Below are positions 1-64,000 of a stretch of DNA of 64,000 bases, piece after piece. Under the pieces are notes generated by a model, which was given only the letters and a program-made list of their open reading frames with translations, searched no databases and had not been told where the DNA came from. Made by a program: the position numbers and the translations under genes. How positions within the stretch are numbered: the stretch's first letter is position 1; every line of letters begins with the position of its first letter. This DNA comes from an uncultured Verrucomicrobiae bacterium (lineage in GTDB: Bacteria > Verrucomicrobiota > Verrucomicrobiia > Limisphaerales > Palsa-1400): positions 160,001-224,000 of the forward strand of contig CAVPOM010000012.1 in assembly GCA_963707025.1 (NCBI GenBank). Reading direction: 5' to 3'.

Positions 1-2542
1 TCCGCAGGCAGGCGCGGCCAGCCTGCCAGCCGGCCCCGGCGCAGTGCCGGTGCAGATGGGCGATGGTCCGGTCCGCGTCATTTCCGGCAAAGCGGACCAA
101 ATGTTTTTGGACATCCTGGCGGCCAGGCCGGACTTCTCCAAATTTCCCCATTACACCGGCGACTTGGAACTGATTAATCACTCCGCCGGTTCGCTCACTT
201 CCGAGGGCTATCGCAAGCGTTGGAACCGGAAAAAGGAATTGCTGGCCGATGCCGCTGAAAAAGCATCCCTGGCCGCCTCCTGGCTGGGCGCCCGCCCCTA
301 TCCCCAGGAACGGTTGAACAATGCCTGGATGCTCACTTTGGAAGGCCAGATGCACGACATTCTTCCCGGCACGGCCACGCCCAAGGCCTACGAATTTGTC
401 TGGAACGACGACGTCATTGCCATGAACCAATTTTCCGACGTGCTGACCAGCGCCGCCGAGGGAGTGGCGTCCGGTTTGGATACCCAGGTCCAGGGCACGG
501 CGGTTGTCGTCTATAACCCGTTGAACGTCGCGCGGGAGGATGTGGTGGAGGCCGACCTGCGCCTGCCGGACGGGACCAAGGCCACCCAAGTTCGTGTGCT
601 CGGGCCGGATGGACGGGAAACCTTGTCGCAGGTGTCCAATGGCAAGGTGTTATTCCTGGCCTCGGCGCCGCCGGTCGGATTTACCGTCTATGATGTGCAA
701 CCCGGCGCGGCCGGATCGGCCACTTCTGCCTTGAAAGCCACTGAAACTTCCCTGGAAAACGCCCGTTACCGCCTGCAAGTGGACGCCAATGGCGATGTCT
801 CCGGCATTTTTGACAAAGCGCTCAACCACGAACTGCTGGCCGCGCCCATCCGCCTGGCCATCAAGACGGACAACCCGCAAAACTGGCCGGCGTGGAACAT
901 GGATTATGACCAGGAAATCGCCCCGCCGCGCGCCTATGTGGGCGGGACGCCCAGAATCCGCGTCGTGGAAAACGGCCCCGTCCGCGTGGCCGTGGAAGTG
1001 GCGCGGGAAACGGAAGGCTCCAGATTTGTGCAGACCATCCGCCTGGCGGCGGGGGAGGCTGGCAGCCGGGTGGAGTTTTTCAATGTGATTGACTGGAGAA
1101 GCACCAACTGCAATCTCAAGGCCTGCTTCCCGCTGACCGCGTCCAATCCCAACGCCACCTATAACTGGGACGTGGGCACCATCCAGCGCCCGACCGAGAC
1201 GCTGCGGCAGTTTGAGGTCGCCTCCCACCAGTGGATTGATTTGACCGACCAGAGCGGCAGTTACGGCGCCACCGTGCTGACCGACTGCAAGAACGGATCG
1301 GACAAGCCGGACGACCACACCTTGCGCTTGACCCTGATCCGCACCCCCGGCGCGCGCGGTGGTTATCCCGACCAGGCCACCCAGGATTTGGGCCATCACG
1401 AGTTGGTCTTCGGCCTGGCCGGCCACGCGGGCGACTGGCGCCAGGGCCAGACCGATTGGCAAGGCCAGCGCCTGAACCAGCCGCTCATCGCCTTTGAGAG
1501 CGCCAAGCACCCGGGCCCATTGGGCAAGAACCTCTCCTTGCTCAATCTGAGCACCAGCCGGGTCCGGGTGCTCGCTTTGAAAAAGGCGGAGGAGAGCGAT
1601 GAAATCATCCTCCGCATGGTCGAACTGGATGGCAAGGCCAACCCTGGCGTGCAGGTTGGCTTCGCCGCTCCCGTGCTGGCGGCCCGCGAGGTCAATGGAC
1701 AGGAACAGCCCGTCGGCCCGGCCGTGATCGCGGATGGAAAACTGCGGGTGGATTTTACGCCCTACCAGCCGCGCACTTTTGCCGTCAAATTGGGCGCCCC
1801 GCCGGCCCAGGTTGCGCCAGTCAAATCGCAGCCGGTGCCCCTGGAGTACAGCCGCTCGGTTTCGAGCCTGCACGGCAAGGAGGCGATGATCGGCTTCGAT
1901 GACGTGGGCAACGCCTTGCCCGGGGAACTGCTGCCCAGGGAACTGTTTTACAACGGGATTCGTTTTGTGCTGGGGCCGGGCGAGCAAGGCAAGCCCAACG
2001 CCTTGGAAACGCAGGGGCAAACGATCTCGTTGCCCGGCGGGACCTTCAACCGGGTTTACTTGCTGGCGGCCGCCGCCCAGCAAGGCGGAGAGCAGTTGGG
2101 GGGATTCCAGGATCAAACCGCGGTCTTCAAGGTCGGCGACCAATCCACGCCGCTGACGATTCAGAATTGGGGCGGCTACATCGGCCAGTGGGACAACCGC
2201 CTTTGGTCAACCCGCCAGGAAGCGGTCGCTTCGGGCGCGCGCCGCGGCGGCGGGGGCATGCGGACGGTGACGACGATGACGGGCTTGGTGCCGGGATACA
2301 TCAAGCGGACGCCGCTGGCCTGGTATGCTTCGCACCATCATGTCGCCGACGGCTCCTCCGTGCCGTATGCCTACTCCTACCTCTTTGCCTATGAGTTGGA
2401 TATTCCGCCGGGCGCCACCACGCTGACCCTGCCGAACAACAACAACATTCGCATCATGGCCGTGACGGTGGCGGACGTCAGCGGCAAAGCCGCTCCCGCC
2501 GCGCCGCTCTATGACACCCTGGAAAGAACCGCGGAGGAGTAA
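1..2542 (+). CDS. GH38 alpha-mannosidase (5' part probably outside the window)
   Basis: Middle/C-terminal GH38 motifs (QMHDILPGT, VVYNPLN, LENARYRLQVD, FEVASHQWIDL); stop at 2540-2542. Confidence 0.9.
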   Translation, partial: PQAGAASLPAGPGAVPVQMGDGPVRVISGKADQMFLDILAARPDFSKFPHYTGDLELINHSAGSLTSEGYRKRWNRKKELLADAAEKASLAASWLGARPYPQERLNNAWMLTLEGQMHDILPGTATPKAYEFVWNDDVIAMNQFSDVLTSAAEGVASGLDTQVQGTAVVVYNPLNVAREDVVEADLRLPDGTKATQVRVLGPDGRETLSQVSNGKVLFLASAPPVGFTVYDVQPGAAGSATSALKATETSLENARYRLQVDANGDVSGIFDKALNHELLAAPIRLAIKTDNPQNWPAWNMDYDQEIAPPRAYVGGTPRIRVVENGPVRVAVEVARETEGSRFVQTIRLAAGEAGSRVEFFNVIDWRSTNCNLKACFPLTASNPNATYNWDVGTIQRPTETLRQFEVASHQWIDLTDQSGSYGATVLTDCKNGSDKPDDHTLRLTLIRTPGARGGYPDQATQDLGHHELVFGLAGHAGDWRQGQTDWQGQRLNQPLIAFESAKHPGPLGKNLSLLNLSTSRVRVLALKKAEESDEIILRMVELDGKANPGVQVGFAAPVLAAREVNGQEQPVGPAVIADGKLRVDFTPYQPRTFAVKLGAPPAQVAPVKSQPVPLEYSRSVSSLHGKEAMIGFDDVGNALPGELLPRELFYNGIRFVLGPGEQGKPNALETQGQTISLPGGTFNRVYLLAAAAQQGGEQLGGFQDQTAVFKVGDQSTPLTIQNWGGYIGQWDNRLWSTRQEAVASGARRGGGGMRTVTTMTGLVPGYIKRTPLAWYASHHHVADGSSVPYAYSYLFAYELDIPPGATTLTLPNNNNIRIMAVTVADVSGKAAPAAPLYDTLERTAEE

Positions 2543-2573
2543 AAAATTATAAATCAAGAATCTTCATTTCCCA

Positions 2574-2626
2574 GGGCAGGGACGGCGCGCTGCGCCGTCC
2601 GGGCGTCGCACCGCGACGCCCCCTCC
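2574..2626. repeat. REP-like paired palindromes (GCAG/GTAG type)
   Basis: GCAG-GGACGGCGC..GCGCCGTCC followed by GGGCGTCGC..GCGACGCCC. Confidence 0.55.
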
Positions 2627-2766
2627 TTTGGAGAATCTTGTCCTGCACCCGTGAGCCGGGACGGGTGAATTTTGGAGTGGCCGCGCGAATCAGACCTGCT
2701 AATGTGCGCGACTGAACCCGGCGAATGAATCCGCAACCTGGAACGAACATATAGAGAGGACAACCA

Positions 2767-3939
2767 ATGAAATTGAAAACGCTACCGATATTCCTGGCCT
2801 TTCTTGTCATGGGCGTCGCCGACGCCATGGGGCCGATGAGCAAAGCTGCCAAGGAAGCTTACAACATCAGCACCGTCATGGCCAAGCTCCTGCCCTTCTT
2901 TGTCTTCATCGCCTTTGCGGCGCTGAGTGTTCCGGGCGGCCTGCTCGCCGCGCGCATCGGAAAAAAGAAACTGCTCCTCACCGGCCTCGCTCTGAACACC
3001 GTCGCCGTGGCCGTCCCCACTTTCATCGTGCCCAATTTCCAGTTGCTTTTGGCCTGCATCTTCCTGCTGGGCGTTGGCACGACTTTTTTGCAAGTGGCAG
3101 GCAACCCCATCATGCGGGATGTCAGCGCCGCGGGCGCCTACAGCCGCAATCTGGCCTTTGCCCAGGGAATCAAAGGCATTGGCAGCTTCGGCTCCACCGC
3201 CCTGCTCGCCCTGGTGGCCGCCATCCCCTTCCTGGCGGAAAGGCAATGGCGCGGAGCTTTCCCGGTTTATCTGGTGCTGATGGTGCTGACCTTTATCAGC
3301 GTCGCCGGCTTGAAGATCGAGGAAGCCAAAGCCGACGTGCCTCCCAGTATTGGATCATCTCTTGGACTTCTGAAAGAGCCTGTCTTCGCTTTGGCTGTTC
3401 TGGGGATTTTTCTCTACGTGGGCGCTGAGGTCTGCATGACCAGTTCGCTGGAATCCCAGATGAACGCGGTGGGGATCGCGGACAAGTGGGGAAACTATCT
3501 TGGTCCCACCGCCTTCCTCATCGCTCTGACCATCGGTCGCCTGGTCGCGGGCAGCGTCAATGTCAGCCCTCGCACCTTCTTCCGTCTTTCCGCCGCCCTG
3601 GGGCTTGCAGGCGTCTTGCTCATTCTCACCAGCAACCAAATGCTGACGGTGGCGGGGGCCATTCTCGGCGGATTGGGCTTCGCCAATATTTGGCCCATGC
3701 TCTTCTCCATCACCGTCGAAGAAAAACCCCAATGCGCCAACGAACTCAGCGGCCTGATGTGCATGGCCATCTCCGGCGGCGCGCTGGTGCCGCTGCTGAT
3801 GGGCCGGTTGGTGGATAACGGCATGAAAGCCATGTCCTTCATCGTTCCCGCCGTCTGCTTTGCCTACCTGCTGCTGCTCTCGCTCAAGGGGGGCAGAAGA
3901 CCGGCAGCCCCGGCCCCCACACCCGCCCCGGCAGCCTGA
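2767..3939 (+). CDS. MFS sugar transporter, FucP/GluP-like
   Basis: Many hydrophobic segments, LQVAGNP motif, located between mannosidase and ROK genes. Confidence 0.85.
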   Translation: MKLKTLPIFLAFLVMGVADAMGPMSKAAKEAYNISTVMAKLLPFFVFIAFAALSVPGGLLAARIGKKKLLLTGLALNTVAVAVPTFIVPNFQLLLACIFLLGVGTTFLQVAGNPIMRDVSAAGAYSRNLAFAQGIKGIGSFGSTALLALVAAIPFLAERQWRGAFPVYLVLMVLTFISVAGLKIEEAKADVPPSIGSSLGLLKEPVFALAVLGIFLYVGAEVCMTSSLESQMNAVGIADKWGNYLGPTAFLIALTIGRLVAGSVNVSPRTFFRLSAALGLAGVLLILTSNQMLTVAGAILGGLGFANIWPMLFSITVEEKPQCANELSGLMCMAISGGALVPLLMGRLVDNGMKAMSFIVPAVCFAYLLLLSLKGGRRPAAPAPTPAPAA

Positions 3940-3967
3940 ACCAATCCCCCATCGCCATGGCCCCTGC

Positions 3968-4044
3968 TCGCGGGCTTGATCAAAGCGAATTCTGATTACT
4001 AACTTGACGAAGGAGATTAAGATTAGGATTAAGATTAAGATTAG
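3968..4044. repeat. GATTAA/GATTAG hexamer-repeat element, copy 1
   Basis: TCGCGGGCTTGATCAAA then 5 x GATTA(A/G); same module at 5215-5314. Confidence 0.85.
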
Positions 4045-4074
4045 GAGCAGACCCAAGAGAATAAAAGGCCAGCC

Positions 4075-5181
4075 ATGAATTACGACAAAGACAAGCGGAT
4101 CGTCATGACCCTTGACGCGGGCGGAACTAATTTCCGGTTTTCCGCCATGCGCGGCCACAAGGCGGTCACCAAAACCGTCGCCATGCCCTCCAACGGCGAC
4201 AACTTGGAACGCTGCCTGGCCAACCTGGTGGCGGGCTTCACCGAGGTGAAAAAACAATGCCCCAAACCGCCCGCGGCCATCAGCTTCGCCTTCCCCGGCC
4301 CGGCCGATTATCCCAACGGCATCATCGGCGACCTGGGCAACCTGCCGGGTTTCCGCGGCGGCATCGCCCTCGGTCCCATGCTGGAGGATAAATTCGGCGT
4401 CCCGGTCTTCATCAACAATGACGGCGACCTGTTCGTCTATGGCGAAGCCATTGCCGGCTTCCTGCCCCATGTCAACGGATTGCTGGCCAAGGCCGGCAGC
4501 CCGAAGCGTTACAAAAATCTTTTTGGCGTCGCGCTCGGCACCGGCTTCGGCGGCGGCATCGTGCGCGACGGCGAACTGTTCCTCGGCGACAATTCGATGG
4601 CGGGGGAAGTCTGGCTGTTGCGCAACAAACTCGCTCCCGCCATGAACGCGGAGGAAGGCGCCAGCATCCGCGCCGTCCGCCGTGTCTATGCGGAAAAGAG
4701 CGGCCTGGCCTTCGAGCAGGCGCCGGAACCCAAAGTCATTTTCGACATCGGCCTGGGCAAACAGACCGGCAACAAGCAAGCGGCCGTGGAAGCCTTCCGC
4801 CGTCTCGGCGAAGTCGTCGGCGACGCCATGGGCAACGCGCTGACCTTGCTGGACGGCCTGGCGGTGGTCGGCGGCGGAGTGTCCGGGGCGTGGCCTTTGT
4901 TCCTGCCCGCGCTGGTGGATGAACTGAACAGCACCTACACCGGACCCAAGGGCAATAAATTTCGCCGCCTGGTGCAGGTGGCCTTCAACCTGGAAGACAA
5001 AGAGCAGTTGCAACAATTCCTCAAGGGCCAGACCCGCGAGGTCACCGTGCCGGGCAGCCGGCGCAAGCTCAAATACGATCCGCTGGCGCGCCTTGGCGTC
5101 GGCATGTCCCGCCTGGGCACCAGCGAGGCGGTGGCCATCGGCGCCTGCTCCTTTGCCTTGCGCAAACTGGATCAAGCCTGA
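4075..5181 (+). CDS. ROK family sugar kinase
   Basis: LDAGGTNF, FINNDGD, LGTGFGGG, GE motifs. Confidence 0.92.
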   Translation: MNYDKDKRIVMTLDAGGTNFRFSAMRGHKAVTKTVAMPSNGDNLERCLANLVAGFTEVKKQCPKPPAAISFAFPGPADYPNGIIGDLGNLPGFRGGIALGPMLEDKFGVPVFINNDGDLFVYGEAIAGFLPHVNGLLAKAGSPKRYKNLFGVALGTGFGGGIVRDGELFLGDNSMAGEVWLLRNKLAPAMNAEEGASIRAVRRVYAEKSGLAFEQAPEPKVIFDIGLGKQTGNKQAAVEAFRRLGEVVGDAMGNALTLLDGLAVVGGGVSGAWPLFLPALVDELNSTYTGPKGNKFRRLVQVAFNLEDKEQLQQFLKGQTREVTVPGSRRKLKYDPLARLGVGMSRLGTSEAVAIGACSFALRKLDQA

Positions 5182-5214
5182 TGGGCGCGGGTCACCTTTT
5201 GGAGTGGAGTTTTC

Positions 5215-5314
5215 CTAATCTTAATCCTAATCTTAATCTTAATCCCGATTTTCCGACCAGGATCGCGGGCTTGATCAAAACTGAAAAGGAGATTAAGATT
5301 AGGATTAAGATTAA
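5215..5314. repeat. Hexamer-repeat hairpin element, copy 2
   Basis: (C/T)TAATC x5, core TCGCGGGCTTGATCAAA, GATTA(A/G) x4; arms are reverse complements. Confidence 0.85.
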
Positions 5315-5329
5315 GAGCAAAATCCCTAT

Positions 5330-5800
5330 ATGAAACTTTGTTCCCTTGCCCTCACCTTCGCGGCGGCCGCCGCCCTTCTGTGCCACACCGCGGTTCGCGC
5401 GGCGGACGAGCCGGCGCTGATGGAGCCGGTCAAGTCCGTTCTCAACCACTACTTGACGATCCAGACCAACCTCGCCAGCGACACCCTGAAAGGCCTGGAC
5501 GAACAGGCCAAAGCCATCGCCGCCGCCGTCAAAGGCGACGCGATGAAAATGCTGCCGCCCGAGGTGGCCAGGCAGGCGGAAACGCTCGCCCAAGCCAAGG
5601 ACCTGAAAGCCGCCCGCGAGGCCTTCAAGCCCCTCAGCGCGTCGCTGATCAAATATCTGGCTGATAAAAAAGCCGGCAAAGGGGTTTATCACGAGGTTTA
5701 TTGCCCGATGGCCAATGCCAGTTGGTTGCAAACGGGCAAGGACATCAGAAATCCCTTCTACGGCAAAGAGATGCTCGACTGCGGCGAGATTAAGAGTTGA
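5330..5800 (+). CDS. DUF3347-like periplasmic metal-binding protein
   Basis: Signal peptide; YCPM..WLQ..IRNPFYG.EMLDCG motif. Confidence 0.8.
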   Translation: MKLCSLALTFAAAAALLCHTAVRAADEPALMEPVKSVLNHYLTIQTNLASDTLKGLDEQAKAIAAAVKGDAMKMLPPEVARQAETLAQAKDLKAAREAFKPLSASLIKYLADKKAGKGVYHEVYCPMANASWLQTGKDIRNPFYGKEMLDCGEIKS

Positions 5801-5882
5801 CCGGGGCGTTGCCCATCTGCCGGTGTGTCCTGCCCGGCATTTCTTGAATACCGGGCTGGTTCTGCTATTCTGGGCGCCGAAG

Positions 5883-7457
5883 ATGAAGCGCATCATTCTG
5901 TTGGCTTGGTTTTTCGCCGCCGCCGCCCCCCTGCCGGGCGGGATTCTGCCCGGGATCGAGGCCGTGCAGGTGACGTTCGACACGGTGGCCAGCAAGGCGG
6001 AGCAGCGCGCCCGCAAACCGTTCCGTTCGCCCAAGGCCGACTTGCCCGAATTTCTGCGCAATCTGAGCTACGACAGTTATCGGGAAATTGAATTCCGCCA
6101 TGACCGGGCGCTCTGGGCGGATGGAAAAAGCCCGTTCCGCGTGGAGTTTTTTCATCCCGGCTATCTTTACCAGGAACCGGTGCATTGCAACGAATTCACC
6201 CTGACCCACGCCCAGCCCATCCGGTTTGTGCAGGATTTTTTTGATTACCGGCAGTTGCAGATGCCCCAGAAGATTCCCGCCGACACCGGCTATGCCGGCT
6301 TCCGCCTGCTCCATCCGCTGAACTCCACCAACAAATGGGATGAGCTGGGGGCCTTTATCGGCGCCAGCTACTTCCGGCTCCTCGGCGCGGGACAAACCTA
6401 CGGCGCTTCCGCCCGCGGCCTGGCCTTGGATTGCGGGGGCAATGACCGCCCGGAGGAGTTTCCCGTGTGGACGGATTGGTGGCTGGGCAAACCGCAACCC
6501 AATGACAAAGTGTTGCTGCTCTATGGCATTTTGGACAGCGTCAGTTGCGCGGGGGCTTATTCGTTTATCATCCGGCCCGGCTCACCCACCAACCAGACCA
6601 CGGTGGTGAAAGTCGAGGCGGTGCTCTATTTTCGCGAGCCGGACCTGGTGCATGCGGTGGATGCGTCTCACAAACCGCTGGCCACCATCGGCCTGGCCCC
6701 GCTCACCAGCATGTTTTGGTTCGGCGAAAACTCCGAACGCAAGTTTGCCGATTACCGGCCGGAAGTTCACGACAGCGACGGCTTGCTCCTGCACCTGGAA
6801 GATGGCGAAATCCTCTGGCGTCCGCTGGACAACGGCCCGGTCATGCGCCACCAGAAGTTTGCCGTCAAGCACATCGGCGGCTTCGGCCTCCTGCAACGCG
6901 ACCGCGATTTCAGCAGTTACCAGGATTTGTTCAACCCCTACCAATCGGTCCCCAGCGTCTGGGTCGAGCCGGAGGGCACCAACTTTGACGACGGGGAAAT
7001 TCATCTGGTCGAACTGACCACGCATTACGAGGGATTGGACAACATCGTCGCGTTTTGGAATCCTTCCACCAAACCCAGGCCGATGCAGCCCTACCGCTTT
7101 GCCTACAACCTCTATTGGACGCGGGAGACGGACATGAGCCTCTCGACCAACAAAGTCATTTCGACCCGCGTGGGAGTGGACCCGCGCAATGCCAATCAGC
7201 GCCAATTTGTTATTGATTTTGATATTCCCAGCCTCGTCTCCGAGGCGGAGCCGCCCAAGGTGGACGCCAGTTGCAGCGAGAACGGGGTCCTGGCTGATAC
7301 CCAGTTGTATTGGAACCGCGCGGCCAGGACTTGGCGGGTCATCCTGCAAATGGCGCCCAAAGCCGGGAACATGGACCCGGTGGATTTGCGCTGCACGTTG
7401 AAAAAAGGCAACGACGCGATCAGCGAAACCTGGACTTACCTCTGGAGCCCGCAGTGA
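5883..7457 (+). CDS. opgG: Periplasmic glucan biosynthesis protein G/D
   Basis: GASYFR, YGASARGLA, APLTSMF, DYRPEVHDSDGL, SETWTY motifs; signal peptide from ATG 5883. Confidence 0.92.
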   Translation: MKRIILLAWFFAAAAPLPGGILPGIEAVQVTFDTVASKAEQRARKPFRSPKADLPEFLRNLSYDSYREIEFRHDRALWADGKSPFRVEFFHPGYLYQEPVHCNEFTLTHAQPIRFVQDFFDYRQLQMPQKIPADTGYAGFRLLHPLNSTNKWDELGAFIGASYFRLLGAGQTYGASARGLALDCGGNDRPEEFPVWTDWWLGKPQPNDKVLLLYGILDSVSCAGAYSFIIRPGSPTNQTTVVKVEAVLYFREPDLVHAVDASHKPLATIGLAPLTSMFWFGENSERKFADYRPEVHDSDGLLLHLEDGEILWRPLDNGPVMRHQKFAVKHIGGFGLLQRDRDFSSYQDLFNPYQSVPSVWVEPEGTNFDDGEIHLVELTTHYEGLDNIVAFWNPSTKPRPMQPYRFAYNLYWTRETDMSLSTNKVISTRVGVDPRNANQRQFVIDFDIPSLVSEAEPPKVDASCSENGVLADTQLYWNRAARTWRVILQMAPKAGNMDPVDLRCTLKKGNDAISETWTYLWSPQ

Positions 7458-7552
7458 GCCTGCCGGGCCGGACTGGGCAGCCCGGCTGTCGGAATTTTGT
7501 CGAAGAAAGCGACGGCAAAATCATGGCGGGCAAAATGCGTCAGTCATGCGTG

Positions 7553-7719
7553 GTAGGGCGAGACTCCGTCGAGCCGAAACTCGATTTGCTGGGAAAAAGT
7601 CACGGCTCGAACAGAGTCTCGCCCTGCTGTTTCCCCGCCGTCAGCCATTGGCGGAGGAACAAACGTCGTGCTGCTGTCGTGCGGCGGGTCCCGATATTTC
7701 GGGACCCGCCCTACCCACC
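7553..7719. repeat. Cluster of GTAG-type REP palindromes
   Basis: GTAGGGCGAGACTC...GAGTCTCGCCCTGC pair; GGCGGGTCCCGA..TCGGGACCCGCC-CTAC, near-identical inverted copy at 28328-28368. Confidence 0.75.
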
Positions 7720-7751
7720 ACTGACGCATTCCGGCGGCGGCCATTCGACCC

Positions 7752-7779
7752 TTGCGGACGCCGCTCGTGCGCGTATAAT
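7752..7779 (+). promoter_or_regulatory. Sigma70-like promoter of the Uma2 gene, probably leaderless
   Basis: TTGCGG-16nt-TATAAT, 7 nt before ATG 7787. Confidence 0.55.
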
Positions 7780-7786
7780 TTACTCC

Positions 7787-8362
7787 ATGATGAACGCGGT
7801 CGAGTCCTCTCCAGTACCGTTGCGTGGCGCGCAAATCTGGCCGCTCTCCGTGGCCGCGTATCGCGTCTTGGGCGAGGCCGGGCTGATTCCAAAAAACACG
7901 GAACTCCTCTATGGGTTCGTTTACACCAAAATGTCCAAGTCACCATTTCATAGCTTCCTGGTCATGCGCCTGCTGCGTCTGCTGCGCTCCGTCCTGCCGG
8001 CAACCCACCTGGTGCGTTCGGAACAACCCATCACTTGCCAGGACTCCGAACCGGAACCGGATATTTCTGTCGTTTGTGGAACGGAAAGCGATTTTCTCGC
8101 CGACCACCCTCACACCGCCGAGTTCGTCATCGAAGTCTCGATCACCAGCCATGATTACGATCGCTCGAAACTCCGCGCCTACGCGGGAGCCGGCGTGAAA
8201 GAATGCTGGCTTGTGCTCGGCCCGGATAAGCGGATCGAAGCCTATCGGCAACCCAAGGATGGCCAATTCACGGAACAGTCCCTCCACGGGCCGGGGGGCC
8301 ATCTCACCAGCGCGGCCTTGCCGGAATTCACACTGTCCCTGGACGCCTTCTTCGCCAAATGA
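7787..8362 (+). CDS. Uma2 family PD-(D/E)xK endonuclease-like protein
   Basis: ELLYG, SEPEPDISV, VIEVS, K..AYA.AGVKECWLV motifs. Confidence 0.9.
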   Translation: MMNAVESSPVPLRGAQIWPLSVAAYRVLGEAGLIPKNTELLYGFVYTKMSKSPFHSFLVMRLLRLLRSVLPATHLVRSEQPITCQDSEPEPDISVVCGTESDFLADHPHTAEFVIEVSITSHDYDRSKLRAYAGAGVKECWLVLGPDKRIEAYRQPKDGQFTEQSLHGPGGHLTSAALPEFTLSLDAFFAK

Positions 8363-8781
8363 CCTTTCCCGCACGAGCACTCGCCTTATTCATTATCGTT
8401 GTCTCGCTGGGCTGTCAGCGAGTTGAAGAGCCAAGACGATTACTTGCAATTGCGAGCAGCTACAATGGACCAGCGGTCGGAGCGGGCGGGCATCCATCCG
8501 GGCCAACAATCAATCAGCGTCACGAGGCATTGCGGGCTTTACTCGCACTTCAGGGTAAGCGATTTAACGTGAATCTTCCACCCATCCCAATCAAGGACAC
8601 GACTGGAATAGACTATGTTCTTGTGGTGACTGAGCAATCATCTAACGTTACTGTTAGGCTCTTGGCTACTCCTACTTTGGTCGCGGATCGAAAGGCACTG
8701 GAGGGCGACTATTGGAGCGTGGAGCAGTTGACGTTCGCCACTGACGGAAGGCTGATCAGTCGCCAGCCTTGGAAAGAGTAG
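8359..8781 (+). CDS. Hypothetical protein, possible lipoprotein
   Basis: ATGA overlap with Uma2 stop; hydrophobic N-terminus ending SLGC; lower GC than neighbours. Confidence 0.55.
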   Translation: MTFPARALALFIIVVSLGCQRVEEPRRLLAIASSYNGPAVGAGGHPSGPTINQRHEALRALLALQGKRFNVNLPPIPIKDTTGIDYVLVVTEQSSNVTVRLLATPTLVADRKALEGDYWSVEQLTFATDGRLISRQPWKE

Positions 8782-8904
8782 AACCCGACGATTCTTGAAA
8801 ACCGGGCCGGCTTTGCTAATCTGACCGCCGGAAATGAAGAGAGCCATTTCATTGGGCCTGTTTTTTGCCGGGACGCACGTGACCTTGCCCCTTTGGAGCC
8901 CGCC

Positions 8905-9480
8905 ATGAGCCTGCGGGTCCTGACGGAGTCGCCCGGACGTCTGGCGGCGCGCCCGCTGGATGACTGGAACGCCGCCTACACCAAGGTGGAAAGCTACTTT
9001 TACGCCTTGCGGGTGCGCAACAAACTGCTGCTGGGCCAATTGGTCGCGCTGGTCCTGGAACGGGCCATGGTCCGCGCCGTGCAGGAACCGGCCCGCTCCA
9101 CCACCGAACTGGCGGTGGAGGAAATGGACCGCCTGGTCAACGAATGGTTTGCCCAGGTGCTCCAGGATTATTCGGCGGGCGCGGAGATGCTTTCCACGCG
9201 CGGCCGGCTGGCCCTCCTCCTGGCCGATCTGTCCGGCAAATGGCAGGACCAGTTCCTCCGGCCCGGGCCGTGGCCGCCGGAATTTGTGTCCGCCATGCGC
9301 AAAGCTTATTTGCGCGCCGGCCCGGATTTTCAAATTTCCAAAATGGCTCCCCGTCCCCTCAGCCTCGGCCCGATGGCCGCCCTAACCCAGATCGGCCGCC
9401 TGCCTTACGCCAAAATGGCGGCCACCTGGCTCTTGTTCATCGGCCTGCTCGTCTTGCTCTTCATTCTCACCCACGACTGA
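8905..9480 (+). CDS. Hypothetical membrane-anchored protein upstream of opgH
   Basis: Host-like codon usage, C-terminal TM helix, 4 nt from opgH start. Confidence 0.75.
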   Translation: MSLRVLTESPGRLAARPLDDWNAAYTKVESYFYALRVRNKLLLGQLVALVLERAMVRAVQEPARSTTELAVEEMDRLVNEWFAQVLQDYSAGAEMLSTRGRLALLLADLSGKWQDQFLRPGPWPPEFVSAMRKAYLRAGPDFQISKMAPRPLSLGPMAALTQIGRLPYAKMAATWLLFIGLLVLLFILTHD

Positions 9481-9484
9481 CCCC

Positions 9485-11644
9485 ATGGCCGAGCCATCTT
9501 CACCTTCGTCCGCGTCCCCAGGCCCGGCCCTTTATCCGGCGCGCCGCGTCCGCGGAGGCTGGCGGGTTTTTCTATTTTACTCCTCGGCTCTCTTGCTGAC
9601 CGGGCTGGTTTCCATGTTGTTCGCCGACTTGATTTGGCGCTCGGGTTGGTCCACCTCGGGCTTCTGCCTGATCGGCCTGTTCGTCATCCTTTTCCTGCTC
9701 ACCGCCATCGGCTGCATGCATGCCATTTTTGGTTTTACGGTGCGGTTGATGGACGGCGACGCCCGCATCACCCGCCTGGCCGATTACCGGGCCAAAAGTC
9801 TGACGGGGATCAGCACCGCGCTGATTTTCCCGGTTTACAACGAGGAAATCGTGCGTGCTTACGAGGGCCTGCGCGCCACTTTCCAGTCGCTCGAAAAAAC
9901 CGGCCAGCTCCAACGCTTCGACTTCTTCATTCTCAGCGATTCGACGGACCCGGACAAGTGGATCGAAGAGGAGCGGCGCTGGTTTGAATTGATCCGCGAG
10001 TTGGACGCGCTGGGGCGGATTTATTACCGGCGGCGCGCCGCCAATGAGGCCAGGAAAAGCGGCAACGTCCGCGATTTTTTGAATTCGTGGGGGCGGCGCT
10101 ATCGCTACTTCATGGTGTTCGACGCCGACAGCGTGATGCGGGGCGGGACGGTGGTGGACCTGGTAAAATTGATGGAGGCCCATCCGGCAGCGGGGCTGAT
10201 TCAAACCGTGCCGGCGCTGGTGGAGGCCGAATCGCTGTTTGGGCGGATCCAGCAATTTGCCAACCGGCTCTACGCGCCGGTGTTCATCGCGGGATTGAAT
10301 TTTTGGGCGCAGGGATTTGGCAATTACTGGGGCCACAACGCCATCATCCGCACCGAGGCGTTCATGCAATGCTGCGACCTGCCGCAATTGCCGGGGAGCA
10401 AACCGTTTGGCGGGCAGATCCTGAGCCACGATTTTGTGGAGGCGGCCTTGCTGCTCAAGGAACACTGGCAGGTCTGGTTCGCCTGCGACCTGGAGGGAAG
10501 CTACGAGGAGGCGCCGCAAACCATGATTGACAATGCGGCCCGGGAGCGGCGCTGGTGCCAGGGCAACTTGCAGCACGCCATGGTCATCCTGGCCGGAGGC
10601 CTGCGCGGCCTGAGCCGGGTCCACCTGGCCATGGGCATCCTGGGGTATCTGGCCAGCCCGCTCTGGCTCTGCTTCCTGCTCACCTTCAACTGGATGCTCT
10701 GGTACAAGCAGCACACCGGGCTTTCCGACATCATGGTGCGCAACTTCACCCCGTTCCTGCGCTTGAGCGGGACGGAGCACGCCCTTTTTATTTTTGTCAT
10801 TTGCATGGCGGTGCTTTTTTTGCCCAAGGTCCTGGCGCTGGTGGATCTGGCTCTGGACCGCCGGCGTCTGCGCGCCTTTGGCGGCCTGACCCACGCCACG
10901 GTGGGGGCGGTGGCCGAAACCGCCTTCTCCGCGCTGCACGCTCCCATCCTGATGCTGTGGCACTCCCAGTTTGTCGTCTCCGCGCTTTTGGGCCGGGACA
11001 CCTCCTGGGGGCCGCAGCAGCGCATCGCCGCGGGCGTCGGCTGGGCCGAAGCGGCGCCGCGGCTGGGCCTGCCTGCTTTGATCGGGCTGGTTTGGGGCGG
11101 GGCGGTCTGGCAGCTTGACCAGCGCACTTTCTGGTGGTTTGTTCCGGTGGTGGCGGGGATGGTTCTGAGCATTCCCTTGTGCGTGCTGACCAGCCGCGCC
11201 AGTTGGGGCGGGCGCGCCCGCGAGTTGGGCCTCTTCTTGACTCCCGAAGAAACCAGCCCGCCGCTTGAACTGGCCGGATTGCGCGCGCGCATGGCGGAGT
11301 TGCGCGCGGCGGGCCAAACCGCGCCGCGCCCGCGCGATTCCGGCATGGCGGCGGCGGTTTTGGACCCTTACGTCAATGCCTTGCACGCCTCCTTGTTGCG
11401 GGAAAACCGGCTCAACCCCGTCCATGCCAGAGTGCTGGCGGAAATGGGGGTGGGCGGGCCGGAGGTGCCGCGCTTGCGCGAGCGCCTGCTGGCGGAAGGC
11501 CCGGAGAAACTGCAGCCGCGCGAAAAGCTGCTCATCCTGTCCGACGCCGAATCGTTGCCCTGGCTGCACCGCCAGGTCTGGCTGCGCCCGGCCGGGACGC
11601 TGGCCCCGTGGTGGCAGGCCGCCGCGCGGGAATACGCCCGTTAA
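9485..11644 (+). CDS. opgH: Glucan biosynthesis glucosyltransferase H (GT2)
   Basis: ILSDS, RKSGNV, DADS, YWGHNAIIR, ILSHDFVEA, RRWCQGNLQH motifs. Confidence 0.95.
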   Translation: MAEPSSPSSASPGPALYPARRVRGGWRVFLFYSSALLLTGLVSMLFADLIWRSGWSTSGFCLIGLFVILFLLTAIGCMHAIFGFTVRLMDGDARITRLADYRAKSLTGISTALIFPVYNEEIVRAYEGLRATFQSLEKTGQLQRFDFFILSDSTDPDKWIEEERRWFELIRELDALGRIYYRRRAANEARKSGNVRDFLNSWGRRYRYFMVFDADSVMRGGTVVDLVKLMEAHPAAGLIQTVPALVEAESLFGRIQQFANRLYAPVFIAGLNFWAQGFGNYWGHNAIIRTEAFMQCCDLPQLPGSKPFGGQILSHDFVEAALLLKEHWQVWFACDLEGSYEEAPQTMIDNAARERRWCQGNLQHAMVILAGGLRGLSRVHLAMGILGYLASPLWLCFLLTFNWMLWYKQHTGLSDIMVRNFTPFLRLSGTEHALFIFVICMAVLFLPKVLALVDLALDRRRLRAFGGLTHATVGAVAETAFSALHAPILMLWHSQFVVSALLGRDTSWGPQQRIAAGVGWAEAAPRLGLPALIGLVWGGAVWQLDQRTFWWFVPVVAGMVLSIPLCVLTSRASWGGRARELGLFLTPEETSPPLELAGLRARMAELRAAGQTAPRPRDSGMAAAVLDPYVNALHASLLRENRLNPVHARVLAEMGVGGPEVPRLRERLLAEGPEKLQPREKLLILSDAESLPWLHRQVWLRPAGTLAPWWQAAAREYAR

Positions 11645-11888
11645 GCGGCCTCTGCCCTCTTCGCTCCACGGGCCGCAAGGACCTCCTGGCCGCATACGCC
11701 ACTGGCTGGCCGGCAAACCGTTTTGCCAGCCGCGGGATGCGGCGGCCCGCAGTGCCTTAATTTGGTGCAGAGTCGGGCCTGTGGCTCGACTTCGGCGCAC
11801 AGCGCCGACACTACAACAATGAAATTGAGGCGCTACCCGGCGCCCCGGGGGCTTGACTTTTTCGGGCAATCTGACTTCTTAACCACGC

Positions 11889-12617
11889 ATGGTGCGCGTG
11901 TTTTTCAGATGGGCGCCGGCCGGCGTTTTGGCGGTGCTGGCCTGTGCGCCCTGTCAGGCCGGAGATCGCGGTGTGCCAGCTTCCCATGGCATCGCCAACT
12001 TTGGCCGGGTCAACGACCGCCTTTACCGCGGCGCCCAGCCGGATGCGGCCGGCCTCTCCAGCCTGAAAAGTCTTGGTGTCAAGACCATTATCTGTCTGCG
12101 CATGGCCGGCGACCTGTGGGCGCCGGAAAAGGATGAGGCCGCCAACAACGGCATGACCTTCATCAACATCCCTCTCAAGGGAACGGGCAGGCCGCAGGGC
12201 CGCGATGTCGCGCGCGCGCTTTCCATTATTGAAAATTCGCCCGGCCCGGTCTTTGTGCATTGCGAGCACGGCTGCGACCGCACCGGCACGATCATCGCCT
12301 GCTACCGCATTGCGCAGGACCATTGGACGGGCGCGGCGGCCCAAAAGGAGGCCGACCGCTATGGGATGTCCCCGCTGGAGCGCGGGATGAAGCGCTTCAT
12401 CGCCGATTTCGCCGGCCCCGCCCCCAAACCGCGGGGCGGCACGCCGCACCAGCAATCGGCGAAATTTAGGCTCGCGCCGGCGGGCCCGCTTGCTAAATTG
12501 ACCCCATGCGCACGGCGATTTATCCCGGCAGTTTCGATCCCATCACCAACGGGCACCTGGATCTGGTGCAACGCGCCGCCAAGCTTTTTGACCGCGTCAT
12601 CGTGGCCGTGGCGGTGA
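11889..12617 (+). CDS. Dual-specificity/tyrosine phosphatase-like protein
   Basis: LYRGAQP and HCEHGCDRTG (CX5R); 3' end overlaps coaD by 112 nt so the true end is uncertain. Confidence 0.8.
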   Translation: MVRVFFRWAPAGVLAVLACAPCQAGDRGVPASHGIANFGRVNDRLYRGAQPDAAGLSSLKSLGVKTIICLRMAGDLWAPEKDEAANNGMTFINIPLKGTGRPQGRDVARALSIIENSPGPVFVHCEHGCDRTGTIIACYRIAQDHWTGAAAQKEADRYGMSPLERGMKRFIADFAGPAPKPRGGTPHQQSAKFRLAPAGPLAKLTPCARRFIPAVSIPSPTGTWIWCNAPPSFLTASSWPWR

Positions 12618-13003
12618 ACGAAGGCAAAAAACCGTTGTTCACCCTCAACGAGCGGATGGCCATGGTCCGAACTTCCCTGCAAGCCTTCCCGGCGGCCGAG
12701 GCGGATTGGTTTGACGGTTTGCTCGTCAATTATGTGGACAAGCAGGGCGGACAGGCCATCATCCGGGGTCTGCGGGCGGTTTCGGATTTTGAGTTTGAGT
12801 TTCAACTGGCGCTGATGAACCGGAAGTTGAACGAGGGTGTGGAAACCATTTTCATGATGCCCAAGGATACCTACACCTTCCTCAGTTCGCGCATCGTCAA
12901 GGAAATCGCCCGGCTGGGGGGTGATGTCAGCTCCTTCGTGCCGGAGCCGGTCCGCCAGGCGCTCTCTGCAAAATTCAAGTCCCAGGCCCCGCCATGTCCT
13001 TAA
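12506..13003 (+). CDS. coaD: Phosphopantetheine adenylyltransferase
   Basis: YPGSFDPITNGHLD, IRGLRAVSDFE. Confidence 0.97.
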   Translation: MRTAIYPGSFDPITNGHLDLVQRAAKLFDRVIVAVAVNEGKKPLFTLNERMAMVRTSLQAFPAAEADWFDGLLVNYVDKQGGQAIIRGLRAVSDFEFEFQLALMNRKLNEGVETIFMMPKDTYTFLSSRIVKEIARLGGDVSSFVPEPVRQALSAKFKSQAPPCP

Positions 13004-13479
13004 AGATCAATGTCCGCCATCTGGAGGAAAAGGACCTTCAAGTCCAAGGCAAGCTGCCGGCCCCGGAACTGGAACTGGACGACCGCGACGAGCTGGTGCG
13101 GGCGCGCCTGCCCTTGCACTATGACTTGACCGCGCATCAGGCCGGGCAGGATGTTCTGGTGAGAGGCCGCTTGGAAATGGCGCTGGATTGCGAGTGCGCG
13201 CGGTGCCTCAAGCCCTTCCGCTTCCGGCTGAAAATACCGGATTGGCTGCTGCATCTGCCCGCCCAAGGCCCGGACAAGGCGGTGTTGCAGGATGATGTCG
13301 TGGATTTGACACCCTACCTCAGGGAAGCGATTCTGCTTGAATTTCCCCAACATCCGTTGTGTCATGGCGATTGCGCCGGATTGCCCCAGCGGGCGGACGC
13401 CAGCAGCCAGAAAACCGAAGGGGCCGGCCGGATGCCAGCGGCGACGGCCTGGGCTGAATTAAACAAACTAAAGTTCTAA
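12994..13479 (+). CDS. yceD: DUF177/YceD family protein
   Basis: CARCL and PLC...C.GL motifs; canonical position before rpmF. Confidence 0.88.
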   Translation: MSLKINVRHLEEKDLQVQGKLPAPELELDDRDELVRARLPLHYDLTAHQAGQDVLVRGRLEMALDCECARCLKPFRFRLKIPDWLLHLPAQGPDKAVLQDDVVDLTPYLREAILLEFPQHPLCHGDCAGLPQRADASSQKTEGAGRMPAATAWAELNKLKF

Positions 13480-13492
13480 CAGACAAAAAGTT

Positions 13493-13681
13493 ATGGGAGT
13501 TCCAAAACGCAAGCCTTCCCACAGCCGGCAGAGGATGCGGCGCGCTTACAACAGCGTCCTCAAGCTGCCGCAATTAAGCACCTGCCCGCAATGCGCCGCG
13601 CCCTATGTGCCGCACCGGGTTTGTCCGGCTTGCGGTTACTACAAAGGCCGCCAGGTTATTTCGGTCCAAGTCAAGGCATAA
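13493..13681 (+). CDS. rpmF: 50S ribosomal protein L32
   Basis: MGVPKRKPS, CPQC..HRVCPACGYYKG. Confidence 0.97.
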   Translation: MGVPKRKPSHSRQRMRRAYNSVLKLPQLSTCPQCAAPYVPHRVCPACGYYKGRQVISVQVKA

Positions 13682-13695
13682 TCCGGTTTTTGGGC

Positions 13696-13726
13696 AGCGC
13701 GGCCGCCACTCTCCCGCGCTCTTTTC
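13696..13726 (+). terminator. Possible intrinsic terminator/attenuator after rpmF
   Basis: AGCGCGG/CCGCGCT stem followed by CTTTT. Confidence 0.35.
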
Positions 13727-13730
13727 GTTT

Positions 13731-14753
13731 ATGCGAATCGTTGTGGATGTGATGGGCGGGGATCACGGCCCGGAAGTTATCATTGACGGCGCCAGGCTGG
13801 CCTTGCAATCCAATGCCGCCATCACCGGGCTTTGTTTGGTGGGCCGCGAGGAAGAAATTAAAGCAGCCATGACCCGGGTCGGCTGCGCCGATCCGCGCGT
13901 CCAGGTCCTGCACGCCAGCGAAGTCGTCACCATGGATGACAAACCGGTGGAAGGCTTGCGGCGGAAAAAAGACTGCTCCATCCTGCGGGCGGTGGACCTG
14001 CTCAACGAAGGCAAGGCGGACGCCTTGATTTCTCCGGGCAACACCGGCGGGATTGTGGCCGCCGCGATGATCCGGCTGCGCCCGCTGGCGGGGCTGGACC
14101 GCCCCTGCATCGCCACCGTCATCCCGGCGCCGGACAATGAATTTGTCCTGCTGGATTCCGGGGCCAGCGTGGAATGCCATCCCCGGAATTTGCTGGAATT
14201 TGCCATCATGGGGAGTATTTACTCGCGGGAGATTCTCGGCTACAAGACCCCGCGAGTCGGCATTTTGAGCAACGGCACCGAGCCGAACAAAGGCACCGAA
14301 TTGACAAAGGAAACCTGCAAACTCTGCCAGCAAGTCAACCTCAACTTCATCGGCCACGTCGAAGGGCACGACCTTTTTCACAACCGCGTGGACGTGGTGG
14401 TGTGCGACGGCTTTGTCGGCAACATTGTGTTAAAAACCATGGAGAGCCTTTTCAAAGGCATGGCCGCGTGGCTCAAAAGTGAAATCACCAGGAACCCAAA
14501 ACGCCAACTGGGCGCCTGGCTGTCCAGGAACGCCTTCCGCACCATCGCCCGGCGCATGGACCCCGACGGCCGGGGGGGGGCGCCGCTGCTGGGATTGAAC
14601 GGCACCATTGTCAAGGCGCACGGCTCGGCCCGCGAACGGGCCATTATGAATGCCATCCACCTCGCCGTCGAGGCGCTGCAGCACCACATTAACGACATGA
14701 TCCAGGCAGAGGTGGCCCAGGCCGCCGCGCGCCTGGCGGAGGCCAAAACATGA
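13731..14753 (+). CDS. plsX: Phosphate acyltransferase PlsX
   Basis: DVMGGDHGP, GNTGG, VVCDGFVGNIVLK, GAPLLGL. Confidence 0.96.
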   Translation: MRIVVDVMGGDHGPEVIIDGARLALQSNAAITGLCLVGREEEIKAAMTRVGCADPRVQVLHASEVVTMDDKPVEGLRRKKDCSILRAVDLLNEGKADALISPGNTGGIVAAAMIRLRPLAGLDRPCIATVIPAPDNEFVLLDSGASVECHPRNLLEFAIMGSIYSREILGYKTPRVGILSNGTEPNKGTELTKETCKLCQQVNLNFIGHVEGHDLFHNRVDVVVCDGFVGNIVLKTMESLFKGMAAWLKSEITRNPKRQLGAWLSRNAFRTIARRMDPDGRGGAPLLGLNGTIVKAHGSARERAIMNAIHLAVEALQHHINDMIQAEVAQAAARLAEAKT

Positions 14754-15784
14754 CTCACCCGGCTAAAAAATTCATCAACCCGCGCGCCCGCCACCAATTC
14801 AAGAGCCGCACCTGTTCCATCGCCGCCGTCGGCTCCTACGTGCCGCCACGGATCCTGACCAATGACGATCTTGGGAAAATGGTGGACACCTCCGACGAAT
14901 GGATCACCAGCCGCACCGGCATCAAGGAGCGCCGCATCGCGGCCAAGCACGAGCACACCTCCGACCTGGCCGCCAAAGCCGCCCTGGCCGCCATGACACG
15001 GGCCAGGGTGACGGCCGAACAAATTGATCTGATCATCGTGGCCACCATCACGCCGGACATGCCCTTTCCCTCCACCGCCTGCGTCGTGCAGCGCAAAATC
15101 GGGGCCAGACACGCCGTGGCCTTTGACATCGAAGCGGCCTGTTCGGGTTTTATTTTCGCGCTGGAAATCGGCCAGCACTTCATCATGGCCCACACCGCCG
15201 AGACCGTCCTGGTCATCGGCGCCGACAAACTCTCCACCATCGTCAATTGGAAGGACCGCAACACCTGCGTCCTTTTCGGCGACGGCGCCGGAGCGGCCAT
15301 TTTGCGCAACCGGCCCAACGCCCACGGCCTGCTCACCACCTGCATGGGTTCGGACGGAAACAAAGGCGATTTGTTGTGCATGCCCGGCGGCGGCTCGCAA
15401 TGCCCGGCCTCCGTCCATTCCCTGGCCACCGGAATGCATTATTTGCGCATGGACGGCAAAGAAACCTTCAAAAACGCCGTCACCGCCATGCACACCGCGG
15501 CCAGCGAGGCCTTGCGCCGCTGCGCCACCGACATTGCCCAGATCAAGTGCGTCATTCCCCATCAGGCCAACCGTCGTATTATTGACGCCGTGGCCGCGCG
15601 CCTGGGCGCGACCCCGGACCAGGTTTTTACCAACCTGGAAAAATACGGCAACACCTCCGCCGCCTCCGTGGCCATCGCGCTGGACGAGGCCGTGCAGCAG
15701 GGCCGCATCCTCAAGGGCGACCTGATTCTGCTCATCGCCTTCGGCGCCGGCCTGACCTGGGCCGCCGCGGTCATTGAATGGTGA
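14750..15784 (+). CDS. fabH: 3-oxoacyl-ACP synthase III
   Basis: AACSGF, PHQANRRI, YGNTSAAS. Confidence 0.97.
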   Translation: MTHPAKKFINPRARHQFKSRTCSIAAVGSYVPPRILTNDDLGKMVDTSDEWITSRTGIKERRIAAKHEHTSDLAAKAALAAMTRARVTAEQIDLIIVATITPDMPFPSTACVVQRKIGARHAVAFDIEAACSGFIFALEIGQHFIMAHTAETVLVIGADKLSTIVNWKDRNTCVLFGDGAGAAILRNRPNAHGLLTTCMGSDGNKGDLLCMPGGGSQCPASVHSLATGMHYLRMDGKETFKNAVTAMHTAASEALRRCATDIAQIKCVIPHQANRRIIDAVAARLGATPDQVFTNLEKYGNTSAASVAIALDEAVQQGRILKGDLILLIAFGAGLTWAAAVIEW

Positions 15785-15885
15785 AGTCTGAATGGGGAAT
15801 GGTGAAAGTCGCATTCCTCCCAGCGCCATCACCCCATCACTCCACCACTCCATTCCGCCCCACCGCCCTGCGTGACGCGTCGGTG

Positions 15886-16072
15886 GCGCTCCCGGTGTTG
15901 CAACCGGGCGCGGGTCATGCGCTCGCGCAAGCCGCCTTGTCCAGGAAATCCTGCTCCAAACGGCGGAGTTGCCGGTCGAGCAGGTTATTGGTCTGGTGGA
16001 TGAGGCAGAGCGCGATGTTGGCCACCACTTCGGGCAGGCGGGTTTCCACGAATTCGCGGTAGTCCTCATAAT
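15886..16072 (-). pseudogene. Truncated, frameshifted four-helix-bundle (suffix-domain type) gene remnant
   Basis: EVVANIALCLIHQTNNLLDRQLRRLEQDFL, then GGLRERMTRARLQHR in a shifted frame (~15936); no N-terminal part. Confidence 0.7.
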
Positions 16073-16210
16073 ACCTTTTCCGGTTTGCTTTTGCACTGTA
16101 GCGGCGGTCTGCGACCGCCGCAAATCGCCTTGGCAATAGTGCAATTACAAACTGGAAACGGTATAAGTCGTCTGGCGGCCCAGCTTGCGGACGTATCGGG
16201 CTTCCTTGCT

Positions 16211-18862
16211 TTATTTGGGCAGGGCGGGGAGGAGGGCGAGGATGTCTTGCTGTTGCTGATACCACTCGCGCAATGGCCGGGAGAGCTGCGACACCTTGAA
16301 ATCCTTGAGATGATCAATTTGCAACGAGGCCTCCACGTCTTTCTTCAGTTCACCGTTCAGGTCGGACTTGGCATCTTCGGCCCAGCTTTTGAAGGAGCCG
16401 GTCTTTTCGTTGAGCGCCTTGGCCGCGGCCAGACGGGTCTCCTGATCGTATTTGAATTCGACCACCTCGACCCGGCCGGCGTTGAGCTTGCCGGAGATGC
16501 GGTTGGTTTCGTCCTTCTTGGCGGTGACGACGATTTTGGCCAGTTCGATGATGCGTTGCTCCAATTTGCTCACGGCGTCGTCTTCCCCGACGGCGCCGTT
16601 GGCTTCGACGCCGAGGGTGCGGGGCGCGTCCTCCAGGCGGAGGCAGACCTGCTTGACGGTTTCCTTCTCCAGTTGCTCGAAGAAGATCTTGCCGCGCTGG
16701 ATGATCAGGTCGTGCTCCTCCTTGGTGAAGTTGGTTTTCTTGTCGTCCAGGCCGACAAAGGTCTTGTAGTTGGTGGAATCGAGGAGTTTTTCCAGGCGGG
16801 CGGTCAGGTTGCTGGTGTTGAGACGCTGGACGACGGGTACATTGGTGGGTTCCTGTTTGAGGTCCAGTTTCAGGTCCACGGGCAGGAAGGAAAAGACGGC
16901 GCGATCCGGCCCGCCCAACTGGGTGAGCTGGGTGTTGAGATATTTCCAGTGGGCCTGATAACGTTCCTTCTGGTTCAGGTCGCCCACGAAGTCGAACTGG
17001 TTCTCGATGCGCACGGAGCGGGTGTCCTTGCGAAACCAGGAGAGCTCGTCGGCAAACTGGTAGGACAGTTGCCGGGCGTAGGCGACCGGGCTTAAGTTGA
17101 CCTGTTCCAGCGGAACCCGGTCGTTGGTGTTGCGCGGGGTGCGGGCGCGGATGAAGGTCTCGATGATGGCGTTGGGCAGCAAATTGATGGTCTCGGCCAT
17201 GTCGGCGTAGGCATTGACGACCGGGTCGGGGCCGTAGTCGAAGCGGCGCACGTCGCCGTAGCGGCCCACGTCGTCATCGGTGGCGAAGAGCATTTTCTTG
17301 TCGCGCGCCTCGGAAGAGTTGAAATAGCCCCAGGCGATGGCGGCGCGGTCGTGCGGCAGGGCTTCCTTGAGCGTGCGCATGCGCCAGCCGATGAAAACGC
17401 CGCTTTGCAAAATGTTATAGTCCATGACGGAGTTGGCGGTCAGCTTGTTGGTGAAGGCGTCGGCGGGCTTGCCGGCGACGTAGGCCTTGAACCAGTCATC
17501 CAATTCCTTGCGGCTCAGCGTGGCATCCAGGCTGCCGGCAAAATTGTGGCGCAGGCCCAGGACGTGGCCGACCTCATGGGCGACGACTTCGCGGACATAA
17601 TCCTGCGAGATGCGCAGCACCGCCTCGTCGGTCAGGGCGTCGTTGGTCAGGACTTCCTGGAGGCCGTGGGCCATTTGCCGGGCGAATTCCTGCTGGTCCA
17701 TCTCGCAGGCGGGGGCGGAGGAGAAGAAGGGCAGCTTGAAACGCAAGGCGGCGGTGTTCTTCTTGTCGTCCTTTTTCGGCTCGGCCATTTCCTCCAGCGT
17801 GCGCAGGAGGATGCGGGCGTCGGCCCGGCCATAGAAGGCAAAGACGCTGGTGATGTAGGCCTGCCCGTGCTCGGACTCGCCGCTGAGGGGATCCAGCAGG
17901 GCGTCGGCATAAGCGAAGCCGGCGTTGTCCCACGGCACCCATTGAATGATATTATACTTGGCATTGGGCGCGGTCGCGCCGTTGGGGGCCTTGGCCGCCA
18001 GCACGATTTCCTTGCCAAAGGCCAGGTTCCAATAGAGGATGCCATCCTTGACCGCGTCCACGTAATTGGAGGGGGTGTTGGCGGAATAGTAGAAGGTGAC
18101 CGGGTGGCGGATGTCGAAGCGGGCAATGCGGGTGGATACCCGGCCGGTGACCGGCTCGATTTGGCCGTCGGTTTCAAAGAAGCGGGCGTAGCGGTTGTCA
18201 ATAATGCTGGGTTCCTTGCCATCATAGGCGCCGGGCTTGTAGGGGCTGAGGAAGTAACGCGCCTCGTAACGCGCTTCCAGGTTTTCGTCGCTCTGGCGGC
18301 TGCGCAACTGGACGCTTTGGCGGATGATGACCCGGCCCTCCTCCTGGCGCATCTCGAAGACGCGGCTTTCCGGCACCTCCAGCACCCGGTCACGCCCATC
18401 CAGGTCCAGCCCGCCGCCTTCCGTCCAGGTCTGGGTGAAGACGCGGTGCATCCCCTTGTTGAAATCAATCACCACCCGGCTGGCGTTCTGGCTGACGATG
18501 GCAAAGCTGGCCAGGAGGCGGCGCGCCGGCAAATCCTCCGTCACCACCAGCCCGCGGGTGGACTCATACATGTCCACCCCGTCGGGGAACAATTCAAACC
18601 GCACGATTTTGCCCGCCAACCCGGTGCTGGTGGCGGCCCGCGTCTGCGGAATCAGGGACGCGGTGAACAGATAGTCCAGGCCGAGGCCGGCTTTGGGGAT
18701 GGCCAGTTGAAAGCCGTCCGCCACCTGCAATTCCGGCGCGATCTTGTTGGTCTCCTCGGCCGGGGCTGACCGCAGCTCGCCGGCGGCGGCAAAGAAAAGG
18801 AGAGGGATGAGCGTGGCCGCGACCTTCGCCAGTCGCGGCGTGGAAAGACGAAGTTGGTTCAT
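16211..18862 (-). CDS. Secreted zinc-dependent metalloprotease (met-zincin, EcxA/DUF4953-like)
   Basis: Signal peptide; HEVGHVLGLRHNF; SVMDY. Confidence 0.88.
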   Translation of the reverse strand: MNQLRLSTPRLAKVAATLIPLLFFAAAGELRSAPAEETNKIAPELQVADGFQLAIPKAGLGLDYLFTASLIPQTRAATSTGLAGKIVRFELFPDGVDMYESTRGLVVTEDLPARRLLASFAIVSQNASRVVIDFNKGMHRVFTQTWTEGGGLDLDGRDRVLEVPESRVFEMRQEEGRVIIRQSVQLRSRQSDENLEARYEARYFLSPYKPGAYDGKEPSIIDNRYARFFETDGQIEPVTGRVSTRIARFDIRHPVTFYYSANTPSNYVDAVKDGILYWNLAFGKEIVLAAKAPNGATAPNAKYNIIQWVPWDNAGFAYADALLDPLSGESEHGQAYITSVFAFYGRADARILLRTLEEMAEPKKDDKKNTAALRFKLPFFSSAPACEMDQQEFARQMAHGLQEVLTNDALTDEAVLRISQDYVREVVAHEVGHVLGLRHNFAGSLDATLSRKELDDWFKAYVAGKPADAFTNKLTANSVMDYNILQSGVFIGWRMRTLKEALPHDRAAIAWGYFNSSEARDKKMLFATDDDVGRYGDVRRFDYGPDPVVNAYADMAETINLLPNAIIETFIRARTPRNTNDRVPLEQVNLSPVAYARQLSYQFADELSWFRKDTRSVRIENQFDFVGDLNQKERYQAHWKYLNTQLTQLGGPDRAVFSFLPVDLKLDLKQEPTNVPVVQRLNTSNLTARLEKLLDSTNYKTFVGLDDKKTNFTKEEHDLIIQRGKIFFEQLEKETVKQVCLRLEDAPRTLGVEANGAVGEDDAVSKLEQRIIELAKIVVTAKKDETNRISGKLNAGRVEVVEFKYDQETRLAAAKALNEKTGSFKSWAEDAKSDLNGELKKDVEASLQIDHLKDFKVSQLSRPLREWYQQQQDILALLPALPK

Positions 18863-19006
18863 GTCAAGTCCTCAAGAACATGACCAAACCACCCAAACAG
18901 TGCAAGCCCAAAGCAAAAAGCAGTTTGGTTCAAAACCGCGCGGCCCTGCAAATAATCCTGTGCAAAAAAAGCCGGCGGGTTTTCTCCAATGGGCGCCAGA
19001 ACCATT

Positions 19007-19351
19007 TCAATCCAAGTCTTTGAGCATTTGCTCGATCGAGACGAGCATCGCCGGCACATCCTTCTGCACTGCATCCCACAACACTTGATAATCCACGTCA
19101 TCATATCCGTGGCTCAAGTGATCGCGTGTGCCGGCGATTTCCTTCCAGGGCACGCCAGGATGCCGCGCCCGCAATTCCATCGGCAGACGCTTGACACCCT
19201 CCCCCACGATTTCGATAAACCGCTCCAGCGCGGCGGTCGCCTGCCAGTCGGCTAGCAGCTCGTCCAGGGTCTTGCCCGCGCAAATCATCTGGAGACGGCG
19301 CGCCGCGTCTCGAATCTGCTGCAGCGTCGCCCGCGGATCATGCGCGCTCAT
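19007..19351 (-). CDS. HepT/DUF86-like HEPN RNase toxin
   Basis: EIVGEG, PWKEIAGTRDHLSHGY (Rx4H). Confidence 0.9.
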   Translation of the reverse strand: MSAHDPRATLQQIRDAARRLQMICAGKTLDELLADWQATAALERFIEIVGEGVKRLPMELRARHPGVPWKEIAGTRDHLSHGYDDVDYQVLWDAVQKDVPAMLVSIEQMLKDLD

Positions 19352-19661
19352 AAATCGGAACTGCTTCCCGGCGCACTGCCGCTTCAATGTGCCGGTTGAG
19401 ACGCGAACAAAAATCCACCCTGCGGCCCATGATGGCGGCCAGTTCCTCACCGTAGCCAAAGTAACGAAACCCAACCCCTTTCAGCGCGTCCGGCTCGAAC
19501 TCCGCCAGCACATCCACGTCGCTCCGCGCCGGATCGAAGTCATCACGCAACACCGAGCCGAACACGCTCAACTTGCGGATGCCGTGCGCGCGACAGAACT
19601 CTGCGATCTTCTCGCGGTCAATCTGAATCGGCAATTCGGGTGAAACTTCACTCAAGCTCAT
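19338..19661 (-). CDS. Minimal nucleotidyltransferase (MNT) antitoxin
   Basis: FGSVLRDDF..SDVDVL; overlaps the HEPN gene. Confidence 0.9.
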   Translation of the reverse strand: MSLSEVSPELPIQIDREKIAEFCRAHGIRKLSVFGSVLRDDFDPARSDVDVLAEFEPDALKGVGFRYFGYGEELAAIMGRRVDFCSRLNRHIEAAVRREAVPIYERA

Positions 19662-19729
19662 GCCAAAAAGTAACGCATCCCCGCGCCAGTGTCACCCTGA
19701 AATCCAGGAAACCGCCAGAAACGGGAGCC

Positions 19730-20161
19730 TCAGGGCGGGGCTTGCGGGAATATCTGGTAGAGGATGAGGTAAACAACCACGCCGGTCACGGAAACATACA
19801 TCCACAAGGGCCAGGTCCAGCGGGCGATCTTTTTGTGCAGCTCAAACCGCTCTTTCAAGGCGCGATGCAAGGTCACCAAAATCAGCGGAACGATCACCGC
19901 GGCCAGAATAGTGTGGGTCGTCAAAAGGACTAGATAGTAGGGACGAAACCAGGCCGGGTTCTGGAATTTGGTAAAGCCGCCCAGGCAGTGGTAGGTCAGA
20001 TAACAAATCAGGAAAAGGACGGAGGTGGCAAAGGCGGCGATCATGCAGGCGCGATGGGCCGCCACCTGCTTGCGCTTGATGCAGACAAATCCGGCCGCAA
20101 GCAGCAGGGCGCTCAGGCCGTTGAGTGTGGCGTTGACCGCCGGCAAATCATGCACCGTCAT
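19730..20161 (-). CDS. DUF420 membrane protein
   Basis: LPAVNATLN, H...ARWTWPLWMYVSVTGV. Confidence 0.9.
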   Translation of the reverse strand: MTVHDLPAVNATLNGLSALLLAAGFVCIKRKQVAAHRACMIAAFATSVLFLICYLTYHCLGGFTKFQNPAWFRPYYLVLLTTHTILAAVIVPLILVTLHRALKERFELHKKIARWTWPLWMYVSVTGVVVYLILYQIFPQAPP

Positions 20162-20171
20162 AATTCAAGAT

Positions 20172-20798
20172 TCACGATTCCTTGCGCAGGTTCCGGATGG
20201 CCGCGACAATGGCCGGGATGCAGCCGGTGGTTTCACCGTCAAAATAACCCCGGATGCGCCCCTGCTGATCGACCAACACCAGCCGCGTGCTGTGGATGAC
20301 CAGGTCCACCGGCGTTTCCCGCTCGGCGGGTGGCTTGTCCGCCATGCTCAGCTTCAACTCATCCATGGCCAGGTGGCGCATCATTTCCTTGGGGCCGGTC
20401 AAAAAGGTCCAGACTCCGGGGCGGGCGCCGAACCTTTCGCCGTATTTTTTCAGCACGGCGGGCGTGTCGTAACCGGGATCGCTGGTCAGGGATACCAAGC
20501 GGACGGACGCACGGGCCGGCAGCGACTCCTGCAGTTCTTTCATGGTGGCGGAGACGATGGGACAGGGACCCAGACACCGGGTAAAAATAAGGTCCACCAC
20601 GCAGATTTGCCCGCGCCAATCGGCCTGGGACACCGTCCGCCCATCCTGATCGCTCAGGGAAAAGCCGGTGACGGCGCCATAGACCGGCAGCGGCCGGGCC
20701 GGCGGCGCGCAGACCAGCGGAGCGACCACCACGGCGAGCACGATCAAGCTCAGGCCGCCCCAAACAAGCGGCTGGATTTTGCGGTTCAGTGGTGACAT
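20172..20798 (-). CDS. SCO1/SenC copper chaperone
   Basis: FTRCLGPCP (CxxxC), HS.RLVLVD. Confidence 0.92.
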   Translation of the reverse strand: MSPLNRKIQPLVWGGLSLIVLAVVVAPLVCAPPARPLPVYGAVTGFSLSDQDGRTVSQADWRGQICVVDLIFTRCLGPCPIVSATMKELQESLPARASVRLVSLTSDPGYDTPAVLKKYGERFGARPGVWTFLTGPKEMMRHLAMDELKLSMADKPPAERETPVDLVIHSTRLVLVDQQGRIRGYFDGETTGCIPAIVAAIRNLRKES

Positions 20799-20897
20799 GG
20801 GGGAATGGGGTGATGGAGTGTGGGAGTGTTGGATTAGTGAAATGGCGCGCGCAATTGGAATCCCCGATACTCCATTACCCCATCACTCCGTTCCCGT
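20797..20897. repeat. Imperfect octamer-repeat hairpin
   Basis: ATGGGGTG/ATGGAGTG-like units followed by complementary ACTCCATT/ACCCCATC/ACTCCGTT; related units at 15792-15855. Confidence 0.6.
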
Positions 20898-20901
20898 CCA
20901 G

Positions 20902-21690
20902 CTATTCATATCCGCTGCCCGCCCCGGCCCCGGCGCTGGAATTCTTGGCCACCCATTTGTCGTAGTCCTGCTGGGAAACGACCTTGAGGATTCCCCTCAT
21001 GCCGTAGTGGCCCAGCCCGCAAAGCTGCGCGCAGTTGATCTGGTAGGTGCCCACCTTTGCCGGAGTGAACCAGGCCGGAATGCTCATGCCCGGAATGGCG
21101 TCCTGCGTCACCCGCATCGGCCGGATGGCAAAACAGTGGATCACGTCCATCGAGCTGATATATGCGACCACCGGTTTATCCACTGGCACGACCAGTTCGT
21201 TGGCAACGATGAAGTTGGATTTGTAATTGGGATCCTTTTTGTCCAGCCCGTAAGGGTTGTCCGCCGACACAAATTCCTTGTCTTGCCTGGCAAATTGGCC
21301 GTTGGCGCCCGGATACCAGCCATGCCAGTTATATTGCGCGGCGATGACTTTAATGGTGGTGACGTTGCCGGGCTTGGCCCCCTTGGGAAATTCTTCCACG
21401 GCATGCGCCCAGAGCGGTATGGCCAGGCCGATGAGCAGCACCGCTTCGATCAGCGCCACCAGCCCTTCCAGGTAAGTTGAGGAATGGTTCTTGACGCCCG
21501 CGTGATCCGCCTTGGGATGGGCGCGGCGGTTGAATTTAAAAAGAACCAGGATGAAATAACCCAGCCACCCGACAAACAGCAGGAGCATCAGGACATGGAC
21601 CCAAAAAATCAGGTTGTCCACCCCAACTCCGGTGGCGGAAGCATCAATCGGCAACCCCAAATACTTTTTCAGGCTCAGTAAGCTGTTCAT
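20902..21690 (-). CDS. coxB: Cytochrome c oxidase subunit II
   Basis: DVIHCF..DAIPG, CAQLCGLGHYGM CuA motif. Confidence 0.93.
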   Translation of the reverse strand: MNSLLSLKKYLGLPIDASATGVGVDNLIFWVHVLMLLLFVGWLGYFILVLFKFNRRAHPKADHAGVKNHSSTYLEGLVALIEAVLLIGLAIPLWAHAVEEFPKGAKPGNVTTIKVIAAQYNWHGWYPGANGQFARQDKEFVSADNPYGLDKKDPNYKSNFIVANELVVPVDKPVVAYISSMDVIHCFAIRPMRVTQDAIPGMSIPAWFTPAKVGTYQINCAQLCGLGHYGMRGILKVVSQQDYDKWVAKNSSAGAGAGSGYE

Positions 21691-21694
21691 CCGG

Positions 21695-21958
21695 TTATGC
21701 CTGGGTTTGTGCGGGCGGCTTTTCCGCTCGTTCCGCCTGTCTCGTGCCCGCGGCTTTGCGCGAAAGGAAAACAAAAAATGAGGCCGCCCCGAGCAGGACC
21801 GCCCCGACCACCGCCATCAAACTGAAAATGCCCGCGTTCAGACTTCGCGCCATGTTGGAATCCGACTTGCCGAAACAAGCGGAGCAGGCCAGCAGGCTGG
21901 CGGGGGAGGCGAACCAGGCCAAAAGCACGGCCCAAGCCCATGTTTTAATTTTTTTCAT
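21695..21958 (-). CDS. Small membrane protein of the cox operon
   Basis: ACSACFG motif plus TM helix; tight operon packing. Confidence 0.75.
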   Translation of the reverse strand: MKKIKTWAWAVLLAWFASPASLLACSACFGKSDSNMARSLNAGIFSLMAVVGAVLLGAASFFVFLSRKAAGTRQAERAEKPPAQTQA

Positions 21959-22161
21959 AGATAACCAATATGCTTGAGTTTTCGCAACACCGCCCGGCCG
22001 TACCAGATCATGCCCAAGCCCGCCAGGATGGAGGCCAGGCCGCCGAGCAACTGCCCCGGCTGGCCGGTCAACCGGTATTGGTTGAGCAGCCAGCCGCCGA
22101 AGAAAAACGCCAGCAGCACCACGCAGGTCACAAATACAAGATGGAATGCCTTCAACGACAT
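21955..22161 (-). CDS. Small two-TM protein of the cox operon
   Basis: MSLKAFHLVF; overlaps next gene. Confidence 0.75.
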   Translation of the reverse strand: MSLKAFHLVFVTCVVLLAFFFGGWLLNQYRLTGQPGQLLGGLASILAGLGMIWYGRAVLRKLKHIGYL

Positions 22162-22162
22162 A

Positions 22163-22510
22163 TCAGGGCATGTGTACTATATTGTTGTGCTGCATGGACA
22201 TCACGGTCAGAAACATCAGCGCGGCAAAAAAGAAAACGGTGCAGACCATCACCGAATAAATCAATTTCTTCTCGGAAATGAGGTGCATGAAAAACGCGGC
22301 CACCAAAAAGCCCTTGGTCGAGGCGATGATCAGGGCGACGATGATGTTAAGCTCCCGAGTGGGGAACTTGATAAAGGCGGCCCAGACGGTCATGGCCGTG
22401 CCGATCATCAGCGCCACGCCGACAATGGCGTAGGTGCGCATGTGCTTTTTGGCCTCTTCGACCGCATGCCCGCCCCCGCCGGCGGCCTCTTCTATGGCAG
22501 TTTCATGCAT
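22163..22510 (-). CDS. Cytochrome c oxidase subunit IV family
   Basis: ALIIASTKGFLVAAFFMHL. Confidence 0.85.
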   Translation of the reverse strand: MHETAIEEAAGGGGHAVEEAKKHMRTYAIVGVALMIGTAMTVWAAFIKFPTRELNIIVALIIASTKGFLVAAFFMHLISEKKLIYSVMVCTVFFFAALMFLTVMSMQHNNIVHMP

Positions 22511-22517
22511 ATCAGTT

Positions 22518-23318
22518 CTATAACAGGTAAAGCACCGGAAACAGGAAGATCCAGACCAGGTCAACAAAGTGCCAGAAAAGACCGGAGACTTCCACCCGGT
22601 TGGTATAACGCTCCGGGTCGGTCTTCCATACCTTGGCCAAGGGACCCCAAATGACAAAGATCACGATCATCCCGCCAATGACGTGCAAGGCGTGCAGCCC
22701 GGTCAGCACAAAATATATGGCAAAATAGGAACTGTGCCACGGCCCGTAATTCTCGATCTCCTTGCCTTTGCCGTCCGCGCGGTCTTTTATCTCCGCCATG
22801 GGAACTTTAATCTCTTTCAGCGTGCTTTCCTCCGGCGGGGACATCAACTCGGCGTGGTTGGTCACCGTGCGGGCCGCCTCGAACGCAAAAAAGTTCGTGT
22901 CCTTGTTGCCGGGGTCAATATGCCCGTCCACAATGGTGTTGTTCTTGAGTTGAACCTCGTAGTGATGGAATTTGTCGCGGTACTCGAAGCTCTTGATGCC
23001 CAGAAAGGTCAGGGCGCACAGGATGGTGATCCCTTGAAAAACCTTGTAGGAACCGAATCTATTCATCTTCAACGAGGCCCAGCCAAAGACCACGGTGACG
23101 CTGGAAAGTATCAGCACGATGGTGTTGAGCGCCCCCAGCTTGACGTTGAGCAGATGGAGCGGCCAGGTGCCCGGCTCGGCATTGACGCGCAGGAGGATGT
23201 AGGATGAAAAAAGGGCGCCGAAAAGCATGACTTCCGAGGCCAGGAACAGCCAGATCCCAACTTTGGCGTTGTAGAGGCCGGTGTCCGGCCGGGCTTTAAC
23301 TGCGTACGGGATTTCCAT
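22518..23318 (-). CDS. coxC: Cytochrome c oxidase subunit III
   Basis: WLFLASEVMLF, TGLHALHV, FWHFVDLVW. Confidence 0.95.
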   Translation of the reverse strand: MEIPYAVKARPDTGLYNAKVGIWLFLASEVMLFGALFSSYILLRVNAEPGTWPLHLLNVKLGALNTIVLILSSVTVVFGWASLKMNRFGSYKVFQGITILCALTFLGIKSFEYRDKFHHYEVQLKNNTIVDGHIDPGNKDTNFFAFEAARTVTNHAELMSPPEESTLKEIKVPMAEIKDRADGKGKEIENYGPWHSSYFAIYFVLTGLHALHVIGGMIVIFVIWGPLAKVWKTDPERYTNRVEVSGLFWHFVDLVWIFLFPVLYLL

Positions 23319-25177
23319 GCGTCAATGGTTGCGCCTGCTCCGGCTCGTTTTGGGTCGTGAAATCCCGCGCCTGGCCGGGCACGCTGTATTCGTAAGGGCC
23401 GCGGAAAACTTCCAGCGCCTTGTCGAAATTGCCGTGCGGCGGCGGGGTGGGCGTCTGCCAGTCCAGCGTCGTCGCCTCCCACGGATTGTCCGAAGTGACC
23501 TTCCGGCCGTGGTTGATGCTGTGGAAGAAATTGATGATGAAGGGAATTTGCGACAATCCCAAACAAATGGCCGCCACAAATATCGCCCCGTTGAGATCAT
23601 GCACCACGAACTTGCTCAAGCCCGGAATGGCCGGCGAGCCGTTGGCCGCCAGCACCGCCGCATACGTCTGCCCGCCGTCATACATGCGGCGCGACATCCC
23701 CGCCATGCCCTGGAAGAACATCGGCAGAAATACGGCGTTCATGAAAAGGAAGGAGAGGCCAAAATGCACCCGGCCCCAAAATTCGTTCATGAACCGCCCG
23801 GTGATCTTCGGATACCAATAATAAATGCCGGCAAACAACCCGAAAATCGTCCCCGGCGCCACGATGTAATGGAAATGGGCGATGACGTAATAGGTGTCGT
23901 GCAGAAAAATGTCGCTGACGTTGAAACCCAGCGGCAGCCCCGTCAGTCCCCCGATGCCGAACATCGGCAGAAAACCCAGGGCAAAAAGCATCGGCACGGT
24001 AAACCGGATGGACGCGCCCCACAGCGAGATAAACAACGAGGTCAGGATGATGACCGACGGAATGGAAATCATCATCGTCGTCGTCTGGAAGAAGGTCGCG
24101 ATGCGCGTGCCCATGCCCGTCAAATACATGTGATGGGCCCAGACAATGAACGAAAGGAAGCCGATGACCAAAACGGAATACACCATGGAGCGGTAGCCCC
24201 AGATGGGCTTGCGCGTGTTGTTGGCAATTATTTCCGTCACGATCCCCATCGCCGGCAAGATCAACACGTAAACCTCCGGGTGGCCCAGGAACCAGAACAG
24301 ATGCTGCCAGAGCAATGGACTGCCCCCGCCGCTGACATGCAAGGCCGTGCCGGTCACCACCAGCCCGGTGGGCAGGAAAAAGCTCGTGCCCAAAAGATTA
24401 TCCGCCAGTTGCAGGACGCCGGCCGCTTCCAGCGGCGGAAAGGCCAGGAGCAGCAAAAAGGCGGTGACAAATTGCGCCCACACGAAAAACGGCAGGCGGA
24501 ACCAGTTCAGCCCCTTGACCCGCAACTGAATGATGGTGGTAATGAAATTGACCGCCCCCAGGAGCGAGGAGTTGATCAGGCAGACCATGCCGATAATCCA
24601 AAAGGTTTGTCCGTTGGGGCGGTGCGCCAGGTCCCCCACCGTCGCCAGCGGCGAATAGGAGGTCCAGCCTGCCTTGGCCGCCCCCCCGGGAATGAAAAAG
24701 CTGGCCAGCATCAAGATGCCCCCCATGAAATAGAACTGGTAGCTGACCATGTTGACCCGCGGAAAGGTCATGTCCGGCGCTCCGATTTGCAGCGGCGTCA
24801 CAAAATTGCCGAACGCACCGAAGGCCAGCGGCACAATGGCCAGGAACACCATGATCGTCCCGTGCATCGCCCCGTAAGAATTATACAAATCCGACGAGAT
24901 CACCCCCATGCCGCCCCCTTTGTCCGGGGCCGCCGCGCTGATCATGTCCGGCCCGTGGATTTTGAGGAGCAGCTTGCCGATCAGTGGCACCGCCTCCCCC
25001 GGATGGGCGATTTGCCAGCGCATCAACAGCATCAGGCAAAAGCCGAACAACATGAACAGCAGCGCGGTCAGGCCGTACCTGCATGCCGATCACTTTGTGG
25101 TCGGTGGAAAAAATGTATTTCCGCCAAAACCCCAATTCTTCATGATGCGCCTCGTGGGCGTGGGCTGTCTCCTGCAT
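23296..25177 (-). CDS. coxA: Cytochrome c oxidase subunit I (A1 type), apparent +1 frameshift at ~25078
   Basis: STDHKVIG in one frame continues as YGLTALLF..GHPEVY..VWAHH..AHFHY after removing one C. Confidence 0.93.
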
Positions 25178-25280
25178 GATTCGCTTCAATTTTGCGCAAG
25201 CAAAAACAATAACTGCATACTCATTCTAATCGCACCGTCCGCTCCCGTCAACGCAAGCCGTTGCCTTTCAAACAGGTATT

Positions 25281-26198
25281 CTACCTCTTATTGATAACCA
25301 TTAACGCAAGTAATAGAGGCAGATAGACAATCGAGGCGTAGAACAAACGCCGCGCCGCCGCCACGCTGATCTGCCGCGAAAATTGCCAGGCGCACGCCAG
25401 AAAACCGGCCCCCAAGGCCAGCGCCCCCGCCAAATAAACCGGCCCAGCCAGCCCGAACAAAAAGGGGCACAAACTGACCGGCAACAAACCCAGGGTGTGG
25501 CTCAAGGCCTGTTTGCCCGTGCGCGCGCCCGTCGGGTCAACCACCGGCAGCATGACAAATCCCGCCCGGGCGTAATCCTCCCGGTACATCCAGGCGATGG
25601 CCAGGAAATGAGGCAGTTGCCAAAAAAACAGGATGGCAAAGAGCGACCAGCCATCGCCGGTCACCGCGCCGCGCGCCGCCGTCCAGCCCATCAACGGCGG
25701 CAGCGCCCCCGGAATGGCCCCGATGGCCGTGTTCAAGGTCGTCCGCCGCTTGAGCGGCGTATAGACCAGCAAATAGCTGGCCAGGGTCAACCCCCCCAGG
25801 CAGGCCGTCAGCCGGTTCACGCTCAGCGCCAAATAGATCATCCCCGCCCCAGCGCAAATCCCCCCGATGAGCAGCGCCGCCTCCGCCGTCAGCCGGCCCG
25901 ACGGCAGCGGTCGGTCCCGCGTGCGGCGCATTTTCGCGTCGTATTCCCGTTCCAGCAGTTGGTTCAAGGCGGAAGCGCCCGCCGCCAGCAGGGCGGTGCC
26001 CAGCATGGTGTGGCCCATCAGGCCCCAGTCCATCGGACCCCGCCAGCCGGCGTAAAAACCGACGAACGTAGTCAACAATACCAAAATCGTCAGCCGCATC
26101 TTGAACAACTCGCTCAGGATGGCCGCGGTGGATTTGTCCGCCGCGCCGGATTTTTCCAGCGCGGGCGCGACGGCAAGGGTTGGAACGGCTGCTTTCAT
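25281..26198 (-). CDS. ctaB: Protoheme IX farnesyltransferase (heme O synthase)
   Basis: DAKMRRTRDRPLPSG, WQLPHF. Confidence 0.95.
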   Translation of the reverse strand: MKAAVPTLAVAPALEKSGAADKSTAAILSELFKMRLTILVLLTTFVGFYAGWRGPMDWGLMGHTMLGTALLAAGASALNQLLEREYDAKMRRTRDRPLPSGRLTAEAALLIGGICAGAGMIYLALSVNRLTACLGGLTLASYLLVYTPLKRRTTLNTAIGAIPGALPPLMGWTAARGAVTGDGWSLFAILFFWQLPHFLAIAWMYREDYARAGFVMLPVVDPTGARTGKQALSHTLGLLPVSLCPFLFGLAGPVYLAGALALGAGFLACAWQFSRQISVAAARRLFYASIVYLPLLLALMVINKR

Positions 26199-27457
26199 TA
26201 ACTGCTGGGGGTGATGGTGGAGGAGGAGAGCAAGGTTGTCAGTTCATTTTTTTGCGCCGGGCAATTCCGCCCCGCCGGCGCGGCCAGCCCGCGGAAGGCC
26301 ATGATCGAAATCAGCGCGCCCAGCACCAGGCTCAACGCTCCGCACGCCACATGCGCCGTGGCGATGTCCGCCTTCTTTCCGGTCCAGATGGTGGCGGCCC
26401 CAAGAAAAATTTGCGCCACAATCAGAAAAAACCAGCCGGAGCACAGGCGGCTCAAGCGATGTTGCCGGCCCAGTTGCCGCCGGGCCAGCCAGGCGCAAGT
26501 TCCCACCGTCAGCAGAATGGCCACCGCCATCAGGCGATGCACCATCTGCAGGATGATCTGGAAGGCCGTGATCGGCGCATAGCCCTCCGCCTCCATCCGA
26601 AGCTGGTTGTATTTGAGAACGGAGACCGGGCCGGTGTCGGGCCAGATTTTGCCGTAAGCGGCCGGAAAATCGGGGATGGCCAGCCCGGCATGTTGATGGC
26701 GCATGGTGGCGCCCAGTGCCAACTGCCCCAGTATCAACAACGTCGCCGCCAGAAAAAAGTGCCGCAAGCCCCCGGCGTCGCTCTCCTCCTGCGCCGGCAG
26801 GTTGCGCCAGTAACCCGTGTGGAATAGGGCGATGGCGGACATCAGCACGAAAAACAGTTGGGCCAGCGTCGCGTGGAAAATCCCCAGTTGATCCCGGAGC
26901 AGCGTCACGCGCAAGCCGCCCAGGACGCCCTGGGCCACCACCGCGAAAAACGCCGCCACCCCCAGCCGGCGCAGCCATTTGGGAGACGGCTCGCACTTCG
27001 GCCAGACAAAGCTCCCTGCCAACGCAGCCAGGCCGATGGCTGCGAGCATAATGTCGTCTTCCAGGTGACTTGGGCCGGGCGAGGGCGGATGGAACCAGAG
27101 CGCCACCCCGCCGGCCAGCAGGAGAACGGCTCCGCCCCAGCGCAGGAGCGGGCGCGATTTGCGGCCGAAGAGCCAGAGGGCCAGAATGGTGGTCAGCAAA
27201 CCCACGCCCGAAGCGACCAAGCGGTGGGTGTGTTCAAAAAAAATACCGCCAATCCATTTCGATACCGGGAAGAAAAACAGGTTGTACCCATAGGTGTTCG
27301 GCCAGTCGGGCACCGCCAAGCCCGCCGCGTGGCTGGTCACCAGGCCGCCCATCCAGACCAGCGCGAACGTCGCCGCCGCCGTCAGCAGCGCAAACCGCCG
27401 CAACGCCGGGTTATCCGCCGGGCTGCTTGCAGTTTCCAGTGTTGAACCGTTTTGCAA
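26198..27457 (-). CDS. ctaA: Heme A synthase (COX15/CtaA); start approximate
   Basis: GLAVPDWP, EHTHRL, QGVLGGLRV, duplicated half with HRL. Confidence 0.88.
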   Translation of the reverse strand: MQNGSTLETASSPADNPALRRFALLTAAATFALVWMGGLVTSHAAGLAVPDWPNTYGYNLFFFPVSKWIGGIFFEHTHRLVASGVGLLTTILALWLFGRKSRPLLRWGGAVLLLAGGVALWFHPPSPGPSHLEDDIMLAAIGLAALAGSFVWPKCEPSPKWLRRLGVAAFFAVVAQGVLGGLRVTLLRDQLGIFHATLAQLFFVLMSAIALFHTGYWRNLPAQEESDAGGLRHFFLAATLLILGQLALGATMRHQHAGLAIPDFPAAYGKIWPDTGPVSVLKYNQLRMEAEGYAPITAFQIILQMVHRLMAVAILLTVGTCAWLARRQLGRQHRLSRLCSGWFFLIVAQIFLGAATIWTGKKADIATAHVACGALSLVLGALISIMAFRGLAAPAGRNCPAQKNELTTLLSSSTITPSS

Positions 27458-27474
27458 GGTGCGTGTCGCCGCTG

Positions 27475-28200
27475 TTAGGGCGCGGGGGGCGGGACTTCCA
27501 CCGTGAAGTTGGCGGTCACCGCCTTGTCTCCCTCCACCTTGATCGCCTGCGATATTCCCGGCCCGGCGCCCTGGGACTTCTGGTGATAAGCCGTCAGGGT
27601 ATAGTCGCCGGGCGGCAGATTGGGGATTTTGAAATTGCCGTCGGCGTCGGTGATGGCGAAGTAGGGATTGTCCCTCACCCCGATGAAAGCGAACATCCAG
27701 GGGTGAACATCGCATTTGATTCTCACCAGGACTTCCGGTTTGGCGAAAGTCTTCTCGTTGACCTGGCCTTGGCTGCTCTGGGCAATATTGAACTCCTCAT
27801 TGCCGGGGACCACGGGCTTGGCATCAATATTATGCAGAATGGGGTCCGAGTTTTTTATCCTGATTTTCTGCCCCGCCATGATCCCCAAAATATACGGCTG
27901 GTAATTGCACTTCGTTTGATCCAGCTCCACCGCTTCCGACGGCACCGGGTAGGTCTTGCCTTCGCATCCCTTGGAGACATAGACAAACACATTTTTCAAT
28001 CCATTATCCTTGCCCACGACATAATGCCGCGTCGTCAGGGTGGTCGGATGCAACGGCCCGCACTCGTCGGTGAAGGCGATGGCTTTTTCCGGCGGCGGCG
28101 TTCCCTTCAGGGTCACTTTTCCAGTCACATCCGCCGCCCGGGCCATTTGCCACCCGCCGGCCAGCGCGACCGCCGCGAGGACTACAATAGTTTTCTTCAT
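27475..28200 (-). CDS. Secreted cupredoxin-like / carboxypeptidase-regulatory-like domain protein
   Basis: Signal peptide; DQ..C.Y.P, LHN, CDVHPWM. Confidence 0.8.
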   Translation of the reverse strand: MKKTIVVLAAVALAGGWQMARAADVTGKVTLKGTPPPEKAIAFTDECGPLHPTTLTTRHYVVGKDNGLKNVFVYVSKGCEGKTYPVPSEAVELDQTKCNYQPYILGIMAGQKIRIKNSDPILHNIDAKPVVPGNEEFNIAQSSQGQVNEKTFAKPEVLVRIKCDVHPWMFAFIGVRDNPYFAITDADGNFKIPNLPPGDYTLTAYHQKSQGAGPGISQAIKVEGDKAVTANFTVEVPPPAP

Positions 28201-28327
28201 AGTTGAAACTGCTCAGTTGACACGATAATCAAATTTAATGCCCCCAACTGCGGGGCAACCTTTATTATAGCGCATGATGAATTTTTCACAACCCCATTTT
28301 TCCATTTTTTTTCCATCCGCCAGTCTT

Positions 28328-28624
28328 GGGTGGCAGGGCGGGTCCCGAATTATCGGGACCCGCCGCACGCAGGTATTGTTCTGACTTTCCGACCGCCGCC
28401 GTCGGCGCCCTCGCCGACCGCCTCTTTGCTTATGATACACCTGATCTTGAACCGGCGAACCGCGGATGTTTGGGGAGCGCGGTCGTCCCGCCCGCCGCGT
28501 TCGGCGTCCCGCCGAACGCCCTTCAGGCGCGCCCTTCTCCGCTCAGGCGGGGATCACCCCTGGCTTATGAAGGGAAACCTCCCGCGTTTTCTCCCTCTCC
28601 TTGGAGGAGAGGGCCGGGGTGAGG
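28328..28624. repeat. Cluster of REP-like palindromes
   Basis: Copy of the 7679-7719 REP; GCGTTCGGCG..CGCCGAACGC; CCCTCTCC..GGAGAGGG. Confidence 0.65.
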
Positions 28625-28851
28625 TCGAGCTTTATCATCTCCGCGCAGCGCTAATTCTTTCCAATTCTCCCTCTCCTCCAAACACATGTGGAGGACAAAA
28701 AGGGGTCACCCATTAGGGCGGGTGTCAACAGGCAAAACGCTTCTGTCCTCAATTTTCTTTATTGAGTTGTTCCTGGGCCGACCAAATCTTATTTACAGGC
28801 CGCATCCGATCCCTTCATTTCGCTCGCGTGATTCCGTTCGCTCGCGAAAAG

Positions 28852-29023
28852 AAAAGCGGTCAGTTAATGGTATTGTCATATTTTTCGTTCTCCTCCCCTG
28901 CAAGTGACCGTGCCAGTTTTGCAGGATACCGAATCGTCATTTCGATTACCATGCGCGCCCGAATGCCAAAAATCGGAATTGGAGTCAAGACATATATTAC
29001 AATACCTTTAACTGACCCCTTTT
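28852..29023. mobile_element. MITE/REPIN-like element with ~30-bp imperfect terminal inverted repeats
   Basis: AAAAGCGGTCAGTTAATGGTATTGTCATAT vs reverse complement AAAAGGGGTCAGTTAAAGGTATTGTAATAT; third arm at 29684-29715. Confidence 0.6.
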
Positions 29024-29096
29024 TTGATGACCCCTTTTTTGACCCCTTTTCTTTTCTTTTTTGGAGTGGCGACCGCGTTCTGGAAGAAGGGCGGTA

Positions 29097-29594
29097 TCAG
29101 GCCGCCTCGCCTTTCAACATGAGCACAGGACAACACGCGTCGCGCGCGATGCGGGCGGCGATGTGGCCGTGAAACCAGCGTTGCAGTCCGCGCCACTGGC
29201 CAAGTCCCAAGACAATCAAATCGGCGTTTTGCAGGCTGGCAAGACGCACGATTTCCCGTGGCGGATTACCTTCCCGAACTTCGATATGGACCGTTTGGCC
29301 GGGAGGCAGCTCGCGTTGGGCCAGATCCTGTAATTGGACTCTGCGGTCATGTTCTTGCCGGCGCTGGCGCTCCGCGGCGTCCAAGGTGCGGAAGGACTGC
29401 GGTTCCTCGACCACATTGAGCAACGTCAGGCGGGCGTGATCCCTCTCCGCCATTGCTGCGGCGTGGCGCAGAGCCCGGACTGAAGATTCGGAAAAGTCAA
29501 TTGGAACGACGAGTGTCTGGAGCACGGACGCGTGGGATTTCACGCACTCCGATGCCGCCCTTGCCAGCACTGCGAAATTTTCTTTGATTCTCAT
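29097..29594 (-). CDS. Universal stress protein
   Basis: LVVPIDFSESS, ADLIVLG, ACCPVL; start uncertain. Confidence 0.88.
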   Translation of the reverse strand: MRIKENFAVLARAASECVKSHASVLQTLVVPIDFSESSVRALRHAAAMAERDHARLTLLNVVEEPQSFRTLDAAERQRRQEHDRRVQLQDLAQRELPPGQTVHIEVREGNPPREIVRLASLQNADLIVLGLGQWRGLQRWFHGHIAARIARDACCPVLMLKGEAA

Positions 29595-30093
29595 GCGTGT
29601 AAGATAGCGGTGCGGCAACACAACGGATAATTAAAAGGGGAACCGCAAGCGTTAAAATGTTATCAAACACATCAACCGTCAGCAAAGGGGTCGGTTCGTG
29701 GTATTGTCATATTTTAAGGTTGCTTGCCCTGCCCATACAGGAAAGGGGGCACCCAGAGAAAGCCGGGGGGGCAGTCCTAGAAAAATGACATTTCCAGCAG
29801 GCAGCCAAAAGCTTGGTGCGAGCCGGTGTCATTGTTCACTATTTACACTTTTTCGGCATAATCTGCCGGGGTCGTGCTTGCGCGTTCGGCCAACGGGGGC
29901 GTTGATTGGAAGGATTCCACCGGCAAGAATTTGAAGGAATTGCAAGAAGCACAAGCGGGGAATGGATAGGCAATTTTGCCGCCGATTTCAAATTAAGGCA
30001 CTACGAAGAAATCACCGACACCATCGAACCGGCAAACGACAGGCGGCAGCTTATCGAAGACCTGACCGATCTGATGAAGGGCGGTAAGCTGGA

Positions 30094-30178
30094 TGTAACA
30101 AAATGTAACGGGGTGTAACGGGGGCGGTTTTCGTAAACCGTTGATAATCAACAACTGTAACGGTGTAACGGGTGTAGC
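30094..30178. repeat. TGTAAC repeat array around a dyad
   Basis: TGTAAC at 30094, 30104, 30114, 30156, 30164; palindrome GTTGAT-A-ATCAAC at 30140-30152. Confidence 0.75.
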
Positions 30179-30279
30179 GCACCTCACCCGGCCTGCAACA
30201 GTGGGCGTCGAACAAGTCGCCACCCACACTTGCAGGCCCGCCAGGTATCAGTTCTCACTGTTTAAACTGTTCGATCAGA

Positions 30280-31299
30280 TTAGATGGGTCCGCCTGAGCG
30301 TAGCGCGGTTTCCAGTTGACGAAGGTCCTTGGGCATTTCCGCCGTCCAACTCATCCGCACTCCGGGCTGCTCCGGATGCTCCAGACTGAGAATCTCCGCG
30401 TGCAAGCCTTGCCGCGGGAAATCCAGGGGCGGATGGGCCGGGTCCTGCGCCCGCCAGGCCGGGTTGTAGGTCCGGTCCCCAATCAGAGGCAGGCCCGCGT
30501 GCGCCGCCTGGGCACGGATTTGATGTTTGCGCCCCGTTTCCAGCCGGAGCCGCAATTTGCTGAAAAACTCCTTGCCGCCGGCCCGCGCATATTCCGCGAT
30601 GACTTCATAATGGGTGATGGCTTCGCGGGCCTCGTCTCCGGCCGCCCTGGCCTGCGCCTCGGAAAGGACGCGCTGGCGCAATTCATCCCGGCTTAATTGC
30701 AGCCATTGCCGCCAGGTCCCTTGGGGCGCGCCCGCCCGGCCTTCCACATAAGCCACATATTCCCGCTGCATGGTATGCGCCTTCAATTGCCCGATGAGAT
30801 GATGCCGCGCGGACGGATTGGCGGCGATGCAAAAGACCCCGCTGGTATATTGATCCAGCCGGTGAACCGGCAACAACTGCAGCCGCCGGTAAGCCGGCGG
30901 GAGCGACTTCCCCGCCACCCCGCGCTGTTGGGCCTTGAGTTTGCCCGCCAAAAAATCAGCCAGAATGCTCAACGCAGAAAGCTCGTCTTTGGCCGCGGGC
31001 ACCGAAATCAGTCCCGGTCCCTTGTTGACAACCGCCAGGGCCGAATCCAGGTAAAGGAGCGAAACCCGGGGATGAATCTGCCACCCCGTCCCGCAGGCCA
31101 AAGTGGTGGCATGGCGATCGCGCAAGACCAGAGCTTCCCCCGGCTCAGAGAGAATATGGTGCGGTTTGCGGATGACCAGGCCGTGGACGCTGACGCGCCC
31201 CGCCAAAATCCATTGTTTGGCGCGGCTTCTGGGTGTGTCCGGATACTTCCGCAACAGCCAGTCCAAGAGCGGGCCGTCCTTGTTTTCCGTCGCATTCAC
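30280..31299 (-). CDS. RluA family pseudouridine synthase
   Basis: VHRLDQYTSG, ETGRKHQIR, LHAE. Confidence 0.93.
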   Translation of the reverse strand: MNATENKDGPLLDWLLRKYPDTPRSRAKQWILAGRVSVHGLVIRKPHHILSEPGEALVLRDRHATTLACGTGWQIHPRVSLLYLDSALAVVNKGPGLISVPAAKDELSALSILADFLAGKLKAQQRGVAGKSLPPAYRRLQLLPVHRLDQYTSGVFCIAANPSARHHLIGQLKAHTMQREYVAYVEGRAGAPQGTWRQWLQLSRDELRQRVLSEAQARAAGDEAREAITHYEVIAEYARAGGKEFFSKLRLRLETGRKHQIRAQAAHAGLPLIGDRTYNPAWRAQDPAHPPLDFPRQGLHAEILSLEHPEQPGVRMSWTAEMPKDLRQLETALRSGGPI

Positions 31300-31639
31300 C
31301 GGCAGGGGCGCGGACAGGCCGCGCTTATTTCAAGGCGGACTTCCGGTTGCGCAGCCGGGAGAGGGTGGAGCGGGTGGCCAGGTCCCGGCGGCGGCGCTCT
31401 GCGAGTTGACGGGCGCGCCATTGTTCATTGTGCGAGTCACCCATTTTTGGTCCCGCGATGTTTGCTTCTTTCGGAGGATTCGGCATGCCTGCAAGGTAGC
31501 AGACCCGGTGCCGTCAAGCCAGGGAAGTTATTACGGCTGGCCTGACACCGGGCGCGGGCAGGCTGGTCTTTTTCCTGATCCTGATGGGCTGGCAAATCCA
31601 TCAAGAAAAAGCTTGAAAGAATCCCGGAATCAGCCGAGC

Positions 31640-34480
31640 ATGACTGGCAGATTGCGCTACGGGCCTTGTATTCTTTTCTTGGTGTTGTTGCACGCCGTCA
31701 CAGTGCAAGGGGGAGCAATTCGTAATTTGCCCGGCTTCAGCGCCACCGTTTATGGGCCAAATGATGACGGCACTTATCCCTGCACCGGATTCAACGACGG
31801 CATCCCAACAAACGGCACCCCGGAGGCGGTGCCGATTGGCTTTGATATCAACTTCTATGGCACCACCTTCAGCAGCTTGTACGTCAATAATAACGGGAAT
31901 GTAACGCTGGACCAGGCGCTGGGTGAATATACTCCTTTTGGATTGACCAACACGGCGAGCCAGATCATCGCCCCGTTCTTTGCCGATGTGGATACCCGAG
32001 CCGGCAACACGGTGACTTTCGGCAATGATACGGTGGACGGTCATCCGGCCTTCGGTGTGAACTGGATTGATGTGGGCTATTACGATATGGAGACCGACAA
32101 GCTCGACAGTTTCCAACTCATCCTCATCAGCCGCTCGGACAGAAATCCGGGCGATTTCGACATCGAGTTCAATTACGACCAGATTCAATGGGAGACAGGC
32201 GACGCCAGTGGTGGTGTGGATGGGTTGGGCGGCGATTCCGCCGTGGCGGGCTTTTCCAACGGGAGCGGCCTGCCGGGGACATCTTTTCAATTGCCTGGGT
32301 CAGAAATACCGGGAGAGCTTCTCGACAACAATCCGGGAGGGTTGATCCATTCTGCGCTCAACACGAATTACCCGGGGCGTTACGTCATTCCCATCGTCAA
32401 TCTCACGGATTTGCTTCTCAATGTCAGCCTGGTCAGCCAGGGCGACCCGCGCTGGGCCGGCGACCCCTATGCCAATTCAGCCTTCACCATCCAGCAGCAA
32501 GGATGTGCCCTCTCCTGCCTGGCCATGGCGCTGACTGACGCGGGTGTGCCGACGGATCCTGGAGCCCTCAACACGCTGATGAATAACCATGGCGATTTTG
32601 TCGGAACAGGCGTCAACTGGGACGCGGCCACGCGCGATGCGTCCGGCGACACGCTCGAATTCCACGCCTATCGCACCGCCGACATTCAGTATTTGAGTCA
32701 GATCCTGGCCAAGGGTTACCCGGTGATCGTGGGTGTCAATTTAAACGCCAATGGAGAACCGGGCCATTTTGTCTTGGTGGTGGGAGTGCAAAACGGCCAA
32801 TTCCTGATCAACGATCCCGGACATGCGGATGCGACCACCTTGAGCTACTATAATAACGATTTCGAGAGCCGGGGTTATGTGGGTGATCCGTCCGGCGATG
32901 TGAGCGGATTGGATTTCGCTGCGGGTAATGCCGCCGAGGTATTGGTGGTGGACCCCCTGGGACGGCGGACCGGATACGACCCGGCTTCCGGGACGGTTCT
33001 GGAAGAGATTCCTCAATCTGTTCATTTCGTGGATACCATTGAAAACAATGATCTGACCGGCGCGCCCGGAACAAATGCCGCGCACCTGATTGAAATCTAC
33101 CAGCCGGTGCCGGGGAATTATCAGATCTTCCTCGTGGGCACGAACGCGGGCAACTATCAATTGGCCCTGCGTTCCTTTTCCCAGAGTGGGACGCCGGGAA
33201 CGCCGTTGCTTCTGCAAGGCCCAAAAACGTCAGGCGCCATCATCCCATTCCAAGTCAACTTCGCGGGCGCCAGCGTCACCTTGGAACCCTTCACCAATGA
33301 ATGCCCCTGGTCGGCTTCTCCCACCAACGGCCCGTTGCCCTTGGCCGTGCAATTCACCTCTCCGGACGTTGACAGCGGCGGCAATGCCTTCACCAATTGG
33401 AATTGGCGTTTTGGCGACGGCTCAACCGGCACCGGGCAGAATCCATTATATAGCTACACCACCGCTGGTCTTTTCCATCCCAGCCTCACCGTCATCAACA
33501 ATACCGGCGCCACCTTCGTCAGTTTCGGCCCGTCCATTATTCTTCCCGCCGTCCCGTTCACCGCCGATCCGGACGCCGGCCTGGTTCCCTTGACCGTTCA
33601 ATTCAGCTCTTCGAATATGGACAGCGCGGGCGGCGCCATCACCGGCTGGCAATGGGATTTTGGCGACGGCTCAACCGGCACCGGGCAGAATCCATCGCAT
33701 CTCTATTCCGCTTCAGGCACCTTCTTTCCCAGTCTGAGCGCGACCGATAATAGCGGTTTGGCGGTTTCCGGCGCCGGCCCCTCCATCGAGGTGGTTCCTC
33801 CGACGGCTTCTTCCGGCCTGGTTCTCAATGGCGGCTTCGAAACAGGAGATTTCACCGCCTGGACTCTCTCTGGACCAGACACCTTCGATATGTTTGTTGA
33901 CGACGGTTCTGCAACTGGGATCAGCCCGCACTCTGGAAGCTATCTGGCCGCACTGGGACCCTTCGGTTCACTCAGTTATCTTTCCCAGACGCTGGCCACG
34001 ACCGCGGGAGCGGCCTACTCCCTTTCCTTGTGGCTGAATGACCCGGACGGGTCAATCCCCTCGGAGTTTCTGGTCTCATGGAACGGAAACACCCTCTTTG
34101 ACGAGGTGAATCTTGCGCCAACCCCCGGTTGGTCAAACCTTCAGTTCTTCGTCACGGCGACGGGGACGAGCACGGTTCTCACCTTTGCATCCCGGGATGA
34201 CAATTCCTATCTCGGTCTGGATGACATCAGCGCCATGCCGGCGCAGCCAGGCATTGCCGGGCTCAGCTTGTCCGGGACAAACCTGGTGCTCAACGGCACC
34301 AACGGATTTGCCAACGCGACCTATTATGTGCTGACGAGCACAAACCTGGCGCAGCCATTAAGCCTATGGACGCGGGTGGCGACCAACGTGCCGGACACGA
34401 GCGGGAACTTCAGCATCACCGCCACCAACGCGGTGAATCGGCACGCCCCGCGGCAGTTTTACATTCTCCAATTGCAATAG
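31640..34480 (+). CDS. Secreted multidomain protein: NIDO-like, C39-like peptidase, 2x PKD, CBM-like, C-terminal tail
   Basis: IIAPFFADVDTR; QQGCALSC..GHFVLV..INDP; two W.W.FGDGST; NGGFETGDF; start MTGRLRY. Confidence 0.82.
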   Translation: MTGRLRYGPCILFLVLLHAVTVQGGAIRNLPGFSATVYGPNDDGTYPCTGFNDGIPTNGTPEAVPIGFDINFYGTTFSSLYVNNNGNVTLDQALGEYTPFGLTNTASQIIAPFFADVDTRAGNTVTFGNDTVDGHPAFGVNWIDVGYYDMETDKLDSFQLILISRSDRNPGDFDIEFNYDQIQWETGDASGGVDGLGGDSAVAGFSNGSGLPGTSFQLPGSEIPGELLDNNPGGLIHSALNTNYPGRYVIPIVNLTDLLLNVSLVSQGDPRWAGDPYANSAFTIQQQGCALSCLAMALTDAGVPTDPGALNTLMNNHGDFVGTGVNWDAATRDASGDTLEFHAYRTADIQYLSQILAKGYPVIVGVNLNANGEPGHFVLVVGVQNGQFLINDPGHADATTLSYYNNDFESRGYVGDPSGDVSGLDFAAGNAAEVLVVDPLGRRTGYDPASGTVLEEIPQSVHFVDTIENNDLTGAPGTNAAHLIEIYQPVPGNYQIFLVGTNAGNYQLALRSFSQSGTPGTPLLLQGPKTSGAIIPFQVNFAGASVTLEPFTNECPWSASPTNGPLPLAVQFTSPDVDSGGNAFTNWNWRFGDGSTGTGQNPLYSYTTAGLFHPSLTVINNTGATFVSFGPSIILPAVPFTADPDAGLVPLTVQFSSSNMDSAGGAITGWQWDFGDGSTGTGQNPSHLYSASGTFFPSLSATDNSGLAVSGAGPSIEVVPPTASSGLVLNGGFETGDFTAWTLSGPDTFDMFVDDGSATGISPHSGSYLAALGPFGSLSYLSQTLATTAGAAYSLSLWLNDPDGSIPSEFLVSWNGNTLFDEVNLAPTPGWSNLQFFVTATGTSTVLTFASRDDNSYLGLDDISAMPAQPGIAGLSLSGTNLVLNGTNGFANATYYVLTSTNLAQPLSLWTRVATNVPDTSGNFSITATNAVNRHAPRQFYILQLQ

Positions 34481-34510
34481 ATGGCAGAGCGCGGCGACAC
34501 GGGGAACAGG

Positions 34511-35086
34511 TTATCTCCCGCGCCACTTGCGCCAACGGGCCGCCGACCAGCCGGCCAGGCCCATGGCCAACAGGCCCAAGGTGGAAGGTTCGGGCACCGC
34601 CGACAGAGCCGGAGCAAAAACCGCACTGCTTTCTCCCGCCACACCTTGATTGAACTCAATCCCGCCGGCGTATGCCACCGATTCCCCAGCCACTCCCGCG
34701 GTCATTTCCGCCGGGGTGGAAGTGCTGTCAAAGGTGAAGGTCGCCGAACTATTTGGCGCCAAGGCGGTCCCGGCGCTTCCCACGTATTGAATGGAATTGC
34801 CGTCCAGGGTGCTGACCCAGCCAAGCGAATTGCCCGCGCTCGTCGGGTCCGAAGGAAGGTTATTGCCGGAGGTCGTCCAGCCATACCACAGACTTTCGAT
34901 GCCAATGTTGCCGGTATTCTGCAGCGTCAGAGTGTAATCATAAGTGCTGCCCACCTGCACATCCGACAGAGTGGCACTGGCGCTGATCGTGCCGCCCGGC
35001 GGCAAGGCTTGGAGGTTTGAGGCGGCCAATCCTGCCCCCACCACCAGGGCAAAACGAATTGAGATCAACAGCGGTTTCATATTCAT
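34511..35086 (-). CDS. PEP-CTERM sorting domain protein
   Basis: Signal peptide; VPEPSTLGLLAMG..RWRKWR. Confidence 0.9.
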   Translation of the reverse strand: MNMKPLLISIRFALVVGAGLAASNLQALPPGGTISASATLSDVQVGSTYDYTLTLQNTGNIGIESLWYGWTTSGNNLPSDPTSAGNSLGWVSTLDGNSIQYVGSAGTALAPNSSATFTFDSTSTPAEMTAGVAGESVAYAGGIEFNQGVAGESSAVFAPALSAVPEPSTLGLLAMGLAGWSAARWRKWRGR

Positions 35087-35253
35087 GGCATGTCTGTTTA
35101 AGATTAAATAGGCATTCGGATGACCGACCAGGAAGTCACTCATCCAATGCGTGCGACGAACGGGACGCCAAAATGTTCCACAAAAAAGAGCTTCTGCAAC
35201 TTTTTCGGGAACAATGAGGCCGGCCGCAGTTCTGCCCGGCAGGTGTCTTAATC

Positions 35254-35502
35254 CTAATTCCGCCGGCTGGCCAGGGTCAGGTGGACCTGCTCGGGGCGGC
35301 CGGGCGTGGAGGAGGGCCAGGCCACGGCCCGATCCACCACCCGGCGCATCTGGGTGAACCACCATTGGGCTCTTTGCACACGGCGCTGCCGGGGCCATCC
35401 CCGGCTCCGCCTCCCGGCAATCCCCAGTTCCAGTTGATTTGCTTGCTTCGCTTCGATTTCATTTATGTTGCGCATAGGCATTTTTCCTTTCGTTTTGCGC
35501 AT
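35254..35502 (-). CDS. Small hypothetical protein
   Basis: QLELG..RAQWWFTQMRRVVDRA..RPEQ; start uncertain. Confidence 0.55.
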   Translation of the reverse strand: MRKTKGKMPMRNINEIEAKQANQLELGIAGRRSRGWPRQRRVQRAQWWFTQMRRVVDRAVAWPSSTPGRPEQVHLTLASRRN

Positions 35503-36543
35503 GACTTTACGCCGGGCGGTTGGACAAAGGCTGTCCAACCAAAAAAATCTTTTCTTTTCCTTCTTGGGCCGGTTTTTTGCATTAACGCACAAGTCTTGGA
35601 TTATATGGGAATAGCCCGGAATTGCCCGGAATAGCAGATATATCAAGCACTTACAAATGAAACCCAGCGCACTTTGAAGGGCTTAATTTGTGGCTTTCTC
35701 GAAAGGTGGGCGATAATCGTTGGAATTCAAATGTCCAGAGGGAAAGGCCACGCTTTGAGCGGGTTATGACTTTGGACATTTGAACTCCAAAACTTATGGG
35801 TGAAGGTCTTGGGGGTGGAACCCACAACCCATCTTTAACGATAAAGCCAGACCCCGGCAGAACTTGCCCATTGCGTTTTTGAGGGTGTTTCGCCTGGCGC
35901 AACCCGCCTTTGACCTGCCCGCAAACCAGCCCGATCCGGCCGCCAGGCCGCCGGCGCTGGAAACCGGCCAGGAATGCCTCATGCAAAGCCCCTGCAAGCC
36001 TCTTGCCGGCGCGGTCCTGGACGCCCGAAAGCCCCGCCTGGCCCGATCCCGGCCGCCGCCCCTGGCCGATGTCAGGAACGGCCATCCCCGCGCTGTCAAA
36101 ACCATTTCGCTATACTTTGCAGCCGCGCCCAAAGAACGCCCGCCCCGGCCCCGCCTGGACGCTGCAAGCGCCCTTCCCGTCGCCGGCCAGGTCCGGCCCG
36201 ATCCGCCCGGCGCGACACCTGGACGCCCTTGCCAGCGCCGCCCGATCCGGCCGCCGCCGCCGCGGCCTGGACGCCACGAAGTCACAATTCAAAATGTCGA
36301 AAAACCCCCATGTCAGCATAGCGGAGGGGGTCCAAAAAACGCGCCACAATCAATCCTGGCGACAAATCCACTGTCAAGAATGGCGCAAAGCAGGAAACGG
36401 CCACAAAGAGCAAACCAACGGAACGCGCAATAGATCCGCCGGCCGGACGCCGCCGCCGGCCAGGACCACGCCCGCGCCAGGCCGCAAAAAAAGCGAGCGG
36501 AGAAAAGGTCCGCTCGCTCGCTCGCTCCCCGCCGCTGCCCGCC

Positions 36544-36888
36544 TCAATTCTTTTCAGAGCAACACACCCCGAAATACAGACAGGCCCTCCGTATCTCTTG
36601 GCGCTGCCGCCCGATCTCCCGCCTCCGCGCTCTCGACAGCTTTTCCGCCTCACGAATTCCAATGCCGCACTCCCTCTGGAATTCCTCTTCATGCTCGCGG
36701 TAAAATTGCCTCACCGCCGCCGAAAGAAAGCCCCGGAATTCAAACCCCATGCAATCCGCCAGCGCGCGCAGTCTCTTGGCTTCCCAGTCCCCAATGTTGA
36801 CGCGAAGCCAGTTCAACCTTTGCCGGCCCTGGCCCTTCGCCGGCTTCGTTGCCAGGCTGGCCGCCGTCAAAGCAAACCGCGCATTCAC
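36544..36888 (-). CDS. Hypothetical, possible ribbon-helix-helix protein
   Basis: LRVNIGDWEAKRLRALADCMG..FLSAAV pattern; GTGA overlap with upstream gene. Confidence 0.55.
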   Translation of the reverse strand: MNARFALTAASLATKPAKGQGRQRLNWLRVNIGDWEAKRLRALADCMGFEFRGFLSAAVRQFYREHEEEFQRECGIGIREAEKLSRARRREIGRQRQEIRRACLYFGVCCSEKN

Positions 36889-37340
36889 CGCGCACCGCCT
36901 TTCCCCGTGGCCATGTCGGCCGCCCGCTCAATCGCCGGCAGAAAGTAATGCAGCGCCCGATCCATGAACTGTTCACGGCTCAAGCCTTCCCTCTGCCGCG
37001 CCGAATCCATCGCCGCAAGCAGCCAGTTTGGGAATGAAACCCAAATCGTCCTGAGTTGTGGCGCTTCCCGCAGCCCCATCATGCAATCCAGTTTTTCTTG
37101 GGCGGCCACCATGACAAATTCTTCCCGGCTCATCCCTTCCGCCGCCGCCGCCGCGTCAATCAGCGGGACAATGGCCCCAGGGAAGAAAATGCGGACCGTC
37201 CTGAGCTTTTCCTTTTTGCCTGGACCCAGCCACGCCACCGGCGCGCGCGCGGCCCCCGGCCCGGACGCCGGCGCATTTTGCGATTGTGAACGGCGCGCCG
37301 CCCGCTTATCCTTTGTCTGACCTGAATTTTTCGTTTTCAT
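36885..37340 (-). CDS. Tandem RHH/CopG-like regulator
   Basis: Two copies of LRT...FP......D.A...EG.SRE.F. Confidence 0.7.
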   Translation of the reverse strand: MKTKNSGQTKDKRAARRSQSQNAPASGPGAARAPVAWLGPGKKEKLRTVRIFFPGAIVPLIDAAAAAEGMSREEFVMVAAQEKLDCMMGLREAPQLRTIWVSFPNWLLAAMDSARQREGLSREQFMDRALHYFLPAIERAADMATGKGGAR

Positions 37341-37433
37341 AATTTTGGAATGAGATTTTCTGGTTTTGCCCCGGCGGTGGTGACTCACCGCCAGGGGCGT
37401 TTTGTTTGTTGACGCTCCGCCGCCTCGTTGAGA

Positions 37434-37685
37434 TCAACGGGTGAGAAGGGCCAGAAATTTCTCGGCGATTTCAAACTCCGTCACCGGCATTTGCTCACCG
37501 TCCGCCAGCTTCAAGAATTCCCGACGGCTCAAACCTTCCTTTTTGCAAACTGAATCCATCCCCGCAACAATCGCCTTCGCCACATCGAACAATCCCGTCT
37601 TGCCCTTCGGCTCGCTCACCGGCGTTTGTGCTTGCGCCTTGCCCGGCGCGGGTTTATTTTGCCCCTGACTTGACTTGTTTTTCAT
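37434..37685 (-). CDS. Small RHH-like protein
   Basis: MDSVCKKEGLSRREF matches the repeat in the next gene. Confidence 0.6.
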   Translation of the reverse strand: MKNKSSQGQNKPAPGKAQAQTPVSEPKGKTGLFDVAKAIVAGMDSVCKKEGLSRREFLKLADGEQMPVTEFEIAEKFLALLTR

Positions 37686-38592
37686 GGTGTTCTTTCGGTA
37701 ATCGGGTCTTGCCCTTGGCGATGCTTGCCGCGCCGCCAGGGGTGTTTTGTTGCGCTTCTTCCGCCGCGACCCATTCCAGCAAACGAAGGGCGTAATCCCC
37801 CCCCGGTTCTTTGACGCCGCGAACCCATTCGGATACTCGCGCAGGCGAGACTTTCAGGAACGCCGCCAGAGCAGCTTGGTTGCCTCTCTGCGCCGCCGTA
37901 GCCTGAGCCACGCGGGCCAATAAAACCTTCAAAGGAGATTTCACGCCCGGAACAATACCCTTTCGAGAACTATCCGTCAACTCCTTTTTTGCATCCGTCT
38001 CCCGGACCACGGCAAAGCGTTCAATGACAACCCCTGATTCCTCAAGCTCGCGCTCACGAAGCGGAATGACGCAGCGAAGCAATTCGTCAATAAGTAAGGG
38101 CATATTCAGGCGAATTTCCGCGACCTGTTTTTGCATTGCCCAGTCCCCAATGATCTTTTCCGCCAAGGGGTTGGCTTTCCGGTCAGCCAAAACGCGAGCC
38201 AGGTTTTTGAGGCGAGAATGGAGGGCAGACACGAGTTGTATCAATTCATACGTCCCGCTATTGACGTTCTTTTCAATCACGTCTCTAAGCACATAGCTGA
38301 AAGCCAACCGAGTGGGAAGTTCCCCGAAATATTTGGAAAAATCACATTCGACAGGGAATTCCGGTGCGCCCTCTGCCCTCGCCAGCCAAAAAGCATTCAG
38401 ACGGAACTTTTTGGAAATCACCTCAAAAACGCTCCACGGCAAGCGCGCCCGGCCGCCTTCATAACTGGCGAGACGCTCACTGCTCAGGCCAATTTCCAAC
38501 GCGAAGGCCGTCCGGGGAATTTTCCGCGATTCTCGGAAAAAGCGTAGCCTTTGGCCGATCTTAATCTCTTGCTCCGGCAGCTTGTAGATCAC
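37654..38592 (-). CDS. XRE-family repressor with N- and C-terminal HTH domains
   Basis: IGQRLRFFRE..FALEIGLS..LASYEGG and NQAALAAFLKVSPARVSEWVRG.KEP. Confidence 0.8.
   Translation of the reverse strand: MIYKLPEQEIKIGQRLRFFRESRKIPRTAFALEIGLSSERLASYEGGRARLPWSVFEVISKKFRLNAFWLARAEGAPEFPVECDFSKYFGELPTRLAFSYVLRDVIEKNVNSGTYELIQLVSALHSRLKNLARVLADRKANPLAEKIIGDWAMQKQVAEIRLNMPLLIDELLRCVIPLRERELEESGVVIERFAVVRETDAKKELTDSSRKGIVPGVKSPLKVLLARVAQATAAQRGNQAALAAFLKVSPARVSEWVRGVKEPGGDYALRLLEWVAAEEAQQNTPGGAASIAKGKTRLPKEHHEKQVKSGAK
37952..37980 (-). promoter_or_regulatory. Internal sigma70-like promoter inside the repressor gene
   Basis: TTGACG-17nt-TATTGT, 7 nt before an in-frame GTG at 37944. Confidence 0.6.
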
Positions 38593-38640
38593 GACGCCAA
38601 GGATGCCACATGGAGGCCCGAAAATATATTAAATTTAAGC

Positions 38641-38669
38641 TTGCACAGGATTCCAGAATGTTGTAAAGT
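38641..38669 (+). promoter_or_regulatory. Rightward early promoter
   Basis: TTGCAC-17nt-TAAAGT, 9 nt before ATG 38679. Confidence 0.55.
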
Positions 38670-38678
38670 CGCATCCTA

Positions 38679-38894
38679 ATGGCGATTAACAGCCACAAAC
38701 GGGGAAAGAAGTTAGGCGCAAAAGTCCGGTTCCCAGGGATCGGGGCCGATGCCGCCGCGCTCAAACTCAGCGCATCTTACTTATGGCTTTGCCTCACCGG
38801 GCGCCGGGACCGCAAGGACATCGTGGATGCCTACCATGACCTGAAACTCAAGCAAGCCCGGCAACTCCTGGAACAAACCCAAAAAGCAGCATGA
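38679..38894 (+). CDS. Cro/Ner-like small HTH protein
   Basis: IGADAAALKLSASYLWLCLTGRR; divergent from the repressor. Confidence 0.7.
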   Translation: MAINSHKRGKKLGAKVRFPGIGADAAALKLSASYLWLCLTGRRDRKDIVDAYHDLKLKQARQLLEQTQKAA

Positions 38895-39187
38895 ATGCCA
38901 TGAATCCACAGAGACAAACCGCGACCCAAACCCGCATCGAGCAACTTCGCGCAAACCAACCCCGGACCGCCGGCGAAACCATCCATGCCCAGCGCGCGGC
39001 CAGCGGGAACTATGACCGACTTCCTGGCGGCGCGACTGAGTGCAAGCCGACTCTTCCCCCGTCCTCACCCGTCACGCAACCGGGCACGCCCTGCAACCAG
39101 CAGCGAGCCTGGGGCATTCCCCCGGCCCCTGCCAACGTCGCCGACGCCGCACCCGGCCCGGCCATCCGCTCAAAAGGCGGCAAGTAA
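38891..39187 (+). CDS. Hypothetical Pro-rich protein
   Basis: ATGA overlap with the cro-like gene. Confidence 0.45.
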   Translation: MNAMNPQRQTATQTRIEQLRANQPRTAGETIHAQRAASGNYDRLPGGATECKPTLPPSSPVTQPGTPCNQQRAWGIPPAPANVADAAPGPAIRSKGGK

Positions 39188-39224
39188 TCAATCAGCAACC
39201 GTCAACCCCCGAATCCTCAATCCC

Positions 39225-39695
39225 ATGAATACCCTCACCGAAGAATCAACCGTCGCAAACTCCGCAATGGCGAAGTCCCTGGCCGAAACCATGGCCGCCC
39301 AAACTGGCGGGTCGTTTGAAGCCTGCTGGAATTCCGTCCGTGCTGCCCGTCCCGACCTGTTTGGCCTGGAATCCCGCGAAGTCCTGGAAGAGGCGCGAAA
39401 TCGCCAGGCGAACGAACGGCGGGAGAGCCTGGTCATTCGGAACCGCTCTTCCGGCCTACTCGCCGCCAGCATCGGGCGCCAGGACACCCGCACTCTCACC
39501 CAGCGTTTCCACGGCGAGCTAGGATACAATGAGCCGCAAGGCCCGCAAATCGTCAATAGGCTTACTGCTGAAAACAGCGGCGAGGTGGTGGACATGGTGC
39601 AGGATTATCGGCGCCAGCATAACATCGCCACTTTTGCCGACGCATGGGATCGGGCGAAATATGCGCACCCAGAGTGGTTCTTTACAACGGCTTAA
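39225..39695 (+). CDS. Hypothetical with duplicated F..(A/C)W......P..F motif, possibly scaffold-like
   Basis: SFEACWNSVRAARPDLF and TFADAWDRAKYAHPEWF. Confidence 0.6.
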   Translation: MNTLTEESTVANSAMAKSLAETMAAQTGGSFEACWNSVRAARPDLFGLESREVLEEARNRQANERRESLVIRNRSSGLLAASIGRQDTRTLTQRFHGELGYNEPQGPQIVNRLTAENSGEVVDMVQDYRRQHNIATFADAWDRAKYAHPEWFFTTA

Positions 39696-39865
39696 ATCCC
39701 GCTCCCCTCACCGCTGACTACGATGTTTGAGACCCTCACAACCCCGCCGCTGCGCAACGATTGGCCTGCCGGGACTCTTCGACCCCGGCTGGTTTGTAAT
39801 GGCCCGGCGCTCGCCTGCCTGTCGCTCGCGAGCGCCGGAGGGCCATGTTGCCCCGCAATCGGCCC

Positions 39866-41680
39866 ATGAGCGCCAATCTGACGAATAACTTTCCCCACCG
39901 GACGTTGTTTCCCCGGCGGGGTGTTTGCGGCCGATATGCCCGCCGCCCTGTCACCCGTTGTGCCAGGGCGGCGGCGGCACATGTCGGCCTCCTTCTCTTC
40001 ACGGTTTTCTTTTGTTGCGTCGCGCCGGCCCGCGCTCAATTTGCCATCCCCGTCCGCATCGGCGCGGATGTGGTCAACCCTGGCGGCAACGTCGCCCGCG
40101 CTCTGATAACCGGAAATTCCTGGGAATTCGACGTGGCCATCCTGGCCAACGGCCAGGTGTCAAACATCTGGCCCTACACCTCGACAATCACTCTCTCCAT
40201 TTGCACCGGGCAGAATGCCACGGCCACGCCCCTTCTATCTGCCACTCTCACCAACGGCAATCCGCTTTGCACAAATTTTGCCGATGCAACTGTGTCGTCT
40301 ATAAATACGAATCTTTCTCAATCGGCCTGGTCGAACAATGGCGGCATCGGCCCGCTCGGTTATCCCACCAATTTGCACGCCCGCTTCGTCTTTCCCTCCG
40401 CGCAGACTGCCATCAGCTTGAGCGGCGGAATCAGCCGGCAATGTGTTTTGTTCATCACTCTGACTTCAACCAATGCGACCGCCCCTCAAATTCTCACCGC
40501 CTTTATCGGCACTGTCAGCCTGAGTGCCGGCTCGACGCTTGGGGGAGCCTCCGTCCCCATCCCCTACGCCGTAATCGTCAACGGCGCTGGCACTTTGCAA
40601 AGCCCGGCCAACTTCTTCACCGCCTCGCTGCCCTGGTATCCTTCGACCATCTTCATCTCGACTGCGGGCAGCGACACCAACGCCGGCACGAACCTGCTTT
40701 CGCCTTTCCTCACCCTGACCAACGCCCTCACAACCGCCTCCAACCTCGGCGGCAACGTGACGATCCAGCTGGGCGCCGGCTCTTTCCCTGTGCCGCCCAA
40801 CGCCGCCTATATCAACACCAACATCGCGCTCATCGGAGAGGGCGCGGGCGCGACCTTTATTGTGACGCCGACTACCGCGAATGGAGCGGGTCTCGTCGTG
40901 GCCGGGGATAATGTCTATTTGCGGGGATTCAGTTTTGGCACCAACACTCACTCAGGCACCGCCTACTTCCCGCTCGTGCCGCTGCGCGGCACCAATTTCT
41001 ATGCGCAGGACCTCATCGGGAGCGGGGATTCTGATGTGGTATATGTAACCGGATCGTTTAACTGGACCTCCGCTTTCACCGGCTCTTTTGTGAATTGTGT
41101 CTTTTATTCCGGGTATGATTGTGTGAATTGTGAAGCGGGCTACGAAACCTCTTCGGGCGCCAGCACCAACAGCATTCTTTCGTTCGCCGGATGCAGCTTC
41201 AACGTCGTTGCCGACCCAGGTTTTGGCGCTCGTATGTCGCGGGGCATTTACCACACGACCGGCAATCTCTTCGTGGCGGATTGCTCTTTTAATATCACCA
41301 ATAATGCCAATGTCTATACGACGGGCATTGAGGCTTCAACCGACAACAGCAGTGTTGCAAATATCGCCACCGCGACCGTGCGCAACTGCGCGTTTAACGT
41401 CACCAACACGGCCCACCCGGCCGAGGTTTCGGGCATTGTGTTGAACAGCGCGGCCGGCGCGCCCGCTGTCCTCAACGTGATCGGCCCCATCAATCCGGGC
41501 AGCATCAATAATTCCACCGGCACAGTCAACTACGATTCGGCGCAGTTTGCCTCCCTGGCTTTTGTGGGCGCTGGCGTCACCGCGCCCGTCGCCATCGCCG
41601 GAGTGGGCCAGCTTTGGGTTTCAAATAACTGCCTGATGTATGTAACCACGGCCCACACGAACCTTATCACCCTTCCATGA
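39866..41680 (+). CDS. Tail fibre/tailspike-like or secreted beta-helix protein
   Basis: T/N/G/S-rich; IFISTAGSDTNAG..PFLTL..A cap then pectin-lyase-like NC.F repeats; signal-like segment APARA/Q. Confidence 0.65.
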   Translation: MSANLTNNFPHRTLFPRRGVCGRYARRPVTRCARAAAAHVGLLLFTVFFCCVAPARAQFAIPVRIGADVVNPGGNVARALITGNSWEFDVAILANGQVSNIWPYTSTITLSICTGQNATATPLLSATLTNGNPLCTNFADATVSSINTNLSQSAWSNNGGIGPLGYPTNLHARFVFPSAQTAISLSGGISRQCVLFITLTSTNATAPQILTAFIGTVSLSAGSTLGGASVPIPYAVIVNGAGTLQSPANFFTASLPWYPSTIFISTAGSDTNAGTNLLSPFLTLTNALTTASNLGGNVTIQLGAGSFPVPPNAAYINTNIALIGEGAGATFIVTPTTANGAGLVVAGDNVYLRGFSFGTNTHSGTAYFPLVPLRGTNFYAQDLIGSGDSDVVYVTGSFNWTSAFTGSFVNCVFYSGYDCVNCEAGYETSSGASTNSILSFAGCSFNVVADPGFGARMSRGIYHTTGNLFVADCSFNITNNANVYTTGIEASTDNSSVANIATATVRNCAFNVTNTAHPAEVSGIVLNSAAGAPAVLNVIGPINPGSINNSTGTVNYDSAQFASLAFVGAGVTAPVAIAGVGQLWVSNNCLMYVTTAHTNLITLP

Positions 41681-42285
41681 GCGCCGCGCCCTCCATTTCA
41701 AAAACCCTTTCCAGCCCGGCCCGCCTGGCCGCTGGAATTGACGGCTCTGGCCTGACGAAAAAAACCAACGGGCGCGCCGTGGCGGACGTGCCCCGTTCCA
41801 TCCCGGCCTGCGCTGTCAGCATCGCAACGGCCCCGGTTCAAGCGCCTTCCACCGTGTTCATAAACATCCGGCGGCCTCTTATGTCCGTTTGGGGCGTGGC
41901 ACTCCTGCTGAATCAAAGCGAGGAATTTGTGGAGACGGCCGTTGAAGACGGGCGGTTGGCCTGGGCTTTCAACATTAGCGGCCCCGGCTCGCACACCCGC
42001 TGCGTCCGCGTGTTCACCCGCTGCGTTCTGGATTGTTGCGCCAGCGTCAAGAACTCCTACACCGCCCCTTTTGTCCTGAATGCGATTTTCCCGGAAGCGC
42101 GTGCAAAATTCCACACCCATGAAATCGCCTATGCTTGGCATTGTGGCGTGGATCAAATTCGCCTCCTGGCCGAAAAGGGCGTTCTGAAGAAGTTGCCCGG
42201 CGGACCTCGCAGAGGACCAAACTCGGTGGTCTATTTTTCCAGAGCCGTCCTGGCCGATTTCCTCACCAGCCGACGCATCACATGA
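41677..42285 (+). CDS. Excisionase/MerR-like double winged-HTH protein
   Basis: VWGVALLLNQSEEFV...EDGRLAWAFNI and THEIAYAWHC..QIRLL.EKG.L. Confidence 0.6.
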   Translation: MSAAPSISKTLSSPARLAAGIDGSGLTKKTNGRAVADVPRSIPACAVSIATAPVQAPSTVFINIRRPLMSVWGVALLLNQSEEFVETAVEDGRLAWAFNISGPGSHTRCVRVFTRCVLDCCASVKNSYTAPFVLNAIFPEARAKFHTHEIAYAWHCGVDQIRLLAEKGVLKKLPGGPRRGPNSVVYFSRAVLADFLTSRRIT

Positions 42286-42615
42286 GATTCGCCCAAACAA
42301 TTTTGATTGAAACTCCAGGCGGCCCGGCCCTGCGCCTGGCTTCGATTTTTCGATTTAGTAGGAGGACCCCGGCCGCGAAAGCGGTCCAACGGGGCGGACG
42401 TGGAATCATGGCCGCCCTGTCTTTCCTCGCGAGTGGTGGTGGGGGCGTCAAGCATACGAAACTATGCCCTTCTTCTCCCCAAACCAAAACGGCCGCGCCC
42501 CCTTCGTGGAAGCGGGGGGCGTCGGCCCATTTTTTCCACGGCAGAGCCTCCACACCAAACCCGGCGGACACACCCTGGACAAAAAAGAAGCGTCCGCCAC
42601 AGCCCAAGTATTGAC

Positions 42616-43320
42616 ATGAACAAGAAGCTTCCACATAAAACCGCAGCTCAGAAACCCTCCCCTCCGCCCGATCCCGCCGCCGCCATTCCGCCAGATGTTC
42701 AAGCTCTTCTCGAAAAAGCCCCCCGCCAGAGCCAAAAAACCTTTCGCCTTTGGCTTGCCGCCATCACTGCCCTGGACGCCGCCCCAAACTTACAGAAACG
42801 TGCCACAGCCCGCGTTTGGGCGCGCCGGCTTTCCGTCCGCCCTTCCACCGTCTATAACAAGCGATTCCAGTTTCGGAAAGACGGCCCCATTGCCCTGCTC
42901 GACAAACGCTTTTCAGGCGACCTCTGGAAAGGAAACCGCAGCGGCCTGCCCGGCCTGGCCATCGCCCATTTGAAGCAACTTTCCGACGCCGGGCAACTTC
43001 CCGCAAAGGATGCCATCCGCGCCCTCTTCGCCCAATTGGAACGCTGGCGTGCCGGCGACGCCTCCGCAAGAATTCCTGGCTACGGCCTGCCGCCGGCGGG
43101 CAATCCGCCGAAAGGTTGGACTTCGCGCAACCTGGCCCGGTTTCTTGCGCCCCGCGCCCGCCGCCCCGCGCCCGGCCACGCCGTGTTCAAAGTCGAACTC
43201 GCTCTTCGAAAACAGGGGGACGCCTTGGTCCTGTTCGCCCGCCAGACGTTGCCAAAATCCTCCGCCAAAGCCGCCCCTCTGGCCCGATCCGGCGGCAAAC
43301 TCAAGGTGGTTTTATGCTGA
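42616..43320 (+). CDS. HTH protein resembling an isolated transposase DNA-binding region
   Basis: WARRLSVRPSTVYNK..FRKDGPIALLDKR; IPGY..PKGWTSRNL; no catalytic domain. Confidence 0.6.
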   Translation: MNKKLPHKTAAQKPSPPPDPAAAIPPDVQALLEKAPRQSQKTFRLWLAAITALDAAPNLQKRATARVWARRLSVRPSTVYNKRFQFRKDGPIALLDKRFSGDLWKGNRSGLPGLAIAHLKQLSDAGQLPAKDAIRALFAQLERWRAGDASARIPGYGLPPAGNPPKGWTSRNLARFLAPRARRPAPGHAVFKVELALRKQGDALVLFARQTLPKSSAKAAPLARSGGKLKVVLC

Positions 43321-43543
43321 CAACCCCCTTCCATCAAAAGTGCCCGTCTGGCGCGCCAGGATGCCCGCAGAGCGTTTCGGGGGTATCACCCGCCAGCCCC
43401 CGGTTGCAAGCGCCCTGCAAGGCCCTTTCCGGCCCTGCTATCCCTAAATTCAAGCCTCTTGATCCAGGTTTTCCGCGATTCGCCTTTTTCCGCCATTTTG
43501 CACTCTGCATTCTGCATTCTGCATTTCCAGCGGAGGTTTCCCT

Positions 43544-46267
43544 ATGACCGCCGCGCCCGCCTTCACCGCCGGCCAGATTGCCGACGCGCTGAATTGCTCG
43601 CCCCAAGCCGTCCGCCAGCGCCTTGACGGCATTCCCGGCCAGACGCGGATCGTCCAAGGCGGCCCGGCACTGGCGTGGCCCGTTCAAGCCCTGCCCGGTC
43701 CCGTCCAAACCGAATTGGAAGCAAATGCCGATGCTCGCGGATATCGCAGCCCGCTTCAATTGCTGGCCCACACCGCCGCCGGTTGGCAACCAAAAATCCC
43801 CCTGGCCGAAGCCGCGCCGTCCGCCGTTGAAAAAGCCGTTAAGCTCAAGGCCGCGCTCGCGCCGGCGCTGGCCCGCCTGGACGATCCGGCGCCGGATCGC
43901 GCCGAATCGGAAGAGCTTGCCCTGGCCGAATACCTCAAACAATTCGGCCATGCCATCACCGGCCGCCACTGGCGCAGATTGTTTCACCGCACCCTTGAAC
44001 GCGACGGCGGCGCTCGCGCCTGGCATCGGCTCGAATTATTCCTGGATGACGACGCTGGCCGCCGTGTCCCCGCCAACCGCGCCAGCATCATCGCCCGCGA
44101 ACTTCACGCGCCCCTGGCCGATGCCCTGGACACCCTGGAAAACAAAGCCAAGCCAACCGCAGATGACCGCGCTTTTCTCTTTCACCAAAGCTTCACCCAT
44201 TTTGAGGCGCTGCTTGAAAAGAGCAAGGACCGCCCGGCGCGCCGCCTGCTCAAATCCAGCCTGATTGACTACGTTTTTTCCGCCGTGCCCGGCCTGGCCA
44301 AAAGCGAAAAATCTTTCCGCCAGGTCTTTTCAATGAAATTCCGCGCCTGGCAGGACGGCGGCCGGACCCTGGAATCCGTCCGCGACGCCCGCTCCATGAA
44401 GTCCGGCAATTTCCGCCGCCCCGACTTCACGGAGGATGAAAAGAAAATCCGCGACCTTGCCATTTTGCACGGCGGCAACATCGCCCTGGCTCACCGCAAG
44501 CTGCGCCAGAGCGGCGAACTGTCCCCGGCCTTTGTTGACTATCACCAGTTTGACCCCCGCCAGAATAAGTCCTACGTCCCCGCCACGGTCCGCGCCGCTA
44601 TCACCCCGGACGTGGATATGTGCGCGGCCATCCATCGCGGCCCCTGGCAGGCCAAAATGCGTGGCCCCTACATTCCCCGCGATTGGAGCAACGTCGCCCC
44701 GGCTGACTGGTTTTCGGCGGACGATATTACCTTCAACAGCTACTTCTATTTCTATGACGGCGCCGGCCAGCTCCACATTGAGCGCGGCGAGTGCCTTGTG
44801 ATGATTGACTTCCGCACAGGTTACATTCTCGACTACGTTCTGATTGCCGGCCGTTACAATGCCCGCCACATCCGAAAACTGATTCTCCGCGTCCATGACC
44901 GCCACGGCCTTCCCCGCATCGGCTTTTACTTTGAAAAGGGCGTCTGGAAAGCCCGGATGATTGAAGAGCTTGACAAGAAACATTCCCTCCACTGGCGCGA
45001 AACCGAATGCGGATTGCAAGAACCGGGCATCGGCCTGACCGTCCGCCACGCCACAACGCCCCGCGCCAAGACCATTGAGGGACTCATTCGCATCTGGCAG
45101 GAACGCCAGCGCGCCGAACCCGGCTTTGTCGGTTTCAACGAACGCAGTCAGGAAATGGAGCGGATGCAGGACAAGCTCGCCCGCGCCCGCCGGCACAAAC
45201 TTGACCCCGCCTCTTTCCTTTTGACGATGGAACAATGGGGCGAGCGCCTGGATGCCACTTTTGAGGAATTCAACGCGGACCCGCAGAACGGCAAAATGCT
45301 GGCCGGCGCTTCCCCATTTGAAGCCTGGCGCGCCGGCCTGGAATCCAAGCCCGTCCGCAAACTGCCGGACAACGCCCGCTATTTGCTTGCCTCGCACTGC
45401 AAGCGTCTCACCGTCCGCCAGAGCGGAATCACCTTGACTATCGGCGGCGAGCGAATGCTTTACGCCAATGAACACACTGGCGCTCTGATAGGCCGCGAAG
45501 TCCTGGCCTATTATCACGTTGACTACCCGGACTTGCTAACCGTGGCCGACTTGAACCGCCAAAATCCATTCACCGTGAAACGACTTCTTTTGCCCGCCAT
45601 GACCGCCACGAAAGGGCAACTTGGGGAAGCCCATGCCGCCATTGCCGGACACCGCCAGGCCGCGAAAGTCATTTACGGCGGAATCCGTCACCCCGTCATT
45701 TCCACGATCGCCCGCGACAACGAACAGGACGCCGATTCGGCCGCCCTTGGCGAATTCCAAAACCGCGAAATGGCCGCCTTTGAAACCGAGCAATCCGCCG
45801 ACACCCGCAAACTCCGCAAAATCCAGAGGACGGCCGCCGCCGCCGGCATTGCGACGCCCCGCAACATCCGCAACCCGGATCGCGTCCAAGAGGGATTGGA
45901 CCGCGAGCGGGAAATTATGGAACGCCTCGCGCGCAAACGGAAACCCTTCGCGCCGGCCCGGTCCACCGGCGGGCTTGTCGAGATTGACTGCCAGAAAACC
46001 TACGTGCTTGACGCCGCCGCCGCACCCGCCGCCAATCCGACGCCCGCCAAGTATTGGGCGCTCTGGAAACAGATTGAACAATTCCAGCCCGCTTCATTCC
46101 GGAACGCCCTCACACAAAAGGCCATCGGGCATCATCCCAAGCCGCAAGACATGACGCCAGCCGAGTTGCAGAAAATGATTGAAATTTTCACCTCCATCTT
46201 GCGCCAGTCCGCCAAAGGCCAGGCGACGGCGGACGCCCCAAAACCCTCCACAACCCAAACAGCATGA
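43544..46267 (+). CDS. Mu-like transposase (MuA/TnsB class)
   Basis: N-terminal HTH; WFSADD..MIDFRTGYIL, YFEKG, RAKTIEG core; beta-rich C-domain RLTVRQSGITL. Confidence 0.85.
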   Translation: MTAAPAFTAGQIADALNCSPQAVRQRLDGIPGQTRIVQGGPALAWPVQALPGPVQTELEANADARGYRSPLQLLAHTAAGWQPKIPLAEAAPSAVEKAVKLKAALAPALARLDDPAPDRAESEELALAEYLKQFGHAITGRHWRRLFHRTLERDGGARAWHRLELFLDDDAGRRVPANRASIIARELHAPLADALDTLENKAKPTADDRAFLFHQSFTHFEALLEKSKDRPARRLLKSSLIDYVFSAVPGLAKSEKSFRQVFSMKFRAWQDGGRTLESVRDARSMKSGNFRRPDFTEDEKKIRDLAILHGGNIALAHRKLRQSGELSPAFVDYHQFDPRQNKSYVPATVRAAITPDVDMCAAIHRGPWQAKMRGPYIPRDWSNVAPADWFSADDITFNSYFYFYDGAGQLHIERGECLVMIDFRTGYILDYVLIAGRYNARHIRKLILRVHDRHGLPRIGFYFEKGVWKARMIEELDKKHSLHWRETECGLQEPGIGLTVRHATTPRAKTIEGLIRIWQERQRAEPGFVGFNERSQEMERMQDKLARARRHKLDPASFLLTMEQWGERLDATFEEFNADPQNGKMLAGASPFEAWRAGLESKPVRKLPDNARYLLASHCKRLTVRQSGITLTIGGERMLYANEHTGALIGREVLAYYHVDYPDLLTVADLNRQNPFTVKRLLLPAMTATKGQLGEAHAAIAGHRQAAKVIYGGIRHPVISTIARDNEQDADSAALGEFQNREMAAFETEQSADTRKLRKIQRTAAAAGIATPRNIRNPDRVQEGLDREREIMERLARKRKPFAPARSTGGLVEIDCQKTYVLDAAAAPAANPTPAKYWALWKQIEQFQPASFRNALTQKAIGHHPKPQDMTPAELQKMIEIFTSILRQSAKGQATADAPKPSTTQTA

Positions 46268-47838
46268 GCGTATCCATTATCCGCCCCGAAACCGTCGCCG
46301 CCAAACTGGCCGCCGCCGCCAATCTCTCACAGCCCCTCTTGGCGGAGGAATTCGCCGAACAGCCGCGCCTTGTAGAATTGCTCTGGTTTCTGCAATGGGA
46401 ATCCATGCAACCCGGCGGCCTGGAAAAATTCACCCTGGCCCTTCTTGCGGAATTCCCCGGCCGCATCGGCCCGGCCGCGCTCCTGAGCGCCGGCGCTGGC
46501 AAGCTCACGCAAAAGGAATGCCTCGAAATCTGGCGTCAAATCCCGCCCGGTTATTGGCGCGACATCCTGCCTGACAATGCCTGGCACATGGAAAGTCTGC
46601 GCTCTAGTGAGGATTACGCTGAAAAGGCTTGGGTTGGCGAACGGGTCTTGCCGCAAGAAGAATCGCGCCTGGCCGCCGCGCTGGCGAAATTGAACCGTCA
46701 AGCCTTCGTGGAAGCGGCCACGGCCGCCGCCGAAACAAGCCTGGCCGCTTATCTCACGTCCCTCTGCAATGAGGTCAACAGGCCGCAAAGACACGCTGAC
46801 GGCGAAATGGGCGAGCCTTTAACGAATCCGCCTTGGTATTTTGCCGACATCCTGCCGACGCTCTTTGCCGCGATGGATTCTCACGCGCAGCGCGCCCGCC
46901 AAGGCATCGCTATGACTGAGGTTGCGTTGAAGGTGTTCGACGCCCTGGAATACGCCTGGTCAGAAAAGGCCCTGGTGAATGTCCAGGGCGATTCTCGCTT
47001 TGGAAAAACCGAAGCCGTCAAGACCTGGTGTGCGATGCACCCCGGCAAGGCCCGGCTTGTCACCGTCCCTTGCTCCAACGGCGCGGCGGAGTTATATCGC
47101 GCCTTTGCGGACGCGCTTGGCATCGAGCACTCCTACAAAACGGCCCCGCTCAAGCTCAAGGAACTTGTCGAATTCACCGTCAAGCACAGCGGTTTGATGT
47201 TCGTTGCGGACGAAGCTCACTTTTTGTTTCCGGCCGCCTCTTACAAAAACAGCCCGCCGATGCGATTGAACTGGCTCCGCACTCAAGTCGTGGACCGCAG
47301 CCTGGCCGTGGCGCTGGTGAGCACGCCGCAAGACTATAACCATGCCGCCGCCAAGTTTGTCAAAGCCAGCGGATTCAACCTGGCACAGTGGACCGGCCGC
47401 AAAGCACTGCAAGTCAACCTTCCCGCCGAACTGGACTTTGACGACTTGCTCGCGATTGCGAAATTGAAAGCCCCGGACCTGGACGGCGATTTTCAGGAAT
47501 TGATCGCGGCCAAAGCCCTGCAATCCGAAAACTACATCATGGCCGTTGACGCCATCGCCAAACGCGCCCGCTACGTCGCCAAGCGCGACGGCCACGCGGA
47601 AACCACGCTTGCCGATGTCACCCTGGCCATCGCGGAGGTTATCCCCGCCAGCGCCAGCGCCCCGGCCCCGGCCGGCGCTTTCGCCAGGCCCGCGCCGGCT
47701 GTTGCCCCTATCCGCCAGCCGCGCCGCGCCGCCGCCGCCAATCATCCCCGATCCATCCGCCCCGCCGCGCCCGATCCCGTGCCGGCGCTGCCAATTTCGC
47801 CGCAACGTCAAGCCATCCCGGCCTTAGTTGCCGCGTAA
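46264..47838 (+). CDS. AAA+ transposition ATPase (MuB/TnsC-like)
   Basis: Walker A GDSRFGKT, Walker B FVADEAH; ATGA-coupled to the transposase. Confidence 0.85.
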   Translation: MSVSIIRPETVAAKLAAAANLSQPLLAEEFAEQPRLVELLWFLQWESMQPGGLEKFTLALLAEFPGRIGPAALLSAGAGKLTQKECLEIWRQIPPGYWRDILPDNAWHMESLRSSEDYAEKAWVGERVLPQEESRLAAALAKLNRQAFVEAATAAAETSLAAYLTSLCNEVNRPQRHADGEMGEPLTNPPWYFADILPTLFAAMDSHAQRARQGIAMTEVALKVFDALEYAWSEKALVNVQGDSRFGKTEAVKTWCAMHPGKARLVTVPCSNGAAELYRAFADALGIEHSYKTAPLKLKELVEFTVKHSGLMFVADEAHFLFPAASYKNSPPMRLNWLRTQVVDRSLAVALVSTPQDYNHAAAKFVKASGFNLAQWTGRKALQVNLPAELDFDDLLAIAKLKAPDLDGDFQELIAAKALQSENYIMAVDAIAKRARYVAKRDGHAETTLADVTLAIAEVIPASASAPAPAGAFARPAPAVAPIRQPRRAAAANHPRSIRPAAPDPVPALPISPQRQAIPALVAA

Positions 47839-47850
47839 ACCAAGAAGCCT

Positions 47851-49294
47851 ATGAGTGAATCCGCTGGCAAATACACAATCAAAATCAAAACCGAGCTTGA
47901 GGGCAGCGGCGCGCAGCAAGCCGCCAAGGATGTAAAAGACATCGGCGCGCAAGCCGAAATCAGCCACAAGTCCCTCCGCGAAATTGAGCGTCTCTTGAGC
48001 AAGGGCGGACTTGGCCAGATTGGCGAGATTCTCCGTGCCGCCTTCAACCCGGTCCTGCTTGCCGGCGCCGGCATAGTGGGAATTCTTGAACAGTGGCACA
48101 AGCGGCAGGAAATGATCCATGAGCAAAATCTCAAGCTGATAACGGACGCCGAGGAATACGCGGATCGTCACCGCAAGCTTGCCGCCGCCATCCAAAACCA
48201 ACTTCTTGACTCTCTTAACGCGGCCAAAATCCATGTGGATCACCTGCATGATAGTTTTGACGCCGCCGCCGAAGCCGCCAAGTTGATGACGGATCACGCC
48301 AGCAACATGGCCGCCGCCGCAGAACGCCAGGCGGATGCCCAGGAACGGATCGCCCAGGCCGAAATCGCGCTTGCCGTGGCCAGCGGCCGGATCACCTCCG
48401 GCCAGGGACAGGAAATGCGCGATGCTGAGGAACTGGCCGCGCAGAAACGCAAAGACGCAGCCGAGAATGCCAGGATCGCCTCCGATCAGGCCCGCGCCCA
48501 GGCCGATGCTATGCGCGCCAAAGGCGGATCGTTGGAAACCAACGAAGCCGCCATTCAAACCACTAAGGACACCATCGCAGCCCTCAAAGGCTCTCACGCC
48601 TCCTCCGTCACCGCCGCCGCCGAAGCTCAAACGAAATTCGTTGAAGGCTTTTTTGGCGGGTATAAAAAGGACGTTGGCGGCATGATTGCGGCCGGAAAAT
48701 CCCCGGAGGAAATCCAAAAGTGGATTCAGCCCTTTGGCCAGGAAACGCAAAACCGATTCCAAGAGTGGCAGACAGCCTCCCGCGCCGCCCGCATGACCGA
48801 TCCGGCCCAACAAGAGCAGCATCTTCGTGACCTGGAACGCGAGCATAGCAAATTGGAAGCGCAGTTAGGCCGCTACGACAAGCTCGCCGATGCCCAGGAC
48901 GCCCTTGCCGAACAATATCTCCTGGCCGCCCAAAAACTGAAAGAGGATTTGCAGGATCGCGAGGGAACGCAGCCCGGCGATTATGCGGCGCGGGAGCAAG
49001 CCAACAAAAAGACCGCCGCCGCCCGTTTCATGGATGAATCGCGCAAGAACTACCCCAAAGCGGAATTCGGCCCGCCGGGCAACCAATCCCAACGCCACGC
49101 AAACGCAGCAAATCGAATACGAATTGAGTCAAGGGATCGGTGTGCTTGAGCTTCTGGGCAATAAAGTTCCCGTTGACCCCGCGCTAATCAGGCGGATCGT
49201 CGCCAATCTTAAAGCCTTAAACGATCACGTCACCTCCCATGCCGCCGCCCAAGAGAACCTGGAAAGCAGCTTGGCCGCCAGTCTCGGCCACTAA
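47851..49294 (+). CDS. Ala/Gln-rich coiled-coil protein, tape-measure-like; apparent +1 frameshift at ~49069
   Basis: YTIKIKTELEGSGAQQA start; removing one G gives 480 aa ending TAA overlapping the next ATG. Confidence 0.6.
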
Positions 49295-49443
49295 TGAACG
49301 CGCATTTACAATTCACCCCGCCACTCGCCCCTCCAACGGAACGCCGCCGGACTGCTATTGCTGTCAACATAGAGATTGCCGGCCTGTTGATGATCCCGCC
49401 CGCTTGCGAGATATTCATGGCCATTGTGCGGGCGGAATTGGAC
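49294..49443 (+). pseudogene. 5' half of a gene split by the integrative element
   Basis: ..MAIVRA-ELD; ELD codons lie in the 11-bp att core. Confidence 0.75.
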
Positions 49444-49526
49444 TTAATCCACCGCAATTACGAAACAAATATACCTGTTTTCCCTCGGTAATCAAGTAAA
49501 ATCTCATTAACTCGGCCATACTGTTT

Positions 49527-49751
49527 TTAACTCTTTTGGTGTCCGTTTTGGTGTCCGTAATTCCGTCTCGGTGTGGTGAATAACAGCGCCGTCTGCGCGG
49601 ATTCGGCGGCACGGCGGGCGCGGTCGGCCTCGGCCTGTTCCCGGCTGATTCGGTCGCCGTCCAGGGTCGTTACGGTGAACAGGTTAAAAGTCTGTGGCGT
49701 GAACGAAAATTCGTGCTGCGGCACGGGCAAGCGGCGTTTGCTGTGTTTCAT
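49527..49751 (-). CDS. Small hypothetical protein of the integrative element
   Basis: MKHSKRRLPVPQHEF..DGDRI; GGAG upstream. Confidence 0.65.
   Translation of the reverse strand: MKHSKRRLPVPQHEFSFTPQTFNLFTVTTLDGDRISREQAEADRARRAAESAQTALLFTTPRRNYGHQNGHQKS
49538..49558. promoter_or_regulatory. Putative integrase arm-type sites, left end
   Basis: GGTGTCCGTTTTGGTGTCCGT; same pair at 60892-60912. Confidence 0.7.
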
Positions 49752-49770
49752 GGTGGGTGCTCCTTTGCGA

Positions 49771-50154
49771 CTAATCCGCCGGGTAAAAGGTGGGATATTT
49801 CTCGCGAGGGTCAATCCAAGTGCCGGTGCGAAACTGGCCGCACGGATGCTGCCAAACCTGCCGCCTCCGGTTCCAATGAAAGCCAAGCTGCGACAACTGC
49901 GCCGTCACGTTGCGCGGCTGCTTCTGGTGAAACTCAACCCAAACCCACTTGCCGACAACCTGGCACAATTCCCAAAAGCGCGGGGTTTCGTGGTAGAGCA
50001 AGTCAATGACTTGTGCCGTGGAAAGTCCCCGGTTCTGGAAACGGAGTCGGAAATCAATCTGATGCAGTGGTGCTGAATCCGCAGATTTTGAAACCGACGA
50101 TGGCCGAACATTCGCCGGTGCTGACGCTTCAATTTTTGAATATGTTGTTTTCAT
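49771..50154 (-). CDS. Hypothetical protein
   Basis: VVGKWVWVEF..LSQLGFHWNRRRQVWQHPCG; 19 nt from next gene. Confidence 0.72.
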   Translation of the reverse strand: MKTTYSKIEASAPANVRPSSVSKSADSAPLHQIDFRLRFQNRGLSTAQVIDLLYHETPRFWELCQVVGKWVWVEFHQKQPRNVTAQLSQLGFHWNRRRQVWQHPCGQFRTGTWIDPREKYPTFYPAD

Positions 50155-50176
50155 AGCTTTTTTTTTGAACCGCTGT

Positions 50177-50375
50177 CCGTCACCCTGCCGTTTGCTGCTC
50201 GCTTCACCTGAATGGGAGACAGCGAAGCCGTGCGCGAAGTGCATTGAAAACCCAGCGAAAGCAAAAGCCGTGACAGAGGCGAAAGGGCAAAAGGGAGACG
50301 CTGGCACGGTTTTTGAACTCGCTCCTGGACCCGGCTCGGTGTCGGACAAGCGAGCAGCAAACGGTGGGGTGACGG
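50177..50375. other. Long-range inverted repeat, 26/28-bp stem
   Basis: CCGTCACCCTGCCGTTTGCTGCTCGCTT (50177-50204) vs AAGCGAGCAGCAAACGGTGGGGTGACGG (50348-50375). Confidence 0.85.
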
Positions 50376-50558
50376 CGTGCGTAAAAAAGGCGCAGAAAAC
50401 AACCTGATAACGGGAAATATGAACGGGCATGCGGGGGTCGCGATGGTCTGACTTCTGATGGCCGGGAGAGACGGGGGCCGTCGCCTGGTGGCTGGCGGGC
50501 AGGCGTAAGGCCAGCGGCTTGCCCGGACGGCAGAGGTCAGACTGAAATTGGGGGTGCT

Positions 50559-50828
50559 GTGAGTGCGGAAAGTTTCGGGAAGTCACTGATGCGCGGCCAG
50601 CCGGCTGATGGGACTTTGCGAAAGTTTCCGCTCACACACCGCCAGGGGAATGCCTGTCTTCGACAGTTTGAGACGGTGGAACGGAGAGAAATGGAAGCGC
50701 GGGCCAGTGGAGAGGTTCACTGGCTGGCGCTGGAACGGAGCGGAGTGGAACCGGCTCTAATTGGCGAAGTCAGGCCCCAAAGCGAGCCGATGTGTCGTTG
50801 AAAGCTGCTTTCGGCGAACTCATCGGCG
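50559..50828. repeat. Structured ~265-bp direct repeat, copy 1
   Basis: Colinear with 58886-59149; compensatory changes in two stems. Confidence 0.85.
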
Positions 50829-50906
50829 TTGTTGAAGGCCATATCCTCTGTAAGTAAAAATGGGCAAATGCTGGGACATGTTTCCGAGATGTTTCCGAAC
50901 AGCTTT

Positions 50907-53900
50907 TTATGGCGCGATCAAGGAGTAATATTGATTTCCAGCGCCGGCGTTGTTTGTGATCGTGTTGTTGGTTCCGACAATGCTGATGCCGGTGGTCACC
51001 TGCGTCCAAGTGATCGGCAAAGTCAGGCTGGCGGTCTTGTTCAACACGAAGGCGCTGGCATTGGCCGGCCAGGATACGATGACGTTCGTCAGGCTGGTCA
51101 CGATGGTCAATGAGGGCGCCGTGATGTTGGCGGCCAGGCCCGCCGGTTGGGTCAGGGTGTAATCGGCGTTGCTGGCCCCGGCCAACGTCAGGCCGCTGAC
51201 GGTCACGGCAATGCCGCTGCCCACTCCGGCGCTGGCAAAATTGGCCACGTAACCGTTGGTGTCGAGGGTCAGCGTGTCGCCGCTGACAATGCCTGAGAGA
51301 ACCACAGAGTTGGAAGCCAGCGTCGCAGCCGTAGTGCGGTCATACACTTTGCTGTTGGCGGTAATGCCGGAACTGATGGTCACGGTCGCCGCCGTGATGT
51401 TGGCGGCCAGGCCCGCCGGTTGGGTCAGGGTGTAATCGGCATTGCTGGCCCCGGCCAGCGTCAGGCCGCTGACGGTCACGGCAATGCCGCTGCCCACTCC
51501 GGCGCCGGCAAAATTGGCCACGTAACCGTTGGTGTCGAGGGTCAGCGTGTCGCCGCTGACAATGCCTGAGAGAAGCACAGAGTTGGAACTGAGCGTCGCG
51601 GTGGTGGTGCGGTCATACACTTTGTTGTTGGCCGTGATGCCGGAACTGATGGTCACGGTTGCCGCCGTGATGCTGGCCGTCAGGCCCGCCGGTTGGGTCA
51701 GGGTGTAATCGGCGTTGCTGGCCCCGGCCAGCGTCAGGCCGCTGACGGTCACGGCTATGCTGTTGCCCACTCCGGCGCTGGCGAAATTGGCAGCGTAGCC
51801 GTTGGTATCGAGGGCCAGCGTGTCGCCGCTGACAATGCCTGAGAGAACCACAGAGTTGGAACTCAGCGTCGCGGCGGTGGTGCGGTCATACACTTTGTTG
51901 TTGGCGGTGATGCCGGAACTGATGGTCACGGTCGCCGCCGTGATGTTGGCGGCCAGGGTGGCCGGTTGGGTGAGGGTGTAATCGGCATTGCTGGCCCCGG
52001 TCAGCGTCAGGCCGCTGACGGTCACGGCAATGCCGTTGCCCACTTCCGCGCTGGCGAAATTGGCAGCGTAGCCGTTGGTATTGAGGGTCAGCGTGTCGCC
52101 GCTGACAATGCCTGAGAGAACCACAGAGTTGGAACTCAGCGTGGCGCTGGTGGTTCGGTCATACACTTTGTTGTTGGCGGTGATGCCGGAACTGATGGTC
52201 ACGGTCGCCGCCGTGATGTTGGCGCCCAGGGTGGCCGGTTGGGTGAGGGTGTAATCGGCGTTGCTGGCCCCGGCCAGCGTCAGGCCGGTGACGGTCACGG
52301 CAATGCCGCTGCCCACTCCGGCGCTGGCGAAATTGGCAGCGTAGCCGTTGGTGTTGAGAGTCAGCGTGTCGCCGCTGACAATGCCTGAGAGAACCACAGA
52401 GTTGGAAGCCAGCGTCGCAGCCGTAGTGCGGTCATACACTTTGCTGTTGGCGGTAATGCCGGAACTGATGGTCACGGTCGCCGCCGTGATGTTGGCGGCC
52501 AGGCCCGCCGGTTGGGTCAGGGTGTAATCGGCATTGCTGGCCCCGGCCAGCGTCAGGCCGCTGACGGTCACGGCAATGCTGTTGCCCACTCCGGCGCTGG
52601 CGAAATTGGCAGCGTAGCCGTTGGTATTGAGGGCCAGCGTGTCGCCGCTGACAATGCCGGAGAGAACCACAGAGTTGGAACTCAGCGTCGCGCTGGTGGT
52701 GCGGTCATATACCTTGCTGTTGGCTGTGATACCGGAACTGATGGTCACGGTCGCCGCCGTGATGTTGGCCGTCAGGCCCGCCGGTTGGGTCAGGGTGTAA
52801 TCGGCGTTGCTGGCCCCGGCCAACGTCAGGCCGCTGACGGTCACGGCAATGCTGTTGCCCACTCCGGCGCTGGCGAAATTGGCAGCGTAGCCGTTGGTAT
52901 TGAGGGCCAGCGTGTCGCCGCTGACAATGCCGGAGAGAACCACAGAGTTGGAACTCAGCGTCGCGCTGGTGGTGCGGTCATATACCTTGCTGTTGGCTGT
53001 GATACCGGAACTGATGGTCACGGTCGCCGCCGTGATGCTGGCCGTCAGGCCCGCCGGTTGGGTCAGGGTGTAATCGGCATTGCTGGCCCCGGCCAACGTC
53101 AGGCCGCTGACGGTCACGGCAATGCCGTTGCCCACTTCCGCGCTGGCGAAGGTGGCGGTGTAGGCGTTGGTGTTCAGGCTCAGCGTGTCGCCGCTGACGA
53201 TGCCTAAGAGAACCACGCTGTTGGAACCGAGCGTGGCGGTCGTCGTCCGGTCATATACCTTGCTGTTGGCTGTGATACCGGAACTGATGGTCACGGCCGC
53301 CGCCGTGATGTTGGCCGTCAGGCCCGCCGGTTGGGTGAGGGTGTAATCGGCGTTGCTGGCCCCGGCCAAGGTCAGGCCGCTAACGGTCACGGCAATGCTG
53401 TTGCCCACTCCGGCACTGGCGAAATTGGCAGCGTAGCCGTTGGTATTGAGGGCCAGCGTGTCGCCGCTGACAATGCCGGAGAGAACCACAGAGTTGGAAC
53501 TCAGCGTCGCGCTGGTGGTGCGGTCATATACCTTGTTGTTGGCTGTGATACCGGAACTGATGGTCACGGTCGCCGCCGTGATGTTGGCCGTCAGGCCCGC
53601 CGGTTGGGTCAGGGTGTAATCGGCGTTGCTGGCCCCGGTCAAGGTCAGGCCACTGACGGTCACGGCAATGCTGTTGCCCACTCCGGCGCTGGCGAAATTG
53701 GCAGCGTAGCCGTTGGTGTTGAGAGTCAGCGTGTCGCCGCTGACGATGCCTAAGAGAACCACGCTGTTGGAACTGAGCGTGGCGGTCGTCGTCCGGTCAT
53801 ATACCTTGCTGTTGGCTGTGATACCGGAACTGATGGTCACGGCCGCCGCCGTGATGTTGGCCGTCAGGCCCGCCGGTTGGGTGAGGGTGTAATCGGCGTT

Positions 53901-56900
53901 GCTGGCCCCGGCCAAGGTCAGGCCGCTAACGGTCACGGCAATGCTGTTGCCCACTCCGGCGCTGGCGAAATTGGCAGCGTAGCCGTTGGTATTGAGGGCC
54001 AGCGTGTCGCCGCTGACAATGCCGGAGAGAACCACAGAGTTGGAACTCAGCGTCGCGCTGGTGGTGCGGTCATATACCTTGTTGTTGGCTGTGATACCGG
54101 AACTGATGGTCACGGCCGCCGCCGTGATGCTGGCCGTCAGGCCCGCCGGTTGGGTCAGGGTGTAATCGGCGTTGCTGGCCCCGGCCAACGTCAGGCCGCT
54201 GACGGTCACGGCAATGCCGTTGCCCACTTCCGCGCTGGCGAAGGTGGCGGTGTAGGCGTTGGTGTTCAGGCTCAGCGTGTCGCCGCTGACGATGCCTAAG
54301 AGAACCACGCTGTTGGAACTGAGCGTGGCGGTCGTCGTCCGGTCATATACCTTGCTGTTGGCTGTGATACCGGAACTGATGGTCACGGCCGCCGCCGTGA
54401 TGTTGGCCGTCAGGCCCGCCGGTTGGGTCAGGGTGTAGTTGGTGGCCCTGGCCCCGGCCAGCGTCAGGCCGCTGACGGTCACGGCAATGCTGTTGCCCAC
54501 TCCGGCGATGGCGAAGTTGGCGACGTAACCGTTGGTGTTCAGGCTCACGGTATCGCCGTTGAAAACGGTTGAGAGCGCCACATTATTGGAATTGAGCGTC
54601 GCCATCGTCGTCCGGTCGTACACCTTGTTATTGACGGTGATGCCTGACGCGATGGTCAGCGGCGAGGGATTGATCGTCAGCGCGCCGTTGACAAAGGGTC
54701 CGAACGTGTAGTTGGCCGCTGCGAGCGTGCCCGATGACGGCGTCACGCTGTAGGTGCCCACCCCGCTTGTCACCGTTGCTGCCGTGCTGAAATCGGGTGC
54801 TCCGCTGACCACGCTAATCGTTTCACCGTTCACGAACCCGCTGTAGGCCGCGCTGAAATCGGGATTCGCCGCGCCGTAATCGCGCGAGGCGGGGTTGGCT
54901 GTGACGGTCAAACCGGCGCGGTTCACCGTCAGCGCGCCGTTGGTGTAAGTGATCGCATAATTGCCCGGCGTGAACGTCCCGCCCGTCGCCGCGCTTGGCA
55001 CAATGCTGTAGGGCGAGCCGCTTACTGGCGCGTTGGAAATGGCGCCATCGCTCGTCAGCGTGACCGTGCCCATTGTCTCGGAGTTCTGCAACGGGGTGGA
55101 AACAAATTCCGTCCCTGCGAAGGTGACGTTTGAGCCGTAAGTTTTGCTAAAGCTGTTTGCGGTGATGCCCAGAGGTGCCGGATTTACGGTGAGTTGGCCG
55201 TTGGCGTAGGTAATGATGTAGTTGGTCAATCCTGCGTCGCCGAGCGCATTGTTGATGGTGATCGCGTAGGGCGAACCGCTGACGGGCGCATTGGAGATGG
55301 CGCCAGTGCTGGCGAGCGAGGCGCTCGTCACGGTATCGCCGTTGACCAGGCCGCTGGTCGCGAACTCGGTACCGGCGAAGCTGAGAGTCTGGCCGTAAGT
55401 CTTGGTCTGGTTGGTCGCGGTGACACTCAACGGCGCTTGCAACACCGTAATCGGCACCTGGAACGAAGCCGGCGCGTCGCTGGGATCGGAGGGCGTAAAC
55501 GTCGCCGTCAGCAATTGGCCAGCCCCCGAATTGAGCACCGTCCCCGCCACGGGATTGTAAGCGAAGGTTCCGGCCACGCTGGGCGTCGTTGAGGGATTCA
55601 ACTGACTCGCACCCAGCGGGGTGCCGTAGGTGATGTTCGCCGGCGTGGCCCAAGTAATCTGCCCAATATTGGTGAGAACCAGGGCAGTGGGTGTGTAGTT
55701 GGTCTTCCAAATGGCACCCGAAGGCGAGGAAAAATTGGTGAATGCGCCAGAAGCTGAAGCGAAAGTCAGAACCGAAAATGAATCGCCTACTGCCGGGAGA
55801 TAACTATTGTTCAAGTGGACGCTGATTGAGCCGTCCAGCGTGGAAGGGTTATCTGAAAGATAAATCTGCCCAAAGCTGGTCAGGTTGCTGATGCCAAAAT
55901 TCAGTGTGCCACCGGTCAAAGCAAAGTCAGCATTCAGACTGATTGTTCCTGCTTCCGCATCCAAAATGCCGCTGTTATTCAGATAAACGTTGAAGCTGGT
56001 GGTGCCGCTTCCGGCGCTCTTGCTCACCGTGCCCGCGTTCTGGAACTGCGCCGAAGTACCTGAGTCGTTATATATCTGCTGGTCACATTGAATGGTCCAC
56101 AGCGCGCCCGCCTCGTTCCAAATCGCGCCCGCGTAATCGGGAATGCCGCTTATGTAGCGTATGTCCACGTCCCCTGCCTGCCAGTTGACCGTCCCCTCAT
56201 TGGTCAAAGCGCCATACAAAGTGAGAGTCCCTTCAATGTTCAACACCCCGTTGCTCGCCACCGTCAGTGACGCGCCAGGGCTGCCATTGTAAAGGTTGCC
56301 ACCGTAAAGGTTCAAGGTGCCGCCCTGAGCGATCTGGCCGGTTACGCTGGCCCCGTAAAGGTTCACTACGCCCGTGAAATCGTTCAGCAGCACGCTGGCA
56401 CCGGTTATTCGCACCAAACCCGGCCCTTGGAATTCAGGCGTAGTGCTCAGGCTCACCGTTCCTCCAGCAAAGTAGATCGCTCCGCTGGCCCCAGCCTGGA
56501 AGCTCCCACCCAAATCACTGCCGTCATTAAAGTCAATCGTGCCGTTCTGCGCCTGCACACTGCCGCTGTTGGCGAAGAAGACATTGAAGCTGGTCGTGCC
56601 GCTTCCGGCGCTCTTGCTCACCGTGCCCGCGTTCTGGAACTGCGCCGGCTGCGCCGAATCACCAGCGTACGAGTTATATATCTGCTGGTCACATTGAATG
56701 GCCCACAGCGCGCCCGCCTCGTTCCAAATCGCGCCCGCGTAGTCGGGATTGCCGCCTATATATGCTATGTCCACGTCGCCTGCCTGCCAGTTCACCGTCC
56801 CCGCATTGGTCAAAGGGCCATACAAAGTGAGAGTCCCTTCAATGTTCAACACCCCGTTGCTCGCCACCGTCAGTGACGCGCCAGGGCTGCCATTGTAAAG

Positions 56901-58508
56901 GTTGCCACCGTAAAGGTTCAAGGTGCCGCCCTGAGCGATCTGGCCGGTTACGCTGGCCCCGTAAAGGTTCACTACGCCCGTGAAATCGTTCAGCAGCACG
57001 CTGGCACCGGTTATTCGCACCAAACCCGGCCCTTGGAATTCAGGCGTAGTGCTCAGGCTCACCGTTCCGCCAGCAAAGTAGATCGCTCCGCTGGCCCCAG
57101 CCTGGAAGCTCCCACCCAAATCACTGCCGTCATTAAAGTCAATCGTGCCGTTCTGCGCCTGCACACTGCCGCTGTTGGCGAAGAAGACATTGAAGCTGGT
57201 CGTGCCGCTTCCGGCGCTCTTGCTCACCGTGCCCGCGTTCTGGAACTGCGCCGGCTGCGCCGAATCACCAGCCAACCCGTTATATATCTGCTGGTCACAT
57301 TGAATGGCCCACAGCGCGCCCGCCTCGTTCCAAATCGCGCCCGCGTAGTCGGGATTGCCGCCTATATATGCTATGTCCACGTCGCCTGCCTGCCAGTTCA
57401 CCGTCCCCGCATTGGTCAAAGGGCCATACAAAGTAACAGTCCCTTCAACGTTCAACACCGCGTTGCTCGCCACCGTCAGTGACGCGCCAGGGCTGCCATT
57501 GTAAAGGTTGCCACCGTAAAGGTTCAAGGTGCCGCCCTGAGCGATTTGACCCGATACGCTGGCCCCGTAAAGGTTCACTACGCCCGTGAAATCGTTCAGC
57601 AGCACGCTGGCACCGGTTATTCGCACCAAACCCGGCCCTTGGAATTCAGGCGTAGTGCTCAGGCTCACCGTTCCGCCAGCAAAGTAGATCGCTCCGCTGG
57701 CCCCAGCCTGGAAGCTCCCACCCAAATCACTGCCGTCATTAAAGTCAATCGTGCCGTTCTGCGCCTGCACACTGCCGCTGTTGGCGAAGAAGACATTGAA
57801 GCTGGTCGTGCCGCTTCCGGCGCTCTTGCTCACCGTGCCCGCGTTCTGGAACTGCGCCGGCTGCGCCGAATCACCAGCCAACCCGTTATATATCTGCTGG
57901 TCACATTGAATGGCCCACAGCGCGCCCGCCTGGTTCCAAATCGCGCCCGCGTAGTTGGGATTGCCGTCTATATATGCTAAGGCCACGTCGCCTGCCTGCC
58001 AGTTCACCGTCCCTGCATTGGTCAGGGGGCTGTAGATTTGAACGCCTCCTTCAATGTTCAACACCCCGTTGCTCGCTATGGTCAAGGAAGAACCCGGATT
58101 TAATTGTCCACCTGTCCAATTGAATAGGCCTTGCACACCAAGGTTGCCGCTGCCCCCAAAACTGCCGCCGCTCACACCAAAGATGCCGTTGGTCCCGATC
58201 ATGCTGGCGTTATTGAGCGTGAGGGAAAAACTGGCGTTCGTAAGGGTTTGTTCTCCGCTGGCGGCACCAAGGGTGAGGCTGTTTATCGTTGGGCTGGTAT
58301 CCAGCGTGACAAGGTAAGTGCCGTCCGCGGCAATTACAGCATCGTCGGACGAACCCGGGACCTGGTTCGGATTCCAGTTGGCGGCCAGGCTCCAGTTTCC
58401 GCCGCTGGTGTTGGTCCAGGTGATCGTAGCTGCTTGGCAGGGAATGATTAAGAAAAAAGCGGCCAAACTACAAAAATGCAAAATGCCGGGACTACTTTTT
58501 GTTTTCAT
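50907..58508 (-). CDS. Giant secreted adhesin-like protein (beta-helix repeats, MBG-like domains, 13 YDG-type repeats)
   Basis: Signal peptide then WTNTSGGNWS..NW; 202-aa repeats; KTYG/RDYG domains; 13 KVYDRTT repeats; start MKTKSS. Confidence 0.9.
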   Translation of the reverse strand: MKTKSSPGILHFCSLAAFFLIIPCQAATITWTNTSGGNWSLAANWNPNQVPGSSDDAVIAADGTYLVTLDTSPTINSLTLGAASGEQTLTNASFSLTLNNASMIGTNGIFGVSGGSFGGSGNLGVQGLFNWTGGQLNPGSSLTIASNGVLNIEGGVQIYSPLTNAGTVNWQAGDVALAYIDGNPNYAGAIWNQAGALWAIQCDQQIYNGLAGDSAQPAQFQNAGTVSKSAGSGTTSFNVFFANSGSVQAQNGTIDFNDGSDLGGSFQAGASGAIYFAGGTVSLSTTPEFQGPGLVRITGASVLLNDFTGVVNLYGASVSGQIAQGGTLNLYGGNLYNGSPGASLTVASNAVLNVEGTVTLYGPLTNAGTVNWQAGDVDIAYIGGNPDYAGAIWNEAGALWAIQCDQQIYNGLAGDSAQPAQFQNAGTVSKSAGSGTTSFNVFFANSGSVQAQNGTIDFNDGSDLGGSFQAGASGAIYFAGGTVSLSTTPEFQGPGLVRITGASVLLNDFTGVVNLYGASVTGQIAQGGTLNLYGGNLYNGSPGASLTVASNGVLNIEGTLTLYGPLTNAGTVNWQAGDVDIAYIGGNPDYAGAIWNEAGALWAIQCDQQIYNSYAGDSAQPAQFQNAGTVSKSAGSGTTSFNVFFANSGSVQAQNGTIDFNDGSDLGGSFQAGASGAIYFAGGTVSLSTTPEFQGPGLVRITGASVLLNDFTGVVNLYGASVTGQIAQGGTLNLYGGNLYNGSPGASLTVASNGVLNIEGTLTLYGALTNEGTVNWQAGDVDIRYISGIPDYAGAIWNEAGALWTIQCDQQIYNDSGTSAQFQNAGTVSKSAGSGTTSFNVYLNNSGILDAEAGTISLNADFALTGGTLNFGISNLTSFGQIYLSDNPSTLDGSISVHLNNSYLPAVGDSFSVLTFASASGAFTNFSSPSGAIWKTNYTPTALVLTNIGQITWATPANITYGTPLGASQLNPSTTPSVAGTFAYNPVAGTVLNSGAGQLLTATFTPSDPSDAPASFQVPITVLQAPLSVTATNQTKTYGQTLSFAGTEFATSGLVNGDTVTSASLASTGAISNAPVSGSPYAITINNALGDAGLTNYIITYANGQLTVNPAPLGITANSFSKTYGSNVTFAGTEFVSTPLQNSETMGTVTLTSDGAISNAPVSGSPYSIVPSAATGGTFTPGNYAITYTNGALTVNRAGLTVTANPASRDYGAANPDFSAAYSGFVNGETISVVSGAPDFSTAATVTSGVGTYSVTPSSGTLAAANYTFGPFVNGALTINPSPLTIASGITVNNKVYDRTTMATLNSNNVALSTVFNGDTVSLNTNGYVANFAIAGVGNSIAVTVSGLTLAGARATNYTLTQPAGLTANITAAAVTISSGITANSKVYDRTTTATLSSNSVVLLGIVSGDTLSLNTNAYTATFASAEVGNGIAVTVSGLTLAGASNADYTLTQPAGLTASITAAAVTISSGITANNKVYDRTTSATLSSNSVVLSGIVSGDTLALNTNGYAANFASAGVGNSIAVTVSGLTLAGASNADYTLTQPAGLTANITAAAVTISSGITANSKVYDRTTTATLSSNSVVLLGIVSGDTLTLNTNGYAANFASAGVGNSIAVTVSGLTLTGASNADYTLTQPAGLTANITAATVTISSGITANNKVYDRTTSATLSSNSVVLSGIVSGDTLALNTNGYAANFASAGVGNSIAVTVSGLTLAGASNADYTLTQPAGLTANITAAAVTISSGITANSKVYDRTTTATLGSNSVVLLGIVSGDTLSLNTNAYTATFASAEVGNGIAVTVSGLTLAGASNADYTLTQPAGLTASITAATVTISSGITANSKVYDRTTSATLSSNSVVLSGIVSGDTLALNTNGYAANFASAGVGNSIAVTVSGLTLAGASNADYTLTQPAGLTANITAATVTISSGITANSKVYDRTTSATLSSNSVVLSGIVSGDTLALNTNGYAANFASAGVGNSIAVTVSGLTLAGASNADYTLTQPAGLAANITAATVTISSGITANSKVYDRTTAATLASNSVVLSGIVSGDTLTLNTNGYAANFASAGVGSGIAVTVTGLTLAGASNADYTLTQPATLGANITAATVTISSGITANNKVYDRTTSATLSSNSVVLSGIVSGDTLTLNTNGYAANFASAEVGNGIAVTVSGLTLTGASNADYTLTQPATLAANITAATVTISSGITANNKVYDRTTAATLSSNSVVLSGIVSGDTLALDTNGYAANFASAGVGNSIAVTVSGLTLAGASNADYTLTQPAGLTASITAATVTISSGITANNKVYDRTTTATLSSNSVLLSGIVSGDTLTLDTNGYVANFAGAGVGSGIAVTVSGLTLAGASNADYTLTQPAGLAANITAATVTISSGITANSKVYDRTTAATLASNSVVLSGIVSGDTLTLDTNGYVANFASAGVGSGIAVTVSGLTLAGASNADYTLTQPAGLAANITAPSLTIVTSLTNVIVSWPANASAFVLNKTASLTLPITWTQVTTGISIVGTNNTITNNAGAGNQYYSLIAP
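51117..54665 (-). repeat. 13 x 273-bp intragenic tandem repeats
   Basis: 273-nt period (e.g. 51121 and 51394); 91-aa units. Confidence 0.92.
55990..58085 (-). repeat. About 3.5 x 606-bp intragenic tandem repeats
   Basis: TGGAACTGCGCCGG at 56635, 57241, 57847. Confidence 0.9.
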
Positions 58509-58885
58509 ACAGAATGCCTGATGGTTTTCGTGCTGCCGCGTTCCGAGGAAAGGCGATGAACACCTCATCTCAGATCGAAAAACAGCCAAATTGGTTTATG
58601 GAATATCGTAATTTGTCCATCAAACGGACTTTAATGTCAACGAAGATTCAATGAATAATCAGAGCCAACGAGGAATCGGTTCAATTGGGCGACGGCGGGT
58701 GCCCGACTGCGAACTGCATTTTCTGCCTCTTGTTCTGGAGGTCAGGCTGGAAGAACTGTTTCCAAAAATGTCCCTTTCAGGAAGATTGGGCCGCATTTCC
58801 AATCCGGCGCAAGCCTCGCAGTTTTCCCAATCCATGCCGAAAATTGAGGGGGCCTTCCTTGGCTCCAGAATTTAGTTGTGACGAA

Positions 58886-59149
58886 GTGAGGGCGGCAGTT
58901 TCGGCAAAGCCCTGATGCGCGGCCTGCCGGCTGAGGGACTTGGCGAAAGCTTACGCGCTCATGGCGCCAGGGCAGCCTGTCTTCGGCGATTTGAGACGGT
59001 GGAACGCCGTGGAATGGAAGCGCGGGCCGGTGGAGCGGTTCACCGGGCGGCGCTGGAATGGAGCGGAGTGGAATCGGCTTGAATTGGCGAAGTCAGGCCC
59101 GTCCGCAGCCGATGTGTCGTTGGAAGCTGCTTCCGGCGACTCATCGGCG
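58886..59149. repeat. Structured ~265-bp direct repeat, copy 2
   Basis: Colinear with 50559-50828. Confidence 0.85.
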
Positions 59150-59235
59150 GGCCTGGGATCGCCCCTTTTATTGGGTGCTTCCCGGCTCATTCTAATTTGC
59201 TTTCAAGATGAGTGTAACTGTGCTATCGTTTGTGG

Positions 59236-59730
59236 ATGGCAAGACCTATTCAAATTGATGTGAAACGTGTGACCCAAGCGAGGCTCACGGTGAAAGCGAC
59301 CCGAAATCTTGATGACTTTAAGTCGGCGCTGGCGATCCTACTACCGGCTCAAGCGGGACTGACTCTCGAGGAAACCGCCCGCATGTTGGGTGTCGGAACG
59401 GCGTCGGTTAATCGATTGCAAGCCCGGCTGCACGTTGGTCGCACCACCTGGTCAGAGCGACGCAATTGCCAGCCGCATGACGTGCCGGTTCTGGTCGCCA
59501 CCCGGCTGTTGAAGCCGTTGGGTAATCCGGTGCCAAGTGCTGTCAAGTACTTTTCAAGGTTGGAAATCCTGGACCTCGCGCAGGATCGTAGCTGGCTGGT
59601 GAGGGTGACGAACGCCGTCAATCAGCACTGGCAAACAAAAAATGCCCAAAGGAAAAACCGCTCTGTGAGTGGTCCACAGAACGATCCTCCCCGCCTGGTT
59701 GGAATGCCAGCGGTTTCCACCTTCGGTTGA
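59236..59730 (+). pseudogene. Probable chimera: IS630-like HTH fragment fused to the 3' part of an element HTH gene
   Basis: GLTLEETARMLGVGTASVNRLQ, then abrupt switch to CQPHDVPVLVATRLLKPLGNP. Confidence 0.5.
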
Positions 59731-59735
59731 CGCTC

Positions 59736-60783
59736 TCAAGCGACGGCGGCTGGCATTGGCACAATCACGCCCTCGGCGGCAGCGAATTTCCTCTCATAAT
59801 CCTCCAAGGTTGGAATCACCACTTGGGCTTTTCTCGCGTAGGCGCGATGGACGGCCTTGCTTTGGTGCCCCAAAGCCTCCTGGGCGAATCTTTCCGGGTA
59901 GCCGCAGGTCTTTGGCGCGTTCCGCCCAAGCGTAGCAGTAGGAATGCAGGGTGATGCCTTTAATCATCAACCGGCGGCAGGCGCGGGCGAACTCCGTTGC
60001 CCGGTGCCCCTCCCGCATCGGCATGAGTTGGGGGAAGAGCGGACCTGATTGCGGGAGCGTCCGCAACACGGCCTCAAGCTCTCCGCCAAAGCGGATGATC
60101 GAAGCGGTTCCGGTCTTGTGGCGGTGGAAGCTGACGACCTTGCCGTGCCAGTCAATATCCTCTGCGGTCAAGCTCGCAAGGTCGGATTGAGCGCCGCCCA
60201 GGAGCCAGCAGAATTCGTAAAACGCCCGGCGTTCCGGGTTCAGTTCGCCGGTGATGATGGCTCCATGTTCTTCCCTGGTGATGGCCCGTTTGGCTTTGAA
60301 CCGCACAGCCGGCCATTGGCGTTTGGGCACCAGTGGCCAGGCGAGCCAGTTCATGTCCAGGCAGAAGTTGTGCAGGCGGCGCAGATAAACGTTGGTCGAG
60401 ACCGTGCCGCTTTGAAGGGTCTTGAGCAATAGTTCGCCCGGCGTGTCAATGATGGTGCGGGGGAGCAACGGGGCAAGCGCCCTGTCTTTTGCCACGCGCA
60501 GCCAGCGTTGGCGGTTGGCCCCTTGCTTGGACTCAATCAGCGTTTCCATTGCTTGCTGCCAGGTGCGGGTGGTCAGGGCGTTGTCGGCACCCGCCAAATA
60601 GGCTCTGGCGATTTGCAGGTTGAGGACCGGCTGGCGCTCGGCGGCATTCTGGGCCTCGATAATCTGTCTGGCCTCCGGCTCGCTGGTGGTGTGAAGGCTG
60701 GCGCGCTTGCCTGTTTTCTTGTCAACAGAATAATATGTTCCGCCGCGGATGCCACGGAAGATTAAGCGGTAACGTGCATTCAT
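59736..60783 (-). pseudogene. Tyrosine integrase with HxxR changed to HxxC and a +1 frameshift
   Basis: EDIDW, KTG, LHSYCY; after one extra A (~59912) the frame continues TCGYPERFAQEALGHQSKAVHRAY to TGA at 59736. Confidence 0.85.
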
Positions 60784-60959
60784 AACTTTTCTCACGTAAC
60801 CGCGATGGTAAAAGAACCCGAATCCGAACCGTTAGCGAGTAGCGGGAGAGTTATCCCCGGTTATCGCGAATTCTGACGGAGTACCAAATTTGGTGTCCGT
60901 TCCGGTGTCCGTTTTGGACCTTGCCGCTGCCAACTCCTTGCTGCGCAAGCAGTTGGAGA

Positions 60960-60985
60960 TGGAGGCGGGGGTCGGAATTGGACCG
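60960..60985 (-). other. tRNA 3'-end fragment (Cys-like) within the att site
   Basis: CGGTCCAATTCCGACCCCCGCCTCCA: T-arm-like stem, acceptor 3' strand, U-CCA; no 5' half. Confidence 0.7.
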
Positions 60986-61352
60986 CGCCCTGGACGCGGA
61001 CAACCTTTTGGCCGCCGGGGAATTGGACGCATCCAACGGTTTCAAAGTGCGCTACAGCCTACACCTGGCTTGTGGCGCGAATGGCATCTATGGCTTGTGT
61101 CGTGTTTCCGATTTTCACAAGGCACTGGTGGCGACGGAAAGAGAGTTGGAACGGACCGGCCTTTTGACCCATGCTGACATCGGCTGGTTGTGTCCCGCTG
61201 AGATGATCTGGCGCAGATTCCACCCCAAAACTGACGCCAGCCCCTTCACTCCAAAGATTTTGGATTCCACTGAAAAGCGCGTAGTCAATACGAAGGTGGT
61301 TCACACCCTGGCATGGTTTTGTCAGCATTTCCAACTACCGCCGCGCCCATGA
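60984..61352 (+). pseudogene. 3' half of the split gene
   Basis: ELD-RALDADNLL..LPPRP*, in frame with 49294-49443 after excision. Confidence 0.75.
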
Positions 61353-61656
61353 AACCCACCGCCGCCACACCCTTTTCCAGCGCCAGGCATGGCCCCTGCA
61401 AGCCCATTGAAGCGGCCACGCAACGCCGCTTTACCGCTCACTTTTCCAGCCCGACTCTTGCCCCCCTATGCCCAATCCGCCCTACATCGGCGGCGCTGTT
61501 CTTTAAAGGCAAGTAGGCTTGGACTCAATCGAAACCACGTAAAGCCGCGCAAATGCGGCCCTTACCGTTTCTACTTCTTTCCCGGACATCAGGACGCGCA
61601 AACTCCAAAACTTATCGCTTCTTTTACAGGTTTTGCGTTAAATTGACTCCGTTTTC

Positions 61657-62226
61657 ATGCTCATCGCGTTCCACAAACCCTTTGGCGTCCTGTCCCAATT
61701 CACCGGGGACGGCTCGCGCCACCGGACGCTGGCGGAGTTTGGGTTTCCCGCCGGGGTTTATCCGATTGGCCGGCTGGATGCGGATTCGGAAGGGCTGCTG
61801 CTGTTAAGCGATGAGGCGGCGCTCAACGCCAGGCTGCTGCCACCTTCCCGCGCTCATCCGCGCGTTTATTGGGCGCAGGTGGAAGGCGTTCCTTCGGAGG
61901 AGTCGCTGAAGAAACTCTCCCGGGGGGTCATGGCGCAGGGCCGGATGACCCTGCCTTGCCGGGCGTGGTTGCTGGACGCGCCGCCAGGGCTGCCGCCGCG
62001 CGTGCCGCCCGTTCGCTTCCGCAAAACCGTGCCCGACCGTTGGATTGCCCTGGAGTTGGTGGAAGGAAAGAACCGCCAGGTCCGGCGCATGACGGCGGCA
62101 GCGGGCCATCCGACGCTTCGCTTGTTACGGGCGCAAATCGGGGGATTCCAAGACCCTGGCCTGGCTCCTGGCCAATGGCGGCTGCTTAACCAAAAAGAGC
62201 GCGCCCTGGCGCTGGGCCGCGCTTGA
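61657..62226 (+). CDS. RsuA/RluE family pseudouridine synthase
   Basis: GRLDADSEGLLLL, EGKNRQVRRMTA. Confidence 0.93.
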   Translation: MLIAFHKPFGVLSQFTGDGSRHRTLAEFGFPAGVYPIGRLDADSEGLLLLSDEAALNARLLPPSRAHPRVYWAQVEGVPSEESLKKLSRGVMAQGRMTLPCRAWLLDAPPGLPPRVPPVRFRKTVPDRWIALELVEGKNRQVRRMTAAAGHPTLRLLRAQIGGFQDPGLAPGQWRLLNQKERALALGRA

Positions 62227-62244
62227 GCGGCCCGGTCGTGGGCG

Positions 62245-62664
62245 TCACTGCGGGGTTTGCGCATCGGCCGCCGGATCGCTCCGTTCTGCGGGCCGTTCAA
62301 AAACCCGCCCGATCAACTCGCTGGCCTTGCGCGCGGAGATGCGGATGCGCAGGAATTTTCGCGCAAATCCTCCCCTGGCATCATCGGCCTCCATGAAGGC
62401 GGCCAACTCATTGATCGCGTCGCGCCGCCCCGGGGTCTTGGCCAAATAGCGGATCAAGGCGAAATCCCGGTCGAAATAGCCGGGCTGGATTTTGCGGAGG
62501 AGGGGAGCGAGCAGGCGCGCGCGCCAATAAAGACAGGTTCGGAAGGCCCGCTCCTCGAATTCCGCGGGAGCGCAGTGGTAACGCTCGCAGAACAGAGACA
62601 TGAAATCCGGCTTGGCCGGCCCTGAACCCGTATCTTGGTTTGGGGAGGGAGGCGATGAGTTCAT
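62245..62664 (-). CDS. Hypothetical protein
   Basis: FCERYHC..F..CLYWRA..RIRISARK; host-like codon usage. Confidence 0.65.
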   Translation of the reverse strand: MNSSPPSPNQDTGSGPAKPDFMSLFCERYHCAPAEFEERAFRTCLYWRARLLAPLLRKIQPGYFDRDFALIRYLAKTPGRRDAINELAAFMEADDARGGFARKFLRIRISARKASELIGRVFERPAERSDPAADAQTPQ

Positions 62665-62693
62665 GCAATCAGGGAGGATTCTCGCTGACACCG

Positions 62694-64000
62694 TTATGGT
62701 TTGCGTCTTTGGCGATCGTGCCGTGCCAGGGTTTGCCCGGCGCGGTAGAGTGTCAATAATTGCCGGTTGAGGTCCGCAAAGCGCGTCTCTCCGGAGGCGG
62801 TTTCTTCCCGCACCGCCTTTTCGGCGGTGGCAACGGCCTCGGGGAAACGTCCCGCTTCCGCATAGGCCGCCGCCAGCGTGCCCGCGACGCACATCCCTTT
62901 TACCGGCGGCAGACGCTGGGCGCGTTCGGCGAGCTGGACCGCTCCCGGTCCGTCCCGCAGCTTGTCCTCCGAAGCGGTGGCGAGCAGCCAGCCCAGATTG
63001 TTAAGCGCTTCCAGGCAGTCAGGAGCGAGGCGGAGCGCCTGGCGGTATTGGGCCACGGCCTGGCGCAGGTCGCCCTCCTGGAAGAACAGCCCGGCCAGTT
63101 CCAGGCGCGTTGGGAGGTCCGGCTTGAGGGACAAGACTGCCTGCAAATGGAGCAGGGCCTCGCCTGGTTTTCCTTGTTGGCCCAAAGCGGCGGCGAAGTT
63201 TCTATGGGTCTGCGCCTCAAGGGGCTGGAGCGCCAGAGCCTTGCGGAACTCCGGTTCGGCTTGGGCGAATTTCCCCTCCAGCGCCAACGCTTGCGCGAGG
63301 TTGGCATGGGCGTCCGGATTGTCCGGGTTGGATTGGAGGGAGGCGGTGAATTGCTCAATGGCGGCGGGATAATTTGTGGCGTCCGCCAGGATGACCCCCA
63401 GATCGTTGTGCGCGGCCCAGGCGTCCGGATTCTTCGCCAGTGTGTCGCGAAATAATCTCTCCGGCGTGGCGAAGGCCTGCGCGCGTTCAAAGGCCGCGAC
63501 CGTCAAGACCATAACCAGCACGGCGGCGGCGCCCCGAAAAACTCTGGCGGGCAGCGCCGCGGCCAGGGCGGCGGCGGCCAGAGCCACCGGGGCGATCAAA
63601 GGCAGGTATTGGAGATGGTCGGACACCTGCCAGCGGGTGAGGAATTGAGAATTAATCAAGCCAAGCGCCGGAAACAAAGCAACGGCAAAAACTCCCAGCC
63701 CGAACAGGACGGGCCGTCCCCAGCCGCGGCGGAAGCGCCAGCAGAGAAGAAAAGCCGCGCCGACCAGGAGCGCCGGCAGGAAGGACATCAGCGTGGAGGC
63801 GTCCTCTTTCCAGCGGGGATAAACCAGGTTCAGGTTGACGGGCAGAAGCGCCTTGCCCAGGTAGAACCAGAAAGCCCGGCCAGCCTGGGCCAGTCGCTCC
63901 CCAAAACTTTCCGGCGCCAGCGTCAGGCCGGGCAGATACAGGTGCTTTTGAAACCAGGCCGACAACAATCCAAAGGCCAGCGCCAGAACAAAGAACGGGC
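62694..64000 (-). CDS. Membrane protein with C-terminal TPR repeats (TMTC-like); 5' part outside the window
   Basis: FYLGKALLP..YP, VSDHLQYL, AHNDLG/AHANLA TPRs, ALNNLGWLLAT. Confidence 0.85.
   Translation of the reverse strand, partial: PFFVLALAFGLLSAWFQKHLYLPGLTLAPESFGERLAQAGRAFWFYLGKALLPVNLNLVYPRWKEDASTLMSFLPALLVGAAFLLCWRFRRGWGRPVLFGLGVFAVALFPALGLINSQFLTRWQVSDHLQYLPLIAPVALAAAALAAALPARVFRGAAAVLVMVLTVAAFERAQAFATPERLFRDTLAKNPDAWAAHNDLGVILADATNYPAAIEQFTASLQSNPDNPDAHANLAQALALEGKFAQAEPEFRKALALQPLEAQTHRNFAAALGQQGKPGEALLHLQAVLSLKPDLPTRLELAGLFFQEGDLRQAVAQYRQALRLAPDCLEALNNLGWLLATASEDKLRDGPGAVQLAERAQRLPPVKGMCVAGTLAAAYAEAGRFPEAVATAEKAVREETASGETRFADLNRQLLTLYRAGQTLARHDRQRRKP

Follow-up and report, generated by a model that had tools for sequence, protein, structure and literature searches.

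The element described here is probably a member of a family of transposase-driven satellites that live on the Mu-like tailed phages of Verrucomicrobiota. It lies in a window of 64,000 nt, the whole stretch of DNA analysed (contig CAVPOM010000012.1 of assembly GCA_963707025.1, positions 160,001-224,000, forward strand), and spans 35576-61628, or 14,513 bp once a nested integrase element of 11,540 bp is subtracted, close to the unit of about 14.4 kb proposed in a preliminary description of this DNA. The element inserts at varied sites via its own DDE-type transposase/ATPase pair (TG..CA ends, 4-bp duplications), and the cargo is a changing subset of the virion genes of Mu-like prophages, in which terminase, tail tube and lysis genes are never included. 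Its features, in window coordinates, are:

35571-35575, no strand: left target-site duplication GGTT(T), the same letters as follow the right end at 61629
35576-35850, plus strand: left end, with terminal motif TT for TG, an IHF-consensus site (35641-35653) and an inverted repeat
36544-36888, 36885-37388 and 37434-37685, minus strand: three small leftward ORFs with homologues in G007:C79, G020:C3 and L114
37654-38592, minus strand: cI-like repressor with two HTH domains, PF01381/PF13560 (HTH_3/HTH_31), phrog_8 (E 3e-11)
38679-38894, plus strand: cro/ner-like small protein, divergent from cI, with homologues at the same position in G027:C8, G033:C163 and G012:C31
38891-39187, plus strand: 98-aa ORF without a match
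39225-39695, plus strand: scaffold mimic, in which the C-terminal helix-turn-helix of the Mu-type protease/scaffold gpI occurs twice
39845-41680, plus strand: tail-fibre/spike-like protein (611 aa), with an N-domain common to prophage tail genes and a C-terminal beta-helix-like domain
41677-42285, plus strand: related to a small early gene found in Mu-like prophages (blastp E 6e-13 to G000:C7 71716 and E 9e-9 to L158 9214)
42616-43320, plus strand: free-standing MuA N-terminal copy, 38% over 110 aa to the MuA of G015:C4 (E 1.5e-11)
43544-46267, plus strand: Mu-type transposase (907 aa), putative D-E-E triad, family profile compared with the MuA core
46264-47838, plus strand: MuB/TniB-like AAA ATPase (524 aa), PF13401 (AAA_22, E 8e-9), phrog_296 (E 4e-8)
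47851-49149, plus strand: helical protein of 432 aa (503-555 aa in relatives), tape-measure-like or an ejection protein
49294-49443, plus strand: 5' part of the last gene, a small conserved gene interrupted by the nested element
49433-60983, no strand: nested tyrosine-integrase element between 11-bp direct repeats
50907-58589, minus strand: YDG/MBG repeat surface protein (2,560 aa), cargo of the nested element
59794-60795, minus strand: integrase of the nested element
60984-61352, plus strand: 3' part of the last gene, matching the last gene of G007:C52, G020:C3 and G030:C630 (E 1e-11 to 7e-9)
61519-61628, plus strand: right end, about 100 bp conserved, terminating in TACA
61629-61633, no strand: right target-site duplication GGTT(T), matching the left flank

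The right end at 61628 (..TACA), where the preliminary description had also put it, has the top end-matrix score within 60.9-63 kb (16 bits) and aligns with the right ends of nine relatives. The left end lies 124 bp further out than the 35700 first suggested. The boundary 35575/35576 aligns with the left ends of relatives, and the motif at 35641, the sole plus-strand match in the window to the IHF consensus, sits 66 bp inside it, compared with 62-65 bp in four relatives. By the end matrix alone, 35576 and 35700 cannot be told apart (5.2 and 5.4 bits), and 35700 was ruled out as it has no target duplication and would leave the IHF-type motif outside the element. The left terminal dinucleotide reads TT in the window copy, with TG..CA ends found in relatives. 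An inverted repeat in the left end (35713-35740/35770-35797) probably represents transposase sites. The flanking GGTT(T) is compatible with a duplication of 5 bp or of 4 bp plus one T; since the family duplication is 4 bp (see below), the register in the window is shifted by one base within a run of six T (T6).

Direct repeats of 11 bp, which start at 49433 and 60973, bound the nested element (tRNA-Cys-like att), and its right junction matches the 3' end of the tRNA-Cys at C8:152713. The sole integrase at the locus belongs to this insert, with its own repeats, and not to the transposon. The 5' part of the interrupted last gene has no significant match of its own. With its TT left end and split last gene, the window copy looks damaged and is probably now immobilised. 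Read depth over the element was patchy, at about 0-3, in contigs of three low-share soil runs, which showed neither an informative junction nor a free end at 35576.

Matches to the transposase profile were found in 19 of 61 relatives, 52 of 301 genomes of the order and 7 of 401 genomes of the phylum, a few of them being full-prophage MuA. A search for the same plan at different loci with TG..CA ends, which the preliminary description had suggested, returned compact elements at many loci as the closest homologues rather than full prophages. Among 18 loci with both ends scoring at least 10 bits, seven show a 4-bp duplication (one of them, G020, contributed to training the end matrix) and none a 5-bp one, compared with 4 of 306 cross-locus pairings; outside the order, 2 of 6 further loci have the 4-bp duplication. 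A 5-bp duplication for the family was ruled out, the 5-bp pairs seen earlier being low-scoring chance pairs. The seven duplication-bearing loci measure 6.4, 11.2, 12.8, 12.9, 13.7, 13.9 and 14.7 kb, and most family members fall within 11-15 kb and have TG..CA at their ends. In the transposase tree, one change suffices to separate 58 other rows from seven full-prophage MuA (0 of 500 shuffles as low), where rows not labelled full were counted as compact, some of them on short contigs. The branch has supports of 74 and 82 (SH-aLRT 82), under the starred threshold. The tree left out L155 (short core), L117 (duplicate of L116) and L018/L019 (full by short transposase only). No description of such a family was found in the literature searched.

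The family shares with phage Mu and Mu-like prophages a MuA-type core (1bcm), a MuB-like ATPase, a cI/cro-like switch and TG..CA ends, and the element's virion-like genes have homologues in Mu-like prophages from the same family of bacteria. It differs in length (11-15 kb against about 35 kb for G015:C4), in lacking terminase, tube and lysis genes, in the size of its transposase (about 800-930 against 630-730 aa) and ATPase (about 500-570 against 350 aa), and in its duplication, which in Mu is 5 bp. The 14.5-kb net element does not match a complete Mu-like phage of 35-40 kb with head, terminase, tail and lysis modules. The head genes of relatives lie upstream of the transposase, the opposite of the order in the full prophage G015:C4, so simple deletion of a full prophage cannot yield this arrangement.

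These comparisons bear on recurrent decay, in which each locus would be a Mu-like prophage stripped of most late genes. Every virion-like gene does have a prophage homologue, the window copy is itself damaged, and decayed Mu-like remains occur in its own genome (C3, C7). Against this, duplication-flanked end pairs enclose 6-15 kb only, gene order is unlike that of full prophages, the transposases group apart and, like the ATPases, are longer than their full-prophage counterparts, terminase, tube and lysis genes are kept in 0 of 63 loci, and dN/dS is well below 1. Recurrent decay is already largely refuted, and we consider it highly improbable. One-off decay is rejected by the recurrence of the same compact plan at many loci, in line with the earlier argument against random decay.

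The transposase frame is open, with invariant residues D393/D394, E464 and E512 which, from their invariance, would form the D-E-E catalytic triad. The window transposase itself has no Pfam or PHROG match; those of relatives match phrog_310, and the family profile matches the MuA core 1bcm (E 2e-4). Its dN/dS relative to G005 is 0.20. The ATPase has the Walker A motif GDSRFGKT in addition to its AAA_22 and phrog_296 matches. Together, the 4-bp duplication and the D-E-E triad set the family apart as its own branch of the Mu-type transposases. The free MuA N-terminal protein matches only one of 68 transposases and not the element's own; the gene is also present in G005, G010, G020 and G027.

The cI/cro-like switch proposed earlier is borne out by the two-HTH cI-like gene and its divergent cro-like neighbour, the latter without a family match. 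ORF 36885-37388 is weakly ribbon-helix-helix/repressor-like. The single rightward operon fared less well: overlapping junctions are present (ATGA at cro/38891, fibre/41677 and transposase/ATPase, and TAATG ahead of 49294), but there are also gaps of 330 and 223 bp, and the promoter search of the element found no promoter for a single transcript.

Pfam, PHROG and local profiles agree with the preliminary description that genes for capsid, portal, terminase and lysis are absent from the window element. Its scaffold-, tailspike- and tape-measure-like ORFs, none with a Pfam or PHROG match, proved homologous to late genes carried by Mu-like prophages in the same bacterial family, which gives them the phage homology on which that description depended. 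A scaffold profile built without the window row had ORF 39225-39695 as its sole genome-wide match (E 2e-12); with the window row it matched the gpI C-terminus of the full prophage G311:C8 (E 7e-4, 2,112 proteins), and the G020 homologue matches that of G008:C23 (E 3e-6). Atlas matches for the scaffold were below 0.9 and are leads, not identifications. The 432-aa helical protein is matched by its family profile built without the window row (E 7e-11), as is the last late gene of the full prophage G015:C4 (E 1e-41). Profile comparison of this family with PHROG-named tape measures gave no match, and we call the protein tape-measure-like from its position and its homology to unannotated prophage genes. 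A frameshift in 47851-49149 found no support; a frameshifted tail may lie within 48983-49294, where the candidate matches at E 6.4 only.

The fibre-like protein is picked out genome-wide by a profile of six prophage N-domains (E 1e-13), has Atlas leads of 0.85-0.88 to viral DUF1565/pectate-lyase clusters, and is absent from the other 62 compact loci. Its single-sequence fold (pLDDT 40) gave no Foldseek match at E<=0.001; the N-domain folded from seven sequences (pLDDT 54) may be an Ig-like sandwich (best Z 6.6). The protein begins with a signal-peptide-like stretch, and two of three homologues of its C-terminal domain resemble secreted host proteins.

Virion-type genes occur in 23 of 30 well-covered loci (hand tally). 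In relatives, the cargo slot of the window element is occupied by genes for capsid, protease and portal and by tape-measure genes named by PHROG. Of the 30 loci, 10 have PHROG-named capsids, of three unrelated types, 3 have portals, and 19 have tape-measure-like genes, of which 10 are PHROG-named and 9 belong to the family found in the window. G018:C62, G007:C79, L125 and L128 carry protease-capsid fusions of full length and runs of portal, protease and capsid; L130 and L132 have a portal and tape measure without a capsid, which is incoherent for particle building. Profiles for terminase, small terminase, tube, holin-like, lipase and connector genes matched in 0 of 63 loci. Local-profile E-values are circular for the compact elements used to build the profiles, and PHROG assignments and held-out profiles were relied on. 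Purifying selection on the cargo is indicated by dN/dS values of 0.15-0.36 in all six unsaturated pairs, which cover tape-measure-like, capsid, protease and portal genes.

This cargo weighs on a second alternative, an ordinary cut-or-copy transposon of the Tn552/Tn5053 kind whose virion genes are passengers or serve the host (e.g., as a secreted glycan-binding protein), unrelated to particles. Tn552/Tn5053/Tn7-like transposons combine a DDE transposase and an AAA ATPase with terminal repeats, a core which the element resembles (its TniB match is weak), and the signal-peptide-like start of the 611-aa protein and the 7 of 30 loci without recognisable virion genes would also fit. But the slot is filled almost exclusively by head and tape-measure genes of several unrelated sources, under selection, and the window element, with its phage-type switch, has no resolvase or TniQ match. 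We regard this alternative as quite improbable.

PLE carry a size-changing scaffold, and mini-Mu are laboratory deletions. Compared with integrase-based satellites (PMC10085698 and PMC12987554, cited from the available part of each), the element resembles PICI and cf-PICI in size (10-14 kb), divergent regulators, and capsid-morphogenesis genes or an own capsid, portal and protease, some with a tape measure (PMC10085698, PMC12987554); its own capsid-morphogenesis gene would be the scaffold mimic, through weak homology to the gpI C-terminus. The defining genes of PICIs are an integrase, a primase-replicase and a small terminase, the last being their usual packaging-redirecting part (PMC10085698), whereas the element is a transposon without an integrase as insertion enzyme and has neither of the other two among its ORFs. 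Unlike in cf-PICI, large terminase and head-tail connectors occur in 0 of 63 loci, and capsid, portal and protease are found in relatives and not in the window. PLE of Vibrio cholerae likewise have a partial virion gene set and, as do cf-PICI, encode their own tape measures, used in PLE for chimeric tails (PMC12987554); they differ in having a site-specific integrase, RepA and the lytic helper ICP1 (PMC10085698), and the available part of PMC12987554 does not mention a transposase for them. P4-like satellites share the idea of a capsid-size scaffold (Sid) and a size of about 10 kb, and have an integrase, alpha primase and psu-delta-sid operon (PMC10085698), none of which appeared in the Pfam/PHROG scans of the element; nor was there a replication initiator among these matches. 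A satellite is defined functionally as not a phage and favouring its own packaging in helper particles (PMC11389934); the window element is unable to build a particle alone.

The compact architecture and prophage-homologous cargo of the proposed satellite stood, but the hijacking of helper particles did not find the same support. No element was seen in viral contigs in five exact-pattern scans, which may omit near records, and 50,697 phage records gave nothing except one weak match. Co-residence with terminase-bearing prophages showed no excess: transposase and terminase are shared by nine genomes of the order against 7.6 expected, and family-level terminase matches occur in 5 of 13 carriers against 13 of 18 others (an insensitive search in related genomes). 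No small terminase was matched by Pfam/PHROG or local profiles, by which a remote, fast-diverging one could be missed, and conserved virion cargo is seen with neither a pac site nor a terminase subunit identified. The element's own genome has no helper transposase; its C3 terminase gene clears the Pfam cut-off. The gpI-type scaffold, the N-domain of the fibre and the tape-measure-like protein together point to a helper with a gpI-type head, such as G008:C23/G311:C8, rather than to the HK97-type cluster that the element's own genome carries.

The blank viral-contig scans and the fewer terminase matches in carriers would also fit an anti-phage decoy, a transposon that moves within genomes or passively and whose virion and MuA-domain copies are dominant-negative poisons of Mu-like phages. 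So would cargo sets that are incomplete, freely swapped and without a packaging gene, the free MuA N-domain of helper type, and the known satellite-borne assembly blocker Rta (PMC12987554, available part). However, the full-length protease-capsid fusions and the runs of portal, protease and capsid are under purifying selection and look constructive, the patchy distribution over many families demands a transfer route, and size is held near 11-15 kb. We judge the decoy rather unlikely as the main explanation; it is compatible with the satellite reading and does not exclude it.

For a satellite, the following course can be proposed. Helper replication would flip the cI/cro-like switch and the element would transpose, while its free MuA N-terminal domain may bind the helper ends and slow the helper. 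Packaging by the helper terminase would then start at a pac-like site close to the element's left end, and the scaffold (capsid or portal in relatives), tape measure and fibre would give chimeric particles favouring element DNA. There is about an even chance that the family is an undescribed satellite class, distributed across Verrucomicrobiota, which inserts and amplifies by Mu-type transposition instead of an integrase and exchanges its capsid, portal, scaffold and tape-measure modules to suit each helper. The helpers might include a Mu-derived, gene-transfer-agent-like particle cluster of the host itself (G000:C3/G003:C3), which lacks a transposase and is kept by vertical descent.

P4-like satellites, PICI, cf-PICI and PLE were found and defined via their integrases (PMC10085698, available part), and because those models rest on the integrase, a transposase-driven family would be invisible to them. 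In this order, which is abundant in soil and peat, about one genome in six has a transposase match. To our knowledge, this lineage has almost no described phages; if the satellite reading is true, it would have a candidate natural parasite of Mu-like phages and a testable route of gene transfer. Many insertion sites combined with packaging of flanking DNA would then make the element a natural mini-Mu that moves host genes. Even under the decoy reading, the family would supply a large set of candidate virion-assembly inhibitors.

The ORFs listed in the preliminary description are present in the window, and the right end it gave for the Mu-type transposon (61628) aligns with the right ends of nine relatives across about 100 bp. 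The left end, placed there at 35700, is moved by alignment with relatives to 35575/35576, 124 bp further left. An IHF-consensus motif lies 66 bp inside this end, and 62-65 bp inside in four relatives. The same motif occurs in the left end region (about 316.5 kb) of a full Mu-like prophage, G015:C4, where an IHF site and a shared packaging signal are both candidates for what is common to them. GGTT(T) is found on both flanks of the element, and its left terminal letters are TT rather than TG. The last small gene is interrupted by a nested tyrosine-integrase element (11,540 bp) that is flanked by 11-bp repeats (49433 and 60973); net of this insert the transposon measures 14,513 bp. Because of the TT end, the split last gene, a short helical gene and a length of 26 kb with the insert, the window copy is probably immobile, unless these signs of damage are assembly errors. 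The nested element itself (49433-60983) has a tRNA-Cys-type att and carries a 2,560-aa YDG/MBG repeat surface protein (13 x 273-bp and 4 x 606-bp repeats). Its relatives are numerous in the window's own genome (G000, in which the window is C12:160001-224000; 6.96 Mb, 88% complete), with integrase matches on contigs C7-C11, C16 and C17 and matches to ORF 49771 on six other contigs.

Matches to the transposase were found in 19 of 61 relatives, 52 of 301 genomes of the order and 7 of 401 genomes of the phylum, a few of them being MuA of full prophages. Flanks were taken for most first hits, 40 of the 65 order matches and all six phylum matches. These loci have a common plan, with leftward regulators, cI, cro and a cargo slot, followed by a transposase of about 800-930 aa, an ATPase of about 500-570 aa and host genes within a few kb. 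Full prophages (L156-L158, G010:C183 and G037:C31) stood out by 24-31% identity, by MuA/MuB of reduced length and by runs of early or tail genes. When 41 loci were scanned with a matrix trained on 13 family ends (cut-off at least 10 bits), both ends were recovered in 18. Seven of these 18 show a 4-bp target duplication and none a 5-bp one, versus 4 of 306 cross-locus control pairings with a duplication. The seven are 6.4-14.7 kb long, six of them 11-15 kb; outside the order, two of six loci have the 4-bp duplication, at 11.7 and 12.8 kb. In quick trees of the catalytic core, one branch separates all full-prophage MuA (7 rows; 9 in the first run), with 0 of 500 shuffles equally low and with support of 82 and 74, below the starred threshold. 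Set beside these results, the explanation that the loci are products of repeated decay appears highly improbable.

A minimal member, L142 (G149:C29, 6.4 kb), has both ends and a 4-bp duplication with no recognisable cargo. One genome holds two related elements at different sites (G012:C31 and G012:C95), whose left ends are 97% identical over 636 bp. Independent elements lie upstream of the same GntR-ABC operon in three loci (G020:C3, G012:C31 and L114) and adjoin a small toxin-antitoxin-like gene in two (G007:C79 and G026:C49); since the same host genes recur, this hints at a possible target preference.

The 907-aa transposase itself has no Pfam or PHROG family match, its relatives match phrog_310, and the family profile matches the MuA core 1bcm (E 2e-4). 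At least 58 of 59 compact rows conserve D393, D394, E464 and E512, as do the full-prophage rows, and from the alignment E464 may be the second catalytic acid. The ATPase matches AAA_22 and phrog_296. The ORF at 42616-43320 resembles the N-terminal part of the G015:C4 MuA (38% over 110 aa, E 1.5e-11) and matches none of the other 67 transposases, the element's own included.

Three virion-like genes were examined with profiles built without the window row unless stated. The scaffold profile has 39225-39695 as its sole match genome-wide (E 2e-12). This protein corresponds to the C-terminal helix-turn-helix of gpI, the Mu-type protease/scaffold, in two copies, and with the window row included the profile extends to the gpI C-terminus of a full prophage (E 7e-4). 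Built from the N-domains of six prophage tail genes, a second profile matches only a gene of the C3 cluster (a Mu-like late operon of the same genome) and the fibre-like 39845-41680 (E 1e-13), whose C-terminal part is like beta-helix proteins, whose predicted folds gave no clear assignment and which has no homologue in other compact loci. It opens with a signal-peptide-like stretch; such starts, unusual for virion proteins, are frequent in these Verrucomicrobiota prophages among genes that are tail-fibre-like or adjacent to the head genes.

Examples of signal-peptide-like starts
Window 39845-40033, start of the fibre-like gene
G015:C4:342793, prophage gene
G016:C172:66228, prophage gene
G000:C3:277593, gene of the C3 cluster

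For the helical 432-aa protein, the family profile picks up the final late gene of G015:C4 (E 1e-41). It also recognises comparable genes in G016, G008, G010 and the C3 cluster, where no other long helical candidate is present. The family has no match to PHROG-named tape measures, and its tape-measure or ejection role is putative. Homologues of all three gene types occur together in G008:C23, with a gpI-type head.

In relatives, the slot holding the window's scaffold and fibre genes carries HK97 protease-capsid fusions (G018:C62, G007:C79 and G023:C110), further capsids (HK97, phrog_283/267 or phrog_1005), two portal families, Mu gpI-type proteases, gpF-like pilot proteins, neck proteins and PHROG-named tape measures. 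A hand tally took in 30 loci with at least 8 kb of sequence on the upstream and 4.5 kb on the downstream side; at least one virion-type gene is present in 23 and none in seven; tape-measure-like genes occur in 19, capsids in 10 and portals in 3. By simple counting in GC-rich DNA, dN/dS is 0.15-0.36 in six unsaturated virion-type gene pairs and a comparable 0.20-0.27 in transposases. That the virion genes are mere passengers is an explanation to be read against these values, and we consider it unlikely. Profiles for terminase (large and small), tail tube, holin-like, lipase and connector genes had no match in any of the 63 compact loci; the terminase profile was positive in 2 of 5 full-prophage loci.

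The element's transposase is the only Mu-type one in its genome. A single terminase gene and a single capsid gene are present there, and the two lie in the transposase-less C3 cluster, whose HK97 head and a gpI-type scaffold do not match. Co-residence of the element with terminase genes was not enriched among order genomes (9 observed vs 7.6 expected); within the family, terminase genes were found in 5 of 13 carriers vs 13 of 18 others. Pattern scans of viral contigs and a separate search of phage records returned no useful match to the element, and three sequencing runs covered it thinly. It is in this context that a decoy defence, in which the cargo acts against a phage without packaging of the element's own, has to be weighed, and we hold it to be a possible but rather doubtful reading.

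The C3 cluster (G000:C3:268.6-293.1 kb, L082/L083; counterpart at G003:C3:12.6-34.6 kb) encodes a lipase, a holin-like protein, terminases, a portal-protease, an HK97 capsid and tail genes, has no transposase or early genes, and sits at a shared host locus in two genomes belonging to the genus. The capsid is 96% identical between the two (dN/dS 0.06); the cluster is intact in G003, and in G000 the capsid and tube are frameshifted and an IS is inserted. It is a candidate gene-transfer-agent-like cluster or old prophage, and comparable head clusters lie amid host genes in G040:C22, G175:C105 and G125:C25. Separately, G000:C7:70.6-72.8 kb (L099) is an isolated Mu-like early fragment without transposase, with a repressor pair, a homologue of window 41677-42285 and a Gam-like gene (phrog_491).

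Mu is packaged from its left end while integrated. For the element, a helper phage would induce it, it would transpose upon induction, helper terminase would package its DNA, and the cargo proteins would remodel the helper particle; taken jointly, these steps form a reading that we consider reasonably probable. In the available portion of PMC10085698, P4-like, PICI, cf-PICI and PLE satellites all have an integrase core and 'transposase' does not occur, whereas the element is transposase-driven. The satellite definition and family list in the accessible part of PMC11389934 describe none as transposable; in the corresponding part of PMC12987554, tape measures are encoded by PLE and some cf-PICI and 'transpos' is absent, and that of PMC13492144 has nothing on transposase-driven satellite elements. 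A full-text literature search over largely non-subscription papers yielded no published description of a transposase-driven satellite family. By the features tested, the element is not a member of the Mu-like phages, PICI or cf-PICI. Overall, the feature is real: the family consists of discrete units that have transposed, are under selection and carry part of a virion gene set, and the element is best read as a phage satellite of a new variety, driven by a transposase.

Follow-up and report, generated by a model that had tools for sequence, protein, structure and literature searches.

Hairpin Repeats and Neighbouring Genes

The window, meaning the whole 64,000-nt stretch of DNA analysed, contains two copies of a repeat, at 50559-50828 and 58886-59149, as an earlier note made from the letters alone had reported. 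The copies are colinear and identical at 226 of 264 aligned positions, and the sole called gene between them is a 2560-aa open reading frame (ORF; 50907-58589). Copy 1 consists of four hairpins, H1 to H4 (50445-50827), preceded by a start-codon hairpin, H0. It extends about 130 nt further 5' than first delimited, as hairpin H1, which is present in other copies and absent before copy 2. The features of the region are the following:

49527..49751, minus strand: 74-aa gene, second gene of the VVGKWVW operon
49771..50154, minus strand: 127-aa gene of the 'VVGKWVW' family, heading the operon that shows the tightest linkage to the array
50146..50401, plus strand: H0, a long stem at the base of which the start-codon complement of the neighbouring minus-strand gene is paired
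50445..50543, plus strand: H1 of copy 1, an imperfect rod with G.A and G.T mismatches (predicted folds, conserved in other copies; missed in the earlier note)
50559..50637, plus strand: H2 of copy 1, hairpin (predicted folds)
50652..50775, plus strand: H3 of copy 1, the most conserved part (match to model R1, 145 bits)
50786..50827, plus strand: H4 of copy 1, hairpin (predicted folds)
50907..58589, minus strand: cargo gene, giant repetitive surface protein with 13 YDG and 3 MBG_2 stretches
58876..59149, plus strand: copy 2, H2-H3-H4 only, beginning at the H1/H2 linker (R1 match, 147 bits)
59466..59730, plus strand: remnant of a post-Rep gene, of about 128 aa when intact, which in L142 and L154 comes after the gene for a rolling-circle Rep
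59794..60795, minus strand: tyrosine integrase, 50% identical to that of L154
60957..60985, minus strand: att-like end; 28 of 29 positions agree with the 3' terminus of a tRNA-Cys gene at another place in the genome

H3 has a base stem that contains a T.T mismatch; its four GNA/GNA internal loops, each 3x3, are set apart by 2-bp stems. The VVGKWVW gene, elsewhere followed by DUF6573, has 481 representatives at E<=0.001. Its 127-aa product has no match in Pfam, PHROG or NCBIfam, and its predicted fold (pLDDT 88) gave no clear structural match (best Z 3.6), the atlas clusters being unnamed. The cargo gene likely starts at the ATG at 58508, judging from its sequence. The 5' part of the post-Rep remnant has been swapped for an HTH-like fragment. 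The integrase matches generic PHROG integrase families and no NCBIfam model, and it is possibly broken, since its similarity to the L154 integrase fades near residue 296. A direct repeat at 50877-50898, considered as an integrase arm site, is not above chance, and its partner was not found. A sigma-70 scan, which performed at chance level and used a consensus that may not be the host's, gave no promoter match inside either copy.

A Dispersed Family on Mobile Elements

At E<=0.01, the repeat has 12 matches in this genome, of which three span nearly all of the 270 nt first described. Copy 2 is 93.5% identical to a third copy in the genome vs 82% to copy 1; of its 32 neighbours, copy 1 comes only 30th. 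The window copies are therefore not a cognate pair, and the proposal of a cargo gene bracketed by cognate, attC-like repeats gives way to that of two distant members of a dispersed family that seem to sit on separate, adjacent elements.

Within the host family, 17 of 30 genomes carry the repeat; across the order it turns up sporadically, and 150 other genomes of the phylum have none. Numerous integrative mobile elements in these peat and soil bacteria bear the array: inovirus-like prophages, rolling-circle Rep elements, relaxase elements and capsid-encoding elements devoid of tails. Copies are mostly single per locus, with a maximum of three, decayed, in L066. Array flanks vary on both sides and often run into further hairpin modules; cargo orientation shows no significant bias, and gene maps show no recurring transposase family beside the array.

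The earlier note recognised no known family, and Rfam 15 indeed returned no match at the gathering threshold; at E<=10, the 50000-51000 interval gave four chance matches, none covering the H1-H4 fold as a family. No match was found by blastn against 72,556 plasmid and 50,697 phage records, nor for the exact motif in viral contigs, nor, at a significant level, for R1 against ColE1, F, M13, pUB110, pTA1060 and R46. A literature search, with subscription journals mostly outside its coverage, retrieved no description of this hairpin-array family.

Folding and Covariation

Both copies fold far beyond chance, with a bias to the plus strand. RNA folding z-scores are -7.3 (plus) and -4.9 (minus) for copy 1, and -6.2 and -2.4 for copy 2; the DNA equivalents are -7.3 and -4.1, and -5.6 and -1.9. 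The pairing words previously quoted at 50704-50723, 59027-59046, 50800-50812 and 59122-59134 are exact, as are the compensatory changes they imply, and each copy has nine YGGAR words. Of the 89 pairs in the DNA fold of copy 1, copy 2 retains 79 (70 unchanged, 6 with a single and 3 with a double change) and breaks 10.

Larger alignments gave significant covariation, which backs the suggestion of selection on single-stranded structure. Among 26 H3 sequences, 92.3% of cells are paired and 12 pairs show double changes, a result reached in 0 of 500 shuffles and above all slid controls. In a tree-aware test on 33 copies, 11 double changes, each with both substitutions on one branch, kept pairing vs 1.8+-1.5 expected (0 of 1000); this test covers mostly H2 and H3, because the alifold consensus recovered H1 and H4 only partly. 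A conserved ORF as the source of the similarity, an alternative that the earlier note had named, is ruled out, as 116 of 119 indels relative to one reference copy are not multiples of three.

DNA-Type Rather than RNA-Type Loops

The zipper loops begin with G in 200 of 208 cases and end with A in 192, while the middle base is G in only 162; a pyrimidine precedes them in 200 and a purine follows in 202. This pattern matches that of the DNA guanine zipper. In the (GGA)2 zipper of human satellite III DNA (PMC11014236), antiparallel YGGAR words likewise recur every 5 nt with conserved outer G and A; the likeness is one of structural motif, not of homology, and the middle bases of the array vary, its zipper being predicted from sequence.

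GNA triloops are also in excess: 34 dereplicated arrays contain 85, vs 35+-6 in shuffled sequences and 14 on the other strand. Tetraloops show no excess in the same arrays (GNRA 21 vs 21, UNCG 10 vs 11 shuffled), whereas the host rRNA operon, used as a control, has GNRA 16 vs 3.5, UNCG 6 vs 1.3 and GNA 10 vs 6.1. Further controls gave GNA counts of 10 vs 3.0 in the CUP regions of R46 and 5 vs 1.9 in the Frpo regions of F. Enrichment was not significant in the control regions of M13, pUB110, pTA1060 and ColE1, so it is not a general marker of single-strand origins (sso), and copies 1 and 2 themselves are not rich in GNA triloops. With their stacked YGNAR/YGNAR zipper loops and their GNA triloops, the array folds look like DNA and not RNA. 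According to PMC13037366, GNA mini-hairpins occur at G4, RSF1010 ssiA and N4 signals, and withstand SSB and nucleases. Used with these controls, the GNA-versus-GNRA loop test may be of use in telling DNA from RNA among other structured repeats.

Folding Strand and Element Genes

In four Rep/relaxase classes, the folding strand coincides with the one expected to be single-stranded under general rules for Rep, inovirus and relaxase strands. Genes for G2P-type Rep lie on the folding strand (4/4 proteins, plus L255 and L302), and in the inovirus-like L142, the coat-like, Zot-like and Rep genes share the array strand. Conversely, MbeA-linked genes are opposite to the array strand in 12/12 cases, as are those for TrwC and a coupling protein in L250; independence is small, the 12 MbeA loci collapsing to two groups and the Rep loci also to two. 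L300 carries, on the array strand and with two mismatches, what we take to be a MOBQ-like nic motif, and nic sites looked for in the MbeA elements were not found. Treated as other units and left out of this tally are a same-strand TrwC beyond the att site (L253), an MbeA match beyond a tRNA (L286), a Rep match with no array (L330) and a same-strand MOBQ-like fragment (L244/L288).

Of 24 viral and 50 genome loci of the VVGKWVW gene, 8 and 22, respectively, have an R1 match upstream of the gene and antisense to it, and no locus has its best R1 match on the other strand. For any nearest 5' gene, an orientation opposite to the array was seen in only 18 of 26 groups (p=0.08). In at least 16 of 74 loci, the VVGKWVW module is flanked by the terminase and portal genes of elements that encode a capsid; the stretches read showed no tail gene. 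Such elements presumably package dsDNA; their folding strand is also the late mRNA strand, and the many copies found in these elements, for which no ssDNA stage is known, count against a function on ssDNA.

A Candidate Single-Strand Origin or Promoter

Among the three candidates of the earlier note, the ssDNA origin or promoter gives the best reading, the attC-like site is not supported, and the ncRNA is weakened by the loop signature. We estimate a probability of roughly 0.6 that the array is an sso/ssi/Frpo-like origin or promoter acting on single-stranded DNA, its most likely role being the copying or transcribing of the travelling strand, rather than gene capture or that of an RNA gene. 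H1-H4 would be the shared core of a modular hairpin array, working in cis as folded ssDNA on integrative elements whose DNA may become single-stranded as a rolling-circle intermediate, a filamentous virion or a relaxase-transferred strand. The G-rich strand would then fold into imperfect rods held by G.T pairs, sheared G.A pairs and GNA/GNA zippers, with GNA triloops. A host or element enzyme (candidates being RNA polymerase, primase and PriA, the last of which is encoded by the host) could recognise this fold and produce either a primer from which the complementary strand is synthesised or an early transcript covering the opposite-strand genes located 5'; sso/ssi sites and Frpo offer precedents for such priming and transcription.

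The closest known systems are the Frpo/ssi sites of F and ColIb-P9. These are long imperfect hairpins repeated within the replicon, antisense to small genes of unknown function on their 5' side (PMC11541004); the F regions share the excess of GNA triloops in our counts, and the position of the array upstream of and antisense to the VVGKWVW gene reproduces the Frpo geometry in F. Like them, the array hairpin lies on the probable transferred strand, antisense to and upstream of leading genes. Unlike them, it shows no significant match, by sequence or by model, to the F leading region (F 48000-68000) and none to the plasmid records, has no -35/-10 pair in our scans, possesses a GNA/GNA zipper ladder, and is found on several element classes rather than on large conjugative plasmids.

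Lagging-strand origins (sso, the filamentous-phage minus-strand origin and ColE1 n'-pas/ssiA) share a strand-specific fold on the Rep-coding strand (PMC5714925, PMC3167613). The array also folds on the Rep-sense (displaced) strand, among few independent Rep families; in L065 and L133 it precedes rep by 1-2.3 kb. It is larger and modular. Homology to the ColE1, M13, pUB110 and pTA1060 origins was not detected (best E 0.15 and 0.02, the latter AT-rich and terminator-like). ColE1 1295-1378 is YGNAR-rich on one strand only; a likeness to ColE1 n'-pas words proved to be shared word bias only, and no published n'-pas consensus was found in the literature search.

Within the window, copy 1 comes after one element's VVGKWVW operon, while copy 2, together with the cargo gene, post-Rep remnant, integrase and att end, resembles an L142/L154-type element that has undergone deletion. 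Adjacent elements, or homologous recombination between copies, would make the bracketing of the cargo a by-product.

Alternative Explanations

A structured ncRNA borne by mobile elements and transcribed off the folding strand, acting as a decoy, antisense or scaffold RNA, is unlikely. Large phage ncRNAs are a precedent, and tandem G.A loops are stable in RNA too. The RNA folding z-scores are strong, contigs from 4/4 RNA runs cover the element, and the folding strand is the late-gene sense strand in both capsid and inovirus-like elements. Those contigs comprise many variants at a depth of about 2-24, often continue past the array ends, and cannot show strand, ends or level, DNA being possibly present in the runs; in 19 metatranscriptome runs, a share of 0.07-0.17 is present of the copy of a relative (L152), rather than of a window copy. 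The absence of GNRA/UNCG excess and of an Rfam match argues against an RNA gene, as do the freely truncated, modular copies and the lack of a terminator after copy 1 (in a scan at chance level).

It is improbable that the array is a regulatory leader of the opposite-strand operon, acting on mRNA or dsDNA, in which the hairpins would stop read-through and mask the start codon, keeping establishment genes silent while the element is integrated. Models would be EGeRS1 of pLS20, described in PMC8708921 as multi-hairpin inverted-repeat regions of 400-750 nt that block read-through upstream of establishment operons, with 5'-truncated variants, and the CUP repeats of IncN plasmids, which are direct repeats (PMC5371602) upstream of leading-region operons, recombining with one another. 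The fixed position upstream of the operon fits, and of 38 loci, 35 have the start codon paired in the antisense-strand H0 and 36 in the predicted mRNA fold. Nevertheless, the antisense strand folds better in 35 of 38 H0 regions and in both copies, the G.A zippers turn into C.T mismatches on the mRNA strand, and many H1-H4 copies, copy 2 included, have no such operon, so that a leader could hold for H0 and yet leave H3 unexplained. The transferred strand of pLS20 is reported to be non-template, whereas the folding strand of the array is the template. R46 CUP repeats also have GNA triloops enriched on the antisense strand, but the array has no R46 match, no ArdK-type regulator was identified, and one or two copies per element form no regulon.

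A folded, attC-like recombination site capturing or exchanging cargo genes is very unlikely. Two same-strand copies more than 400 nt apart, flanking 0.6-9 kb, were found in only 9 of 100 loci (8 distinct contigs); several partial copies begin near the H1/H2 linker, tyrosine integrases are the commonest neighbours (26 loci in gene maps) and the cargo is very variable between loci. Apart from the window copies not being cognate, the 5' ends of partial copies are scattered over 11 bins, long cassette arrays are lacking among these mostly single-copy loci, the integrases have their own tRNA-type att ends, and ordinary homologous recombination between copies 80-90% identical accounts for the pairs.

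An ssDNA packaging or export signal, of which the packaging hairpin of filamentous phages is an example, or an SSB-excluding or nuclease-shielding structure (a property of mini-hairpins according to PMC13037366), later spread to satellites, is just as hard to credit: in the inovirus-like L142 (and as a remnant in L252), the array occupies the virion-sense strand immediately upstream of the gene block, but many carriers lack morphogenesis genes and M13 gave no match.

Wider Significance

To our knowledge, work on single-strand origins and promoters has covered a few enteric and Gram-positive replicons, and such sites are hardly ever annotated; we know of the guanine-zipper motif otherwise only from centromeric satellite DNA in vitro. 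The array, as a probable sso/ssi/Frpo-like element, offers a well-aligned, covariation-supported family of candidate single-strand signals in Verrucomicrobiota, a natural, conserved candidate for the DNA guanine zipper, and a marker for cryptic mobile elements. A broader proposal, which we regard as rather doubtful, is that an order-wide zipper-ladder ssDNA signal serves as a common entry module (origin, early promoter and own operon) exchanged among inoviruses, relaxase elements and capsid satellites lacking tails. Its constant location between the terminase and portal genes would then imply that the capsid elements also pass through, or are delivered as, ssDNA, possibly nicked at the conserved H0 apex, a life cycle unlike those of known phage satellites.

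Repeats, Extent and Folding

The earlier note had described two diverged direct repeats around a giant surface-protein gene (copy 1, 50559-50828; copy 2, 58886-59149). These are indeed colinear, with 226 of 264 aligned positions identical, and each complementary word quoted from them is present at its coordinate. Both copies fold far beyond shuffles, as RNA and as DNA, and better on the + strand (hereafter the folding strand). As had been claimed, no known family is recognised: an Rfam search of the repeats gave no match, and a literature search covering few subscription journals found no description of such a hairpin-array family. A conserved ORF behind the similarity is ruled out, because indels among copies of the family break the frame. 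Comparison with other copies shows that the array unit begins near 50430 and contains four hairpins, delimited by this comparison and by folds, with a further one 5' of copy 1:

50445-50543, + strand: hairpin H1
50559-50637, + strand: hairpin H2
50652-50775, + strand: hairpin H3
50786-50827, + strand: hairpin H4
50146-50401, + strand: hairpin H0, a stem in whose base the start-codon complement of a minus-strand gene (127 aa) is paired

Copy 2 starts at the H1/H2 linker, with no trace of H1 there. In other loci the array runs on for more than 1 kb with additional modules. Elsewhere H0 has a highly conserved apex of 19 nt, seen in 49 distinct hairpins that were themselves selected on this motif (e.g., L309, L312, and L318, L numbers denoting loci on other contigs); it looks like a candidate protein-binding or nicking site. 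The apex of the window's own H0 differs from it.

Selection on Structure

In 26 H3 sequences, 92.3% of 1132 cells are paired and double changes occur in 12 of 44 pairs; none of 500 shuffles and no slid control reaches this level, the tested structure being derived from the same 26 sequences. When 33 copies are placed on a tree, pairing is kept in 11 of 16 same-branch double changes, versus 1.8 ± 1.5 for re-paired columns, and this covariation supports the earlier suggestion of selection on single-stranded structure. The base stem and the YGNAR words with their 5-nt period persist in distant homologues, in which stems and loops change.

DNA or RNA Fold

H3 holds four 3 × 3 loops with YGNAR opposite YGNAR, a variable middle base lying between a conserved outer G and A. 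This is the same pattern as that of the guanine zipper known from satellite III DNA (PMC11014236). Several copies (L020, L033, L035, L036; L152:2370-2345) carry a palindromic REP-like element of ~33 nt, inserted in H3 at zipper positions.

Loops were counted in 34 dereplicated arrays, out of 38. GNA triloops are enriched on the folding strand (85 versus 35 ± 6 shuffled; with 4-bp stems, 34 versus 9), although the arrays are related to each other and the shuffle counts thus overstate independence. They are depleted on the other strand, and GNRA and UNCG loops are at chance level in these arrays. Among control regions, R46 CUP and F Frpo display the loop pattern of the arrays, the host rRNA operon displays the reverse, and M13, pUB110, pTA1060, and ColE1 give no significant signal. 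GNA mini-hairpins are stabler in DNA than in RNA and are present at ssDNA initiation signals (PMC13037366).

We read the array as a folded-ssDNA origin or promoter, with a probability of roughly 0.6. It is predicted to work like Frpo, sso, and ssi, but by sequence it is not a member of these; CUP (PMC5371602) and EGeRS1 (PMC8708921) are analogues (see also PMC6294495, PMC3167613, and PMC5935869). A non-coding RNA is an unlikely reading. RNA runs carry small shares of a relative's copy, and their contigs are many low-depth variants, often extending beyond the ends and uninformative on strand.

Distribution

The array has 12 matches in this genome. Of 30 further genomes of the host family, 17 carry it by blastn, and none of 30 from other families of the order does. 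R1, a covariance model of H3, was run on 150 other genomes of the order and is positive in 15, of which 14 lie outside the family; under strict filters, it is positive in none of 150 sampled from the rest of the phylum. An exact 24-nt pattern matched at least 120 metagenome stretches, 80 of which were taken for study.

The linked 127-aa gene (49771-50154) leads a small minus-strand operon, termed VVGKWVW. Its relatives are mostly from Verrucomicrobiota, several from subdivision 3/Limisphaerales. The protein family counts 481 representatives with an invariant-rich C-terminal WQHPCG motif; the confident predicted model matches no known fold. Seven copies exist in this genome, and the family is also found on unrelated tailed-phage-like contigs lacking the array.

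Neighbours and Strand

The context survey covered 706 ORFs at 100 loci, which fall into 73 groups when loci sharing DNA are joined. Most frequent beside the array are integrases, an MbeA-type mobilisation block, the VVGKWVW operon, excisionase-like genes, and a G2P-type Rep; cargo is often a giant surface protein, or genes for restriction-modification or a helicase. Rep genes lie on the folding strand, as do all virion-like genes of the inovirus-like L142. MbeA (32% identical to that of ColE1) and the TrwC of L250 lie on the opposite strand. At L300, a relaxase, which we take to be MOBQ-like, and a presumed nic-like motif behind an inverted repeat are both on the folding strand. General rules govern which strand is single in such systems. 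From them it follows that the folding strand is the single one in these Rep, inovirus, and relaxase classes (PMC11541004, PMC5714925). This strand evidence amounts to about four independent classes, four rows (L253, L286, L330, L244/L288) being left out as other units or uninspected.

Two integrated prophages in Verrucomicrobiota (L142:10322-20023, L252:1918-10851) are inovirus-like, with coat-like, Zot-like, and SSB-like genes; L142 has the G2P Rep, and two conserved unknown genes directly follow the array in both.

When the search started from the linked gene, an R1 match was located upstream of it, in antisense, at 8 of 24 viral loci and 22 of 50 genome loci; in these counts, some of the weak matches fall on H0 or further modules, and some loci had been counted before. 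A leader or attenuator is improbable.

Pair or Dispersed Copies

The claim that a cognate repeat pair brackets the cargo did not hold: over shared columns, copy 2 has 82% identity with copy 1 and 93.5% with a copy from a different contig, and copy 1 ranks 30th of 32 among the neighbours of copy 2. Two or more same-strand copies >400 nt apart occur at 9 of 100 loci examined, and an inverted distant copy at one. After dereplication, 33 of 72 5' ends are full length, the remainder being scattered over 11 bins. An attC-like site for cassette capture is very unlikely.

Three features lie right of copy 2:

Right of copy 2: remnant of the gene next after Rep in L142/L154
Right of copy 2: integrase of the same family as that of the L142/L154-type element
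Right of copy 2: att end, tRNA-Cys-like

We infer that the cargo and copy 2 belong to a deleted L142/L154-type element, and that copy 1 belongs, with H0 and the small operon, to another, adjoining one; the boundary between these units was not located in the window. To the left of copy 1's element, 36885-49294 holds a Mu-like transposase pair and is a transposable element or the remnant of a prophage, Mu-like in either case (HTH repressor; transposase-like ORF of 907 aa with no family match; transposition ATPase, phrog_296), adjoining the small operon at the place usually taken by DUF6573. Elsewhere, L066:336-1734 has three decayed copies ~600 nt apart beside tRNA-like sequence, probably the scar of repeated island insertion.

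Capsid Elements

Among the 74 loci reached from the gene side, at least 16 have the module between terminase and portal, in elements with integrase, primase, and head genes, and no tail gene was seen in the stretches read. We know of no ssDNA stage for such elements, which do not fit a folded-ssDNA origin or promoter; the array may serve there through mobilisation in trans, strand-displacement replication by the primase that the element encodes, extrusion of a cruciform, or a role as RNA. A packaging or shielding signal is highly improbable.

Compact capsid elements recur (L231, L240, L258-L267, L303, L304), with integrase, primase, terminase, portal, scaffold, major head, and head-tail adaptor genes and variable cargo between terminase and portal; no tail gene was seen in them, and they are possibly an undescribed capsid-forming satellite family.

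Other Repeats in the Window

AT-rich hexamer repeats, direct and inverted, occupy 4010-4058 and 5213-5316. Inverted AT-rich repeats of 34-35 nt (28852-29023 and 29679-29712) flank a small gene and are possibly transposon-like ends. A 43-nt palindromic REP-like repeat occurs at 7678-7720 and 28327-28369, the two inverted to each other.
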